A DNA stretch of 64,000 nt, taken from Botryllus schlosseri (Eukaryota). Position numbers and translations under genes: made by a program. The DNA is taken from contig CM119371.1 in the NCBI GenBank assembly GCA_051294905.1, forward strand, positions 34,350,001-34,414,000, written 5' to 3'. The notes under the pieces were generated by a model that was given only the letters and a program-made list of their open reading frames with translations, had not been told where the DNA came from and did not search any database. Positions 1 to 64,000 of this stretch are shown piece after piece. Each line of letters begins with the position of its first letter. Position 1 is the first letter of the stretch.

Positions 1-459
1 TCGGTCTATATACAAAGAGAAATAATTATATGGACAAGAGGTATAAATGTTCAGTTCAATTGAGTTCAATATTTTGTCAAAAATAATCATGTGGAATGGT
101 AGTACGTAGCATATAGATATTTTAGCAATTTGGGGGTGTAATAATTCTATTACCCTACTTGAGCTTGACTCAAACGTATACCTGACCGCAAGAAAAATTA
201 AATATCAATCGCGCAGACCACACGCCATACGGACTTGACCTTATAAGAACATATCTAATTTTTCCACATCTTTATGCCTTCCTACGCATTATGCACAGAG
301 GCTTGACTCACAGACTATAAAAGCCTCATCCAACAGCTATACGCAATACGCATTCATCAGTTACTCTTAATTCAGAGACATATTGCGATCGCTGCAAGGT
401 TCGGTATCAGTCAAATCTAACATCGCTGTATGGATGGCACGACGTAATGGCATATCAAA

Positions 460-2536
460 GTGGCTGCGACTCCGGCTCCGACTCCGACTCCACACATTTT
501 CAATATACCGACTCCGACTCCTGAGTCTTTAAACGTACCGACTCCGACTCCGACTCCGACTCCGACTCCTGAGTCTTTAGACGTACCGACTCCGACCTCG
601 ACTCCCGATTCCGACTCCAGCAATATTACCAATTTACTTCGAAAATTATGTGCCACATTTTCGGTTGAATGACTATATCATACAACCATTAAACATATGC
701 AAACATATTATTAACAGTGGCATGCTAAATTGTTTCATTGTGGCACAGCTCGAATTATCCACTATGCAATTAACATGAAAGAAAGATTTGCTAAATATCC
801 TTCATTTTTCAAGTTTTTATAACATGGACTCTCTAATATCCTGAAATGTATGAATCATTCAAATATGGCAGATATCCAATCATGGATAATAAAAATGTAG
901 ATAAAAAATCCAATTGTAGCTCTTGTGTATGAGTCAGCAACTAATAAAGAGATTAAACTTACTAATTTTGTCATTGCACACTATACTGATTACAAGCACA
1001 TACACTCTCACTACTAGTATCAATGGTCATAAATGGAATTTAGTCAAGTAGTCAAAGACCGTAGCCTATGTCTAGTCTACATGTACTTAATCAAGTATTC
1101 GAGGATTGGACTTGCAGTCTTTCTTAATCATTTGTTCGACCCGAACAGCTAAGCTACACTACACATGTTTTTATTTAGTCAAGTGGGAAGCATCGTTTGG
1201 TCATATTTACATCATTTTTACAATTTTACCAAACCAGCCGATGCATTTTCTCTGTCACAGTATCATGGTATAATCCCAAAAATTGCATCAATTTTGACTG
1301 CATCGCGAAAATGGGTATTGCGATTTTCTTCCCCTCTGCAAGTGAGTTGTAATTTGCAAGTAATGTCTAATTTCATCTATATCAGGGGAGGGCAACTTTT
1401 TCGGCCAAAGGGGCACATGAGATTTACGAACCATTGCGTGGGCAACTGTAATGTTGATAACCTTCTTTAGTCGTCCGATAGGAGCGAACCGAATTGGGTA
1501 ACATTGCAAACAAGACTTATATTTGTACGCTCTAAAATTGATAACAATATGTCATGCAGCTGTGCAGTGCAAAATATTTTTCCAAGATAATGACTGAATT
1601 ATATCAATAAATATGTTGCTAACATACATTGGGGGTCGCATCTGTATACCACTGGGCTGATTTGGCAAGGACATGATTATTCTAGGTTTAGACATAGCAA
1701 AATCGACGGTATCAGTGAACATGCCTCTATCATTTTGTGCAAATGTTTTGTCGACGATCTCGCTGCGAGTGCACAAGCGAAACCGCATGTTGGACGACAC
1801 GTTATCTCCTAATTGCGAATATAGTTAGACTCAATTCTGTGAATAATAGGTATTTATCATTTTCAGAAGGGGGCTCAAATACTGAATGCAAAAAATCTAG
1901 TGACAATGAATCATGCGAAGTACCGAGAAACAAAGTCAAATAAATCTGCTATGAAATATTCTACTTTATGGTCGTTTGCGAAGATCTGGGATAAATGTGG
2001 CTGGCCCCTGGATACGCCTATGCGTCAGAACTTTTGTTTAAGTCATCATCAAATTTCGCGGTCATGCTAATCAAATTTTGATTGGCCTTGCAATGGTACC
2101 TGATGTCATTAATAATTTCGAGAATTACCTCGCAGGCCACACCAACCTTCTCGTGTGCCAAATTTGGCCTGCGTGCCACGGGCTGGCGGCACCTGATCGG
2201 TATGGTCATTAATAACAGTGATTTGTGGTACATAAAAATTATATTGAAAATTCTTTGAGAGCAAATGTTCTCATGATAGAGAAGTTGGAGTCGGAGTCGA
2301 AGTCAGGGTCATTCTCACAAACTCCGACTCCGATTCCAGTCTGTAGATTTTCCCACCGACTCCGACTCCGACTCCGACTCCAGCTATTATAGTTGTCACG
2401 ACTCCGACTCCGACTCCATCAAGCGAAAATTACCCAGACAACGACGCCGACTCCACCGACTCCGACTCCATCAAGCGAAAATTACCCAGACAACGACGCC
2501 GACTCCACCGACTCCGACTCCGACTCCACAGCCCTG
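460..2536. mobile_element. Non-autonomous DNA element with (ACTCCG)n subterminal arrays
   Basis: ACTCCG arrays at ~469-620 and ~2320-2527; right end ..CCACAGCCCTG; flanked by direct repeat TATCAAA (453-459, 2537-2543). Confidence 0.7.
1383..2195. mobile_element. Degenerate hAT (Charlie/Buster-like) MITE nested in the ACTCCG element
   Basis: Left end CAGGGGAGGGCAAC, right end ..TGGCCTGCGTGCC..GCACCTG; imperfect 8-bp flanks ATCTATAT/ATCGGTAT. Confidence 0.55.
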
Positions 2537-3180
2537 TATCAAACCGCAGTATAATTCGTATTATTGCCGAAACTTGGACCTTTCAGAAGATATTAAACTC
2601 ATGGCTAGTTAAAAAAACATAATTGTTCCCAGGCGGCTTCGCTTCGGGAACCATTGGTATACAGATTTACACGCGCAAACTGTGCCAAATTCGTAGGAGT
2701 ATTTCCATATAGTATTTTTACTGGACATTTACCGGTATTTTGAGAGGGCACTCATATTATTATAAACGCATAAGGCTCGTGAAACTTTTACCGTTCTTTT
2801 ACTGTACCGTATACCACCTTTTTAGATGAATCGGTATGACTATAATATAAGCACCATAAATCTTACTTTGTATACATGCGCGTGGGATGGGAAATTTGTA
2901 ACTATAGTACTCAATTATGATTTCAGGATGACCCGTGGAGAATTCGGAGGGAATGCGTGGGTTTGTCTAGACCAGTAATATAAACCAAGATGATTTCATA
3001 GAGCTCTTTTGACTGCTTGCGCCTAGAATACACACATCACCAGCTTGGTTTTAGTTTCTTCATGCGCTGGTCCTTGGATAAATCATTACAAAGTTGACAA
3101 ACTTATTTGTGTTGTTACCAAGTAGAGGGTTTGTAGTCTTCCGCCCATATCGAAAGATCATAATAATGTTATAGATATAC

Positions 3181-6100
3181 CAGGGATATATAGAACTCCG
3201 GGATGGCTGACTGCGTCAATTGCGTCATCGCGGCATTACCTAAGTAGGTCCGGATTCACGCATTCAGTTTTGATGCACGTTCTAGTCAGCCGCTGCATCT
3301 GTGTGTAATTTCAAGTTTTTGAGAGCGGTAGGGGCATATAATATTCATGTTTATGTTCTTATATAAAGCTATAGGTTAACTAGGTTATGAAATGTTCAGG
3401 TAGTCTGAAACTTTGCGATATTAGCCCTATTCCTTCAGCAGCAATTTAGCGGTATGCCGGTACGGTCATTTACTCGGCTTCGGAATATCTCTGCTTCTGT
3501 AGTATCTTATGTAACATGTTTTGCTGCGCTGATAATCGTGAGAAAATAACAAAATGTAGAATAATTAACGTTAACATTGATATCCGCAGTATGATTTAGA
3601 TTACGCCTTGCGGTATGTTTTTCATTTACCGGTATGTTAAGCAAATGTATGTCACCATACCATCCAAGGCTGTACATTGTACAAGTACAAGTGTACATTT
3701 ACACTGTGCCGTGTGAGCTATGAAGGCGACCGTTAGGAGGGACTTCGTCAGTTAAGATCTTGTGCTATAGATTAATATGTGAATATGCAGGTAGTGCTGG
3801 TAGCCTATTGCAGGCTTACAGGTATTCCAGATCATTGCTTGATTATTCTTAGTAAGAATTGGAGCCACTGAGTACACTACCGATGTGCAAGATTCAAGAG
3901 GCATTTCAATTAAGGATAACCAAACATTTGAATCTAATACAAACACAACACGTCAAGGTCGTTGCAGTTGTAAGTGTCCATAACAACTTTTGAATCAAAT
4001 CTCTTGTTACAGATACTATTCATCAGTTACATGTCTGATAAAACAAGGCAGGCATATGTTTGTTAATGAATGGCACCTTAATGCTACAGTACTGGAATTA
4101 TACTTCAACAGAAATGCACTGTTGTGAACTGCCAATGGCTGACTTCCAGTACAGTATATGGCCACAACATTTGTTGACCATTTGCTCTTACTGAAGCCAT
4201 GAAGATGCCCACTCCCTTGAATGGATAAGCCAACACAATCGTCAGGACACGGTACGACCCTGAGATACGGCCTGTCTTTACCATATAAACACTTATAGCC
4301 TATAGGCCTGTACGACGAAGGAAGAGAAAACTCTGAGGATTGCTTTCAATTTGCAAGGTTTCGTCAAATCGTCGCAATAATGCATTGGAGCTCTCCTCGG
4401 TCGGCCAAAGGTAAGTTAGGCTGATTCTAGTAATATGTTATTAAATGAGCGATTTACATTAATCCTGATGTGGTTAAAGTAGTCAAGTAATAGTTGTATT
4501 CCCGGGCGTACTGGTATTTAAACTTCCTCAAGTAGCTGTAGAAAGTGAAATGCCTGCAAGGTACTTGAGTTTGGAGATGGCTGCTTCAAATTTACAAGAT
4601 TTATCTTCGAAAATAGGCAACACCTACTTGAGTACTACAATGAAGTAGTAGTTCTTCACTATAGAACAACTCTGCATACATCTATATATATATATTCTTA
4701 AGGTTAATTTGTGTCTCTAAATACATCATTTGTTCATTTTTGTTGCAGATTCCAGAAAAACTAACGCGATGTTCCAGCATTTGCATCACGTCAACAGTGG
4801 ATATCCTGATATATTATACTGGGCACATCCCATTGAAATCTTGGCAAATATGGCCACAATCTGAATATTTGGATCTCGTGCCTCCTCACCGAGATGTTTT
4901 TTTGGCATGGAATCATCTATCGCTCTATCGGAAAATCTGCAAGACAATGATACTGAATATTTCTTAACTGATAAATGGCATGAAATGCTTCAGGACGCCC
5001 ATTCGTGATGTACCGTTAAGCCATGGTTGCAATTTCTTCACTGCGGTCATGAATCTATTGCTCGGTGAACAAAATATCAGCTGAATTCAACAACTGGGTC
5101 TACCGAATGCTTCTCAAATTGATAATGATATGTACCAAACTTCTACCCCCCCCCCACCCAGGCTGCATTTGAACCTGAAGAGAAGTATCAATGGTGTGTT
5201 GATTTCTTGATCAACTTTCATTGAGTGACATAGAAGATGACAATGCTGCTATCACAATTTCGAGTCCTTACAGGCCGTGCTATCATTTCATTATTGTAAA
5301 TGCTCCATGGTGGGGGTGCATCTGAAATAAACTGTGTTTGAAACACAATGTTTAAAACATGATTTAAACAGTGTTTTAAACAAAGGCCTTTTGAAAAAAA
5401 TTCTTTTCAAGTTGTAAAATTATGGCATAATTGTGTAAATACTTTCCAAAACATGTGTTGTATGAGCCTACGGACGATTACCACCCGATATAGCCGACTA
5501 ATATCGATATGGAATGGCTGGAACCCTCAAAATAGTTGGTTCAACAGCAATAGCACATATATTTCGTCAAAGGAGCTATTTTTACCCTATATTTTCAATT
5601 GCCAATGTCAATCCAATATGACGTCACTGTTGAATATTCTTGACGTCATCGCTTAAAAAAAGTATGTTTTATACAAGGGCCTGGTTTTAAACATGTTTGT
5701 TTTAAATGCAACCCTATACTTCATGGTAATTGTCGATTAATGCTAATTGAAATGGTTGATTTAATCAATCCTATTACCCCCCCCCCCCCCTTCCCAGCTG
5801 CAAGGTTTCAGACAATGGCTTGTAAATAGGTAGAAGAGGCTGATATTATTCGTTATTCACTCTGTTATTTATGGCCTGATGCAGATTATATGATGTGTAG
5901 AAATTAAACACATTCATGATTTACTGAAATTCAGAGTTGTCATAGTTTACTTGGTTGGCTATACAGCAGTGTCATACTTTACTAGGTTGGCTATACAGCA
6001 GTAAGGTTGTGATATGGGAAGAATGTCTAGCTTACTCACTAACTATTCTGCAAAAGAGTGAGGATCATTATTCTAGAAACAGCTGTATCGCTAGCTTGCA

Positions 6101-6200
6101 GAAAAGTGAATATTTCGAGGCAGATTGCAGGTAACTTTCTGGACCTACTTAGGTAACGGCCAAAATGAAGTCAGCCATCCCGGAGTTCTATATATCCCTG
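3181..6200. mobile_element. 3.0-kb TIR DNA transposon, non-autonomous, with 8-bp TSD (P-like or hAT; possible THAP remnant)
   Basis: Perfect 32-bp TIR CAGGGATATATAGAACTCCGGGATGGCTGACT at both ends; perfect TSD AGATATAC (3173-3180, 6201-6208). Confidence 0.92.
5311..5716 (+). mobile_element. MITE family TAGGGTTGCATTT, copy 1 (nested in 3181-6200)
   Basis: Ends TGGGGGTGCA../..TGCAACCCTA; internal ATGAGCCTACGGACGATTACCACCCGA shared with copies at 6795 and 39812. Confidence 0.75.
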
Positions 6201-6449
6201 AGATATACAAAGAAACAAGTTGCTTCGAAACAGTGAATCACCATGTGGGTACGACGACAGTTATGTTGGCCTGTTTATTCGAAGATCCGTATACGGTAAG
6301 AAACACGAAACTGCTATGTATCTTAAGTCGCAATCTCGCACTATGAAAGAGGGTATACCATCTGGATATAGTAAATCCTCTACCTTTACGATAACACTAT
6401 CACACAGAATCAAGAAATTGACGGCGTATGTTTACCTCCGTTACTCACA

Positions 6450-6522
6450 GCCGCCGTAGCTCAGTGGTTAGAGCACTGGTCTCGTAAACCAGGGGTCGTG
6501 AGTTCGAATCTCACCGGTGGCT
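6450..6522 (+). tRNA. tRNA-Thr (anticodon CGT)
   Basis: Cloverleaf: acceptor GCCGCCG/CGGTGGC, D arm GCTC/GAGC, anticodon stem CTGGT/ACCAG with CT-CGT-AA loop (anticodon 6483-6485), T arm GTGAG-TTCGAAT-CTCAC; 73 nt. Confidence 0.95.
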
Positions 6523-6525
6523 TGA

Positions 6526-6607
6526 GTTGTCGTGGCCGAGTGGTTAAGGCGACAGACTAGAAATCTGTTGGGCTCTGCCCGCGCAGGTTCGAATCCTGCC
6601 GACAACG
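6526..6607 (+). tRNA. tRNA-Ser (anticodon AGA)
   Basis: Acceptor GTTGTCG/CGACAAC, anticodon stem ACAGA/TCTGT with CT-AGA-AA loop (6559-6561), long variable arm GGGC-TCT-GCCC, T arm GCAGG-TTCGAAT-CCTGC; 82 nt. Confidence 0.95.
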
Positions 6608-6611
6608 ACTA

Positions 6612-6615
6612 TTTT
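6612..6615 (+). terminator. Putative RNA polymerase III terminator (TTTT) after the tRNA pair
   Basis: First run of 4 T, 4 nt after tRNA-Ser; there is no T-run between the two tRNAs. Confidence 0.6.
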
Positions 6616-6794
6616 CTCCTCGACTACATATTATGTTATATCACTATTGTTATGCAGTAGTAGCAATTTAATCATATCATATGCTGCAAATATACTGTGA
6701 TACCAGCAGAACTCCTGACTATTTAAAATTGTACAACTGTCCATAGAATTTTCGGAATCGCGTCAATGACTCGATGACTGTAGTTAACCTGTAC

Positions 6795-7262
6795 TAGGGT
6801 TTCATTCAAGTGTTTTAAACAGGGGAGTTTAAATAATTGTGTTTTTTTATAAGTTGTATAATTATGCCATAAATTTGTTGGCCTAAATACTTTCCAAAAA
6901 CATGTTGTATGAGCCTACGGACGACGATTACCACCCGATGTAGCCGACGAATACGATATGGGATGGTTGGAACCCGCGAAATTGTCGGTTCAACAGCTAT
7001 AGTATACGTTGATATAGATCATTGGTACGGAATGAATGTTTTGATGATGATTACCGCCGACCGCAAAAATGCTGCGTTAAAGTCCTGGTTAAGGATTTTG
7101 AAAGATATTTTTGGTCCGTTTATGACAGGGGTGGGAAGCCTATTTCGTCAATGGAGCTATACGTCATGACTTTGAAAAAATACAAAAAACAACAATAAAA
7201 AACATGGGCCTTGTTTTGAACATGTTTGTTTTAAATTGATTTTCGTTTTAAACACAACCCTA
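6795..7262 (+). mobile_element. MITE family TAGGGTTGCATTT, copy 2
   Basis: TAGGGTT../..AACCCTA ends; 8-bp TSD ACCTGTAC/ACCTTTAC; internal homology to 5311-5716. Confidence 0.8.
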
Positions 7263-8200
7263 ACCTTTACTGTGGAGCGAGCCATCACGCTAACCTGCTA
7301 GCGATAGCGAAGCCAAGGAGAACGCGGAATTTTCTGTGACTCATCAAAACAACGAACTACCAGATTACACATCCAATTAATGACTGTAGATTACTGGTTC
7401 ACAATGTGAAATGTACATCAAAAGAGTGTTATAACAACAAAACCATTAATATATGATTTTCACAAAAAAACAAAAACTATATGATGACTATTTCTTGCGA
7501 ATAAGTGTGACTACTGCTTTTCCCTGTCTCATAGCACTTCGAAATTGCGAGGCTTCACGTTGTAATGTACCATGACATTGCTCGGCCAAAACCCTGTACA
7601 GAGTGATACCAATTGCTCAATTGGAAATGAGCTAATAAATATAGAAGATAGAATCAGTAGTTCAGAAGGACGGTACTTCGATTTCGAACCCGAATCAAAC
7701 TGCGTACGCCCGTTCACACAACGCACCGCAACAGTCATGAATGTACTATTGATCGCGTCTAATGGTCTGCAGCCAATGAAGCCATGACGGGTGTGTCATC
7801 ACGGATCATATGTAAGAATTGAGCGTTTGTCTTGATCTCCATCGAACCCCTGAAACTTGCTCAGCGATCCCGGGAAATCCCTGTCAATAGCCACTGCTCT
7901 ATGGTGATCGAGCCGATTGCTAAATCAATAGACCTAAAATAGTTCATTCAGTTAGATATATTGCGAGTTGAATGGAATCGCGCGCCTTGGAGACAAATAG
8001 CGCGGGGGCAAATGGTCGATAAGTTGATTGGTATTGTAATTAAAATAACTGATGCACGTTTATTTTACGAACTTCGGTTGACTATACCATTCAAACTGCA
8101 TATACCAGTCGAAGCCGCGGTCGACAGTATAGCGCGTAGGGGAAATTCCAAATTTTGCCTGATTGTCATGTCTCAGTGAATCGCTCTACCTTGCTTTTAT

Positions 8201-8363
8201 CTAGGCTCCTCCACGCCATCTCATCCGCGTCAGCGGTGTCTTACAAAAGCGTAAAGGTGGGCCGTGCTATAAGTCGGCAGTTACGGAAAATGAGAAGGAT
8301 ATCGGCCTGGTGTAAATGACCATAGTAGTCGACAAACTCCATGAATACCCCCAAAACAAACAA
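8201..8363 (+). mobile_element. 5'-truncated SINE (family J) with (AAAC)n tail
   Basis: Homologous to copies at 28105 and 33353; 13-bp TSD ACCTTGCTTTTAT (8188-8200, 8364-8376). Confidence 0.85.
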
Positions 8364-9579
8364 ACCTTGCTTTTATGTGGCTAGTCCTCATCCTCAATAG
8401 CTTGATTTTCAATATACCGAACATGGTTTGCAGTCCATTTTCGAGCCTTTCAATTGTTGATGGCTAAATTTCGTTTTCATGACCGAAACATCGTCGCGGC
8501 CCATATTCGAGGCCTTGGAGACCTATTTAGGTAAAATACAGTGGTGATCCACGTTGTCATCGTTGGTAATCGAGTGGGAGCAACGTGGTAATTTTCTACT
8601 AAAGGGTACCTAACAGTTGCGCTTTTCACGTTAGTAAAAAAGTACGTATTCTAAGCCCGGGTTTGCCCAGAAAGCTTCAAATTGCCAAGTATAGAAGTCT
8701 ATGCCAATGGTTCTCAATTGCCTGCCCGGGTCAACTTTTCTGCTGGTCCTCCATATATCGTAAAGTTTTATATTTCAATTCCCAAATGCAAGAAGTTGGC
8801 TTCTTGTCCACTAATTAACGAAATAAGCATCACATTTTAAATGTATTTAGAGCTGTGGAGCGTAATTTTGTGCATGATGTCGTAATGAAAGTTTAAGGTC
8901 TTTTAGGCGTTCGTCATAATGACACAAGTGTTATTAGAAACTGTCAAAAAGCAGCCTGTAAGTCGTTTTGGACACGTTATATGTAAAAACTGCGGTGTAT
9001 ATTGAACAAACTTTATTTAGGCAACTCTTGGCCCATACCCCTATAACAAATAACAAAGTCGCATTTTTCAAGGAATACCGAACAATCACAATGAAGTTAC
9101 AGTTAGATATTTAGTATCAAAAAGGCATCATCAAATGGAGTTTTCAATATCACATTCAAGTTGTCGTAATTATATCTAAGGTGAATTTTAATTTTTGAAG
9201 GTTCACCAGTCCGCAAGATTTGTTTTGAAGTTTTATCAGTCTGCGGGTTAAAGAGGATCAGAATCAGCGGTATCTGGTTAAATAGGAAATAGATTCTTCG
9301 AGGCTATCAATAACGTTGATTGCAATTATACGAGTACTCGGACCCGAGTCGAGTATTAATTGTTACGATTCGAGCAGTGAAGGCGATTTTATTCGAGTTC
9401 TGATATACGATCCTTGCCGCTGCGAGTTGTTTCATCACAAACGAGATGCTTTCTCCACGGCGAGAAAGTCTTGAAATCATCCCAGCATCCAAAACATGTA
9501 ACACAAAGCTGTACACTGCGACGTTTTTGTGAAATAGTGATTTTTCGACTCGAGTCAAAGCCTATTATTCGATTCAGAC

Positions 9580-10300
9580 CAATGTTCCCTCTCAAGACCC
9601 GCATCTTCCGTGCCACTGTCGAGCAGGTTCTTCTCTACGGAATAGAGGCACTCACGCTGACAGAGAAGCTGGCTAAGACGCTCAACGCTAACTACGACGC
9701 ACTCCTCCGCTATGCACTCGGCATTCACCATCCGGAGCATATATCCACGAACGCATTGCGAGAACTCACAGGAACGGTCCCGTCCCATGCCGTCTACTGG
9801 CAACTGAACGACGCTTCCGCCTAATCGGCCATCTAGTGCGGCATCAAGACGAGCAACCAGCCGCCGCCATCATCAATCACATTCCCACGGAGCCATGGCG
9901 CAGAGGTGGCTGGAATCGGAGAACATGGTGCTCAACAATGGAGACTGATCTAGCGCAACGCGGGCTGTCGCTTGAAGACGCCCACGACCGCCTACGTTGG
10001 AGACGCTTAACACGAGCCCAAAACTGATTACCTCGATGTTCTTTTGTCTCCTGTTTTCTTTTGCCCTTTTTTTATTTTATCTAATTGAAAAGTCGATATA
10101 TATATATATATATATCCCTCTATTTCTTCACGAGTCTGCGCGCACTGACCAAATCACTGCGCGGTCCTTTGGACAACAGTGCGTAACGACTAAAAATGGT
10201 CATCACGTCGGCTTTTATGTGCGCAGCTTAGATTTTCTGTGAGCAGAGACCGTGTCAGCCCTGCGCAATTGCACACGCGCGCAACTTGGAGGGAACATTG
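9580..10300. mobile_element. hAT-type MITE (TIR CAATGTTCCCTC) interrupted by an RTE fragment
   Basis: TIR CAATGTTCCCTC/GAGGGAACATTG; perfect TSD ATTCAGAC (9572-9579, 10301-10308); a related end occurs at ~61950-61996. Confidence 0.85.
9593..10114 (+). mobile_element. 5'-truncated RTE-clade LINE (ORF C-terminus with frameshift, 3' UTR, (TA)n tail)
   Basis: Translates to KTRIFRATVEQVLLYGIEALTLT..LLRYALGI..ISTNAL and, after a frameshift, GHLVRH..RRGG..RRTW..ETDL..AHDRLRWR, typical of the RTE ORF end. TSD TCCCTCT (9586-9592, 10115-10121). Confidence 0.85.
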
Positions 10301-10600
10301 ATTCAGACCCGCATTATTAATTTACGAGCACTTAGTTATTATTATTATATTTAAAAACAATTTTAGTGACGCATATAACAACTATGGTCTTTTGCGTCAC
10401 GACATAACAGTTGCTGATCGAATCGATATTGCGATAATCAGTCAACTAAACATTTAGTACTGTATCTTTGTCTTCGCAAGGAATTCACACAGCAAAGGTA
10501 ATATATAATCAGTAGTTATTATATTTTCCATGGTGAAGGGTACTCTCAAGTCCAGTACGGCAGCTCTAAACTTAGTTAAATCAATGTGTATGTAGTAGGG

Positions 10601-12206
10601 CAGAGGTCTCAAACTCAAATGTGCTCGCGGGCCAATTTCCTATTTTTGATGGCACCGCGGGCCGCACCACCAATAATATGGTAATTCAATGTATTTCAAA
10701 GTAGGCCTTATTTCCTGGTTTCGAGCATAGGTCCACTCCTTATCAGATAACTAGGCTATATTGACATGTCATTACGGAAGTCAAATAGAATCAGCGTTTG
10801 ATTTTACCTTCGAATGTTGGAACAGATCAATAACAACTTGAACATAATGGATCTGTGCAATAACAATAAAAATGTGCAATCGCCGAAGATTCCGTAGGTG
10901 TTACAGCTGTAAAGCGTAGGCTACGACTATAGTTGATGCTCGCCACATTAAATTGGCGACAATAACATATATAAAGTTACCCAAGATGACACGGGATGTA
11001 ACCAACTATATCAAGGGGGCAACATAATGCCAATGTCGGTTGCCTACATGCTTAGATATATAAATAAGCTACGCAACGCAAGCTACGGCTTTTTGATATT
11101 TTACTATTTCTCCTACCACTTTGATAGTTTGTTCATAGTGTCCTATATGGTGTGGACATCTCACCGTGGACAAATCTCACGGCTCAGTGAAATTGGTCTT
11201 TGTCACACTTTGGTCAAAGGCAATTTGACGGTAATTTTTGACCGGCTTGTCCTGCATTAGCCTAAATTTGATAAAACGGGTAGCAATGGAATGCTACCAC
11301 GGTACTGATTGCGAAAATATTAATTTTATTCTGTTCGTGGCCCTGGAACTCGCCAAAATAAGCCTCAAATGTTGCATTGTAAGTGGGTTTGGTATTGTGA
11401 CGCAGCCATGCCGCCGTCTGAGCAGCTCAAGAGCAAATGCGCACGAGAGTGAGAGTGCTCAATCGCTTGCGTAACGATGGCCAATACGCTTGCATCTTGC
11501 GGTGCTCCTCGCCTGCTCCCAGACGTCATTGCTGCATCACAATACCAAACTCACATACAATGCAACATTCGAGGCTTATTTCGGGGAGTTCCAGGGCCAC
11601 GAACAGAATAAAATTGATATTTTCGCAGTCAGTACCGTGGTAGCATTCCATTGATACCCGTTTTATCAAATTTAGGCTAATGCAGGACAAGCCGGTCAAA
11701 AATTACCGTTAAATTGCCTTCGACCAAATGGTCGGTGTGACGAACACCAATTTCACGAAGCCGTGAGATTTGCTTGTGTCCACACCATATAGGACACCAT
11801 GCTTTGTTGCGTGCGTGGTTGTAGCAAGTCACGGCATTCCGAGTCACAAAAGTCCTCTGATTGTAACGTTTGACGTGATGAGTACGAGTACGAGTAATTC
11901 TACAGAGGGTCGCGCTCAAGTTCAAATCACAATTTTCAGTCACGAATCATAAACGTGTCATGTTTTACCATATTAAACAAGTAATGTCACGTAATAGTTG
12001 ATCTTCCACTGAGTGGTAACTTTTGAAAGTGATGTATTAGTGAAGTTCGATGAGTAGTTTCAGGCTTCCGGAGTAGAATTTTAAGTTCTTAAAAATTGGT
12101 AGTAAAATATTGTCGAATACTTCGAAATCCAAAACTCCGTCGCGGGCCGCACAAAATGGTCTCGCGGGCCGCATGCGGCCCGCGGGCCGCGTGTTTGAGA
12201 CCTCTG
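10601..12206. mobile_element. hAT Charlie/Buster-like non-autonomous element
   Basis: 14-bp TIR CAGAGGTCTCAAAC; GCGGGCC subterminal motifs; perfect TSD TAGTAGGG (10593-10600, 12207-12214). Confidence 0.92.
11134..11801. mobile_element. Foldback-type MITE with ~280-bp inverted arms, nested in 10601-12206
   Basis: Ends CATAGTGTCCTATATGGTGTGGACA / TGTCCACACCATATAGGACACCATG; arms ~11134-11420 and ~11515-11801 are reverse complements; flanks GTTTGTT/CTTTGTT. Confidence 0.88.
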
Positions 12207-12674
12207 TAGTAGGGTATGCAGAGTAAACATTTACTCAATCCCTCTGCTTGCCAATCCTCGGCTCCATTGCGTTGAGCTTTGCGCCCAAGTACATAATTAC
12301 ATCTTGTTGAAGTTGGGGGGAGGGTGGGATGTTGACTGGGGCGGATATATATATATATATATATATATCGTAGTTTTGTGTTTATTACACGCCTCCTGGA
12401 CGAATGATATAGCAAGGAACGAGAAGCAGCTTTAACACGAATGGTTTTGATTGCAAAAAGGTCCGCGAAATTTTGTTGCTTATCAAAACGTTTGTGGAAG
12501 TGTGGAACGTATAGACATGCAAAATTTACGTGTCACACATTCGTAACACTGAAGTCAAGCTTCTGTTTGTACAATCCTCCGGTAGTACGCCCACTGGCAC
12601 TGAGCCTATGATGGCGTAAGAGAAGTTTTTAAATGTTTATGTATTATGTATAATTGTATAGTCTCCATATCCCC

Positions 12675-12685
12675 GGGACTTCCCC
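12675..12685 (+). promoter_or_regulatory. NF-kB/Rel consensus site GGGACTTCCCC upstream of E2 paralogue 1
   Basis: Matches GGGRNNYYCC; about 103 bp upstream of the ATG; equivalent sites precede the other two paralogues. Confidence 0.7.
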
Positions 12686-12787
12686 GCGTAGATATCTGAA
12701 ACAGCAGATTGCAGCAGCCTAACAGCAAATTGAAGGAACTAGAACAAGTATCTGCTAGCGATGTCGGTCTACTAAGCTAATTGTGAT

Positions 12788-13333
12788 ATGGCTTTAAAGA
12801 GGTTGCAGTACGAATACAAAAAATTTACAGAAGAGCCGATAAATTCTGCCATTCGAGCAGGACCAGTCGACGATATCGACCTGTATCGGTGGTGGGCTAC
12901 CATCGGAGGACCGGAAGGAACGCCGTATCAAGGCGGCCTGTTTCGAATTCTGATAGATTATCCAACGGAATATCCTTTTAAGCCGCCGAAAATGCGATTT
13001 GAAACGAAAATATTTCATCCAAATGTCAGCCGGAAAGGGACTATATGTGTAGATATTTTGCAAAAGCAATGGTCGCCAGCGCTTACGACATCGAAGGTCC
13101 TGTTGTCCATATGCTCCTTGCTTGCTTCGCCCAATCCAGACGACCCGATGGACCCGGAGAGTGCGACCCTGTATATAGAAAACCCCAGGGAGTACGCCAA
13201 ACGGGCGAAGCAATGGACCGAAATGTATGCCATGGATACCACCGCCCTTAAAAGTAGAGCCCACTCAACGGTGCCGAGATGTTCACCACCAGGGCAGTCC
13301 TTTTCAACTGATGCTCGTATTGAGTCTGTCTAA
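12788..13333 (+). CDS. Ubiquitin-conjugating enzyme E2, UBE2D/Ubc4-5-like, intronless paralogue 1 (181 aa)
   Basis: Complete UBC fold: MALKR start, YPFKPP, HPN motif, catalytic Cys87 (codon 13046-13048) in HPNVSRKGTICVDIL, WSPAL, SKVLLSICSLL, PNPDDP, ending ..WTEMYAM. Followed by a 32-aa C-terminal tail. No introns. Confidence 0.95.
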   Translation: MALKRLQYEYKKFTEEPINSAIRAGPVDDIDLYRWWATIGGPEGTPYQGGLFRILIDYPTEYPFKPPKMRFETKIFHPNVSRKGTICVDILQKQWSPALTTSKVLLSICSLLASPNPDDPMDPESATLYIENPREYAKRAKQWTEMYAMDTTALKSRAHSTVPRCSPPGQSFSTDARIESV

Positions 13334-13456
13334 TTGAGGTGAGGATAAGAAAGATACAGTAAATGTACTTAAGAAGATGATAGTTCTTGATCACTGATTA
13401 TTATGCGCAAGGTTTCCTGCGACTCTCTTTGATACGGTGTAACCATTGGTGATTAG

Positions 13457-14275
13457 TAGGGCGGTTTTTTTTTTACCTAAAAAACAGAAAATTTTGACCT
13501 AAAAAATCAAAATTTTGACTTTTTTTGACCTAAAAAAACTGAATTTTGACCAAATTTTGACCTAACGTATGCAAATTAGGTGTTTTCCCAAATAATGGTA
13601 AAATTGTACCGGTTATCTACATTTCCGGTTGTAACTGGCTGTCCCAACGAAGTAGTTTGGCCTGAAAAAACGTTTTTGGCTTAGAAACAGGCAACTTTGT
13701 ACATATAAAAAACAATATTTTAACGAAATCTGGCTCTATGAAGAATTCCAGTGGTTGCAATACGTATTATGGCGGAAATAATTAAAAAAAAATTGTAGTA
13801 CAACGAGAGATACTTTCCTATATTCTTGTGTAAAAAGTGCATGTCCTTACTTGCCAAGGACGTTCAACAGCAGCAGTTGGCTGACAACACTCAAGTTGTG
13901 CAATGTGCATACACTACTGGTGACGCAATATGTTGCTTCATTCTGACAATGTTGTCTATTACAATTTTTCATCATGCGCTTTTTCAATATAAGAATGATG
14001 CCCCAGTTAGGATATTGCGGTACGTTGACCATTGACCGTTGATGATTCAGTATGAGCAGACAATGCGCCGTTTACAACAGTAGGTATATAAAGTAGACTA
14101 CAAGCTGTAAAATATCAAATGATACGTTCACAGACACTGCAAAATCTACGATACAAACGAAATAAAGACGTAAAAAAATTTTGACTTTATGAACAATTTT
14201 GACAAATTTTGACCTAACGCTACAATTTTGACAAAATTTTGACAAATTTTGACAAGTCAAAAAAAAAACGCCCTA
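13457..14275. mobile_element. hAT-type MITE with AATTTTGAC subterminal repeats, 123 bp downstream of the paralogue 1 stop
   Basis: Ends TAGGGCG(G)TTTTTT / AAAAAACGCCCTA; perfect TSD GTGATTAG (13449-13456, 14276-14283). Confidence 0.9.
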
Positions 14276-17200
14276 GTGATTAGTGATTACAGTCAGTAAA
14301 CCTGTTCATCATCGAAATATACCGACCTTTCGAAATATGTGTTAATGGAGATTGGTCAAAGTTAAACTAAAGCACATTCGATGAGTAATGTAATGAGTTG
14401 GCGAACAAGTCATTCTCGATTGTAATATGACTTTAGCTCGGTTATAGTCCGCGGCGGCAATGTTGCATCTCCCAGCGTGCAAGAAATAATCAGGTATATG
14501 TCTCTTATATATAGCATTCCTTCAATAGTTGGCATAAATATGTAAGAATATATCTGTTGTAACTTCCTCTTTTTTCTTGTCAATCTATTGATTCTAATTA
14601 TAATGTCGAGCTAAGCGGCATATGAAACTCACGGCGATGTACTGGAAATATGAACTTATGAAAGTTATTAGGCTAATGAATATCACAAATTGACAAACGT
14701 CTGCGAACTGCAGTGTTTGCGATGTAAAATCAGTACACGTTAAGACGCATTTAATGATAATCATTGAAAAGTCGATAAAGGACATGGGATAATGGACAAA
14801 TGTACCCAACTATCTCGTATGCACCGCAAGTTTTGCAATCAAATCTTTTTCGATTGACTCAATTTGATATAAACTAGTTGAACATCAAGTTTCACATTGG
14901 ATTATACGTTCTCACACAGCATCCACATTATCGATTTTCTTCGGTTGGATTGCACCACATAGCTCGGTTGCTCAGTAACCATAACATGTTTATTTGAGTT
15001 CGTAACAGCGCGTATGTACTGGCCGAACAAGTGTGAGTTTGTTTGAAAGAGGATGCATACACTATTATGTGTTGATAGCACTTCTTACGGTCGTCCTATG
15101 TTTTGTTGTGAAATAATCTGGTTCGCGTTGTGATGGTGTAGGCCTAATATATGCGCTGGAACCGTGGGAAAATGTCTTCTGCAGAGGCGAGCATGTCAGG
15201 ATCATCGTTTGAGTGGTGGTTTATTGAAAAGTGAATGGATTTCGGCCATAGGAATGGCATTTTGGATCGATTGATGGATCGACATCTAGTTGCACACGTC
15301 TTTGGCAAGGTGCATTACTGTGGAAGTTGAAGACTGCATTTCGTTTTTCATGGACTGTGTTATTGGCGGGACTTGTGAATGCGTGGTATTCGTTGAAGGA
15401 AGACATTAAAAGAACGCTCCCGAATGAGGAATATGACAGTCGATCGGAATCATAGCGTGGAGTTCTTGAAGTTTGAAATGTAATTGCCATGATAGTCTAT
15501 GCTTCATATGTGCGCGCGTGTGAGCTTATAGTTGAATAGTATCCTCATGTGTGATGAGTTCGATATGGTTTTGTTCTGCCGGAAACGGTGGGGGGGGGGA
15601 CAATAATGCGAGATTCTGGGGTGAAAGTATTAGTGTTGTGCTGATTTGATGCAATCGTGCGAATGTAAGTAGTCTCCTACGGTGATGAATTAAAAGATAA
15701 TAACAATAATAATAGTACAACGATAAGTTGCTTCTTGATCTTCAGTTTTTTTTTTGGTTTTCTTCCCTCCACCACCAAACCAGCATTTGAGACATTTTCA
15801 GGCTAGAATCAAGCTCAGGTGTCACATTAACTAAATATGTATTCTAATAACTAAGTAATTTATTGGCTGTGTGTAGTATCGATATTATTTTATCATTCTG
15901 ACTACCGGTAACAATATAAATAAGTTGTACAATTAAAAAACGTTTTTAATTTTTCAACAGGTAGAAAAATATGGAGACCATTTAATTTTCAGAAAAAGGT
16001 GAGGATTCCTGGTTTAGATTCTGCTTTGTTTTAGATTGTGCGTTTCTCGATATGTGCCAAATTGTGCGTGGATGATTTAATGGGCAGTATTGGACACTTG
16101 TCAAGCTGAGTGGGAGGTCGATGTAGCCGCCCTGATTGCGACTGCTCCAGTTGCTTGTGTTGCAGATTACCCCCCGGTGTGCCCTACATAGGAATGTCTC
16201 GCCAAGTCCTGCTCGTCGCATGCCATGTGGTATTACGTTATAGTTATGGCGTTACTCAGTTTGCATGGTAGTATATAGTTAATCATTATTTGCCAAATCA
16301 TAAATCTTTGGTGGTTACCATGTTTAGAGTTACAGATTCCGTTGCTGGGCTGTAAATGGCACTGTATCTAAACATCAGTGCATCAAATTTTGTTGAAATC
16401 GTATTTAATTGCTAAATTTCCAGATTTTCCAGCAATCTTTGACTTTTGTGATAACCATTAACTAAAACACAACAATTAAACTATGTAACCTTCTCACTGT
16501 GTTACTGGAGTAGCGTTTATTATGTTGTAAACTTATCTCCTGCTGATAATTATCTTCTATCTAATAATTACTAACAAAGATGCAATTATGACGGAGGTTG
16601 ATGTAATTATTAGTTCGTTGGATTATCTAGATTGGTTCATGCTTACAGTAACGTAATCCAACTGAGATAATGATGATTTATATCACACATATGAGAATGA
16701 TGACGTACATGTTAAATACACGTCCATCATAATATTACTTTTATTATTACGATGAGTTATAATATAATGTTTTATTGCTTTTTTTCAAGCCTCAAGCAAG
16801 AACCAAGTATCATCTGTGCCTCGACTACGCTGTCTCATTCTCTTTTGCTGCATTGGGTAAAGATAGAATATAACACGGTATCTATGAAACAGATGGGGTT
16901 CCCTGAGCCAATCTAAGGGGTTAACTGTAGGTCAAGACACACACTCAACTCATACATATGATTTTTGATGATATGTCAATCTTAGTTGCAGGTTGCAGGT
17001 AATTAGACCCGATATGTAGTCAAAGTGTTACTATTGTGGTGGCATGTAGTGCGTCGTAAATGTCGTATACGCAGCGTAGGTCGGAGTTGGAAAGCCACCC
17101 CCGTCCTTCCATTCCTAAGCTCATTTGCAATTAAGCAATTGGTATAACGCTGTTGCGTTTCGACTGAACAATATGATGACACTTTCCAAGGTGAAGCCTC

Positions 17201-20061
17201 GCATTTCTGAACTGGTGTATGATATGAAACATTAGAAGTCACGCTGATTAGCAATGGATATTCATTATAATGTTTCGTTTTGTGTGAAAATTAATTTTTA
17301 AAGGTTTTGTTCTTCTCAACACTTTGTGCTCTAGTAATGTATAGTAATGTATTAATGTATAGTTGGATGCGTATTGTGGCGGATTTTTATTTGTACGTTA
17401 TCTTAAACTCCACATCACAATGTAGAATATGTACAATAAATAAAAGATTCTATAATAGATATATATACATCAAGCATTATAGCCGTTATTCATTTTTGTC
17501 ATGGATATGAATTTCGCGAAGAAATGTGGAAGAAACGAAGCTGGAGATCACTATTGGTATACCATCTTATATAGATCAGGGGTATCAAACTGAAGTTGCG
17601 TCGCGGGCTGGATGTAGACTTTCATATCGCGAGCCGGACCAGTCACATTATTCCAAAATGCTACCAAAAGTTTTCCCCTGTTGTCCACTACAATACTCAA
17701 TTTTAATACAGCATATGAATCACTGGGCTCGATTCTATCAATAGTTTCATTCGCAAACAACGGAATTGGTAAAATGAGGATGATTGGTCCCCTACTCGAA
17801 AAGTTGCCCGCCCCTGATGAACATTGAACAGAATCAGAGAATAAACGGATACAGCTTGACCAATTAGAAAAGAGGCCAGAGTCAAATCTTATACACAAGA
17901 GCGTATCCCCTTGAACTGGTATAGTGGCAGAAAATGATATAATTTAAAAAGTGAACAATCCGACCATAGTATATTTGTAACTGTGAATATTTCAGAGCTG
18001 TAGAATATGAAGATTACCAAGAAAATATACTTACTGTTAAAAAAGTCAAAGGACGAAAGAAAGCATAGCGGCTACGGAACAGTTCAATTAGAAAACAGTA
18101 GTTTCAAATTAAAATGTTTGATAGTCAGTATTCCAAGTAAAGAGAGATGATATATTTCTGGGGTTGATATACAGGATTCCATGGACCCCTTGGGACTAGT
18201 TTTCATTGATCCATGAAAGGCTAACGTTGAAACAACAAATATAAAACTACAGCATCCTTTATAACATTTGTCCTAATTTTGACTTACTTCCAGCGCCGAC
18301 CTCAACGACTGTAACCTGAATAGATTTAGGGGTTCCCGCTTGAAAATAGGATGAGAACCACTGCTTTATTTGAATATTCAGAAGCGGAAGGGACATTCTG
18401 CTCCTACCTATGTCTTCAGCATGAGTTGGACCATTATGCTAGCTGTATTTTCAATGCATTATTAGGTTCATTGTGACCATAAATAGAAATCTCTATAATT
18501 TTACACATCTGCGTTTCATATTATTCAGAGTCCGTATTGAACCATTATATGAAGTCATCGCTACCAGATTCATTCGGCGTAAACGGATAAATTTACCGCA
18601 CTAGCATTTCTATAGCGATGAATGCGAAAGAGTCATTCTTTTTTATTGCTATAGACACAGAAATTCAGACATACAATAAGATATTAGTATAAGAGTCATA
18701 TATACCTTTAATCATTCGATGCGCTTCGTTTATTAAGGTGTTTACAAGAGAAAATGGTAATGCATTCTAGGCATCGCGTGCCAATATGTCGAACACAAAG
18801 CCAGTGATCTGTGACATTCCAATTCTTACACCACTTTTATATTAGAATTAATGAATCACAGCAATTGTTGAATACGAATTATAAATTCCAATTATATACA
18901 GGGCCACTGCCCCAATTATAATGCTCTAACACTGGTGTAGTCAAGCGACACATACAACGGAGACGGCTAAGCGCCACTCTCTCGTTTGCGTCAAGAGAAA
19001 TAATTGCAATCTTAACACCGACAAACCAAGCGAAAATTTCGATAGAACCGGTGATAATCAAACGTTACTGTCGTACTAATTCAAAATGAAAATTGTAATC
19101 TGATTAGGTCCCTGTGTGAATTTGAATTGTATGATATGAAATTGATACCAGATTTCGATTGCGACTTGGACTTGGATTTGAATCTCAACTATGGAACAGG
19201 ATATGGATTTGAGTATAATAAGTCCACTAAACTCTGCTGGCTGTTCTACAAAACAAACCAGGGCATTCACGAGTATTGCAGTTATATGCTGATAAATAAT
19301 CAGAACCTTCAGGATGACAAGATATTGTGAATGCAGCCAGACTCCTTGGTCGATTTTTATTCAACGGTCAATATGTGACGGGCCTTCATAGACCTCGATA
19401 TCTCGTCTGGTGTTCAATGGATATACTAATGAGTTCAGAAGTAGTTTCTTTTGAGTTGTGAAGTTTCGTTGATTTCTATACCATACCACGCCGTACGCGT
19501 ACTTATTATCGCCACGAAATGTTTCTAGAGTCTACATTGTAGACAAAACCGCTGTTATACTGAGCTCTCGTGTGTTGATGTTCTGTTTTCTATGGTACTC
19601 GAGTTACCTCGCAATCCTGAGTATGCTGCCGTTTTGCCTCGCATCCATTACACAAAACAATATGAGGTTAAGAACAACGCATTCTTTTGGCAAAGAACAC
19701 CGTATACGTGTTACTAACAAAGGGGCTTTCATTGGGGTGGTTCACTTGAGAGTTCATACTGGTAAAATCTTTGCTATGTTCCCAGAACAGCGCGTATGCT
19801 TCTATTTTCATGTTCATGGTGACCTCTACAGCAGACGCGAACTACATCATTGCTTTCAAACCATTACAGCAGCTATGTAGGCAGTATATAGAAGAGTTGT
19901 GTCTTTCAAATTACCACTACTACGAAAACCCGAAAAATCAATAGAGCATTCGTTCATGTGACTTGCTGAGATGCTGCATTCCAAATTTGAAGTGGTGCGA
20001 ATACTCCTTTGATTTATTGCATTACCTATTTCTGTGTGATATGTACCCGCACCCATTGACA

Positions 20062-20491
20062 TAGGGTTACCATATTTTGGAATCCGGAAAGAAGAACACT
20101 TTTTGAAAATTATAGAAGGTGGTTTACCGAAATTTAAAACGGCTGATCTTGAAATATTTACTGGAAATCTTGTTGTGTTGACTTAATGAAAAGGTCATCA
20201 CATTGGCTCGTCTCCCGCATTACCCACTTTTTGCGGTTCTTCTGTGGTGTTGACTGATAATAAGGTCATCGCTTTGATTCAACTCTTGGATGACCCGCTC
20301 AAACGTCCGCATTACCTATTTCGCACCCATTATGCAGATTTTCATTGACCCTGTGCATTTGCCTAGCTGTAAAAGCTGTAAAGGAGGACGAATTGCCAAA
20401 AATGAAGACATTTCAGCGTACTCTGGGGACATTTTTAATTTCCTGAAAACGGAGGACAAATCCTCCTAAATGAGGACGTATGATAACCCTA
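20062..20491 (-). mobile_element. hAT (Tip100-like) MITE, TAGGGTTACCATA family
   Basis: Ends TAGGGTTACCATA / TATGATAACCCTA, GAGGAC subterminal motifs; flanks CATTGACA/CATTAAGA. Confidence 0.75.
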
Positions 20492-23400
20492 CATTAAGAT
20501 AAATAGGAAGGTAGAGTGAATTGCTTCAATTAATTATTTCCTGTGCACTTAATCCTTCATAATCTGAAGCTTAGCACTTAAGAAAATATCTGCAATATAT
20601 TGCATATTATTGTCTCGGTGCAACTGCGAACATGTCGGTATGATCCATGTGTACTGGACTTTACAGTATAGGAATGTTTTGGAAAATTCTCTTATGTGAA
20701 CGTGATGTATAAAGTGCATCTTGTGAACGTTGATTTGCTCTGTTGAAAATAAGCGTAGCTAACTAGCTATACAGTGACACTGGCGCACGCGGATTAAAGG
20801 AATCGTGATATTTAACATTAAATTTGCACATAACGCCCATTCTTTTGGTCGTATTCTTGTCAGTTGGTAGTTAACTCGTCTCAATAGTTAGTAATTGGTA
20901 CGCAGCACTGCTATACAATAGCGTGCAGGCGTAGAGAGGATTGCAGACTATTGAAAAGCGAATCAATATTCAGCAATGCGTAACTCGGCGGCAATCGTTG
21001 AGTTTTGCAAACCAGCATAACGTGGGTGATTCCCCGGGTATATAATATGACGGGAAAAGATGCGATGACATGGCGAGACAAATGGGCTATAAAGCGGCGC
21101 CAATCTCCCGCCGTTACTTGAGTAGGTACTTCCTTTGAAAATTCCGGGAGATTTTCTCGGATCAATAAATTGTAAGTATTTATAATTCTAATCTAGTTTC
21201 CGGCTCTTCTGAAGATGTTAAAAGAAAACTGTATAGGGCGAAATGATCCAAGCTTGGTGTACACTACAGTGTACAACATGCATGCATAAGCAGGTCGTGT
21301 TATATTTGGCATTCAACTCGCAATGCGTCGTGCATGTACCGGGCTCAACTAGATACCGACAAGTGACTTTAAGCGGTAATCCGGGACTACGAGTGTTGTT
21401 GTTGTATTGAATTATAGTGCTCGGCAGCAGTGGCATTGTGCACCAGATCGCTTCTATTTGCATTATTCAAATAAATGTCTCTTCCGGTCAGCAAAACAAA
21501 TTCGATTGCTGGGAGATTACGGCGGGACTGCGAGTGTATCAAGCTTAGTAAAATTGGTACACGCAACTGATGATTTCCCACGAGAAAGCTCGTATGTGCA
21601 ATCAGTAATTCTAACACAAATGGGGTTCCGAATAGCTTTTCTCGCGTCAATTGTTTGCTGGTTATAACGACAAATCAGACTGGATTGCTGTATTTCCCGA
21701 TCAACCTTCGCAAAGCTTTTGATGGAAGAAAGTAATTCCACTTCTCAGGCATACAAAATAACACACTGCCAAAATTGCCAAAGGCTATGTATAAACTTCC
21801 AACACTTACATAGGAATCCCGAGGTCAACTTCAGCTTTACTTGAACTCACAATCCACATTTGTGTAGCAGCTGCGTGGAACGTTATCTCGGCACTAGTGT
21901 ATATGGATGGGTGAAAGAGTGCGCAATGGCGAGAAATTTTGAAAAATGCAAGTAAACAATATCGCAGTGGTGTTACTGAGGAAGAAACCGCGCCGCGTAG
22001 GCATATTCCACTGAGATAACTTCCCTCTTCCGACGTTCGCATCAAGTATATTTCATTGGCATATCACAGTAGCACAGCCTATCGCTGTGCCGTGACAGAT
22101 GTTGTGACTTGGTAATTGATGAGACCATGCTAATGGCTGCAGCAGTAGTTGACTCTGACGATATTGAAACATTACAGTTGAATTCATGAAGTTGGGCATC
22201 TGTACGTATGCCAATGGCTTTCCACTCGCCACAGACGCGTTGGAATTGTGAACACAGACTTCGCTAACAGTTTAGCTATGCGTTCAATTGTGAATATGTG
22301 ACGTAGTACCTTCTTACGTAGCCTACGTAGCCTGAGTGTGAAAAATGCCAATGGGATGGGAAATAACATGTAGCTAATTGAACAAGCTACCATTTTGGGT
22401 TTATATATTTGCAATTCTGAGTCTGATGGGGTCAGTGCTTTACCAAACATAAAACTCGCCGCATGTCGCTGGCGTAAACCCGACAGGTTCTGATTTCTTC
22501 GAAAATAGAAGTGCATGTATAAAATACAACTGTCCCCCACATACCGGTTGGTGTACTAACTCCCGTATTTCCGTCAGCACGATGACCGTATATGCATTCA
22601 ACAGGGCCTTGCCAAGCGCATTCGCCCAGCTGATTCATGCTGCTGTGCTGGCATATAGGGAAGATTTATTAGCACAGACATTATGCGTATCTGCACATAA
22701 CTGCTCAAAACTTTATCAAGCTAAAATGCTATGCACCTGTCGAGGGGAAGAAAGAGATTCAATCTCAGCCGCCGTGGCAATTAATTTCGACTCCTCGCTA
22801 TTTCGTACCGGGGAAAGTCCCTTGAGAAATGCCGGCCGGTAAAATGACGACGCCGGTTAATAATGGGAAATGTAAACAACACTAAGCGCATAGTGTGAGT
22901 TACAATGACTCTGGATTGTTGATGTTTGCTATGAAGATCGACTTATCTGTTTAAACTGATTGTTCTCCTGCACAAGCTCGTTATGTACCCAGATATATAG
23001 GATCTGCATACAAAGTCATTGCATGATATCACAAACTGCGAAGTCGAGTATGGCTCACCATCACAAGCTTCATACAATGCGTGGCTTATATTCAAACCAC
23101 GTTTTCAAACATGTATCGTTAAGAAACGCTCCGTAACGCTCACGACAGATAAGGATATCGATTGAAACACAGCACAATACAGAGTCGGACTATAAATAGA
23201 GCCACAAGTGATGTCACGTTCGATTACAATCATATCCGTTTCACGTAGTCTGTATTCCAGACAGCATTACACCAAAATCAATTTTCAAAAATCGTCAAGC
23301 ATGCTGGCCTACTCCTTCGAGCAGATATTGATCACAGGTGGAGCGCATGCAGCAGTGCATATTGGGGTTAACGACCGTTTTCGGAATGCGAAACTCGCGC

Positions 23401-23572
23401 TCAAAAAGAAATCTCCGAAAGGTTCCTGGACACACTACATTACAAAAGCAATGGAATTCCGTTGAAATGTTACCATCTCCAGTCGAAAATAATTAGATAC
23501 GAATTTGTAGTCAGCATCACCGTATTATGCCGTTAGATGGCAACAACATTCAACGGAGTGAACAGACTAGCT

Positions 23573-23996
23573 CAGTGGTTCCCAACCGGTGGGGAATAGA
23601 CTCATTTGGCAAACATTACATACAGGATAGTCCACATATTTACGAGACACATGCGCGATTACCGTTACCGGTTAACTGCGCTGGAATGTATGCATCGAAA
23701 ATTATATCGCGTGTTGCTCACAAAAACTCATTTTCACAGAACAACAGCAGAATTCGCATTGCTTGTTAGACAAACTGTGGTGTTTTCTTGTATTATCTTC
23801 CGATGAAATGTTTCATTTGTTGAATATCATCTGCTTTCTTTACACTTTTCCAATAGCAAGTCCCTGCTAAACGTCTTGCCAAATGTTATGGAGAGGCATT
23901 TTAAAAGGGTATATAGGAGTTTTGGGTATAGTGGGGAATGAAGACTCAGAATAAATCTGAAGTGGGGAATCAAGGCAAAAATGTTGGGAACCACTG
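23573..23996. mobile_element. hAT Charlie/Buster-like MITE
   Basis: TIR CAGTGGTTCCCAAC; perfect TSD GACTAGCT (23565-23572, 23997-24004). Confidence 0.9.
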
Positions 23997-24942
23997 GACT
24001 AGCTTATCCCGCCTTATCAAGACAAAACGTAGCATGGATATGTGATATGTATGCTCTACAATAAATGCGGTCAGACATAATGAGTTTCCTCAGACATGAT
24101 GAATCAGATGGATTCAGATGAATCAAAGCATTATTAGTCGATGACGTCACGGAACAAGTCTCCACAAGGCACAGTTCTCTTATACGAAATCACGTCAACA
24201 AAGTCACCTCTGTTAAAATCGCATATGGAACTGGCTGTCGATTCTGCATAAGGGGGAGGATGAACTTCGAAATCGGAGATGAACAATGAGACTGTTCTGA
24301 TACTTGGAATGTGAGGAAATGATAACATGCAGTCTGACCTCTGACGTATAACATAACAAGGTCATGATACTTCCTATGACCCCATGTGTCCTTTGAAACG
24401 CTTTGGGAAGGTCAGTACACCGAACTAAATCCAGACCAGCATGATGAAATGCCAATAAATCACCAAATGCACGGAATCATACCAGTCAGATGACGGTAAG
24501 CACGGTTGCAGGGGTCATCATTGCAACAATCTCAGCACGAGCGGCAAGAAATTAAGCATGCTAAATTAAAAAGAGACCTCAGATCCGATGAAACGATACC
24601 AACAAGTTACTTTATATATAACATTGGTTGTTCGCTGGGCCAATCTCAAGAATTCACCTAATATCAAGAAACACACCAGACTCTTAGAGAATAAATAGGT
24701 CGCATTGAGATGCATCAAATATTCATTATAATAATTTTGTTTAGATATAAAATCATGTGTTAATGCTTTGTTACTTTTGACGCTGTTGGTTTGTGCACCG
24801 GAATTCTATAGCAGTGTATTACGCATGTAAAGAAGTAGGGCTTGTTGTTGTGACTCAGCAAAAATGTTAGGTTTGTCGAAGGCCTGCAGATTAGCGAAAC
24901 GGTTCCCACTATTAGTAAAGGTTATGAAACATTGCTCTATAA

Positions 24943-25399
24943 TAGGCTTACCATACGTCCTCTTTTAAGAGGATTTGTCCTCTTTTTTGACTTTTTTGAA
25001 AGTGTCCTCGGAGGACGCTCTTTTGTCCTCTTTTTTGAGATTTTGTCCTCTTTTTTGAAAATTGAGGTCAGATATAGAGGAAATTGCGAGTGATATGCCG
25101 CAAATTAGCGCAGAAGTGAAGCTCCGGCGGGTATTTCGGAGGAAAAGCGGTGATTTCAGCTCTGAGCGAAATGAAGACCTTTTTTTTTTTTTTTTTTTTT
25201 TTTTAGTCATCCACCTGGCAATGTAGAGTAAAAAACGTTATTTTGAGATCTGAGCGGAAGTGAAGACCTTTTTTTTTTAGTCAACCGACCGCAAAGTGGG
25301 ACAAATTCACCGGTTTTTGAGAATTCTACTCCGGTTTTGTATCTTGCAAATTTCTGAAAAAGTGTCCGCCTTTTGCATTTTCAAAATATGGTAAGCCTA
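24943..25399 (+). mobile_element. hAT (Tip100-like) MITE, TAGGCTTACCATA family
   Basis: 13-bp TIR TAGGCTTACCATA; TGTCCTC repeats; internal GAAGACC-poly(T) units; perfect TSD CTCTATAA. Confidence 0.9.
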
Positions 25400-25815
25400 C
25401 TCTATAACATCCTGTGATAGGAGCTTCGCTTCACCTATATCGTATACCACTCACGTAAAAAACCAACACCAATCGCATTTTGATTTGTTAACTACTACTA
25501 GAGGCAATATCAGGAGCGTGGAAAGGAAGTCAGAAGCCGCTTTACAATGCTAATGCTTTCGAAAAAGACGATTAAAATAGCCGAAATTAGAGGCAATCGA
25601 TCCGGATTGATGCAGACCTCCACAGACGGTTTCGAGAATGCAGGCTAATATCCATTAAAAATATAAAGTTGTGTAAGTACATTTGTTAAGTGCACTGTCG
25701 AGCTGCTGTGTTACTATTTGATATTAACGAACGGCACAATGGCAATATAGTATTATTTCGTTCTAAAAACTTCTGTAACTTTGCCCTTCAGGTATTATAC
25801 ACGTACCTCACGCAG

Positions 25816-26160
25816 TTGTATTGTATAGTATTAATGGGGCACAACACACTTGAGCTTATCGCCTTTTTAGGCCCTGCGTTCCACTATTGAAATTTCATAA
25901 TGTTCATGGGTTTTGATTTCTTATATTCTTGGGTGCGTCTTTCAGCCTCTCACGCAATCATTGTTCGGTCGCTCTCAGTCCCATGCGTCCGATCGTGGTC
26001 GTTACTCCAGACTTATAACTCGGCTCACTTTTCACGCCTGGGCTTTTCAACGCAATGCGGTTGCAGTGAGGTCGGCGATGAGGAGCCCAGATAAACCTCC
26101 GACAAGCAGAAGTTGATCAGATCCGAGATTCGAAACCGCTTCCATTGGTGTCGTGACGCC
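25816..26160 (-). mobile_element. tRNA-derived SINE (family I), degenerate
   Basis: Shares GGTCGGCRATGAGGAGCCCAGATAAACCTC and body with 41124-41427; B-box-like GGTTTCGAATC on the minus strand; boundaries approximate. Confidence 0.7.
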
Positions 26161-26694
26161 CCACCCGTACGTAGTTATATCATTACGGAAAAGAAGTGTT
26201 TGAAATTGGAGTTTCGACGTCACGTGACGTCCGAAACTAGTGTTCGCGATCGCGACTCGTGTTCACACGAGCCAAAACCTTTCAGGGGTTGACATCATTC
26301 CTATACATTTCCATTAACTAATCTGGAAATATTCGAGAAATCGACTTCATCAGTTGGTCAGTGAGCAAAACGTATACAATACAATACATATGCAAACTCC
26401 CTTTAGTCGGGACTGAACCCAATAAATCTAGTGGATTTGAGCAATTTCGGCAGCATTTCGGGGCTTCACCACCCTGCCTCTCCATAAAGGTTTTTGTGAT
26501 ATGAGTCCATACCTGTCGTGATAATAGTGTTTCATATACCATGCTGAACTTTGAACGCCAGTGTATTTTTCCTTAATACTCTTGCATATATAAGATATAT
26601 ACCTTTGAACCGGATGTCAACGCTATTGTTTTGAACTGCTGAGTTCGCTTCCTTTTCGCTTGACGCATTAGAATCAATATCAAAGAATATAGAC

Positions 26695-27381
26695 CAGTGG
26701 TTCTCCAACTAATTTTTGCTCGTGACATATTAGAAAATTTATAAAACACTTGCTGCGCAGTTACAAGAAAGTATTCTTTGGAAGAAAGAAAAAACATACG
26801 TGGTTCACGATGACCATGCTAATTTATACGACTGAAACGAGGCTAAGTTGTTGATAAACGTACCTGCATGTCGTCGTCCAAAATATATATGTTCACATAG
26901 TCATAGAGATGCACAATGCACAATTGCACTAGGCATTGAAATCATGATTGCTTTTGCAGCCACGGAAAGCAGGATTTAGAAGGAGAGGGCCATAACGCTT
27001 CCAATTTTCCGGACACTGCGTTTTCGTAAATCTATGAGTTGACTTCTGCCGAAAAATTGCTGGATTGACTGCTTCGAAATGGACTAACTATCCCTGAGAA
27101 ATAATATTACATTGCAAATTGAAGACCAGTCCTTGGAGTAATTCTTTGCTTATGAGTTGATTCATTCGGTGCGTGAAACGAATTAAAGGCATATAGCAGC
27201 ACAATTTAACAGCAATTTGCCAACTCATTGACTATGCCATGATCGGTTACATTGCAATGGTCACGGTGCTCCATGTGCTAGCATGCATGCCGCATGATAG
27301 AAAATTATGAAGATTTTCTCCAAAATTACAAAAAGCGGCACACGTTGGAATATGTGGCGGCACACAGTTTCAGAATCACAG
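26695..27381. mobile_element. hAT Charlie/Buster-like MITE
   Basis: CAGTGGTTCTCCAACT / AGTTTCAGAATCACAG ends, GCGGCACAC subterminal motifs; perfect TSD ATATAGAC. Confidence 0.8.
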
Positions 27382-28005
27382 ATATAGACACTGCATAGTG
27401 TGAGTTTCTCATCGCTACAGCCATAATTAGAGTTTATCCTGTTTTAACTTCCACATATCTCCTGGATCCTTGCAATATAACAACAGGGAACACAAAACCT
27501 AGACAGATATGCGCATTGATAAATCGATTTCCGGAATTTGACTTCGAAATAATAGTAATAACTCTATAATAACGTCTTTCAAGAAACCGCTGTCGGTCGA
27601 GTTTCCAGATATCCTATGCCCATGCCTCGCTGAGTAACATTTCTGCTGGTTTCCGTTGAGGGTTAAGGGAGCATATGGTAGTGCTGAATCTATGCTCTAA
27701 CTTGCGACATAGCCCATGGTGACTTGTGACATTTATAGCTGAAGCTTATTTGTCCTGTCTGAGATATGGTTGAGTCATAGGTGATATGCACGAATGAGAT
27801 GAACCTGCCGGTGAAGGACAATGGATTTAGGATTATGAGCTACCGACTGGATGTGGAATATCGCACTTTCGTCAAAGTACCATTATGAAAAATATTATTA
27901 AGATAACCGTCTTTCGGTCATTGCCTGTGTTGTTCAATGCAGTTGCTCTAAAACCGGTACATAACCGGAAGTATTTTAATGTATTTCTGAAATAGTTCAA
28001 TCAGG

Positions 28006-28740
28006 CATAGTGTCCTACAATGGTGTTGACACGGCTAAGTCGCACGGCTCACTGCGATTGGTTTACGTCACACTTTCCATTTGACCAAAGAGCTATTTTG
28101 CGGTGTTTGTTTGAGGTATTCATGGTGTTTGTCGACTACAATGGCTATTGACACGAGGCCGATATTTCCTATGTTTTTATTCCGTAGCTGCCGACTTGTA
28201 GCACGGCCAGTTTCTAGGCGTTTAAGACACCGCTTACATTGATGAGATGGTGTGGAGAAGCCTAGATAAACCTCTAACACTCGGTAGGAATTCTGGAGTC
28301 GAACTCGAACCCGCAACCAATTTGTGTTGTTGTAGATGCAAGTCCGGCCGAGGTCGACTCCAGAATACCTACCTAAGTGTTGGAGGTTTGCGTTTGCGGT
28401 AATTTTTAACGGGCTTGCCGAGGGCCAAACTTGATATAATTAGTATCAATCGAAAACTGCCGCTGTATTGAATACGAAGACATAAATTTTATTCGGCTCC
28501 CGACCCTGGAACCTCCACAATTAGGATTGAATTTTGCATCGCGATGGAGTTTGTCATCGTGGCGTGCAATGCAGTCGCTAAGCAGGTGACGAGCAGCGCA
28601 AACCGCAAGCGTATATGCCATTGTTGCGTAAGCGATTGAGCTTTTACATTCTCACTCTCGCTTCGTACTTGCTCCTGGTCAGTGAAGCTGTTTGGAATCA
28701 TCATGGAAAATCTACGCACGTTAGTGGATATGACATATCT
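28006..28740. mobile_element. Diverged relative of the 11134-11801 foldback family, interrupted by a SINE
   Basis: Starts CATAGTGTCCTACAATGGTGTTGACA; 28420-28660 resembles the arm and loop of 11134-11801; right boundary approximate. Confidence 0.55.
28105..28392 (-). mobile_element. SINE (family J) with an inverted duplication at its 5' end
   Basis: Body homologous to 8201-8363 and 33353-33625; flanked by TTTGCGGT (28097-28104, 28393-28400). Confidence 0.75.
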
Positions 28741-29704
28741 GTGAAGTCGTTATCAAGTCACGTCAATTTCAAATTGTCATAAAATAGGTATATGGTCAAA
28801 AATACTAAATGATCTTTAATATGGTGAAGAACTGGCATTATATTCTTTGTGGTCGCATAAAAGGTACTTATTTGAAATCCCCACGTCATTCATGCGGTTG
28901 TGACGTCGTAATGAGTAATACTCTAACATTCGACTCGACTCGAATCCTAAAACTCGATTCTGGATCGAATCACTCAAGTGCTCGAATTTGCATAGCCCTG
29001 CTCCCTACGACCAGCCATACGATATAGAACATTGCAGTCTATCTATGCACTGAGTGGTGTATATGTATAGAATGTAACCTTGCAGCAGTTTCAGTGTCAG
29101 TATATTATTATTTTAATCATTTCAAAACACCACACAACTGCGATAAAATGCAAAGGAAGGTGTCGAAGTGACTTCGAGTAGTCTTGGAAATAAGACACCC
29201 ACCTGGACCTAGGGCCTAGGCGATGTAAAAAAAGAGGCATGCACAGTGCACACTGCATGAAAAGTAAAGCAGAGAATATAAAAGGCAAGCGACAGAATGT
29301 GGTGGCATTTTGCGGAAGGATGAGATTGATATGCTAGGTCGTGGTCCAGTAATCTTGAGGGCTGACTAGTATTCATGCTTACAAACATTTCATCCCGTCA
29401 TTCACTCGTGATGAAGTGTATTTCTGCAAGTACATGCCCTTTAGCATCACATTAATCTTTTTCATTTGGGATTGAACATCGAATGTTCTTGATACGTGTG
29501 AATCATTTCGTACATCGATATTTCGAGCCCGTATAATCCTGTGAATGCGCCTGGTGGAGGAGTTGCTCATACTTACCGACGGTGTGTGGCTAGTTATACA
29601 TGAGCAATGTCTTTCAGTGCGGATGTTATGATTCAAAATCGTGCGGCTTGAGCTAGCGCATGCAATGACACGTCTGCTAGTCAATTCTTTACTCCATGCT
29701 ACCC

Positions 29705-29715
29705 GGGGAACTCCC
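29705..29715 (+). promoter_or_regulatory. NF-kB/Rel consensus site GGGGAACTCCC upstream of E2 paralogue 2
   Basis: Matches GGGRNNYYCC; about 73 bp upstream of the ATG; TATA-like CATATATATAC at 29738-29748 lies between it and the ATG. Confidence 0.7.
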
Positions 29716-29787
29716 TAGGAGTTGTGTTTGCGAATGGCATATATATACGCCAGACTACCGGTAACATTATTTCGCTCGAAGTGAAAC

Positions 29788-30309
29788 ATGGCTTTCAAGC
29801 GACTAAAGTACGAGTACAAGAAATTCCTGCAACAGCCTAGCAATTCTCCCATTAGAGCAGGACCGGTCGACGATTCAGATCTGTACCGGTGGTGGGCAAC
29901 AATCGAAGGACCTGAAGAAACGCCGTTCGCAGGCGGATTGTTTAAAATATTAATAGAATATTCAACGGAGTATCCGTTTAAACCGCCGAAAATGCGATTC
30001 GAGACTAAGATATTCCATCCCAATGTAAGCAGAAGAGGGACGATATGCGTAGACATTTTGCAAAAGCAATGGTCACCAGCGTTAACTACATCGAAAGTGC
30101 TTCTGTCAATATGTTCCTTACTGGCTTCTCCTAATCCGGACGACCCGATGGATGCAGAGAGTGCAGATTTGTACTTAAAAAATAGAGAATTGTATTTCGA
30201 ACAGGCCAAGCAATGGACGGAAATGTATGCCATCTCTCACACTACGCCTTGCAAGGGTAAAGTTCCGTTGCATACGGGCACATCACGAGACGCTATACAG
30301 GCCAATTGA
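29788..30309 (+). CDS. Ubiquitin-conjugating enzyme E2, UBE2D/Ubc4-5-like, intronless paralogue 2 (173 aa)
   Basis: Same UBC motifs (HPNVSRRGTICVDILQKQWSPAL, PNPDDP). Core protein near-identical to copies 1 and 3 with many synonymous differences; distinct C-terminal tail. Confidence 0.95.
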   Translation: MAFKRLKYEYKKFLQQPSNSPIRAGPVDDSDLYRWWATIEGPEETPFAGGLFKILIEYSTEYPFKPPKMRFETKIFHPNVSRRGTICVDILQKQWSPALTTSKVLLSICSLLASPNPDDPMDAESADLYLKNRELYFEQAKQWTEMYAISHTTPCKGKVPLHTGTSRDAIQAN

Positions 30310-31778
30310 ATATGATGTGTGCCGGTTGAGGAGAATTTATTCACAGTTTTGATTATGATAAAGTTTGGGATAGTTGGAGCGATTGCAAAACATGATTTAT
30401 ACATGTATCGCGGTCGATTGCTGCCTAACATCAAATACACAGAACAGGACCGATGGACATCCGCGATTTTGCCTGAATTCAAGCCTCTATACACGGCGGT
30501 TCCGATCGAATCTGCTGACGTGCATTGATGGTTTACAGCTGTGTGTGTTTACAGTTTATTTCGCTGAATTTCCTTATTCATGCACTGATCATTCGGATAC
30601 TATATGGATCATGAACTCGAAAACAAACAAATATAACTCGCAAAGCCTTTATTTCACATAAAAAATCTTTTTTATGCAACCGCAATCATAGTTTTATGTT
30701 TTATTTGGCACAGTGAACTCATGATCGATAAATTGCTACATCCTTCAAAATGTGACCGTATGTGACCGTATTCTCGACGTTATTCATCGTAGAGTCGAAG
30801 CATAATTGAAACTTTAATGCTTGAATACAAAAACTACGTATCCCTCTTATTCATACTCTTCACTGTGGCATTTCTTTTCTCACTTTTAAAGTCCGTTAGA
30901 TGGCCGAAGTTATTATCCAATATTTTTATACGATTCATGTATGAGCTTACAAAATTAAACGAAATAAAATCACAACTACTGTCGCATATAATCGTCAATT
31001 CACACATATTATTAGTAAGCTTTCATGATCGCAGTTTAGACAGTTTCAAGCTTTCAAATCTTCGTGACCAAAGTGCACTAGGCAACAGAAAGCGAACGAG
31101 TCACACGTTAACTTTCCATGGAGTGTCGAAGGGCGGTTTAGTTGCTATCGCTACAGCCTACTCCATTCGAATCTCAAGAGTGAAGATTATAGTACTGTAA
31201 AGACAACCGCAATGTAAATACTGATTATTAACGAGATGGTGGTTCGGTAGCTGCAGACATCGTAGAGACACACGTAAGTAAACATCCGTCTGTCATTTCC
31301 AAAATCAGGATTCGTGTCCCTTAATACGCGTTAACGCACATAACAAAATACAATCTTCATTCTTCTCACCAGCACTTATTTAACACATTCACTGAAGACA
31401 TTACCAATAGTCCTGCGACGTCAGTATTGATATGCACGGGGCCTACGATAGGCCCCGATATGCACTTCCTCGTGAGGCATCACCAAACAATTCCATGATC
31501 CCTGCTGTACAGTGTACATGTACAATTGAACATTGTACAGAAAAGTCACTATCTGAATCCAAATGCTCCATACTAGCACAATCAAATCCCAAATACGAAT
31601 ACAATCGCGGATGGGTTAACTTATATCAGTAAACGCAAACTTCACTTAACCTGCGTAAATTTCGTAGCGTGGTACGATCCAGCCAGTATCGGTAACGATG
31701 TACTGATATCAGGGAATACATATACATCAGATCTTCCCTTACCACTTACACTTAACTGAAATAGTTCAGTGTTTAGAC

Positions 31779-32391
31779 CAGTGGTTCCAAAACTAATCGA
31801 TCTTCCCTCTTGGGCGCGATTCTGAGCGACAAGAGTATAAAAATAACGAAGGAGGCTCTTGAGGGCGAAAATGTTCGTAGAGAGCGATAGGAGGCTGTAA
31901 ATGCCAGAACGTACTGTCGACTGTATTTAATTAACAGCCTGGTTTCTTGCAAAGTTTAATGTACACTCGAAGGGTGTTGATAGAAAATCGACTTAATGCT
32001 CGATTAATCCTAGCCTAGCCCGTCAAAAGGTGAAAAGGAACAAATCAGGTACATTTGCTTTCACATTGCTTATATTGAACTTATTTATGACTTCTCTCAA
32101 CGCGCTTTCGAAGTGAATCCAAAATCCACTTTTCACTCGAGCAAAAATCACCATTCAAGCATAAAAAAACTGTTGAAGCAAATGTAGCATACAAACAAAA
32201 CTACTTGTGTAGGTGACACAAGTACACGGACCAAGCTTGAGTTAGTATTACAAGTGGAAAAAACATACTTGATTACCACGGCAAAGATGAAGTAATTCGT
32301 CATTGATAACCTCTAGCATTTGGGGGCGCTGAAGATAGGTCAGTCGATTTGGATAAGGGGGTGACGGGTCAAAAAAGTTTCGGAACTACTA
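31779..32391. mobile_element. hAT Charlie/Buster-like MITE (old relative of the 44639 family)
   Basis: CAGTGGTTCCAAAACT / AGTTTCGGAACTACTA ends; TSD GTTTAGAC/GTTTAGAT; GGGCG-type motifs. Confidence 0.75.
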
Positions 32392-32643
32392 GTTTAGATC
32401 AACTCCCATAAACCTCATGAACTCGATACGCATTTTAACTGTTGAAAGTTATCGCGTGGTATAGTAGCATTTACGATTTAATAAACGTTTTCTCTGAATT
32501 GATTTTGACTTTGAGCAATAATTCCACTGCAGTAGCATCCGGAATTAATTCCACTCCTACCTAAGGTTACCATACGTTCTCCTTTCGGAGGATTTGTCCA
32601 CCATTTTCAGGTTTTTGAAAATGTCCTCCGAGGACGCCAAATG

Positions 32644-34006
32644 CACGGTTGTTACGAAGTCACAAGGTTCCGAGTCACAACTCACAAGTCAATCTCACTT
32701 TCATAGTTTTGACGCGAGTCAAGTGGAGTCATTTTAGATTCACCGCCGAGTCAAGTCCGAGTCCAAGTCACGTAGCAGAGTGTCAAGTCCAAGTTGTAAC
32801 GTACTTTTGGTCGTAGCTTAGTTACGATAGTACGTTATATTTGGCTCGATTAGAGACTTGGCTGTATCAACTTAGACTGTTCGAGTAGCTTGCTAACTCA
32901 ATTCCAACCACTACCTAGTTTCTATGCGTCCTATTATCCGAGCCTACCCCTGAGACACGGTCAAAGTAATTCAAACAATTACAGAAATAGGATCACAAAT
33001 TTATCAAATGATAGTCCACGTCAACTTCATGGCAGTGGCTACAAATCGGTTAACAACAGTTAACTCTCTAGGCTAAACTGATAATCTAAATGAATAACGA
33101 CAATTACCTCAATGATGCACCAAACGTCCAAACAATACAATAATCGAATCCCTTATACCCCTAATTTTGACTAATTTGAATCACTGACAAAAAAACTTAT
33201 CACCAGCACCAAGCCTCAAACTGATTAACAAATCACGCGGGTACGGATGACTGCTAAAGTCACTATTGAGCTCCAAGGCTCACGGACACTCAACATTTCT
33301 CGTGTTACACAAGTCACAGTGTTTTGACGCAAGTCCGAGTCCAAGTCATTGTTTTTTTTTCGTGGTAATCATGGTGTTTGTCGACTATTATGGTCATTTA
33401 CAGAAGGCCGATATTCTTCATTTTTATTCTGCAACTGCCGACTTGTAGCACGGCCCACTTCTAGGCATTTTGTGAGACACCGCTTACGCGGATGAGGTGG
33501 CGAGGAGGAGCCGAGATAAACCTCTAACACTTACGTATACGAATTTTGAAGTCGACCACAGTTGGACTCAAACCAACAACCCATTGGTGTTGCAGCCGCA
33601 GATTATACCACTGCGCTGTCTCGCCAAAAGTCATTGTGTTGGCTGTTCAGTTACGAGTTAATGTCATGTGATACCCACTTTTTACAACTCTACTTGGTGA
33701 TATAGAATGCTTTGCAATCACAATATACTAATTTTTTCTCACTTTTAACAGTTTCTGATAGATTTTTCAAGTACCAGTAATGATAGACGAAATAATATTA
33801 GTGTGATAACTTTGTAATTCTTCGAAATTACCATGAAATGCCGGCCTTGGTAGGTATACCCAGTCTCGAGTCATATGACTTGGTCCGAGTCATGCGCAAT
33901 GACTCGAGTACAAGTCGAGTCAATACATAAATTGACTCGAGTCGAGTCATTTTTCAGTTTTAAGAAAATGATTCGAGTCAAGTCGAGTCACCAGAAAATC
34001 GCCCTG
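32644..34006 (-). mobile_element. GACTCGAGTC-rich MITE (family H), inverted copy
   Basis: Reverse-complement homology to 52314-52825 and 57126-57611 (e.g. CTCGAGTCATATGACTTGGTCCGAGTCATGCGCAATGACTCGAGT). Confidence 0.8.
33353..33625 (-). mobile_element. Full-length tRNA-derived SINE (family J)
   Basis: Minus-strand head GGCGAGACAGCGCAGTGGT (A box) ..GGTTTGAGTCC (B box); A-rich tail; 10-bp TSD AAGTCATTGT (33343-33352, 33628-33637). Confidence 0.85.
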
Positions 34007-34327
34007 CCTAAATATCCTCCTTTATGGCAATTCGTCCTCCTTCACAGTTTTTAGAGGCAAGATGATTCATGGATCCGAGTGAAAATGGACATAAATGACG
34101 CTAAACAGGAAATTCGTGGTCCTAACGTAAGTGAAAGAAAAACTGTAATTCGGGAGTTGAAGCCGAAAGTTGACATTTACCATCAATTTCGTGGTAACTT
34201 TACCAATTTTTCCGGATTTTACTCCAGGAATATAAGTTTGAAAATTTTGATAAGGTGTCCTCCTTTCCCGACTCCAAAATATGGAAAGCGTATCTTACCA
34301 CTATAATCCGCGTAAGTATTAACCTAC

Positions 34328-34750
34328 GATAGTGTGGACTCAACCAAATCGACGCGGCTCACTGAAAGTGAACAACGGCACGGCGAGAGTGAGAGTGAGA
34401 GTGAGACTGATAGTGGTCAACCAGTGGCGCAGCAATGAGCAATACGGTCGTGGCTTGCGCCGCCGGTCATTTGCTTCCGAGGTGAGGCATCATTATTGCA
34501 AACGGTGATACTGCATCGCAATGCCAAACTCCGTCACAATTCGACGCTGATTTGTGGGGGCTCCGGGGCTACGAGCAGAATAAAGTTTATATTTTCGTAA
34601 TCAGTACCGCGTCAGCTTTCGATTGATACCCGGTAATTCAATTTAGCAATCGCGAAGTAAGTTTAAATATTGTCGTAAATTGTATTCAGTAAAATGGCGA
34701 GAATTCCGCATCCCAGACGCAGTGAGCCGCTCGATTTGGTTCTGTCGTAC
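34328..34750. mobile_element. Diverged relative of the 11134-11801 foldback family
   Basis: GAGAGTGAGAGT loop and CAGAATAAA..ATATTTTCG..TCAGTACCG..ATTGATACCC match 11446-11660; boundaries approximate. Confidence 0.55.
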
Positions 34751-35310
34751 AGTCCACGCAATTGTATGAAACTCTGGTCGTACAGAAAACAAGAACGAAA
34801 GTGGTGTTTCTTTCTACAAGACGGTAGATTAGGATTCATAATAATGAATATCGGCCTGGTGTAAATGACCAATGAATGACCACAGTAGTCCAAACACTGT
34901 GAATACGAAAATAACAGTCGAATCCGATAGTCGTAGTAGCTGCAGCAGCTGACGTGGTTGCGCGTATACATGATTAAGTTCACATGTCGTCGATTGAATT
35001 GTTTACTACATACTATGCTCCCCAATTGAAGCACATGGATTTGCTCACGTCGCATGACAATGGTCTCGTATTCGAGAGAACTTGTTCACTACGTTCATCA
35101 TAGATCGAAACAAAAACGTAGTTCCGACGTAGTGTCGTGTAATGAAGGAACTAGAAAGTACCGTATTACGAATGGAAACCTTGTTGACTGACGAGGTAGA
35201 CCTGCATGCGCTGTCTTTGTATATAATACAAAGCAATAAACCACCATTTATGAGATCTATTCAGCCTATAAAACGGTACATTTGTACCCTTCTGTTGCAG
35301 TTCTATCTAG

Positions 35311-35731
35311 CAGAGATGAGCGGATTTGAAATTTCTATGTTCTAATCCAATCCAAATCCGAACCTTCAAATCCAAATCCAAATCCTAATTCATAACTTTC
35401 ACATATTCAAGTCCATGTCCAATCCTAATCCGATTCCAACTGGAAATTCAGAAAAAAAATGATTTATGCAATGGAGGGATTCGAAAATTTTCTTTGACAA
35501 CCAACGATTCACTTGATTCAGTATTACCTAGTAACCATAAGTACATTAATAACTGATTTGAATAAAGTTTGTCGCCATTCGCCACACGACATTTCAATCT
35601 CCCAGAAAATAGATAAATCCAAATCCTACTCCGTTCTGAAAAAAATGTCTAATCCAAATCCAATCCAAATCCGACAAAATTTCACAAATCCTGTTTTTTC
35701 AAAACCTAATCCTAATCCATGCTCATCTCTG
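35311..35731. mobile_element. hAT-type MITE with (AATCC)-rich subterminal repeats
   Basis: TIR CAGAGATGAGC; perfect TSD CTATCTAG (35303-35310, 35732-35739). Confidence 0.9.
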
Positions 35732-36789
35732 CTATCTAGTCTCCTATACTCGCCATCAATTCCGCAAGGAGTAGGACGAAAGTGTGCAGTACTCTAAGTA
35801 GGCAGTTCCGGAATTACGAACGGGAGTATCGGCCTGGCGTGGAATGAACATTAACAATGCAGTAGAGACAATGTGAATTCTGAAACAATAATACACTGCA
35901 ATACAATACAATACCGGTTTTATTATTGTAACTGTAACTGTAACTGTGACTGTGTAACTGTATTCAGTATTCAATTTTGATCTTTTCTGGTTTTCTGTCG
36001 ACAAGTGGTTGTTAACCGGGCTCTCCCGAGCCCCCGGAGTTCGATGCGCCAGCCGCAAAGGTCACTGGAGGTCAACACACAGACGCGACTCATAAAGGAG
36101 AATTCACACTGTTTTAAAGCAAACATACATAATGATCTTTTGGTTTGGTGTGGAAATCATAATTTTTTAGTTTTGCTCTGATGCACGGTTCATTTTTTCA
36201 TCACTATTCGTGTAGCGTAGTAAACTTTTTTTGTGACTAGACTAGGCGAATATTTGGGCTTAGATGAGAGCTTGCAGATTGCAGCCAGTTTAGTAAAGGT
36301 TGGGAACCACTGCTTTAGACGCTTTTCCATGTATTCGTCCTTCACTATCTCTGCTCTACATAGGGACTGAGGATCCGAATCAAGCTCCGGCATTTCGAAG
36401 CGTGTTTTCACATTGAACCATTGACAAAAGCATATGCATTCAGTGATATATTACCTGGATTTAACTTACACAGGGCTTCAACGGCTTCGGGAGACCACTT
36501 ACCAAAATTTACATCCCATTCATCTGGATTCGAGATGAACCTGGTAAAGTTGAGTCATAAAGCCATAATTTGGTTGTCTGGTTGTCTTGCTCATACCGCA
36601 TATGCAACTATATAGTCACCCACGGACTGTTTCTATTTGTCCCTGGGTAATTTTACCGACTATATATCAACGATTCGTCAGCTGTGCGCGCTCGCTTTGT
36701 CATCGTCACACGTCAATGAATGATCTTATTAATTTGCGGAAATTGATATAAATCACCGACCTGACTGAAATAAGGTTAGATGATGATGT

Positions 36790-37140
36790 CTGTCGTTGCA
36801 TTTAACTAAAATCACACTCATTAGAAAACAATGGTACAATGAAATATAGTAGGTGACTAGGTCTCGAGCTGGTGGATATTGACAATATTGCGCAAAATGT
36901 ATCAGTGATCAGCTGACCACACTCGACACGGCATATCTCAATGACTTATTCCGAGGTTTTCAGTATTGAAATACTGTCGTTTCTATTGACTAAAGTATCA
37001 CTCATCATAAAACAATAGTATTTGGTGTAATGGTAGGTGAGGAGCTGGTGTTAAATAACATTTTATGAATAACGTGCAAAATGTACCAGTAACCCCACAA
37101 CACACGGCATACCACAATGTCTATATTATTCAGAGGTCGT
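36790..37140. repeat. Diverged tandem duplication, two units of ~185 bp
   Basis: TGTCGTT..ACTAAA..CACTCAT..AAAACAAT..GTAGGTGA..GAGCTGGTG..GCAAAATGTA..CACGGCATA..GAGGT occurs twice in the same order. Confidence 0.7.
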
Positions 37141-37355
37141 GACTATCGATGGACTTTTTCTTTTTCTGAGTATACTGAATCATGCTTTGCCTACTCGCAC
37201 TACTTTCTCCAGTGGGTATGCTTTCAGATTAGTACCAGCACTTTCATTTGGCAATTGTTATAGACAAAATTACGGAACATTCGCACCTTGACTAATTTTG
37301 AAATTGTCATAACAATTGCGCGAAATGGTCCCTGTAGCACGGCAGCTTAATATAT

Positions 37356-38222
37356 TGGGGCAAGTTTTGTTGCACTAAAATCACGAGAAAGCTGCATTTA
37401 ATTTTAACAAAAGTTGCAGTAAAAAGTTGCATTTATAATTTTGTTGAATTAGTAGGGTATGAGACACTCGAAAGGCCCCGTTGTATAACCTAGTTCCTGC
37501 AGAGCTGTCAAATTTGTTACTTCGCCATTTAACGGTTTGACGAAACCTCCCAAAATTACATTTTTCCCGGCACACAGCAAGAAAATTACGCAATGCGGAA
37601 ATAATTTCCCAAAAAATTCCAAACAGCATAGCGATAACCCCCTCCCCTTAAAACAAGTAGAAAAACACACACCAAACCTCCTAGGTCCGCAAACTTGACC
37701 ATGGGCAGTACAGAAAAATTCACTCTTGGCGACTTTAACAAAATCAATAGCCTGAAGAACGGGACCCAGTAAAAATGTAGTTTTCGGCGGTCTCGCCTGA
37801 GCGTTCGTGAAATGGGAAACTATTTCAAATTTAAATGACAGAATTAATAAAGCGATCTATTTACATATTATTCGGGCACAGTCGTGCTTGGCAGGGGGAG
37901 TTGAACGTCTCTCCATTGTGTCATAGATAACAGTGAGATGCAGCTAACCCATCATATAGCTCTTTGTTATGCAAATCGAAGAGAGTAGAACCATGCAGAA
38001 ATAGTTATGGTATGTTTTTAAATCACTCCATTACGTTTTTACGCAATATTTGATAAAAGTTCCAGTAAAAATTGGCTATGAAAAATAGAGAAAAGTGGCA
38101 AAAAGTTGCACTATTAAATCCTTCCAAACAGCTTGAAACACCATAGTACATAAATTCTGAGGATCTACGAAGCTGCCGGAAGCTGTAAAAAAAAGTTGCG
38201 AAAGTAGCAAAAACTTGCCCTA
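37356..38222. mobile_element. Probable MITE with AAAAGTTGC subterminal repeats
   Basis: Ends TGGGGCAAGTTTT / AAAAACTTGCCCTA; repeated AAAAGTTGC near both ends; TSD not clear. Confidence 0.55.
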
Positions 38223-39373
38223 GTAATTAGCCATCGTCCGTTAACCGCGAAGATGCACCCTGCAATATCAAGAGTAGCCACCTCTGATAAACATGTAAAT
38301 GCACCTCATAGATCAAATTACTTCTTTCAATACTTTTCTGACATTCCCCACTTGAAGTTGCTAAAAGATGATGGAATCGATACTTCTACTTTTATTTGAG
38401 TAGAGAGTGACAAAGTTATAATAATACTTTTATACTTGTCTACCAATGATGACGAATACTAGGACCACCAAATATTTCAGTATATCATTGCACATTTGAG
38501 ATGTACCCGATTAGGATATCTGATTTCATCCGTGGATTGGAGATGGAGTCCTGCTATTCTCTTGAAAAGAACAAGCAATCCAAACTCTCTATATTCAGCC
38601 CAAGCGTTTGATCTGGATTCGGACATAATTCCTAATTTCGTCTTTAGTAACTTATCATTATCCGGACTTTGACATGCTTTCATTTGACTACCGTCTTTAT
38701 GCGTCTGTAATTCACACCATTCCGGTATACATGTAATCGCATCTTCCAGATCTCGGAGAAGTCTAATTGCAGGGATTTCAGACAAATAGAATCGAGAAAA
38801 CAGAACTGGCATTGAAATTACCAACAATTTGACCTCTTCAACCTTTAAAATACCAAATAATTCGAGTGTAGTCTATCACGGTTTCCACACAAACCAGCGA
38901 CGATTATGTGACATTGCCTTGATACCATAATCATCTAATCTTGTGCAATTAGAGGTCGAATGGCGTCAGACTTCTAATTATTCAGAATGTAAATGCCCTG
39001 GGCCTTACTCTGAGAATATACCGCCATCTCGTAGCAACAGCAGATGTCAATGATGAATTATTGATATGGCTGACGCGTGTCGACAGCTGTGAAAGGATAC
39101 AGCTCACATTGCGTCAATTACGAAACGATCCTGGCTATAACTACCTTCTTTCAATCATTTAAAAACAATCTACTTGCATTGTCATTATATTTGATTAACG
39201 CGATCGATGTTATGCTAAATTATGTTCCCACGACCAGAAATCATAGTGCCACTCATTTGGGCAATTCCATCTGTAGCCGACGAAGTTACCTTGAAGATCA
39301 TATTCGGTGGCGACGATAAACACCTTGCACGGGCGACATAATGCCGCCACGGCCCTGAATATGAAACACATCG

Positions 39374-39522
39374 TGACTTGTACAAACTACTAGATTTTCA
39401 ATATGCGCAACTGGAATTAGTACCACTACTTTTTAAAATCTGCAACTAGAAATAGAACTACTCCGAAAGCAGTAGTTACTTTACCGCGAACTATAACCAG
39501 CTCGGTAGTTTGTGCAAGTCTG
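39374..39522. mobile_element. Small MITE-like inverted-repeat element
   Basis: GACTTGTACAAACTAC .. GTAGTTTGTGCAAGTC inverted ends with ACTAC motifs inside. Confidence 0.55.
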
Positions 39523-39811
39523 AACATATATCCCGTCGTGTTTCCATGATGCTCAGTGATTGCGAATGTACACTGTACAGTGTACAGTATATAGCAGCCT
39601 ACCAAGTTACATCATAGTTATACAAGTATTTCGAGGTAAATACCGAGAGTCCATATGTACTATATAAAGGTATTAACATCGTGTTATAGCGGTCGATGAC
39701 CTATGAATAACCGAAGAGATGGTGAAACCTCTGAATATTTATAGCCTTTTCTGCTGTGTACGTCAGGGTGAAGGTGAGACCTTGCAATCGCATCATGCCA
39801 TTGGCAATACC

Positions 39812-40378
39812 TAGGGTTGCATTTGACACAAAAATCATTTTAAAAGGGACATTTTTAAAACATGGCCCTTGTTTAAAACATGTTTTTAATTGTGTTTTTT
39901 ATTAGCCATGACGTCTTTAATTGTGGCGTTACAGTGGAATGGCAATGACAATTGAAATTGTTGCTAAATAGGATCCTTTGTCGAAAAAGGCTTACGACCC
40001 CTGTCTTAAACCGACCAGAAATATATTTGGCCAGGTCTACACTGTAATGCAGCATTTTACGGTCGGCGTCCATTATCATCAGAACATCCCTTCCGTACCA
40101 ATGATCCAAAACTACGTGCTATGAGCCTATGACGGCTGAGCCGACAACAATTTCGAGGGTTCCAACTAGCATTCCATATCGTGTACGTCGCCTATATCGA
40201 GTGAAAATCGTCCGTAGACTCATACTATGCGTTTTTCGACAGTAGTTACACAAGTATGGTGAAATTTTATATACAACTTTTCAAAAAAAGCACAATTTCG
40301 TTCTTTTTAAAATGGCAATGCTTAAAACAGTTTTTAACAAAGTGGTTGAAGACACCATTCGTTTTAAATGCAACCCTA
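39812..40378 (-). mobile_element. MITE family TAGGGTTGCATTT, copy 3 (inverted)
   Basis: TIR TAGGGTTGCATTT/AAATGCAACCCTA; reverse-complement homology to 6795-7262. Confidence 0.82.
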
Positions 40379-40879
40379 ACCAAACCAATGCTGACAACCG
40401 CAGATTCGTATTAAAGACACTGGGCTAGACAGTACAGAGTACGATCTACAAACCTTGCCAGCTAACTGAAGCTGATTATCAGGTATTTTCAGAATTAAAT
40501 TGCCATGTTAATGTGTTGAGTTCTCCAGGAGTATAGGAAAAAGCGACCAATCTAATTCCGTAGCAGATAACACCGTTTGAATTACTGATACTCGCTTATG
40601 TCGATTCTATATGTCCACTGGAATTGCCACTGTGACAGTAATGTGATAGCTGTGCTGTGTGTAGCGAAGATTAGGATTATTCTTAGCTGCAAGGTTCAGT
40701 GTGTGTTCGCGTTCGTCATTTTAATAAGATATTCTGAACGAGTTCTTCGCCCCAATCACTGCGATCAATTGAAGAAATATTTGTGATCAATATTGTTCAA
40801 ACTTCAAGTGATTTTGCGATTGATTTGCCGTCATTGTGGTTCTGCTATTAACGGTGATTCGACATCACTTGTCATTTTA

Positions 40880-41025
40880 TACCTGGCCGATATACCACGT
40901 TTTGGTGATTCATGAACTGCCGACTTATAGCAAGATCTACCTTCGTTTAATATAGCCTATTGTAAGACACTGCTTATTCGGATCGGTTTGTGATTGCGAT
41001 GAGGTCTTGGGGCCTTTAGATAAAT
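40880..41025 (-). mobile_element. Degenerate SINE family J fragment
   Basis: GGCCGATAT..AACTGCCGACTTATAGCA..TAAGACAC..AGATAAA matches the other J copies. Confidence 0.6.
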
Positions 41026-41123
41026 CACCGAGATAGTTTTTTTCATCATTTACAAAGAGGTCATAACTTTTGCGAGGAATCAGCCATGTAAGGCCATGTC
41101 TAACGACTTACGAAGAGACATTA

Positions 41124-41427
41124 TGTTTGTTTGTTTGTTTTATTAACACAATTGGCGCTTATAAATACTTGGGTCATTTGCGCCCGCACAGTAATTTTCG
41201 TAATGTCTTTCCGCTTTTTCTTGCGTCCATTTTCTGGTCTTTTGCTGCCACCTTTCTAGAGTTCGGCCCTCTCTTTGTCTGGGCTTTTCAAAGCGTTGTG
41301 TGTACAGTGGGGTCGGCAATGAGGAGCCCAGATAAACCTCAGACACATAAATACATGGCAGAGGCGAGACTCGAACCAGCAACCATTGGTGTCGCGCCAG
41401 CAGTGTTTAACCAACTGCGACACTCGC
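41124..41427 (-). mobile_element. Full-length tRNA-derived SINE (family I) with (AAAC)n tail
   Basis: Minus-strand head GCGAGTGTCGCAGTTGGTTAA (A box) ..GGTTCGAGTC (B box); ends AATAAAACAAACAAAC. Confidence 0.82.
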
Positions 41428-41474
41428 TTCCAGAGGGACTATGTAATTGTATATAGATGGAAAACTCTCTACGG

Positions 41475-42226
41475 CAGGGGTGTCAAACTCAACTTGCGTT
41501 GCGGGTCGGATTCAAACCATTGGATCGCTCGCGGGCAGAACCATTCATATGATTCCAAAATGCTTACCTCCAAATCTATGACCTAGTAGTAGTACGCGTT
41601 ATTAACAAGCCCATATACACAATAGTATGTAAAATTATTTATCGGATCATAGGGATTCTATTCTATAGCAACACCATTATTCGTGAAAAACGTAATTGGC
41701 AAAATACGATAATTGGCTGGTTAAATACAGTGGCTCTAACGACGATATTTCTATGCTCCGTTTGTTCTCGCGTCAGCCCTGCGTATGCGTTGTGGAATAG
41801 AAGAGATTTAACTGTAAACGTGGTGCGACAACTGATATTTTAATTTTATTTTGTGTAACTGTTCTAGTCTCCGTGTAGCCGGCATATAATGGTTTGGCAC
41901 GGACGTTTTCGCTTCTGTGAATGAATAGATTTGGATCCATATCACCATGCAACTCCGAACTCGGCGTGCCCATTTTTGCCTCCTTGGAACTGGGTTCAAT
42001 ACCAATGACTTGTTGCTAATGAGGACTATAGTGAAACCACAACATCGCAGTCGGATGGTTATAATGTGGGCTATGAGCATGAGCATGCTCGACATATGCT
42101 GTATTGAGGTGTTATTTATTGAAAGTGTTTCATACTTAAAATCTAAGAATTGTTTCGCTGGCCGATTGAAATCGCCTGCTAGTGCTGGGCGGATGCGGCC
42201 CGCGGAGCGTATGTTTGACATCCCTG
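41475..42226 (+). mobile_element. hAT Charlie/Buster-like MITE (CAGGGGTGTCAAAC family)
   Basis: TIR CAGGGGTGTCAAAC/GTTTGACATCCCTG; flanks CTCTACGG/CTCTTCTG; 5' part homologous to 47997. Confidence 0.85.
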
Positions 42227-42901
42227 CTCTTCTGCAAGCCTAGATCACCAAATACCAGGGAAAGCACCAAGTGGTGAATAAACTGAAAACGCTGACTAGT
42301 ACCATAGACAAACCTCATTTAGCGCCGCGTTTGCTGAAAATATTGGCTTTCAGATAAGTCCCGCACAGTAGGCTACAATGGCAATCAGCAGCTTCATACT
42401 GACATTCGCTGACGAAGACGAACCTTAGGTTCGGTTGACAGTTCAACGATAATATATCACACCATCTGTTATGGTTATCAGTAACTTAAGCATGGAAGCA
42501 CACGTCTACGCCACGTAAATTTCATCAAGTCAACAATTCTTCGGAAAGGAATCAGCACTCGAATATTCGTATATACATTTTGGCGATTTGCAGGAACACA
42601 CGAGGCCTAACCAGTATAAGAATTAACCTTGCATCGTCTGTTCATAGCCCCCATCGACAGCTGAATCAACGATAGTTTCGACTTACACAATGACATCATC
42701 ACATCCAGGTAGTGATTTCACAGTCAATGGCGTTACGATGTTCAGGTGCATCCATAAACTGCAGATGGCAGTAACATGGATCACCAAACATGGGCTGACG
42801 GAAATATATTTCAGCCGATGTGTACTGAATTAATTGCGTTAGCCATCCGTACTGCATTTGCTCTCAACCTATTGACACGTCCGTTAAGACAGGCTCACAA
42901 T

Positions 42902-43209
42902 GGTCCGTGGACATATGAGCATGCGACATTACAGCATGCGATACTTCGGCATGCGACAATTTGGCATGTGACACATGAGCATGTGGGTTAAATTACGGGT
43001 TAGGGGTAGGTTAGGGTTGCATTTATGGTTGGGTTGGGTTAGAGTTAGGGTTTAGGTTAGGTTAGGCTAGGTTAGGTTAGGTTAGGCTATGTCTCGGGTT
43101 AGGGTAAGTTTTTGGGTTATACAGTCACATGCTGAAGTGACGCATGCTGATGTGTTCCATGCTGAACTGTCGTTTTCCATTATGTCGCATGCTCATATGT
43201 CGGGCAACC
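42902..43209. mobile_element. MULE/Mutator-type palindromic MITE with central (TTAGG/TTAGGG)-like repeats
   Basis: Perfect 9-bp TSD GCTCACAAT (42893-42901, 43210-43218); inverted arms GACATATGAGCATGCGACAT with repeated GCATGCGAC units; GG..CC termini. Confidence 0.85.
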
Positions 43210-44638
43210 GCTCACAATAACTTGGTTTCACAGGATATACGCAGGTCATCTGGCCCCTCAGGGAGTTGCAAGGGCCCGCCTCCGATTGAGTTTCTCCTTA
43301 TTCATCTCGGCGCCACTTAGACGAGTACAGCCGACTGCATTACCGGTACCACGCAGTACACAAGTGTATTCTCGACTTAGTCCTCGAGATGAATGAATAA
43401 CAGGATATTGCGCAAGCGCATCCACGTATAAAGACATGTTTGTAAATGACCGAATTATTTTTAAAACACTTCCTTTCTACCCTATTCAGTAACAGAAAAT
43501 GTGAAATCCTAGTATATACCGTGAGTTTAATAATTTCAGGAAGTGAAATTTTAAGCACACTAATGTTGCATCAGGTTCATATCCCGACATAGCCGGCTCG
43601 GATTTATTTTGTCAACGGAATTTCGTTTTCTACCCAAATCCCTATCCGTTCCAGAGATTCTTTCAAATGCAATCAATTTCTTCGAGTCCTTTGCTGTTCA
43701 ACCTCAAATATATATTCGCTCATTGCCGGCTGATACCGAGTCGTGATTACGGCCTTGATATGCAAAATTCCACAATTTCAACTCGGAATTTTGTCTCTGG
43801 CTGTTAGAGTCAGTCATGTCACAGCTACTCGCGTCATTCGACTGTAAATATTTTCCACCTTGGGCAATATGAATCCGTGTGGTATTTTCTCATTCCATAC
43901 TCGTCACCTAATAGCTATCTTTGATCAATCCATTCCTTTGATATGTTTGATACTATCGTAATTATAGTATTACAATCACGTACCCTTTTACGGCATGAAC
44001 CATTACGAGTTACTGGTTTTAAATTTCAACTCCAAATAGAACACACTATTCATAGCCTACCATTAGAGTCGCGAGATATTATTGGAATAATCACTCCCAT
44101 GTTCAAGGAAACGTAGACTGAATATTTACATCCAAATATGAATTGCGGTCGCATCGTGAGTATTTCTATTTAATACGATTTGTCCTTGAAATATCAGCAG
44201 CACTAACAGATATGAAAGCACGATGTCATCGTTATCCTCACGACTTTATAAAACCATCTTTATCAAGATATAGGCCTACGCTTGAGGTACATTCGTAAAA
44301 CGAGTCTAAAACAAACATTTTACATATTAATATCCGTGTCGAGTAGGCTATATTGGAGTGATATAATATATAGGCAGGATTATTATAACATCCGTATTTT
44401 GTCTTCAGTTTTCAGGTGAGGTCACAAATCACAATAGCTACATGCTCGATACGAAGACCTACAAATTAGCATGGTCGTGAAACGTCAGGCATCTTGATCG
44501 GTAGGTTTGTGGTCATGATCAATCTCCGCAGGTGAGACAGAAGACCTGATTATATTAAAACTGGTATCCACTGCTTCCGCGATTGGCGCATTTCCGGGAC
44601 AGGATGGAGCGGTTCTAAAAGACTTGGAAAGTCTAAAC

Positions 44639-45702
44639 CAGTGGTTCCCAACCTTTTTTGACTCATCGCCCCCTTTTGAAGCTTCACACCGATCATCGCC
44701 CCCCAAATAATGGGAACCGAAAAACAGCACTTCGTCAGCCCCCTCCCCTTCCCCCGAAAAAAAGACGTTGGTCTTTAGACCCATAGGGTGATAAACCAAA
44801 CCCCAGACCCCCCTCAGCCAGTGGGCTTTTTGTCGTTACATATCAGCTATACCCTATTTCATGTAATGTTTGGTGAGTCACCGTATTTCGCCTAAACGCG
44901 CCAAGCGCGACAAATTTATAGAATTCATGTTTGAATAGGCCAATAAGGTCGATGTGGTATGTTGGAAAAGGTAGGACCCCTAAATAATAATTAAACATCT
45001 TCGGGCGAAATCGTTGTTATATTGACTTCTTTACATGATGCTATTTTGTGACCTCCTATATCTGCTACGTCAGAAGATATGGAAACCAAACTAAAAGACG
45101 CACATGATTTCATATTGGTATTTCTTTACTGGCAAATAATTTTTTCCTTGCGGGGTGGCATTTGTCCTGTAGAAGGTCGCAAGGACAGGAACATTCGACG
45201 CCAGTCATTGAGGCGCCTATGGACAATCAAACATATCTGTATATACATCGAAGTTTTCGGTCTTCTCGCTGCTGATCGTTCTGGCACACTTCTCGGAGTC
45301 GCATGTTACATGGCCTCTAATTTCAAATGTCTTGGTGCGTCGTGGCGCGGTAATGGCCCACGCCGAAGTCTCCCATTTCCATAAATCATGCGTATTTTTG
45401 TTGGGTGACGGAGACCCCAACATCGAGATACATGAAAATATGAAATCGCACCAAGCGCGAAAAATTTTTGAAAAAGTCGCATGAATTTCTAAAAAATCAC
45501 TCTATCATTCATGTTAATTCTCGAAATAGTTTTGGACTTCTTTCGATTTCGGGCCCCTCACCCCCAATTGGGGGGTTTGGGATGCGATGGTTAAGGTCCC
45601 GACTCCAATATAGCCGTTTTAACGTGCCATCGACCACCTATCGCCCCCTTCGTTATTTTCGCCCCCCCTAGACCGCCAAATCGCCCACGTTGGGAACCAC
45701 TG
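44639..45702 (+). mobile_element. hAT Charlie/Buster-like element, family F copy 1
   Basis: TIR CAGTGGTTCCCAAC; ATCGCCCCC motifs; perfect TSD GTCTAAAC; near-identical inverted copy at 48254-49408. Confidence 0.95.
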
Positions 45703-46397
45703 GTCTAAACGGATATTTTTGCACCTTCCTCGTCCAGCGAGATATGCACATCATGAACAGACCATGATGACCTCTGAATGTTTGAATGATTAGTTGTGAC
45801 ATATGCGAATGTGGAAGACTATTGACACAACTAATTCGAACCATCGCTATTTCCGAGATGCAAACAATAATGGCAAAAGAAATGCTTTAAATAGACATAA
45901 GGCGCTATTCCGAGAAACACTTGGGAAATGACGTGAAATGATAGTGTTGTCATATTTCATTTTAGGTGTATTTGATAATAACAATTTGTCCAAGCCTTAC
46001 AGTAAAACACTCCTTATCGAGAATAGGCAGATTTCGCGTAAGCCTATTAAATTTGAAATTTGAAGAACAATCGAATGATATTTCATCCATATACATTTTT
46101 GATACTATGTTCTTGTTTTTTTTTGCGTGTTCTGTACTTGGTAAAATCGTTTAGACTTTTGTAGCGTTTCCGGTAATCCTATGTCAGATGATGCGAAATG
46201 GTCGAAAACTATTTATGTGATTACTTCGAGTGAAAACTTTCTCTCGGATACAGTCGACTGAGACTAAGATTTCGAATTTCGGCGGATGCGCGCGACCTCG
46301 CGCCCAATCGAAACTTGGAAAGTATAGGATATATTTTCCAACTTCCTACAATAGGCAATGAAGTATGTTATGCGTTAGGTGCTATGGTTTCGTTATG

Positions 46398-47139
46398 CAG
46401 TAGCCTCCGATTAATTCGAACACCGGACAATCCAGACAATCGCTTTCCTCGGTCAAAATAGTCAGGAACGGAACAAAAATGGGAACTACGCGTAAAAAAA
46501 CTGCGGCTAGTTTGGACCAAGGTGCACAATTCATATCGTTTGGCTATGCCACAATAAACAGTACTTCGTTCGTTTTAACACAAAATGAGCTAATATGGTG
46601 AAACTATATGACGATGCATGCACTAACAATCGACAATGAACTCACACAATGCCGTGCCAGCTTCTTAGTCGCTTATTGGGTGCAATTGCGTGCATCTTGT
46701 AGCACAGATTGGTGCAGAAAAGTTAAGCAAAATAACGTGAAGACGCTTCCTTGACAGTTCTGCACTTAGTTGGATTGGTGTGGGATGTCACAAAGTATTA
46801 TTTGAACCCTATATGCGTGTGTTACACAGTAACACAGCATACAGTATTTTCTGAATGGTTTGGTATGGAAAATACTGTGTATACTATACAACTAATCCGA
46901 AGGTATATTGTATAACAAATGTGCGTTTTATGCGATATGTGGCAATTAGTACAGCATAGCGCAGCTGCAATTAATTTATTACGCAACAGTATGCCAAATT
47001 TTGAATGCGCTCCGTGCCTTTACGCACGACTATGAAGCAAACAACTGATTTCCGCTTATCTCGTACAAAGACTTTTTTCCCGTCGTATTCGGCGTAAATA
47101 GAGCGGGACCAAACCGTCCCAATTAAGCGGAGTCGACTC
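46398..47139. mobile_element. Tc1/pogo (Tigger-like) MITE
   Basis: Ends CAGTAGCCTCCGATTAATT / AATTAAGCGGAGTCGACT followed by TA; Tigger-like TIR pattern, degenerate. Confidence 0.6.
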
Positions 47140-48253
47140 TATCTCTCTATCACAGTTAAATGGTGATTTGCTGCATGTCGTGTACGTGCAGTGTGTACTG
47201 TGGAAAATACCGTCTGCCTTGCTATCCCATTGTGTATAAAATTGCTGGATTTGGATTTGACTCGAGAAATCCAGTTTTAATGATATTGTTTCTACCGTTG
47301 AGCCATTCATTGACTTGGAGAAGTGGCCGAAAGTTTATGACCAGAAAGTGTAGACTGAAGCCTATTGATTTACAGACCTGAGCTGGATTAGGCGTATATA
47401 TTACATTCCATGGCGAATGCGGTCTAACGCCGCCACTGATCTCGCTAATTCTTTACCATATCTCTGCAGCTATCAAACATTAGCAGATGCCACGAATAAA
47501 ATTACATAGCTTGCGGTATATCTGGCATGTATACCAGTATTTAAGATATGTCTCGATACGGGATGGGTCTGTAAATTCCAGATCCGTGAATTACGTCATT
47601 TGTGACCTAGAGCACGCAAACGCGTGTCACACGACCTAGACGAAGCAACTATACTTATAGTTTAACTCCCTTTTTATTCTCAGAATTCCACCAGCACCAC
47701 TATACGTATATTGTTATATTAAGTTCAATGGTGGTATGAAGAAAAAAAATTGCGCATATTTCGTGTGAACATTACATAAAACTAGGATTTTACTTTGTGA
47801 GCCATCCACATGTAAGTTTATCTTCATGAAATTATTGTTGTTTGCACGACCGCATGTGTTGTACAGTTATGAGTTCGTAAAGTGGTTGTTTGTTTACTAC
47901 TTTGCTGCAGTTTCCAAGCAAGATACAGCGGTATCGTCCTTGTAGATTTCGGCCATTTACATATGGCAATCCGACCTTTCGGCCATTCGCTTAGACCAGG
48001 GGTGTCAAACTCAACTCGGGTCGCGGGCCGGATTCAGACGTGTTGATCGCCCGCGGGCCGGACCATGTCAAATTATTCAAAATGTGACCTCCGAATCCAT
48101 ACCGTCGTTTTTCACTGGAATGCTTTATTATCAACCGTCATGCAAAATAGTATTGTATATTATATCACGGATGATATGGGCTCTATTCTAGCAACTCCGT
48201 TATCCGCAAACAATGAAATTGACAAAATGCGATGACTGGCCGATTGGTTACAC

Positions 48254-49408
48254 CAGTGGTTCCCAACGGGGCGATGTCGCCCCCCAGGGGGCGATTTGGC
48301 GGTCTAGGGGGGCGAAAATAACGAAGGGGGCGATAGGGGGCGAAAACGGACGAAGAGGGCGATATGGGGGCGATGGTGCGTTAAAACGGCTACATTGGAG
48401 TCGGGACCGTAACTACCGCAACCCAAATCCCCCCAATTGGGGGTGGGAGGCCCGAAATCGAAGGAAGCCCAAAATTATTTCGTGAATTAACATGAATGAT
48501 AGAGTAATTTTTAGAAATTCACACGACTTTTTGAAAAATTTTTCACGCTCCGCGAGATTTATAATTTTTATGTAGCTTGCTGTTGGGGTCCCCGTCACCC
48601 AACAAAAATACGAATGATTTATGGAAATGTGAGACTTGGGCGTCGGCCATTACTGCGCCACGACGCACCAAGACATATGAAGTTAGAGGCCATGTAGCAT
48701 GCGACTCCGAGAAGTGTGCCAGAACGATCAGCAACGATAAGACCTTGGCCGAAAAGGAATGCCGTTGTGTTGACCGAAAACTTCGATATATATATACATA
48801 TATTTTTAATTGTCCATAGGCGCCTCAATTGCTGGCGTCGAATGTTCCTGTCCTGGCGACCTTAACCCTACAGTACAAATGACATCCCGCAAGGAAAAAA
48901 TTATTTGCCAGTAAATAAATACCAATATGAAATCATGTGCGTCTTTTAGTTTGGTACGTTTTGACCATTTCCATACCTTCTGACATAACAGATATAGGAG
49001 GTCACTAAATAGCATCATGTAAAGAAGTCAATATAACAACGATTCCGCCCGAATATGTTTAATTATTATTTAGGGGTCCTACCTTTTCCAACATACCACA
49101 TCGACCTTATTGACCTATTCAAACATGAATTATATAAATTTGTCGCGCTTGGCGCGTTTAGGCGAAATACGGTGACTCACCAAACAGTACATGAAACAGG
49201 GTATAGCTGATATGTAGCGACAAGAAGCCCACTGGCTGAGGGGGTCTGAGGTTTAGTTTATCACCCCATGGGGCCAAATACCCACGTTTTTTTTTCGGGG
49301 GAGGGGGGATGACGAAGTGATGTTTGTCGGTTCCCAATATTTGGGGGGCGATGATCGGTGTGGAGCTTCAAAAGGGGGCGATGAGTCGAAAAAGGTTGGG
49401 AACCACTG
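48254..49408 (-). mobile_element. hAT Charlie/Buster-like element, family F copy 2 (inverted)
   Basis: TIR CAGTGGTTCCCAAC; perfect TSD GGTTACAC (48246-48253, 49409-49416); reverse complement of 44639-45702. Confidence 0.95.
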
Positions 49409-49447
49409 GGTTACACTTACAAACTACGAAAACGATGGCTCTAATGA

Positions 49448-50010
49448 CGAGAGAGAGAGAGAAAGAGATTTATTTCTTCGTCAACCGGAATAAACAGCAT
49501 GAGTATGCAAAAAAATACTCCGAGCAAAAAAGCACATACACAAGAATAATAGCGTGTGACTGGGTCTATAATAGTATTGACGGAGAGCCGACAAAAGCCG
49601 GAACCTTGGAGATTAGAAAGAAGTATATAGATACATTCAATCATGCTTACTAGTTATGGTGGTTTGTAAAAAAACGTAAATAGAAAAACAACAACGAAAG
49701 TACACAGTGCGATCCCTTGATGCAATAGCAGATGGGGAATACATCCGATTAGTACTTACTGAGAAGTAAGTCAAGCAACAGTGCCTTAAATGACGGAAAA
49801 CTCATACTTTTCAGTCGCAGGGACAATTTATTCCACACATCAATTCCAGCACGCTTCAAGGGAGGAAAAGCATTGTCGGAATTAGACATAAACAGGTTGG
49901 AAGAGCTCTTGGATCGAGTACCGTAGTTGTTTATATGCACGAAGTATTCAAAGTAGTTTACAAGTGAATTTGGAACTTGTTGTCTGTTAAACTTATACAT
50001 GAACTTTGCT
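49448..50010 (-). mobile_element. 3' end of a CR1/L2-group LINE (ORF2 C-terminus plus 3' UTR and microsatellite tail)
   Basis: ORF 49749-50000(-) MYKF..VP..YF..HINNYGTRS..LF..G..VWNKL..LK..SFK..LLSKY is the typical CR1/L2-group ORF2 terminus; minus strand ends AATAAA followed by (TC)n. Confidence 0.8.
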
Positions 50011-52313
50011 AATTCAAAAATATATACGTCCTCAACTTTAAGAATGCGGAGTTTCTTATAATATGGAGATATGTAAGTTGGAATAATTCAATGATCTCGT
50101 TGCTTTGATCGTGATGCGTCGTTGGCTTTGTGTATTCATGGTGTGGAATATGAGAGATTTTAGACGGGGGCGCTGGCATTTCGTTCATCATTTTTATATC
50201 ACCAATTCACCATTCGATTTCTCTGACGACCGCGGCTGGCGCCTTTTCGGTCAGAGTAATATAAGCAGCAGTGCGAGCAGTGATATTTGAATTCTATTTT
50301 TCTTGTAGCGAATATATTCTCCATATGTTACATGCAACGGTTTCGGATTGTCGTTTCCTCCTTTGTGAATAACCGTTATTTGGTCCCTTTTCCCAGAACA
50401 CTCAGAACATAATAGGCTATTTTGCCTGCCCATAATGTATTGTCAATGTCACCACTTTGTTCCTGATGGTTACTTAAGTGAGAACTCAACACTGACGACG
50501 ATCGTTATACTGTGGTCGATGAACAAGCTCGACATTTACTACTATTAGAAATGTAGGCCTACTGTATAATAGGCTACATCGCAATAATTCTTCAATTTAT
50601 TCAGAATGACCTCGCGGGACGGATGAAATGGTCTGGCGAGCCGTATGTTTGACACCCCTGGTTTAGACTTTAGGTCGTATGTGTGGCACCGGTGGTCTTA
50701 ATACTGTAAAACTGTAAAAACAAACATAAAGTTCTGTACCTCCAAGAAGCGCTTAAAACCAAAAATATGTTAGCACCAATTTTCCTACGAAATGAAATCG
50801 ACTTATTGGCGATTTTAATCAATCAATAAGCGTGTATTTAGTATTTACATTATAACTTCTGTGACTGTATGGCAAGATCAGGATTGCATTGGCACTTATT
50901 TTTGACCAATCTCAATTGCACTATCTAATTAAAATCAACTGTGGCAGATATGTATTATACTGCGATATCATAGTTTGTAAGACAATTTCAACGATCCGAT
51001 AAATCTACTTACAGAGAGGATGTGCATATAGAATAGATGATTAAATGACTTATTGTTCAATCATCATGACTCATGCATCAAATTGCGAATAAACGATATT
51101 CTAGTATGCTACTCGTATAGATGATCTCGCACCCTAGTTTTAAACTTTGTATATCAGTAGCGCGGTATGACTTCATTACATATATGTCTCATTCACGAAC
51201 ATGGGTTGATAACATTCGGCTACCGAAATATGGTATCTGTTCTTTGTCACGCCATAATCGGCAGATCCTTCAGCGTGATGACGGAATATTTTCGCCATCC
51301 TGTCACTTGGTGCTTAATCGGATGACGTAGTTGTGAACAATTTGCGAGCAATTGAACGTATTCTGATTATACCAACGATCACCCAATATGGAAGGCTTCT
51401 TCAAGACTTCTTCGAATACTGTTGAACGAAAAGTACGGCAAGCAAGACCATACCGGGAGATACGTGTGAACGTGCGTCAGTCGAATATATTAACATGTAT
51501 GAGATAGGAAATGAGACTATGTAGTATCGTGTGCAAATTACTTCACATTTTCCGATACTCCCAATTGGTCTGATTGACGCGCGTATGTTGAATCTTGGTG
51601 ATAACTATTCATATTCAGTCTAGACGCAAAGGCAATGCAAATTTTATTTAGATGTGGACTTGCCTTACTCCCATGCAATCACTGCACTCGCTGTCTTTCT
51701 GAGTAGGTTTACTGACGCAGATGCACAGTATCTGAATAACAATAGATAATCACATACCTAACGAACTCTGGTAGTGATAAAGGTTATTTCTTTCCTTTAT
51801 ACAAAGATACTAACCAAATTCTTGGCAACTGGAAACCGTCATTATATTCATCAATGATAAAACAATGGTCTTCTTTCAAATGGCTGGAATTTCCATCTGC
51901 TCAGCGCAAAACTTTCTCAATTAGCCTGCCGATATTAATCATGATTACAAATTTGGTTCAAATATTTGGGCATTTCAACTAGCAATTCATAAAAATTTAC
52001 CAGACTTTTCATATGAAAACCCCTGGACTGATTTTATGGAAATGTAGTATTTGAAAGTCCGGGATCGCTTGAAGGTGCCCCTGTGAGCCTTTTGAACCAG
52101 TGATTCTCGACCATCTTAATTTGCAGGCATATTTTTCATTCACGGAGTAAAATAGCAATGGAAATATAGAATTAGCCTATTGAACAATGAATGCATTATA
52201 GTTCTATTGAAGTAGCAAGGGTTTATTTGTAGGCATATACATGTGCTATTAATCTATCTAAAATATTGAATCTATTCCGTTACGAACCACCTCTTGGTAA
52301 ATGTATATATTAC

Positions 52314-52825
52314 CAGGGTTGTAATGACTCGAGCCATGACTCGACTTGACTCGATTCATTTTCTTAAAATACGGAAATTACTCAACTCGACTCGGGTTAA
52401 TCTGTGTATTGACTCGACTTGGACTCGAGTCATTGCGCATGACTCGGATCAAGTCATATGACTCGAGAATCAGATGGCCAAGACCGACTTTTCATTGTAA
52501 TTTCGAAGGATAGTAAATTAACCACGCTATTGGGAGTTCATTTAATAGTACTGGTACGTGAAAACTCGACCATGCAGAACCTGTCAAAATTGAGGAAAAA
52601 TAGTATATTATAAATGCAAGCTGTTCGATATCACCAAACCTAGTTATAAAAAATACTTTAACTGAAAACTGAGCAGTAAACACAATGACATGGACTCGGA
52701 CTAGATGACTTGGACTCGGACTTGACTTGGTGGTGAATTTAAAATGACTCGCATTGACTCGAGTCTAAACTATAAAAGTAACATTGGCTTGTGACTTGGA
52801 GCCTTGCAACTTGGTTACAACCCTG
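52314..52825 (+). mobile_element. GACTCGAGTC-rich hAT-type MITE (family H)
   Basis: TIR CAGGGTTGTAA/TTACAACCCTG; TSD TATATTAC/TAGATTAC; about 330 bp upstream of the kB site of paralogue 3. Confidence 0.88.
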
Positions 52826-53155
52826 TAGATTACTAATCCACGGATGAATACGCAACTCGCGGTGGTCACGCTTGGACAAGCAGTGTCTCTAATTGCCGAT
52901 TTTCAGACTTCGAAGGCTGTTTTGAGGTGGTTCCATTTCCCTGAAAAGATTTTAATTTGTATTGTCGGAATCAGTGCGACACTAGGTTTCGATAAAGACC
53001 AGTTTTAATAAATTTCAGCCGTCGGGTCACAAGCTATAGCACTACCAATTATGCTGCTTTTAGATTGCTCAGCAATAAGAGAGACTGCTTGCACAAGCGT
53101 AACATAGAGTGGTGTGGGAGTTGCGCATCTATCCGTAGGTCTGGTTGTTACACCT

Positions 53156-53166
53156 GGGGAAGTCCC
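53156..53166 (+). promoter_or_regulatory. NF-kB/Rel consensus site GGGGAAGTCCC upstream of E2 paralogue 3
   Basis: Exact reverse complement of the copy-1 site; about 65 bp upstream of the ATG; CATATAT about 25 bp downstream of it. Confidence 0.7.
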
Positions 53167-53230
53167 ACATAGGTTTTCAAGATTCGACGTTCATATATCG
53201 TGTGTATTGGCAAAATAAGAGAAAGAAGCC

Positions 53231-53746
53231 ATGGCCTTCAAACGACTGCAGCATGAATATAAGAAGTTTCTGCAAGAATCCAGCAGTTCGCCTATCAGAG
53301 CAGGACCTCTCGATGACTCAGATATGTATCGCTGGTGGGCGACTATTGAAGGACCTGGAGGAACGCCGTTTGAAGGAGGAGTATTTCGAATCCTTATAGA
53401 CTACCCGACGGAATATCCTTTTAAACCGCCCAAAATGCGGTTCGACACCAAGATTTTTCATCCCAACGTAAGCAAACGAGGGACGATATGTGTTGACATT
53501 TTGCAGAAGCAATGGTCCCCAGCACTCACAACATCGAAAGTACTTTTATCTATATGTTCCTTGCTCGCTTCTCCAAATCCTGATGACCCTATGGATGTGG
53601 AGAGCGCCACTTTGTATTTGGATAATCCAGGACTGTATTTCAAGCGGGCAAAGCAGTGGACAGAAATGTACGCTATCGCCGATCCTACAAGTTGTAGCGC
53701 GAAGGTTGCAGTATCACAAGACAGTGTTGACCGGTCACGTAAATGA
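53231..53746 (+). CDS. Ubiquitin-conjugating enzyme E2, UBE2D/Ubc4-5-like, intronless paralogue 3 (171 aa)
   Basis: Same UBC motifs (HPNVSKRGTICVDILQKQWSPAL). Good start context (GCCATGG) and AATAAA at 54024-54029 downstream. Confidence 0.95.
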   Translation: MAFKRLQHEYKKFLQESSSSPIRAGPLDDSDMYRWWATIEGPGGTPFEGGVFRILIDYPTEYPFKPPKMRFDTKIFHPNVSKRGTICVDILQKQWSPALTTSKVLLSICSLLASPNPDDPMDVESATLYLDNPGLYFKRAKQWTEMYAIADPTSCSAKVAVSQDSVDRSRK

Positions 53747-56700
53747 CATTCAGAGACATTTCATGACGTTCAATTATTTCAAAAGTTAAGGAAATGTTAT
53801 TCCTTGTTGGATTATGGGTAACTTTTATGGAATACTTGGAATGATTGCAACCTATATGTTGACATCCATTCACTGATAAATGTTTATCGAGCATTGCTTA
53901 TTGCTGGATATCGCAACATTTTGTAAAACTGTAATTGCAAATTTGTAATTTGAATTAAGTGAATTCTCATATTAATCCACTGCTAGGTTCGATGCTTCAG
54001 GTATACGGTGCATTTGAGAGTAAAATAAAACACACGAAGCAACACATTTATCATGAACGGTACCTTTTTTTACCAGAATCATATTGATGACATTTGCTTG
54101 CTTAAAACGCACATCCAGAAAAATTGCGTTAAAAATAAAAATATAACTGCATCATATTATAGCTCCTTGAGACACAATGTGTACCGCATATTCCAGGTCT
54201 GCTATATAACGTGCTACAATGTATCAATATTTCTCTGACGTTCTTTCTTATACATTCACTTTTGTCCATCCCTCGTGTTCTGATTTGATATTAATTCTAT
54301 AAATCAATGATTTTATAATTCTAGGTACTTCAACTAAGAATTTATGAAATAAAAGCACATGACATGTTACCTATGTTTGCTTAGGCTATGTTACATCATA
54401 TCTTCTGATGTCAATTTCAAGGTCAAGTAGCAATCACGTACACATGCCAAATCCTCATGACAAATAGCAGATTATACCGCATGATAGGCAGACAAAAGTT
54501 ACATAGAAGCTTTTAAGAGGCGGCGAGAAGTCATCCCGAGCTGCTGTTGTCGCTATGAGAGGTTGAGACGTATGGGGAGTACGAAATTTATGAATGTAGG
54601 CGATATTCGTACACAAAAGCTATTACCATAACTTATAGTTCTTACTTCTTAGCAAACGCATCATACAAGATTACTGCTATTACTGGTATATTTTGAAAAC
54701 GAGAAAATGTTGCTCAGTTCAACGAAACCGAAATATGGTGGGTAATGACTCTGTGGTCTTTTCTATACGTCCGGCTGAACGTTTTATATAGTTAAAATTA
54801 TTCTGTTCGCACGTGATCAGTTGTCATGAATCAGCAATACCATTTCAGAATGCCAGATACATTACAACTGCGTGAGTCCCTCACCCAGATTTGATAATTG
54901 TTTTATACGAATAAATACAAAACAAATAAAAATAATGTCATTGCCTAATTTTTGCGGAGGTAACTCTGGAATGCGATTGTCGCATCGCTGTATCATTACG
55001 ACACCGGATAGCTATTTCACTGTATCGCTGTAGGCTACTTCAAGTCATGCTGCAAGATATCGAGAGATATTGTAAAGTAAATATGTCCCTAGTATCATAC
55101 GGTGCATCCTTCAGTCCCTATAAAATACTAGTATTCACGCAGTTCAATCTGTTTTGACGGGCAATGTGATTACTGCGACATGATCATATTCATGTCATTG
55201 TGTGTATTTGGGGGATTTTCGAGTTGCAATATTGATTACTGTGGCTACTACTCGGAATATTCTTGACGTAAGCGACACCCGAATTGTCAGCCTGACGCGC
55301 TGTTTTTGACTTTATAATGAGTACATCGTATGTGATAAAAACTATGTTAAGTCCTTTGACCTGTTTACTACAAGTTTTATCACGTATGAACGTACTGCTT
55401 TATATCATCATGCCACAGCAATATGCATATATCGAATATCGTCACTAGGAGTCAGGAGATAAACACCTTAATGTGCCTGACGAAGCAAAACCAAATATTA
55501 TCGATTTCTCCACTTTATTTCGCAAAATGCGATTACTGGTTCGCGCGCGCATATACGTTTTTAGGATCCTATTGGGTGTTAATAATTCGCAGTTACTGCA
55601 CGAAGGAACTAAATTTATAACTGTATACCTTACAGGGCCTCATTGACTTCCATTCTCCTCTTACATCAGCTATAGCTGCCAAGAAATGGTGATATGATGG
55701 TTGCTGATCAGGTTGAAATGGGAATCTATATGCTACATCTGGGTGCGTACCAATTGAGCGACAGATAAACTGAGTAGCAGTTCGTTTGAGTGAAAAACTA
55801 AAGTATATAAAACTGGCCTCTTATTCCGTTGAATGGCAAATCATTTTAGTGACAGGATTGTGAATGTTTTCATTGGCAAATTTACAATTATGTCTCAATC
55901 GTTTCAGTGAGGCGTGGTTTAGATTTTCGAGTGCAATAATAATGCTTCTTAAGCAACGTAAACTACTTTTGAAATCCAATTGGCCATTGGCTACAACCAC
56001 AAATAAGAAATCGGACGAAGGAAAAGTATCTCATTTATGTGTTACGATCCTGTAACAACTTGTCGGTCGGTTCCTTCAATTAGCCGATCATCGTGAAAAT
56101 TAATAAAAAAAAGTTCGTGACAAGCACATAAATGCCACAATTCGCGCGTCGCGCGAAGGGCCTTTCAACATCTGCAAATATCACAACAAGTATTTTTGTA
56201 ACTGCAAGTCCATCCTCACGAACAGCGACAATTTCGATCGCATTTCAATCGAAACTAGAAAAAATACGTAATCCCCATACATTCTATGGTAGGCCGAAAG
56301 TCGATGGTACCGACCGCAAAATACTACACTCCGTAAAAACCATTTGGGGTCACAACTCACTGGTTGAGAATCAACGCCCTGTATCCAGACAATGTCAGGA
56401 TGGTGCGTGAGGCTAATTCTATACATATTGCCACATTGAAATGATATTGATTCCGCATATCTTATGAGCATCTTTAGAAAATATCTCAACAATGTAAAGT
56501 TCAATTATTTTGATGTCCTATGACATATATGCTCTTATCTATGAGCCAGTGGAGTGTGGTATAACATATTACATCATTAGAATAGAATTTACCTTGGCCT
56601 CTTCCTAGAGAGATGTATCATAGCAAGTCCCAAGTATCCCTCTTAGCGTAGAATAGCACTCCTGATAACACTGAAAACAGCAGCTGTTCCTCCTTAATTA

Positions 56701-57125
56701 TTGACAACAGCACTCGAATTGAAAACGGACGAGAAGGACTGTTTTAGCTCATACACAAAGCCGTAACTCCCATTTGTTATCGTTTCCGAAATACCTTCCT
56801 ATGTCGTCATTGGGTTGAATAAACACGATCGATATTATATTTGTTAAAATGGGTGTTTCTTGAGTTCGGGTTCGATATCTCCAGTGTATATCTATGTGTC
56901 TGCCTACGGAGTCACTCATGACATATGGTGAGGTTCAGCCAGTTCACACCTGTTCCATATTAAAATCGTCTCATTAAATATCATGTGATTAGTGACCCGG
57001 TGGTATTACTGAATGCTGCCAACCAGACGGCACAGTATTCTAATTGCTGGATATAAATGAATTATTTTCTTTGGAGTATGATTGATTAAAATTCATGGTA
57101 CTTTACGCAATCTGCAAAGTTTTAA

Positions 57126-57611
57126 CAGGGCTGTAATGAATCGAGCCATGATTCAACGTGACCCGAGTCATTTTCTTATAAAATGGAAAATGACTCGACT
57201 TGGGTGAATTTGTGTATTGACTCGACTTCTACTCGAGTCATTGCGCATGACTCGGCTAAGTCATATAACTCGATATAGTCTATATTCCTTGATTCCTCCT
57301 GTATCGAGAGCTATACTTGGAAAATAGACGTATAAACGCTATTTCATCTGTTTGAATAAAGATGTAGCGGCAAAAATAAGTATATTATGATTGCCAGGCC
57401 TTCGATATCTCCCAAGAGTCTCGGTTTGAACCTGTTTTGATTTCTCGGACCCAAGTCTCAACACTATGACTCGGATTCGACCGGTTGCTCTCTGACTTTG
57501 ACTTAACTCGGTCGTGAAATGAAAATAACTAGAATTGACTCGAGTCAAAACTGTAAAAGTAAAGTTGACTTGTGACGGTGACTCGCAACCTGTGACTTGG
57601 TTTCAACCCTG
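57126..57611 (+). mobile_element. GACTCGAGTC-rich MITE (family H)
   Basis: CAGGGCTGTAATG../..CAACCCTG ends; colinear homology with 52314-52825. Confidence 0.82.
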
Positions 57612-59699
57612 TATCTTTACAATACAATACAACAACCCTGCCGTCTTAAGCAAACTTTTCGACGTAAAGTTTAGCAGAAATTCTGTAAAATGTATGCACT
57701 TAATTTTGGCGCGATCGGTGAATCACAGATCAAAACCATGCAGCGAACAAGTTTATTATATATTTGAAAACAAGAGAGATAGCTTGCGTCATATTGGCAT
57801 CCGTGAAATTTTACCTAATAAATAAATCGTTCTAAACACTGCTGGAAGCAATATTGATGTGAAACCCGGTATATATTCGTGCACATGCGACATATTAACT
57901 CACAGCATCAGTTACACGGTAAGTAGGATACACTATTACGATTTAATACAGAGGAAAGAAATAAAGTCTGATTGCGGGAAATGATCAGAACTCATACACG
58001 AACTTGGTTAGCCCGTTTCGTGGTCGGACGGAGGCAAGTGGTTGTATGTTTCACAACAGTGATAGTGCGATAATTCCATAGAAATTCTCAAGAATCGATA
58101 AAGTTTTGAACCTTTCTATGTTCGTGTTAGTTTTGTGTCCATGCTCTTTTCGTGCAGTCACGTTCATGCGTAGAATTATATGAAGTAGCATTTCAACGTA
58201 TTTTGATCATAGACATTATGATTACTGTAAAACGTTGCTATTTTTCAATAACTTTCACATCGTAGATCCTTGTGAGATTTTTTTTCAAGCACTGACCTCT
58301 AAAATTTCGAGGTTCGCACGATCAACACGAATGTGAACATAACGCTCCCACCATCCCTGATGTTAATCTCAAGTCCCACCCGCAAATATGTATGGAAGAT
58401 CCAATCGTAATATGCCATATTTTGTAGTCGGGAATTTATCGAGCAATTTTGAGATAAATAACCGGTGTTTTAAATATTCCCAACTTAGATACATTTCCTT
58501 ATCTTAAACAGGTTGGATAAAGTATATTTTCTCTACATCTATTTAGGCACGCGATCGGACTAGCCCATATACACTCCTTGTAGTTAAACCACTCGTATAT
58601 AGTGACGTATTTCATTGATATGACAACTCAGAATCACACCTAACCCAACCCTAAACGACATCATCAGCTATCCATAACACACAGCTGTCCTTACGAAAAT
58701 ATGCTTTCGTGGAATGCTTGACTTTTGGAGGATCGAATTCAGTATGGTTGTAGGGCGTTCTTTAAACAGTTTTCGGTTAACATGTGGGGTGGATGTATAT
58801 GGGCTATAGATTCATGATGTCACATGTAGAAATCTCGTTTGACTTCATGACGAGCGCAAATGCCTCTTTATGGGTACGAAATCGAAAAGTACTATAAATA
58901 TGAGTGCATTCATCAGAAACTATTTCGTTTCATAATAGCATAACGAAGCGGGCAATTGGTGTGGTACATTCTTGCTGTGGTTCAGTTACGAGAATTATAG
59001 GGCAATTCTTCACAATTATCCTATATATAATATACAGATGTTTTATTTAAAGAAGAGGCAGTGTCGTGTTGTTCCAACTCGTCTAGAATGATCTGAATAA
59101 ACATCAAACTTGATACATTGATATTGATACTGTTCAATATCACATCAAAGGAGAATTGAAACTGACATATAGGGCGTAACGAGGTATCATAAACTCAATA
59201 CCACGGTTTGTCGAGTAACAAATACTTGAGTTAGGTTATAGCAGGGGTTTCCAACCTCTTTTGTGGTCGCGACCCCAAATATCGATTTGAAAATGTTTCG
59301 CAACCACCTTTCACTTTGACGTGTTGAATACAATAAATTGGCAAAACCCTTCTCACAGCCTATATGGGACGCTGGCAACTATGTGCGCAGTAATAGTGAC
59401 TACGCAATATGAACTTGCCAACCTCCGTCTCTCAAGACTATAGTACTTTGGAACGATTTCTATTATATCCAATCGCATACTTGTCAAGTACTGACGTGAA
59501 ATCCTGCGTCATGCGAACCACAGATAACAATCTATAAGATATTCGACCGCACCGAGAGTGTGTTTAAAACTGTGTAGGTATAGCGTTAACACATACCACT
59601 ACCGGTCACTTGTATTATTAATAATATTATGAGTAAAATCGTAATAGTGGCGCTTATCACAGCACAGGTACTGTGCGCCACTTCTATACTGGTTATTAC

Positions 59700-60252
59700 T
59701 AGGGATGGTGTGAACGCGAGGTTCACGTTCGCGTTCTGTGTGTGAACCTCGTGTGATTAAGGTGTTGGCTACAGCTGTATAACTTTTGGGGTATAGCCTA
59801 ATATCGGTAGCAAGTGTGAAAACCTGTTTTACACTCTGCCCAATATCAATGTAGCAATACTCATACACCGAATACATTGCATGCCCGGTCTGGTCAAGAC
59901 CGTTTAGGCGTAAGCTTATATTCCCTGGCAACTCCTCGTCGAAATTATTGGTAAAGCGACGGATGATATTGATTTTATGGGAGTATTATATCATTTGATT
60001 ACCTCATTTGATACATTTAGCGACGTTTAAAACGCCAAAATGTACTTCAGCATTGTGGCATTATGTGGCCCGAGTCGTCGCTAGGTATCGTGTACATTAA
60101 TATAGGCTATCACTTGATTGAAAGATAGGGTTGGAATTAGCAATATGACGTCACGTGACGTCACGAGGTTCACGTTCGCGTTCACACAGAACCTTTCAAA
60201 AAGGTTCGCGTTCACACGAACCTGAACCTTTCAGAGGCTCACACCATCCCTA
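59700..60252. mobile_element. hAT-type MITE with GTTCAC/GTTCGC repeats
   Basis: TIR TAGGGATGGTGTGA; perfect TSD GTTATTAC (59692-59699, 60253-60260); related fragment at ~26210-26303. Confidence 0.9.
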
Positions 60253-60423
60253 GTTATTACAATAAATTTGCATTATCCAAATATATACAGCATCGCTCAG
60301 TAATATTGGCATACCAAAATGCACATGCAACTTCAATACACGGAGCTAGCCGACAATATACAATATGCATACACGACATCACGAAATCTACAACATTATC
60401 CTATATCTTTAGATCTGTTAGAG

Positions 60424-62422
60424 CAGTGGTTCTTAGCCAGGGGTCCGCGGAGTCTGAAAATATTTGATAACATAATTTGTATTTTTTTTATATTCGGGAA
60501 ATCACGAGGCTTCATTACTAGTACAACTCCAGAGCTCACAGCAACAGAATGACCGTCTGAGATGGAACATACCACTGTGCAGACTCATTTCAGTTTTTAA
60601 ATTGCCAATAGCCTATGGATTCAAGCAGTTTGTTGTTTAGAGATGTTTTGTTGAGGATTGTGGGGGGGGGGGAGTTGGATGAGAAAGGTTAATCACGGCG
60701 ATTCGACATGTTAACAAAAATCCAATTTCTTCTGTGATATACATAACCATTTCTTTTATATTAACTTCAAGGTAAGCTCCTAGATAGAAATGACCAGGGC
60801 CTCATGAAAGAGATTTTTCTTTTAGTATGGTCTCGTACGCGTCAGCGATACTGATATCATTCCAATAGCGCAGTCTTTTTCTGGGAATGGCGAAATAACA
60901 TGGTTTACCAAAGTTATAAATAACAATGGACTAACTCGAAGTTAATCTGCGAGAAACTAACGAATATATTCTTCGCGTGGCATGATCATTGCATAAGATT
61001 AACTGTGCAACTACATGCCGTGAATTGTCGAAGTCATCACTTCCATCAGGAAAATCTGATCACGTGTGATGAGATAGGATAAAATGCAGAATATGCTAGT
61101 ACAAGCACCAATATTTTTGAAAAAATCCATCCCCTTGCAAACGTTTATCGGCATATGCTTCAACTGCGCACTGTGTGCGTTGAATTAAATCAGCTTTTCA
61201 GCAGCACAAATTTTGATTTTATTCGATTCGTTTGAACGGGAATCTTCTGTCGATAAGGTCATACGATAATATTGTTCTTGCTTCGGTCAGACTTAAATAT
61301 TCGTATCAATATAGATTACTGTATGTCTTGATAGTAATGAGTGTCTTGCCGGTATTAATAAGACGTCACATCAGCGTTTTAACGCGGTAGGCCTACATCG
61401 ATCGCATGTATTGATTTGAAATGCGTTCTCTTGCCAGTCGTGTATGTCTGCTAGTAATCTATATGTCACAATGTACATACACGGATTCATTGTGACGTCA
61501 CATATGGTCGCACAAAATTACCATTCGCCGTCTATAGTAATTGCGGTTACAAGCGTCCATTTGTGTCGCAACATGTGTTCTGGCTAGCTGCTTGCCTGTG
61601 TGGCCAACATTGAGTTAATATACTCGCTAATTCTGCTTGTCACTGTTTATACTGATCGCTTTTAATGATGACAAAACGAATGGGTAGTTTGTCATGCTCA
61701 TCCCTTCACCAAGCCAAATTAGCAAAGAAGTGCGAGCCGTTTTACATGGAATGGTTGTCGGAGCATGTGAAAACGGAAGACATAAGTAGGTACGCCCGAA
61801 GACCTTTAATTGCTATTTAGGGGTCCTATACCTTTTCCAACACACCTGAATCGATCAGCTCAACCGGTAAATCCAATTACGTGAGCAGAGAGAGCATAAA
61901 AATTGATAGCAATACAGCGACTGAATCATGGGCCAAGGGCCTGCGCAGTGAGTTGGCGTGTTCGCGCAGACTCGTGAAAAATAAGAGGGAACATTGGTTA
62001 CAAGTTCATTAAAAAAATTTGCTTGTCAATTTTGGTACCAGATTTGTTGCGATCATACCCACATGTGTTGTCGTTGCGCGTTATTATTACATTCGCCAAC
62101 CACCTATATTTGTGGAAGTAGGTTTTCGGCACTCGTTCATATCAAATCGAAGGCGCTTATTTTTAAGACACGACCACGTATTTCAAGAAATACATTTGCA
62201 GGATTCGCTTTGAAATAATAGAAGTCAAACCAATTTCTACATGAATAGTATGATCTTATTTTGAAGAAAGTCATTATGTTGCTGTTTATCACTAAGCCTG
62301 CACAAGACACATGAAGATTGCACGATAATCGAGCTAAATTTTAACTAAAACTGCGTGGGATCCGCGGGGGTCCGTGACGGTCCGAAAGGGGTCCGTGAAT
62401 ACAAAAAGGTTGAGAATCACTG
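60424..62422. mobile_element. hAT Charlie/Buster-like element with GGGGTCCG motifs, nested in 59242-63091
   Basis: Ends CAGTGGTTCTTAGCC / GGTTGAGAATCACTG; TSD TGTTAGAG/TGTTAGAA. Confidence 0.8.
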
Positions 62423-64000
62423 TGTTAGAATGTCTTTCAATTCCCAATTTATGCGGTTCACTCGCGTAGCATAATGTAGTGGGCCTCTTTGATGTTGATA
62501 TCTCACACAACACAACAAAAAGTGCTCTACAGATTCTTCTGCATTGCATTGCTGACCTAGTGGAGTCCCAGAACAACGGTTCTTATGCAAACGTTGATTC
62601 AGTCTGCAATGGAGGCTTCTTAATCTCAGTAGAATTATGTCTCTTCGCCGTATTCCAATTTTAGCTATGACGTCGGTAATTGATGGTCGCAGATTCTTAT
62701 ACGCTCTTCCGGTGTCAGTGATTTGGTATATCTGATCCGGTAACTTGTAGTATTCAAGGAAGGAGAAATCCCGATCCCATGAATTGCTATGTACCTGAAC
62801 CGTTAATCTTCGCAGTGGTGGCCAAACACCATTTTACGTTGTATCAGGTGGAGCTTTGAAATGACGCTTCGACTGATCTGAATCCTTTTTGGCCGGGTTC
62901 GCATTCCTCAAAGGTCGTTTTATTTTCTATTTTGAAAAATTAACCAAAATTTTCAGAAATGAGCCGCCAAGAGAATCCGATTAATTGGCACTGTCGTAAT
63001 AGTAGTTGGTATTTACTTGCCGTCTACGCGACCACCAAAGAATAGGCGAACGACCCCACGAGGGTCGCGACCACTAGATTGGGAGCCCCTGTGTTATAGA
63101 ATCGACGTGGAAGTTGGGATTGATCGTTCTTTATATATCTGGATAGAAGCCAACAGGGCTGATAATTATCGAAGTCTACGATTTAATTTTCGGTATCCAT
63201 AAGATGTGAAATTAGTTGCTATATAGCTGATCGTGCATTTAAGACCGGATGATCTAAGATGAACTCACTCCTCACGCAGTGTAATTAAGTCTCCTTGTCG
63301 TTACACCTTGGTTACATTTCCTTTATTGGAATCATTCTCTCGCAGCAATGCATTGTAAACATACACACACTCAAATAAGCACGTGCGATTTCATCACGTG
63401 GCTGTTTGAGTACCACATGACATCGCAATCGTACGCGACTGTCCTTTTATAGGAACGCCAATTCCCGCTTATTAAATGACCGCTTACCAGTGACAACATG
63501 CCACGTGAGATTTCATGGCATGGAAGAGAGCGATAAACGTAATTTATTTACGTAACCCTCAAGGCGAAACGTTTTGTTGTAAAATCACGTGGTATTTTGT
63601 TATTTACCTGGGTCACGAGACGACAACATGCCATTAAATGCCCTACCTTCAAGCTGTAGACAACTGACTCTCAACCGTCTGTCAGTGCAAATTTCCAACC
63701 AATCTTATGCCTTAATTGCAAACTTGTGCGCTTTTCCATCCATTAGAGAAATGGAACATCAAATTTTTAATTCATTTAGCAGTTTTGAACATGGTCGTTT
63801 GCATGATGTCATAACATGAAGCTCATGGTCTAATTTGGACGTCGCACTGCTACAAGTGCCGTACCAAACTGTTACCGTTTACCCGTATTCTCGTCCCATT
63901 TTATAAATTTTGTCATTTGTAGAAAGTGTCCTCTTTACTGGATCTCAAAATATGGTAATCCTATTTCAGACCATTTATACATGAACGGTAGGAAGACCTT

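Follow-up and report, generated by a model that had tools for sequence, protein, structure and literature searches.

Three genes for ubiquitin-conjugating enzymes (E2s) lie in the 64,000-nt stretch of Botryllus schlosseri DNA analysed here (the window), and a match to the NF-kB consensus GGGRNNYYCC stands shortly before the start codon of each. This layout raises the question of whether the site is a promoter element maintained by selection and, if so, which factor would read it. The original prediction proposed an NF-kB-inducible cluster of three genes that feeds back on NF-kB signalling, and the three reading frames and the three consensus matches were found at the positions it had claimed.

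Three E2 genes within a tandem array

All three genes are intronless and lie on the forward strand. Gene a (12788..13333) encodes 181 aa, composed of the UBC core and a 33-aa tail, gene b (29788..30309) encodes 173 aa, and gene c (53231..53746) encodes 171 aa. A short upstream ATG is located before gene a at 12761. The proposed identity of the products as UBE2D-like E2s held up well. The UBC core (Pfam UQ_con, PF00179) was matched in the three proteins with E values of 2.8e-49, 1.2e-47, and 1e-47, respectively, and among solved structures UBE2D1, D2, and D3 come closest, at around 170 bits. The segment FHPNVS..GTICVDIL, present in all three proteins, aligns to the HPN motif and Cys85 of UBE2D. 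The alignment to the UBE2D chains also covers the RING-binding loops YPFKPPK and WSPALT; in UBE2D, we take Phe62 and Ser-Pro-Ala 94-96 to be the residues that bind RING domains. At the backside Ser22 position, IRAGP is aligned to CSAGP and the three window proteins carry Arg, while across the array, clade A has either Arg or Lys at this position and clade B either Gln or His. The accessible text of PMC6349121 states that S22R in UbcH5B abolishes backside ubiquitin binding. Since Arg, Lys, or Gln takes the place of Ser22, the array E2s are predicted to lack backside ubiquitin binding while being catalytically intact, and RING E3s of the IAP or TRAF type are their probable partners.

The description of the locus as a cluster of three proved too narrow. 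The genome (495.5 Mb) contains 117 E2-like matches, and the window genes are part of an array of 23 E2 loci at C1:34,121,100-34,492,664 (34.12-34.49 Mb). In the tree, the array E2s group as a clade of their own, apart from the genome's canonical-like copies (SH-aLRT 100). Their best database identities do not exceed 66%, with around 55-60% to canonical UBE2D-type proteins, and the C-terminal tails range from 0 to ~95 aa across the family. From tree position and identity, we judge the array E2s not to be orthologous to the canonical, near-invariant UBE2D. Our literature search found no report of an intronless tandem UBE2D expansion and no relevant paper on a tandem E2 expansion in ascidians. 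The accessible text of PMC13159474 does not bear on this subject, and in the genus-level papers covered, the passages on ubiquitin-conjugating enzymes concern UBE2R2 only.

The copies in the window are strongly diverged. The dS values between the three pairs of window genes are 1.66, 2.02, and saturated, and dN/dS is 0.04-0.13 in the comparisons with finite dS; to judge from these ratios, purifying selection acts on the array E2 proteins. The flanks were rightly described as unalignable. When the window was compared with itself by blastn, the units matched one another only within coding sequence (12788-13233 with 29788-30233, 29787-30234 with 53230-53677, and 12855-13227 with 53298-53670), and no repeated multi-kb unit was found around the genes. 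Alignment of the flanks by MAFFT produced spurious columns only and did not bring the motifs into register. Pfam gave no match in the 138 other open frames of the window (at least 72 aa). As for the hallmarks of retrogenes, the genes are intronless, and an A-run is absent after the 3' end of gene b, whose 3' UTR (30310..30981, forward strand) carries AATAAA at 30963-30968. No parent gene was recognised; the copies are old, and such hallmarks could have decayed.

The 16-bp element and its distribution

The kB match of the original prediction is indeed present at each window gene, but the conserved unit to which it belongs is 16 bp long rather than 10-11 bp and is inverted at gene a. This unit is a discrete element, TACCYGGGGANTYCCC, which follows the pattern TACC-Y-GGGGA-N-TYCCC and occurs in either orientation; its positions 6-16 form the 11-bp palindrome GGGGA-N-TCCCC. 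Upstream of gene a, the kB match GGGACTTCCCC (12675-12685, 103 bp upstream of the start codon at 12788) is included in an element on the reverse strand (12675..12690, TACGCGGGGAAGTCCC, 14/16 to the consensus). The element of gene b lies on the forward strand (29700..29715, TACCCGGGGAACTCCC, 15/16), and its kB match GGGGAACTCCC (29705-29715) ends 73 bp short of the start codon at 29788. That of gene c is also on the forward strand (53151..53166, CACCTGGGGAAGTCCC, 14/16) and holds the kB match GGGGAAGTCCC (53156-53166), with 65 bp between it and the start codon at 53231. Two orphan elements have no E2 reading frame downstream, one on the reverse strand (21025..21040, TACCCGGGGAATCACC, 15/16) and one on the forward strand (22806..22821, TACCGGGGAAAGTCCC, 13/16), which points away from the copy at 21025. 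In the sequence logo, a sharp 16-bp footprint is flanked by positions of around zero information, and the conservation of TACC equals that of the GGG and CCC blocks; the instances were picked by their best match to a consensus built from the same sequences, which inflates the information content within the motif.

Two independent checks on the motif are provided by an unbiased 8-mer count and a genome-wide count. The top 8-mer shared among the promoters is TACCTGGG, found in 6 of the 18 non-redundant promoters, a number reached in 0 of 200 shuffles. Across 495 Mb of genome, TACCYGGGKANTYCCC occurs 11 times versus once for the reversed control, and eight of the 11 occurrences are upstream of array E2 genes. 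Three out-of-family matches to the 16-mer (two on C7 and one on C14) have neither an E2 nor a clear gene downstream. Matches of at least 14/16 in the 64-kb window are limited to the three promoters and one orphan. As far as these counts reach, the extended element is private to the array E2 family and other genes are not marked by it.

Among the 24 array members that keep the N-terminus, 17 carry the element at 14/16 or better within 300 bp upstream of the ATG, and it is common to both deep clades, A and B. Several entries (C148, C155, and C163) appear to be copies from the alternative haplotype and do not count as independent. Its orientation is inverted in the members L005, L007, and L008. 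Another member, L002, carries a variant form that needs one extra base to match the element (12/16 ungapped, by eye), two members show doubtful 13/16 matches at odd distances, and in four members none was found in the 300 bp upstream of the ATG; the number of members without the element is four to seven. The claim that a kB match precedes every copy stands for the window genes (3/3) but not for the array, where only 8 of the 18 non-redundant promoters meet GGGRNNYYCC; near-match variants are GGGTATTCCCC in clade B and GGGAATTCACC in others. This strict rate of 8/18 compares with 7 of 399 window tiles of 160 bp (either strand), which agrees with the original chance estimate of about 1%, three of these seven tiles being presumed to be the three promoters. 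The window as a whole contains 12 strand matches to GGGRNNYYCC against 3.69 expected, a number that 0 of 100 shuffles reach, and once the promoter sites are removed, the remaining five matches are not above expectation.

The position of the element relative to the TATA box was also found to be regular. Gene b has a TATA box (29740..29747, forward strand, TATATATA) 24 bp past the element and 41-48 bp before the ATG, and gene c has a TATA-like ATATAT (53193..53198, forward strand) approximately 26 bp past the element by eye; downstream of the element of gene a, there is no recognisable TATA-like word. A script detected a TATA-like word in 15 motif-bearing members (at least 14/16 or the one-base-longer variant), and in 14 of them 21-42 bp separate the element from it. 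The general plan is that each array gene has a compact promoter of its own, in which the 16-bp element is followed by ~21-42 bp, the TATA box, ~40-90 bp, and the ATG. Relative to the predicted transcription start, the element sits at roughly -60 to -75.

Because the genes are paralogues, their sites in the window do not count as three independent draws, and the motif might be a passive leftover of common descent, recent duplication, gene conversion, or chance, with no function. This explanation has to cope with synonymous sites that are saturated both between the window genes and between the clades, with two flanks devoid of information, with the lack of non-coding homology by blastn, and with the conserved TATA spacing. 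The background is only ~1-2% per 160 bp for the strict consensus, 64 kb hold one non-promoter 16-mer site, and conversion over tracts of exactly 16 bp is implausible. The passive reading is close to refuted. Because dS is high or saturated, the flanks are unalignable, and the element spans two deep clades, we attribute the retention of the site to selection rather than to chance or recent duplication, as was first proposed; selection has kept the element while its surroundings were randomised. Collectively, we consider the 16-mer a functional conserved cis-element with a probability of about 0.85.

Candidate binding factors and expression

A dimeric transcription factor would bind the element and so regulate all genes of the array together. 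A Rel-homology dimer would be the most likely candidate, because the 11-bp palindrome is of the p50 type and the genome encodes p50-like and Rel/Dorsal-like proteins. Matches to the Rel-homology domain (PF00554) are located at five places in the genome. The exon on C8 has c-Rel and Gambif1 as its closest PDB entries (E 1e-17) and shares 67% identity with a Dif-like protein of Styela clava. The recognition loops read RSAG on C8, which is Rel/Dorsal-like, and PSHGG on C14, which is p50-like. Binding of the element by a Rel/NF-kB protein is a plausible reading, which we would hold at somewhat less than even odds. On this reading, the TACC flank would be either an extension peculiar to the family or a contact for a neighbouring co-factor.

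The same TACC block is central to a second reading, in which the element is real and selected, the kB likeness is coincidental, and a non-Rel factor recognises the asymmetric 16-mer in full, TACC included. Across the 15 aligned instances, TACC is unchanged or almost unchanged in 14-15 and as strong as GGG and CCC; to our knowledge, it is part of no kB consensus and is not contacted in any Rel-DNA model. The rank of TACCTGGG at the top of the shared 8-mers, the strict kB consensus being met in under half of the promoters, and the restriction of the extended motif to one family all favor such a factor. On the other hand, the palindrome GGGGA-N-TCCCC and its orientation independence suit a Rel dimer, and no factor site known to us fits all variants by eye. 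A non-Rel reader is a serious contender that falls a little below an even chance. Several candidates were compared by eye through their consensus sequences and set aside: ZEB/Snail (CAGGTA/G) accounts for TACCTG but for none of TACCCG, TACCAC, and TACGCG, every copy differs from EBF (TCCCNNGGGA) by one mismatch, and none of ETS, RBP-J, STAT, HSF, and ZNF143 fits all variants.

Taking up the Rel-type reading again, the layout of a kB site and a TATA box in front of intronless, tandemly amplified genes suggests signal-induced burst transcription. The immune reading is backed by no wider regulon, because the extended element marks no other genes, and induction of the array by immune or stress signals is doubtful. 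The intronless structure, cited in the original prediction, need not mean rapid induction, because the E2 lineage is also cargo of virus-like mobile elements (see below). Feedback of the E2 array onto NF-kB signalling would be a matter of pure inference.

Alternatively, the array may be constitutive or restricted to a tissue or stage, such as the germline or the embryo, and the element may act as a tissue-specific rather than a signal-induced switch. Constitutive or tissue-restricted expression is common for young intronless duplicates, and the intronless structure together with the mobile-cargo link would give the genes an origin without rapid induction. The expression traces are in line with this reading. 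Of two runs without a stated condition, a bulk RNA run that looks unchallenged (X23) shows low read depth on genes a and b, and the other (X1) yielded a transcript-like contig at gene b (1184 nt, 29798-30981, depth ~50), which ends 13 nt past the AATAAA. Read mapping gave no transcript start, the only begin/end row being at 13772 and unrelated to the E2 genes. Regulated promoters, however, generally combine a TATA box with a nearby palindromic site more often than housekeeping promoters do, and we regard constitutive or restricted expression as rather unlikely.

Mobile-element relatives and known systems

Dispersed relatives of the array E2s sit in Maverick/Polinton-like elements, which are repeated multi-kb units with an integrase and a packaging ATPase; the polymerase and capsid of these virus-like elements were not identified by Pfam. 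The dispersed E2s adjoin IAP, Bcl-2-like, and caspase-domain reading frames and fall inside or beside the array clades. An E2 lineage that is cargo of virus-like elements may have brought its promoter along, in which case the 16-mer would be a mobile or viral promoter that arrived with the E2 gene. However, not one of 19 inspected dispersed copies, 18 from the three repeat families, showed the element upstream, the E2 there following a tRNA gene or another reading frame; 40 kb of mobile-element DNA contained no match of at least 14/16, and the window genes are outside any repeated multi-kb unit. Such an arrival is very improbable, and the window genes themselves do not appear to be cargo of a Maverick/Polinton-like element. 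No relevant paper joining Maverick/Polinton-type mobile elements with IAP cargo was found in our literature search.

A joint reading would connect promoter, protein, and mobile relatives. The array would be a host E2 battery under NF-kB-type induction, without backside binding and starting rather than extending ubiquitin chains, which serves IAP/TRAF-type RING ligases in cell-death or immune decisions. It would have been exchanged with Maverick/Polinton-like elements that captured the lineage at least twice to control host apoptosis. We consider this combination improbable; if true, a chordate relative would possess a ubiquitin-based module that sets the host against endogenous viruses and is worked by a defined 16-bp switch. 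Should the 16-mer prove to be of the Rel type, it would offer a simple case of a single inducible promoter design governing a whole enzyme family in an invertebrate chordate. The sequence to mutate is defined, around 20 natural promoter variants can be compared, and the 16-mer, as a clean phylogenetic footprint, should identify its regulator even if NF-kB is not involved. The array proteins are predicted natural counterparts of the laboratory S22R UbcH5 and could show the use of E2s that prime, not build, chains. An E2 lineage travelling with apoptosis regulators ties the array to host-parasite conflict and offers a hypothesis for its amplification.

Several known systems share parts of this arrangement. 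Viruses encode E2 (African swine fever virus) and IAP (baculoviruses). Nematode Mavericks carry cargo, as stated in the accessible text of bioRxiv 10.1101/2022.07.12.499685. The likeness lies in the dispersed relatives, which sit in virus-like elements with IAP, Bcl-2-like, and caspase-domain frames, whereas the window genes are chromosomal, have their own promoter, and have no element genes around them. In insects, the promoters of antimicrobial peptide and acute-phase genes carry a Rel-type palindrome within ~100 bp of the TATA box, and these small genes stand in tandem arrays. The array is alike in its short palindrome with a TATA promoter and in its small tandem genes; it differs in that the insect antimicrobial peptide genes encode secreted effectors, while the array encodes enzymes under strong purifying selection, with an element that has a TACC extension and for which a Rel role is only a candidate. 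The mammalian Ube2dnl genes are testis-expressed, intronless retrocopies derived from UBE2D. Like the array genes, they are intronless UBE2D-like paralogues outside the canonical locus, but they are scattered single retrocopies, whereas the array genes form a large tandem series with an upstream element in common, and no poly(A) remnant is seen at the 3' end of gene b. Finally, the class I enzymes UBE2D1-4/UbcH5 (yeast Ubc4/5 and Drosophila effete) resemble the window E2s in consisting of the UBC core alone and have HPN, the Cys, PFKPP, and WSPALT in common with them, whereas the array is distinguished by the replaced Ser22, the variable tails, and dozens of intronless copies.

A tandem array of intronless E2 genes

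The three UBE2D-like open reading frames, genes a, b and c, start at 12788, 29788 and 53231 on the plus strand, and both they and their kB-like matches lie where the original prediction placed them, with 103, 73 and 65 bp between the end of the match and the ATG. Each encoded protein has a Pfam UBC domain (E 1e-47 to 3e-49) with its HPN motif and catalytic Cys intact. The E2 genes and two tRNA genes, a tandem tRNA-Thr(CGT) and tRNA-Ser(AGA) pair two bases apart (6449-6607), are the only recognisable coding content of the window, and Pfam gave no match among 138 other open frames of at least 72 aa. As predicted, the flanks of the genes do not align: homology between the units is limited to the coding sequence when the window is compared with itself by blastn, and MAFFT could not align the flanks. 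Self-blastn also revealed an inverted repeat with arms of about 1 kb (44629-45666 and 48336-49418; 88-90% identity, about 2.7 kb between them), a probable transposon or palindromic duplication.

A six-frame search of the whole assembly (495.5 Mb, 219 contigs) identified 117 matches to the gene b protein. Among these, 23 E2 loci lie on C1 (contig CM119371.1) at 34,121,100-34,492,664, 19 of them on the plus strand, so the supposed cluster of three, in the window at C1:34,350,001-34,414,000, is a slice of a tandem array with a spacing of 10-23 kb. Near-copies on the small unplaced contigs C148, C152, C155 and C163 look like pieces of an alternative haplotype. In a maximum-likelihood tree of 50 E2 translations, the array family is separate from the canonical-like UBE2D copies of the genome (SH-aLRT 100) and splits into two clades, A (with the window genes) and B. 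Intronless UBE2D copies that look canonical and keep the CSAGP motif (Ser22) form a small cluster at C6:17.84-17.90 Mb (L057-L059) and C9:12.00 Mb (L064); several have internal stops, and the 16-bp word described below is absent from the 200 bp upstream of them.

The 16-bp promoter element

Within the window, GGGRNNYYCC has 12 strand matches against 3.69 expected, and at least 12 were reached in none of 100 shuffles. The three promoter sites account for seven of the 12; the remaining matches (7872 on both strands, 8140, 11583 and 22812) do not exceed chance expectation. Matches occur in 7 of 399 160-bp tiles, three of them presumed to be the promoters, which makes the predicted chance level of about 1% a fair estimate.

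Upstream sequences of 1-1.5 kb were retrieved for the array members. Reading of the nearest 170 bp revealed a recurrent layout, in which TACCYGGGGANTYCCC is followed by a short gap and then TATATA or TATAAA. The underlying 16-bp word, TACC-Y-GGGGA-N-TYCCC, occupies 12675-12690 (minus strand), 29700-29715 (plus) and 53151-53166 (plus) in the window; downstream of the gene b match lies TATATATA (29740-29747). Scoring covered the 300 bp before the ATG of 24 array members with an intact N-terminus (19 on C1, five on unplaced contigs), 17 of which match the element at 14 or more of the 16 positions. L002 carries a variant that, by eye, fits only with one extra base (12/16 ungapped), L018 and L021 have doubtful 13/16 matches at atypical distances, and L019, L023, L025 and L027, at 10-11/16, were counted as lacking it. 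Among the members with at least 14/16 or the one-base-longer variant and a TATA-like word found by script, the element ends 21-42 bp before that word in 14 of 15. The script found no TATA-like word in gene a or in gene c, where ATATAT is visible by eye at the expected position. Gene a (L005), L007 and L008 carry the element in inverted orientation, and both clades have it.

A position count over 15 non-redundant instances gave a sharp 16-bp footprint, near-invariant or invariant at T, A, C, C (1-4), GGG (6-8), A (10) and CCC (14-16), with almost zero information in the 12 positions on each side; the instances were chosen by best match to a consensus from the same sequences, which inflates the information inside the motif. 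Two further counts are free of this caveat. The top 8-mer in a blind count, TACCTGGG, occurs in 6 of 18 non-redundant promoters, a number reached in 0 of 200 shuffles; next in the ranking are TATA words and a word from the 5' UTR of one subclade. The degenerate pattern TACCYGGGKANTYCCC occurs 11 times genome-wide versus once for the reversed control; eight occurrences lie directly upstream of array E2 genes, and the other three (C7, C14) are followed by neither an E2 nor a clear gene.

Within the 64 kb of the window, only the three promoters and one orphan (21025-21040, minus strand) reach at least 14/16. A second orphan (22806-22821, plus strand) matches at 13/16; the two point away from each other 1.8 kb apart, and no E2 frame follows either. 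Elsewhere in the array, a head-to-head E2 pair (L011 and L012, C1:34,187,957-34,190,057) has near-identical promoters with a perfect 16/16 element in each, and L011 is truncated at its C-terminus by a stop. The orphans may be relics of a lost head-to-head pair like that at C1:34,187,957 / 34,189,602, or promoters of something unrecognised.

Divergence was estimated over the UBC core by the Nei-Gojobori method. The window gene pairs have dS of 1.66, 2.02 and saturated, with dN/dS of 0.04-0.07; clade A versus clade B is saturated, leaving dN/dS not computable, and the other pairs with finite dS give 0.14-1.40 and 0.05-0.13, respectively. Synonymous saturation, randomised flanks and a 16-bp word held at a fixed distance from TATA in about 18 promoters together form a footprint of selection, and they rule out chance, recent duplication and gene conversion as sources of the shared word. 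The proposal that selection keeps the site is thus well supported, and the original observation is confirmed and generalised. Neither the E2 family nor its promoter was found in the searched literature, with bioRxiv supplements and subscription journals outside reach.

Dispersed copies and expression traces

Most of the remaining strong E2 matches, which score almost alike, are spread across many contigs and number in the dozens (L037-L056, L071-L078; for example C2:36.46-36.49, C11:4.51-4.54 and C11:19.51-19.54 Mb). Of 20 copies retrieved, 19 belong to three repeat families, with inter-copy identities of 94-99.97% over 3.0-3.5 kb (G1), 97-99.9% (G2) and 86-97.5% (G3); the twentieth (L055) is single and divergent. 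Intronless reading frames are tightly packed in the DNA around these copies. By Pfam, G1 encodes a chromodomain-bearing integrase of retroviral type and a packaging ATPase of the poxvirus A32 type, with a Bcl-2 homologue and a tRNA-Ala gene adjoining the E2. G2 has the same types of integrase and ATPase and a caspase-domain frame next to the E2. In G3 the E2 is preceded by a weak Bcl-2-like frame, a leucine-rich-repeat protein, an IS1595-type transposase and an IAP with three BIR domains and a RING. The combination of an integrase with an A32-type ATPase is the hallmark of Mavericks/Polintons; Pfam identified no polymerase or capsid in G1-G3, and we therefore call the elements Maverick/Polinton-like. 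G3 is nested in clade B of the tree, and G1 and G2 fall in the clade A polytomy. The 16-bp element is absent in front of the E2 in all 19 dispersed copies whose upstream sequence was read, so it belongs to the chromosomal array.

None of the sequencing runs indexed as containing this stretch is catalogued as RNA. Run X1, tentatively taken as RNA, yielded a 1184-nt contig on 29798-30981 at a word depth of about 50, with almost nothing upstream; it ends 13 nt past AATAAA (30963-30968), as would a polyadenylated mRNA. In the roughly 6% of bulk RNA run X23 that was read, depth is about 3 for each mate orientation on gene b and 3-4.5 on gene a. Every X23 read departs from the reference by fixed differences at several sites, which suggests another haplotype or strain. 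No transcript start emerged from these runs. Two non-E2 regions also showed high coverage. About 42 nt at 26062-26104 lie under thousands of bulk RNA reads running into unlike sequence on both sides, and reads join 28207 (28170-28207) back to 26062-26063 via some 35 other letters; the pattern suggests a short conserved segment from a repeated RNA family with high expression. The segment 24680-25313, with summed contig depth in the thousands in three runs and many short contigs, is a high-copy repeat.

Candidate factors for the element, and the E2 proteins

Positions 6-16 of the element, GGGGA-N-TYCCC, form an 11-bp palindrome of the kind that is optimal for p50 homodimers; this, the occurrence of the element in either orientation and Rel-homology exons at five places in the genome favour NF-kB. 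The C8 gene is Rel/Dorsal-like (best PDB match c-Rel, E 1e-17; recognition loop RFRYLCEGRSAG), and the C14 gene has the p50-type loop RFRYSCEGPSHGG, with the histidine that reads the fifth base of the half-site. The best named relative of a Rel exon is from Styela clava (67% identity). One Rel-homology DNA-binding match (L030, C10:14,106,241-14,106,633; profile positions 1-122) sits inside a 1711-aa uninterrupted frame, an arrangement seldom expected of Rel or NFAT genes in animals.

Against these points, a kB site precedes each of the three window genes, as claimed, but only 8 of the 18 non-redundant promoters across the array satisfy GGGRNNYYCC; clade B promoters carry GGGTATTCCCC, and two members GGGAATTCACC or GGGGAATCACC. 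Furthermore, the TACC flank, which to our knowledge is in no kB consensus, is conserved as strongly as the core and forms the centre of the top 8-mer, and the extended element marks no other genes genome-wide, so that no wider regulon can be read from it. A different factor reading the whole 16-mer is therefore a serious rival, itself a little short of even odds. By eye, the consensus sequences of ZEB/Snail, EBF, ETS, RBP-J, STAT and HSF do not fit all variants of the element. We put the probability that Rel/NF-kB binds the element at roughly 0.4, and NF-kB control with immune induction is a reasonable candidate hypothesis.

The named protein closest to the E2 is likewise from the ascidian Styela clava (60% identity), and these best hits suggest that the source is probably an ascidian tunicate. 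The closest database entries, P0004 (66%), P0014 and P0009, are members of the same family. Tail length at the C-terminus ranges from 0 to about 95 residues, and P0004 and array member L014 share a long tail. Long tails of some array members, such as L010 and L014 (C1:34.14 and 34.12 Mb), measure 50-95 aa and end in a hydrophobic stretch that may be a membrane anchor.

Among solved structures, UBE2D1, D2 and D3 and their counterparts from yeast and plants are nearest (about 165-173 bits), and canonical proteins in a large database are about 55-60% identical. IRAGP aligns with CSAGP in the PDB comparison, placing Arg at UBE2D Ser22 in the window proteins; clade A has either Arg or Lys at this position, and clade B either Gln or His. 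S22R is the standard mutation used to abolish the binding of ubiquitin to the E2 backside, and with it the stimulation of transfer catalysed by the cIAP1 RING (PMC6349121). These E2s are predicted to be active enzymes that would prime without building chains processively.

Follow-up and report, generated by a model that had tools for sequence, protein, structure and literature searches.

The window, a stretch of 64,000 bases analysed as a whole (C1:34350001-34414000 of a 495 Mb assembly), holds three intronless genes for ubiquitin-conjugating enzymes (E2s), whose coordinates are collected with those of their associated features in Table 1. Each encodes a complete UBC domain (Pfam UQ_con, PF00179, E 1e-47 to 3e-49, profile positions 1-139 of 140), and full-length identity between the copies is 74%. 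In copy 1, residues 1-149 form the UBC core and residues 150-181 a tail. The HPN motif at residues 77-79 and Cys87 are invariant across copies 1-3, as are YPFKPP, WSPAL, SKVLLSICSLL and PDDP, in agreement with the first-pass annotation, which had described these motifs as intact. That annotation had also singled out an arginine before AGP in the IRAGP motif of three E2 paralogues, and residue 23 is indeed Arg in each. The count of three was correct in that all three genes are real, but incomplete, as the genome contains at least 78 genes of the family to which they belong. Within the window they are solitary chromosomal genes: no mobile-element genes were found nearby among ORFs of at least 75 aa, and no other Pfam domain was found in the 121 ORFs of this length at an E threshold of 0.001, a length limit that shorter exons would escape.

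Table 1. Coordinates of the E2 genes and associated features, counted from the first base of the window
Feature	Position	Strand	Remarks
E2 copy 1	12788..13333	+	intronless CDS, 181 aa + stop; Pfam UQ_con E 2.8e-49
E2 copy 2	29788..30309	+	intronless CDS, 173 aa + stop
E2 copy 3	53231..53746	+	intronless CDS, 171 aa + stop
Arg23 codon, copy 1	12854..12856	+	CGA; equivalent to UBE2D Ser22
Arg23 codon, copy 2	29854..29856	+	AGA
Arg23 codon, copy 3	53297..53299	+	AGA
kappaB-like motif GGGACTTCCC	12675..12684	+	113 bases 5' of copy 1 ATG; pattern search and positional scan
kappaB-like motif GGGGAACTCC/GGGAGTTCCC	29705..29715	both	two overlapping matches; 83 bases 5' of copy 2 ATG
kappaB-like motif GGGACTTCCC	53157..53166	-	74 bases 5' of copy 3 ATG
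Approximate transcribed span, copy 1	12634..14535	+	from depth bins, not mapped ends

A 97% identical twin of copy 3 (L034) lies at C163:18500-19600, on a 23.7-kb unplaced contig, with a dN of 0.009 and a dS of 0.198 between the two. It derives either from the other haplotype or from a recent duplication of copy 3, and the divergence suggests high allelic divergence in the species.

Selection, transcription and promoter motifs

In pairwise Nei-Gojobori comparisons over a 148-codon core of 12 array genes, dS was finite for 40 of the 66 pairs, and omega in these ranged from 0.021 to 0.241; the remaining 26 pairs were saturated. Between the window genes themselves, dN was 0.113 and dS 1.66 for copies 1 and 2, dN was 0.085 and dS 2.02 for copies 2 and 3, and dN was 0.100 for copies 1 and 3, where dS was saturated and could not be computed. 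The earlier observation that Arg is kept despite a change of codon is borne out by these values, the residue having been retained over a divergence that has saturated the synonymous sites between the copies. The Arg common to the three copies is inherited, and does not represent three independent events.

Transcription was assessed in four raw RNA-seq runs from two studies carrying the same species label, the libraries of which look unstranded. In run X13, depth was approximately 7.2 in the bin covering the copy 1 CDS, falling to approximately 4.0 and 2.8 in the next bins and then to 0.5 or less, and approximately 6.3 in the copy 2 bin, with several intergenic bins at 0. The other three runs reached at most 1.9 over copy 1 and 1.3 over copy 2. 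Expression is low, clear in only one of the four runs, and patchy across them. At six sites in the copy 1 CDS, essentially every covering X13 read departs from the reference (11 of 12 at one site); read from the codons, five of these are synonymous third-position differences and one is D57E. The genes are under strong purifying selection and are transcribed. That they are dead retrocopies is scarcely credible: they are intronless, the window is gene-poor and related copies are found on retroelement-like units, but the reading frames are open, and omega values of 0.02-0.24 with saturated dS, together with the coverage of the genes by RNA reads, contradict any pseudogene reading.

Two other transcribed stretches lie in the window. 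Around 40 bases at 26062-26104 reach an RNA depth of approximately 170-290 in all four runs, with thousands of reads running into unrelated flanks, and are probably a short repeat common to many transcripts. Between copies 1 and 2, a transcribed repeat or small RNA-like unit occupies 24953-25313; its depth is approximately 100 in run X17 and 10-43 in the remaining runs, and small indels are present at 24982-24991.

Alignment of the upstream regions revealed a recurring GGGnnnnnCC element, matching GGGRNWYYCC, which we take to be the kappaB consensus. This pattern has eight matches in the window, at six places, relative to an expectation of 2.53, and only one of 100 shuffles reached eight; three of the six places are those before the start codons of the E2 genes (Table 1). 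Across the E2 loci retrieved from the genome, the pattern occurs at -74 to -122 in 10 of the 14 I[R/K]AGP genes of the C1 subfamily, to which the window genes belong, and in none of 44 other E2 ORFs. The subfamily appears, from these motifs, to be switched on conditionally. The inducible role suggested by the first-pass annotation gains some support from the presence of kappaB-like motifs before all three start codons and from the patchy RNA, although the motifs are matches to a consensus only.

The Ser22 site and the backside surface

The position of Arg23 can be placed through three lines of comparison. Firstly, HMMER pairs 'eepinsairagpvddidlyrw' of copy 1 with 'rdpp-aqcsagpvgd-dlfhw' of UBE2D1/2, setting Arg23 over Ser22, with one added residue in the alpha1-beta1 loop and another in the beta1-beta2 turn. 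Secondly, an AlphaFold2 model of copy 1, built from a 73-sequence alignment with a mean pLDDT of 87.1, has its first strand at residues 22-26, which include Arg23, followed by strands at 34-40, 51-57 and 68-71, with low confidence in the tail at 150-181. Thirdly, this model superposes on the UbcH5A/B/C structures with an rmsd of 1.3-1.7 Å over 147-149 columns and a target TM-score of up to 0.96. The assignment of Arg to the Ser22 site is corroborated by all three. Displacement of Arg23 by the upstream insertion can be rejected: the residue remains in register because it immediately precedes the invariant AGP of strand beta1.

Kinship to UBE2D is equally consistent. Among proteins of solved structure, the best matches are E2s of the UBE2D/Ubc4/5 type from human, worm and plant (E ~1e-53, 54-56% identity); the 60 PDB sequence matches listed comprise UBE2D1/2/3, worm ubc-2, plant UBC8 and one 'UBC core domain protein', and UbcH5 or its orthologues account for almost all of the best 50 Foldseek matches, which also include two UBE2E1 entries. 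In a phylogeny, the window genes are placed with UBE2D, rather than with Rad6, UBE2G or UBE2N. When the genome's own canonical UBE2D gene is used as the ruler, the equivalents of K4, F62, K63, N77, C85, D87, P95, A96, S108, N114 and D117 are conserved in copies 1-3 and, with few exceptions, across the family. The residues through which UBE2D contacts RING and U-box ligases are F62 and the P95-A96 of the SPA motif, in human numbering, and the equivalents of all three are present in copies 1-3 and nearly all family members.

The frequency of Arg at this site was surveyed in 328 close UBE2D-like proteins (120 + 147 + 61). Among the 120 best matches in a 90%-clustered collection, the motif was found in 118 proteins, with 124 occurrences: Ser in 110, Thr in four, Asn in one, Phe in one (a broken second repeat), Arg in six, Lys in one and Gln in one, with Arg, Lys and Gln restricted to the eight closest relatives of the query (P0007, P0009, P0010, P0011, P0013, P0014, P0017 and P0018). 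The sole named protein among these closest relatives is a Styela clava 'E2 D2-like' protein (P0014). A second set of 147 further representatives at 50% identity, with 146 motif occurrences, had Ser in 137, a single Arg (P0261) and a single Gln (P0267); the latter two appear to be gene-model artefacts, because the query match only starts there (query positions 23 and 22). In the third set, 61 further proteins found by a profile search with the clade, Ser occurred in 49 and Thr in 11, while Arg, Lys and Glu were seen solely in P0272, P0277, P0274 and P0275, which bear the clade's other hallmarks. Arg at the Ser22 site is exceptional. The objection that it might be common in ordinary Ubc4/5 orthologues fails because Ser is nearly invariant in ordinary UBE2D-like proteins across the three surveys, the exceptions belonging to the same clade. 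Neither a natural Arg at this site nor an E2 expansion in tunicates was found described in the literature, for which paywalled work, the original 2006 S22R study among it, was covered via citations only, and we know of no natural use of the Ser22 backside switch described so far.

The significance of the site comes from engineered proteins. In PMC6349121, backside ubiquitin is shown to bind the alpha1-beta1 loop and, around Ser22, the surface of strands beta1-3; D16, P17, P18 and Q20 of this loop mediate stimulation, with D16 and Q20 being needed, and S22R abolishes both backside ubiquitin binding and stimulation in human UbcH5B. PMC4996978 likewise describes S22R as blocking the binding of MUB by Arabidopsis UBC8. 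The first-pass annotation was correct in stating that the S22R mutant loses backside ubiquitin binding. The S22R substitution also cuts the overall activity of UbcH5B, according to PMC4605308, which means that the first-pass proposal of enzymes tuned to mono-ubiquitination or priming is not the sole reading. These lowered activities, the intact RING-contact residues and the kappaB-like promoter motifs would also suit competitive dampeners, the second idea of the first-pass annotation, which after induction would occupy shared RING E3s, transfer poorly and lower the output of canonical UBE2D. This is nevertheless very unlikely, as the catalytic residues are all under purifying selection, which a mere blocker would not need.

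Arg23 is one of many backside changes, rather than an isolated point substitution, and the whole backside is remodelled. The backside residues listed in PMC4996978 are D16, P17, P18, T19, S22, A23, Q34, A35, T36, M38, V49 and M147. At these positions the copies have E or Q at 16, P or S at 17, I or S at 18, an added loop residue, R at 22, W at 34, G or E at 38, L or V at 49, and M or I at 147 followed by a tail of 22-32 residues; only A23, A35 and T36 are kept throughout. Beyond this list, F51 is replaced by R or K, and H55 by D or E. From this pattern and the behaviour of the engineered proteins we infer, on good grounds, that backside ubiquitin binding would be lost.

The two parts of the backside differ in their variability among 12 genes of the C1 subfamily. 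Positions 18-21 of the alpha1-beta1 loop are hypervariable (1.4-2.05 bits), and the sheet backside has a mean entropy of 0.57 bits, relative to 0.45 bits for the rest of the protein, with conservative swaps only at its changed positions (R in eight and K in four; W in 10 of 12; E in 10 of 12; R in 10 and K in two; E in 10 and D in two). Hence the loop looks to have been released from its old job, and the sheet face to be constrained in a new state. The sheet surface is nearly as conserved as the rest of the protein, and fits a new partner as well as it does simple loss. It is possible, if on the unlikely side, that the backside has been re-purposed, with Arg/Lys23, Trp36, Glu40, Arg/Lys53 and Asp/Glu57 (window numbering) binding another partner, for instance a ubiquitin-like domain or part of a lineage-specific E3 outside its RING, in a manner that would resemble the use of the E2 backside by Rad18, AO7 and UHRF1. 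The conservative swaps favour this, but folding also constrains sheet residues, and the site itself varies between subfamilies (Arg, Lys, Gln, His or Glu), which leaves no single new interface shared by the clade as a whole.

An expanded family and its mobile carriers

A search of the window's own assembly for PF00179 returned 119 matches, approximately 90 of them full-length and without introns. The HPN..Cys pattern was present in 98 ORF rows, and 88 of these, all intronless, had a recognisable beta1 motif, in which the site residue was Gln in 33, Arg in 23, Lys in 18, Ser in eight, His in two, Glu in two, Val in one and Thr in one. There is a divergent clade of at least 78 intronless genes with Arg, Lys, Gln, His or Glu at the site, which is a counterpoint to any reading centred on Arg: the site is not fixed as Arg in the clade. 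The Ser ORFs comprise canonical UBE2D-like genes, in which the motif is CSAGP (two in L022, together with L024 and L025) or CSVEP (L029), and others, namely the UBE2E-like L030 (CSAGPKGDN) and two Rad6-like genes. Ordinary Ser22 enzymes have thus been retained in the genome.

In a maximum likelihood tree of 71 rows (quick IQ-TREE, LG+G4, with the fragments L005, L009 and L020 left out), the non-Ser genes and their public relatives formed one 56-row group (SH-aLRT 90), separate from the Ser/Thr UBE2D group (SH-aLRT 93). The window genes are part of a tandem array at approximately 34.12-34.41 Mb on C1, reading I[R/K]AGP...WWATI, and a second C1 array, of the ILQAGP type, lies at 34.46-34.49 Mb.

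The codons at the site are closely connected. Ser is encoded by AGY in the canonical genes, and the non-Ser codons in the fetched E2 loci are AGA (10), CGA (15), AAA (18), CAA (33), CAC (two) and GAA (two), the codons for Arg, Lys, Gln, His, Glu and Ser all being single-step neighbours. Among the 78 clade genes no reversion to Ser or another small residue was found, though AGA is one step from AGY. These data bear on the view that Arg is neutral and merely peculiar to the lineage, backside binding having become dispensable and the residue being without consequence in otherwise ordinary, redundant Ubc4/5-type E2s. The interchange of five residues at the site through single base steps, and the hypervariable alpha1-beta1 loop, are what this would lead one to expect. 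We regard it as unlikely, however, given the near invariance of Ser across eukaryotic UBE2D-like proteins, the absence of any return to a small residue in those 78 genes, and the retention alongside them of canonical Ser22 UBE2D genes, which argues for a division of labour.

Several other features of the family were observed. The third base is A in 78 of the 80 non-Ser site codons (the exceptions being the two CAC), despite synonymous saturation elsewhere, and AGG, AAG, CAG and CGN other than CGA are not found among the site codons of the fetched E2 loci. Longer C-terminal tails with a common hydrophobic stretch, FSLFCVPVEYLTP..., which is absent from window copies 1-3, occur in L003, L006 and L009 (C1 34.14-34.26 Mb) and in the public protein P0007; this may be a membrane or partner-binding tail. 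The older C1 array members L003, L006, L007 and L008 have altered equivalents of N114 and/or D117 (SPDLDNPMD, APDADNLLD, APNAENLTD), both of which are present in window copies 1-3, and the members so altered may be catalytically weakened. The genome also contains a polyubiquitin gene (L071-L074, C16:10604695-10606962), with ten head-to-tail ubiquitin repeats in one open frame of 763 aa.

The dispersed E2 subfamilies have a different setting, being near-identical copies within long repeats. TIKAGP-type repeats have 6.4-6.7 kb in common at 97.7-99.97% identity, and IRAGPFDE-type repeats 6.6 kb at 98.1-99.4%, and for ILQAGP-type repeats two comparisons out of three extend over approximately 10 kb at 94-99%, the third consisting of pieces at 88-92%. 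Further genes in these repeats specify a Bcl-2 family protein (E 9e-20), a protein with a caspase domain (E 1e-12), and an IAP in which three BIR domains are combined with a RING (E 4e-59). In L061 (C2:36466500-36476499) a divergent-clade E2 adjoins a Bcl-2 family gene (L061:3797-4315), and in L064 (C3:8210200-8220199) another adjoins a caspase-domain gene (L064:3302-4072); both repeat families are 97.7-99.97% identical between chromosomes over 6.4-6.7 kb.

The Gln subfamily E2 is carried by a unit of at least 24.5 kb on C5 (L115/L067/L116, C5:19570100-19594636), with a 97-99% identical copy on C14 (L117/L068/L118). All of its ORFs of at least 150 aa are on one strand, and encode an LRR protein, an IS1595-type DDE domain, an IAP (three BIR domains and a RING; L067:1359-3098), the E2, and several proteins of no family, with a 1205-aa ORF at the right end containing reverse transcriptase, RNase H and Tpt1/KptA domains. 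No internal repeats of at least 80 bases were found in the 30 kb examined, which included the right end of the unit. It resembles a giant, retroelement-like vehicle for cell-death genes of host type. The location of an IAP gene a few kb from a sister-subfamily E2 on the same element is a further point in favour of a re-purposed backside.

Functional reading and comparison with known E2s

We consider it somewhat better than an even chance, with a probability of roughly 0.55, that the copies are functional, RING-competent E2s of an expanded, UBE2D-derived clade of tunicate type, in which the backside has been rebuilt and canonical backside binding is likely gone. A lineage-specific and greatly expanded clade would have arisen from UBE2D (UbcH5, Ubc4/5) in a tunicate-type genome, retaining all that is needed for charging by E1 and for the discharge of ubiquitin with RING E3s. 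The rear face that holds a second ubiquitin would have been rebuilt early in the clade. Firstly, Ser22 could have become Arg through a single base step, from AGY to AGA. Secondly, the alpha1-beta1 loop, the transmitter of the backside ubiquitin effect, would have gained a residue and become free to vary. Thirdly, neighbouring sheet positions would have changed (Q34W, M38E/G, F51R/K, H55D/E). The likeliest outcome is that neither ubiquitin nor a ubiquitin-like domain would occupy the canonical backside; such enzymes would then lack stimulation by backside ubiquitin, build chains less processively, and be blind to regulators that bind the backside.

The window subfamily would be turned on conditionally through its kappaB-like promoter motifs, and sister subfamilies travel on large mobile elements beside genes for IAP (a BIR-RING E3), Bcl-2 and caspase proteins, neighbours that would place the function of these E2s in cell-death and immune signalling. 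A wider extrapolation is rather unlikely: that this is a family of around 80 E2 genes without the backside switch, part of it host-resident and wired to Rel/NF-kappaB and part of it co-mobilised on giant retroelement-like units with the genes for IAP RING ligases, Bcl-2 proteins and caspases, acting as dedicated partners or decoys of IAP ligases in a cell-death contest between host and element, in which the rebuilt backside would confer immunity to backside-binding regulators of the rival.

The interest of the family lies in the standing of Ser22 of UbcH5 as the standard test-tube handle for switching off backside ubiquitin binding. This genome contains dozens of natural variants at the site (Arg, Lys, Gln, His, Glu), in enzymes that are otherwise intact, beside canonical Ser22 genes, providing a ready-made series for asking what purpose backside binding serves in vivo. 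The kappaB-like promoters and the elements carrying IAP, Bcl-2 and caspase genes suggest a role in immune or cell-death signalling, and the family demonstrates that E2 genes can be amplified as the cargo of mobile elements.

Among known systems, the window genes are most similar to UBE2D1-4, UbcH5 and yeast Ubc4/5, to which they are close in sequence and in predicted structure, and with which they share the HPN-Cys active site, the SPA motif, the F62 RING contact, the crossover helix and PDDP. They differ from UBE2D1-4 in the replacement of Ser22 by Arg, in an alpha1-beta1 loop that is one residue longer and not conserved, in D42G/E and D112S in addition to the sheet changes listed above, and in a C-terminal tail of 22-32 residues, of low predicted confidence, that runs past the end of UBE2D.

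UBE2E family enzymes (UbcM2/UBE2E3) are restricted to mono-ubiquitination by features outside the active site, their output being limited by an N-terminal extension. They share a UBE2D-related core with the window genes, which lack such an extension, whereas the UBE2E-like ORF of this genome retains Ser at the site. Large DNA viruses also carry E2 genes, as in the case of the African swine fever virus E2. The sister subfamilies are similarly carried, along with IAP and Bcl-2-type genes, by mobile or virus-like units present in multiple copies, whereas the three genes of the window are solitary and chromosomal, and the sister carrier encodes reverse transcriptase and RNase H.

The closest parallel at the site itself is provided by UbcH5 S22R, AtUBC8 S22R and Rad6 S25R, in which the same change was engineered at the same structural site. 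In the papers describing these proteins (PMC6349121, PMC4996978, PMC4605308), the change is known from human, yeast (Rad6 S25R) and Arabidopsis proteins only, and is accompanied by the loss of non-covalent ubiquitin or MUB binding and by lowered polyubiquitination. By comparison, the Arg of the window genes is natural and ancient, is accompanied by many other changes to the backside, and has sister genes that hold Lys, Gln, His or Glu in its place.
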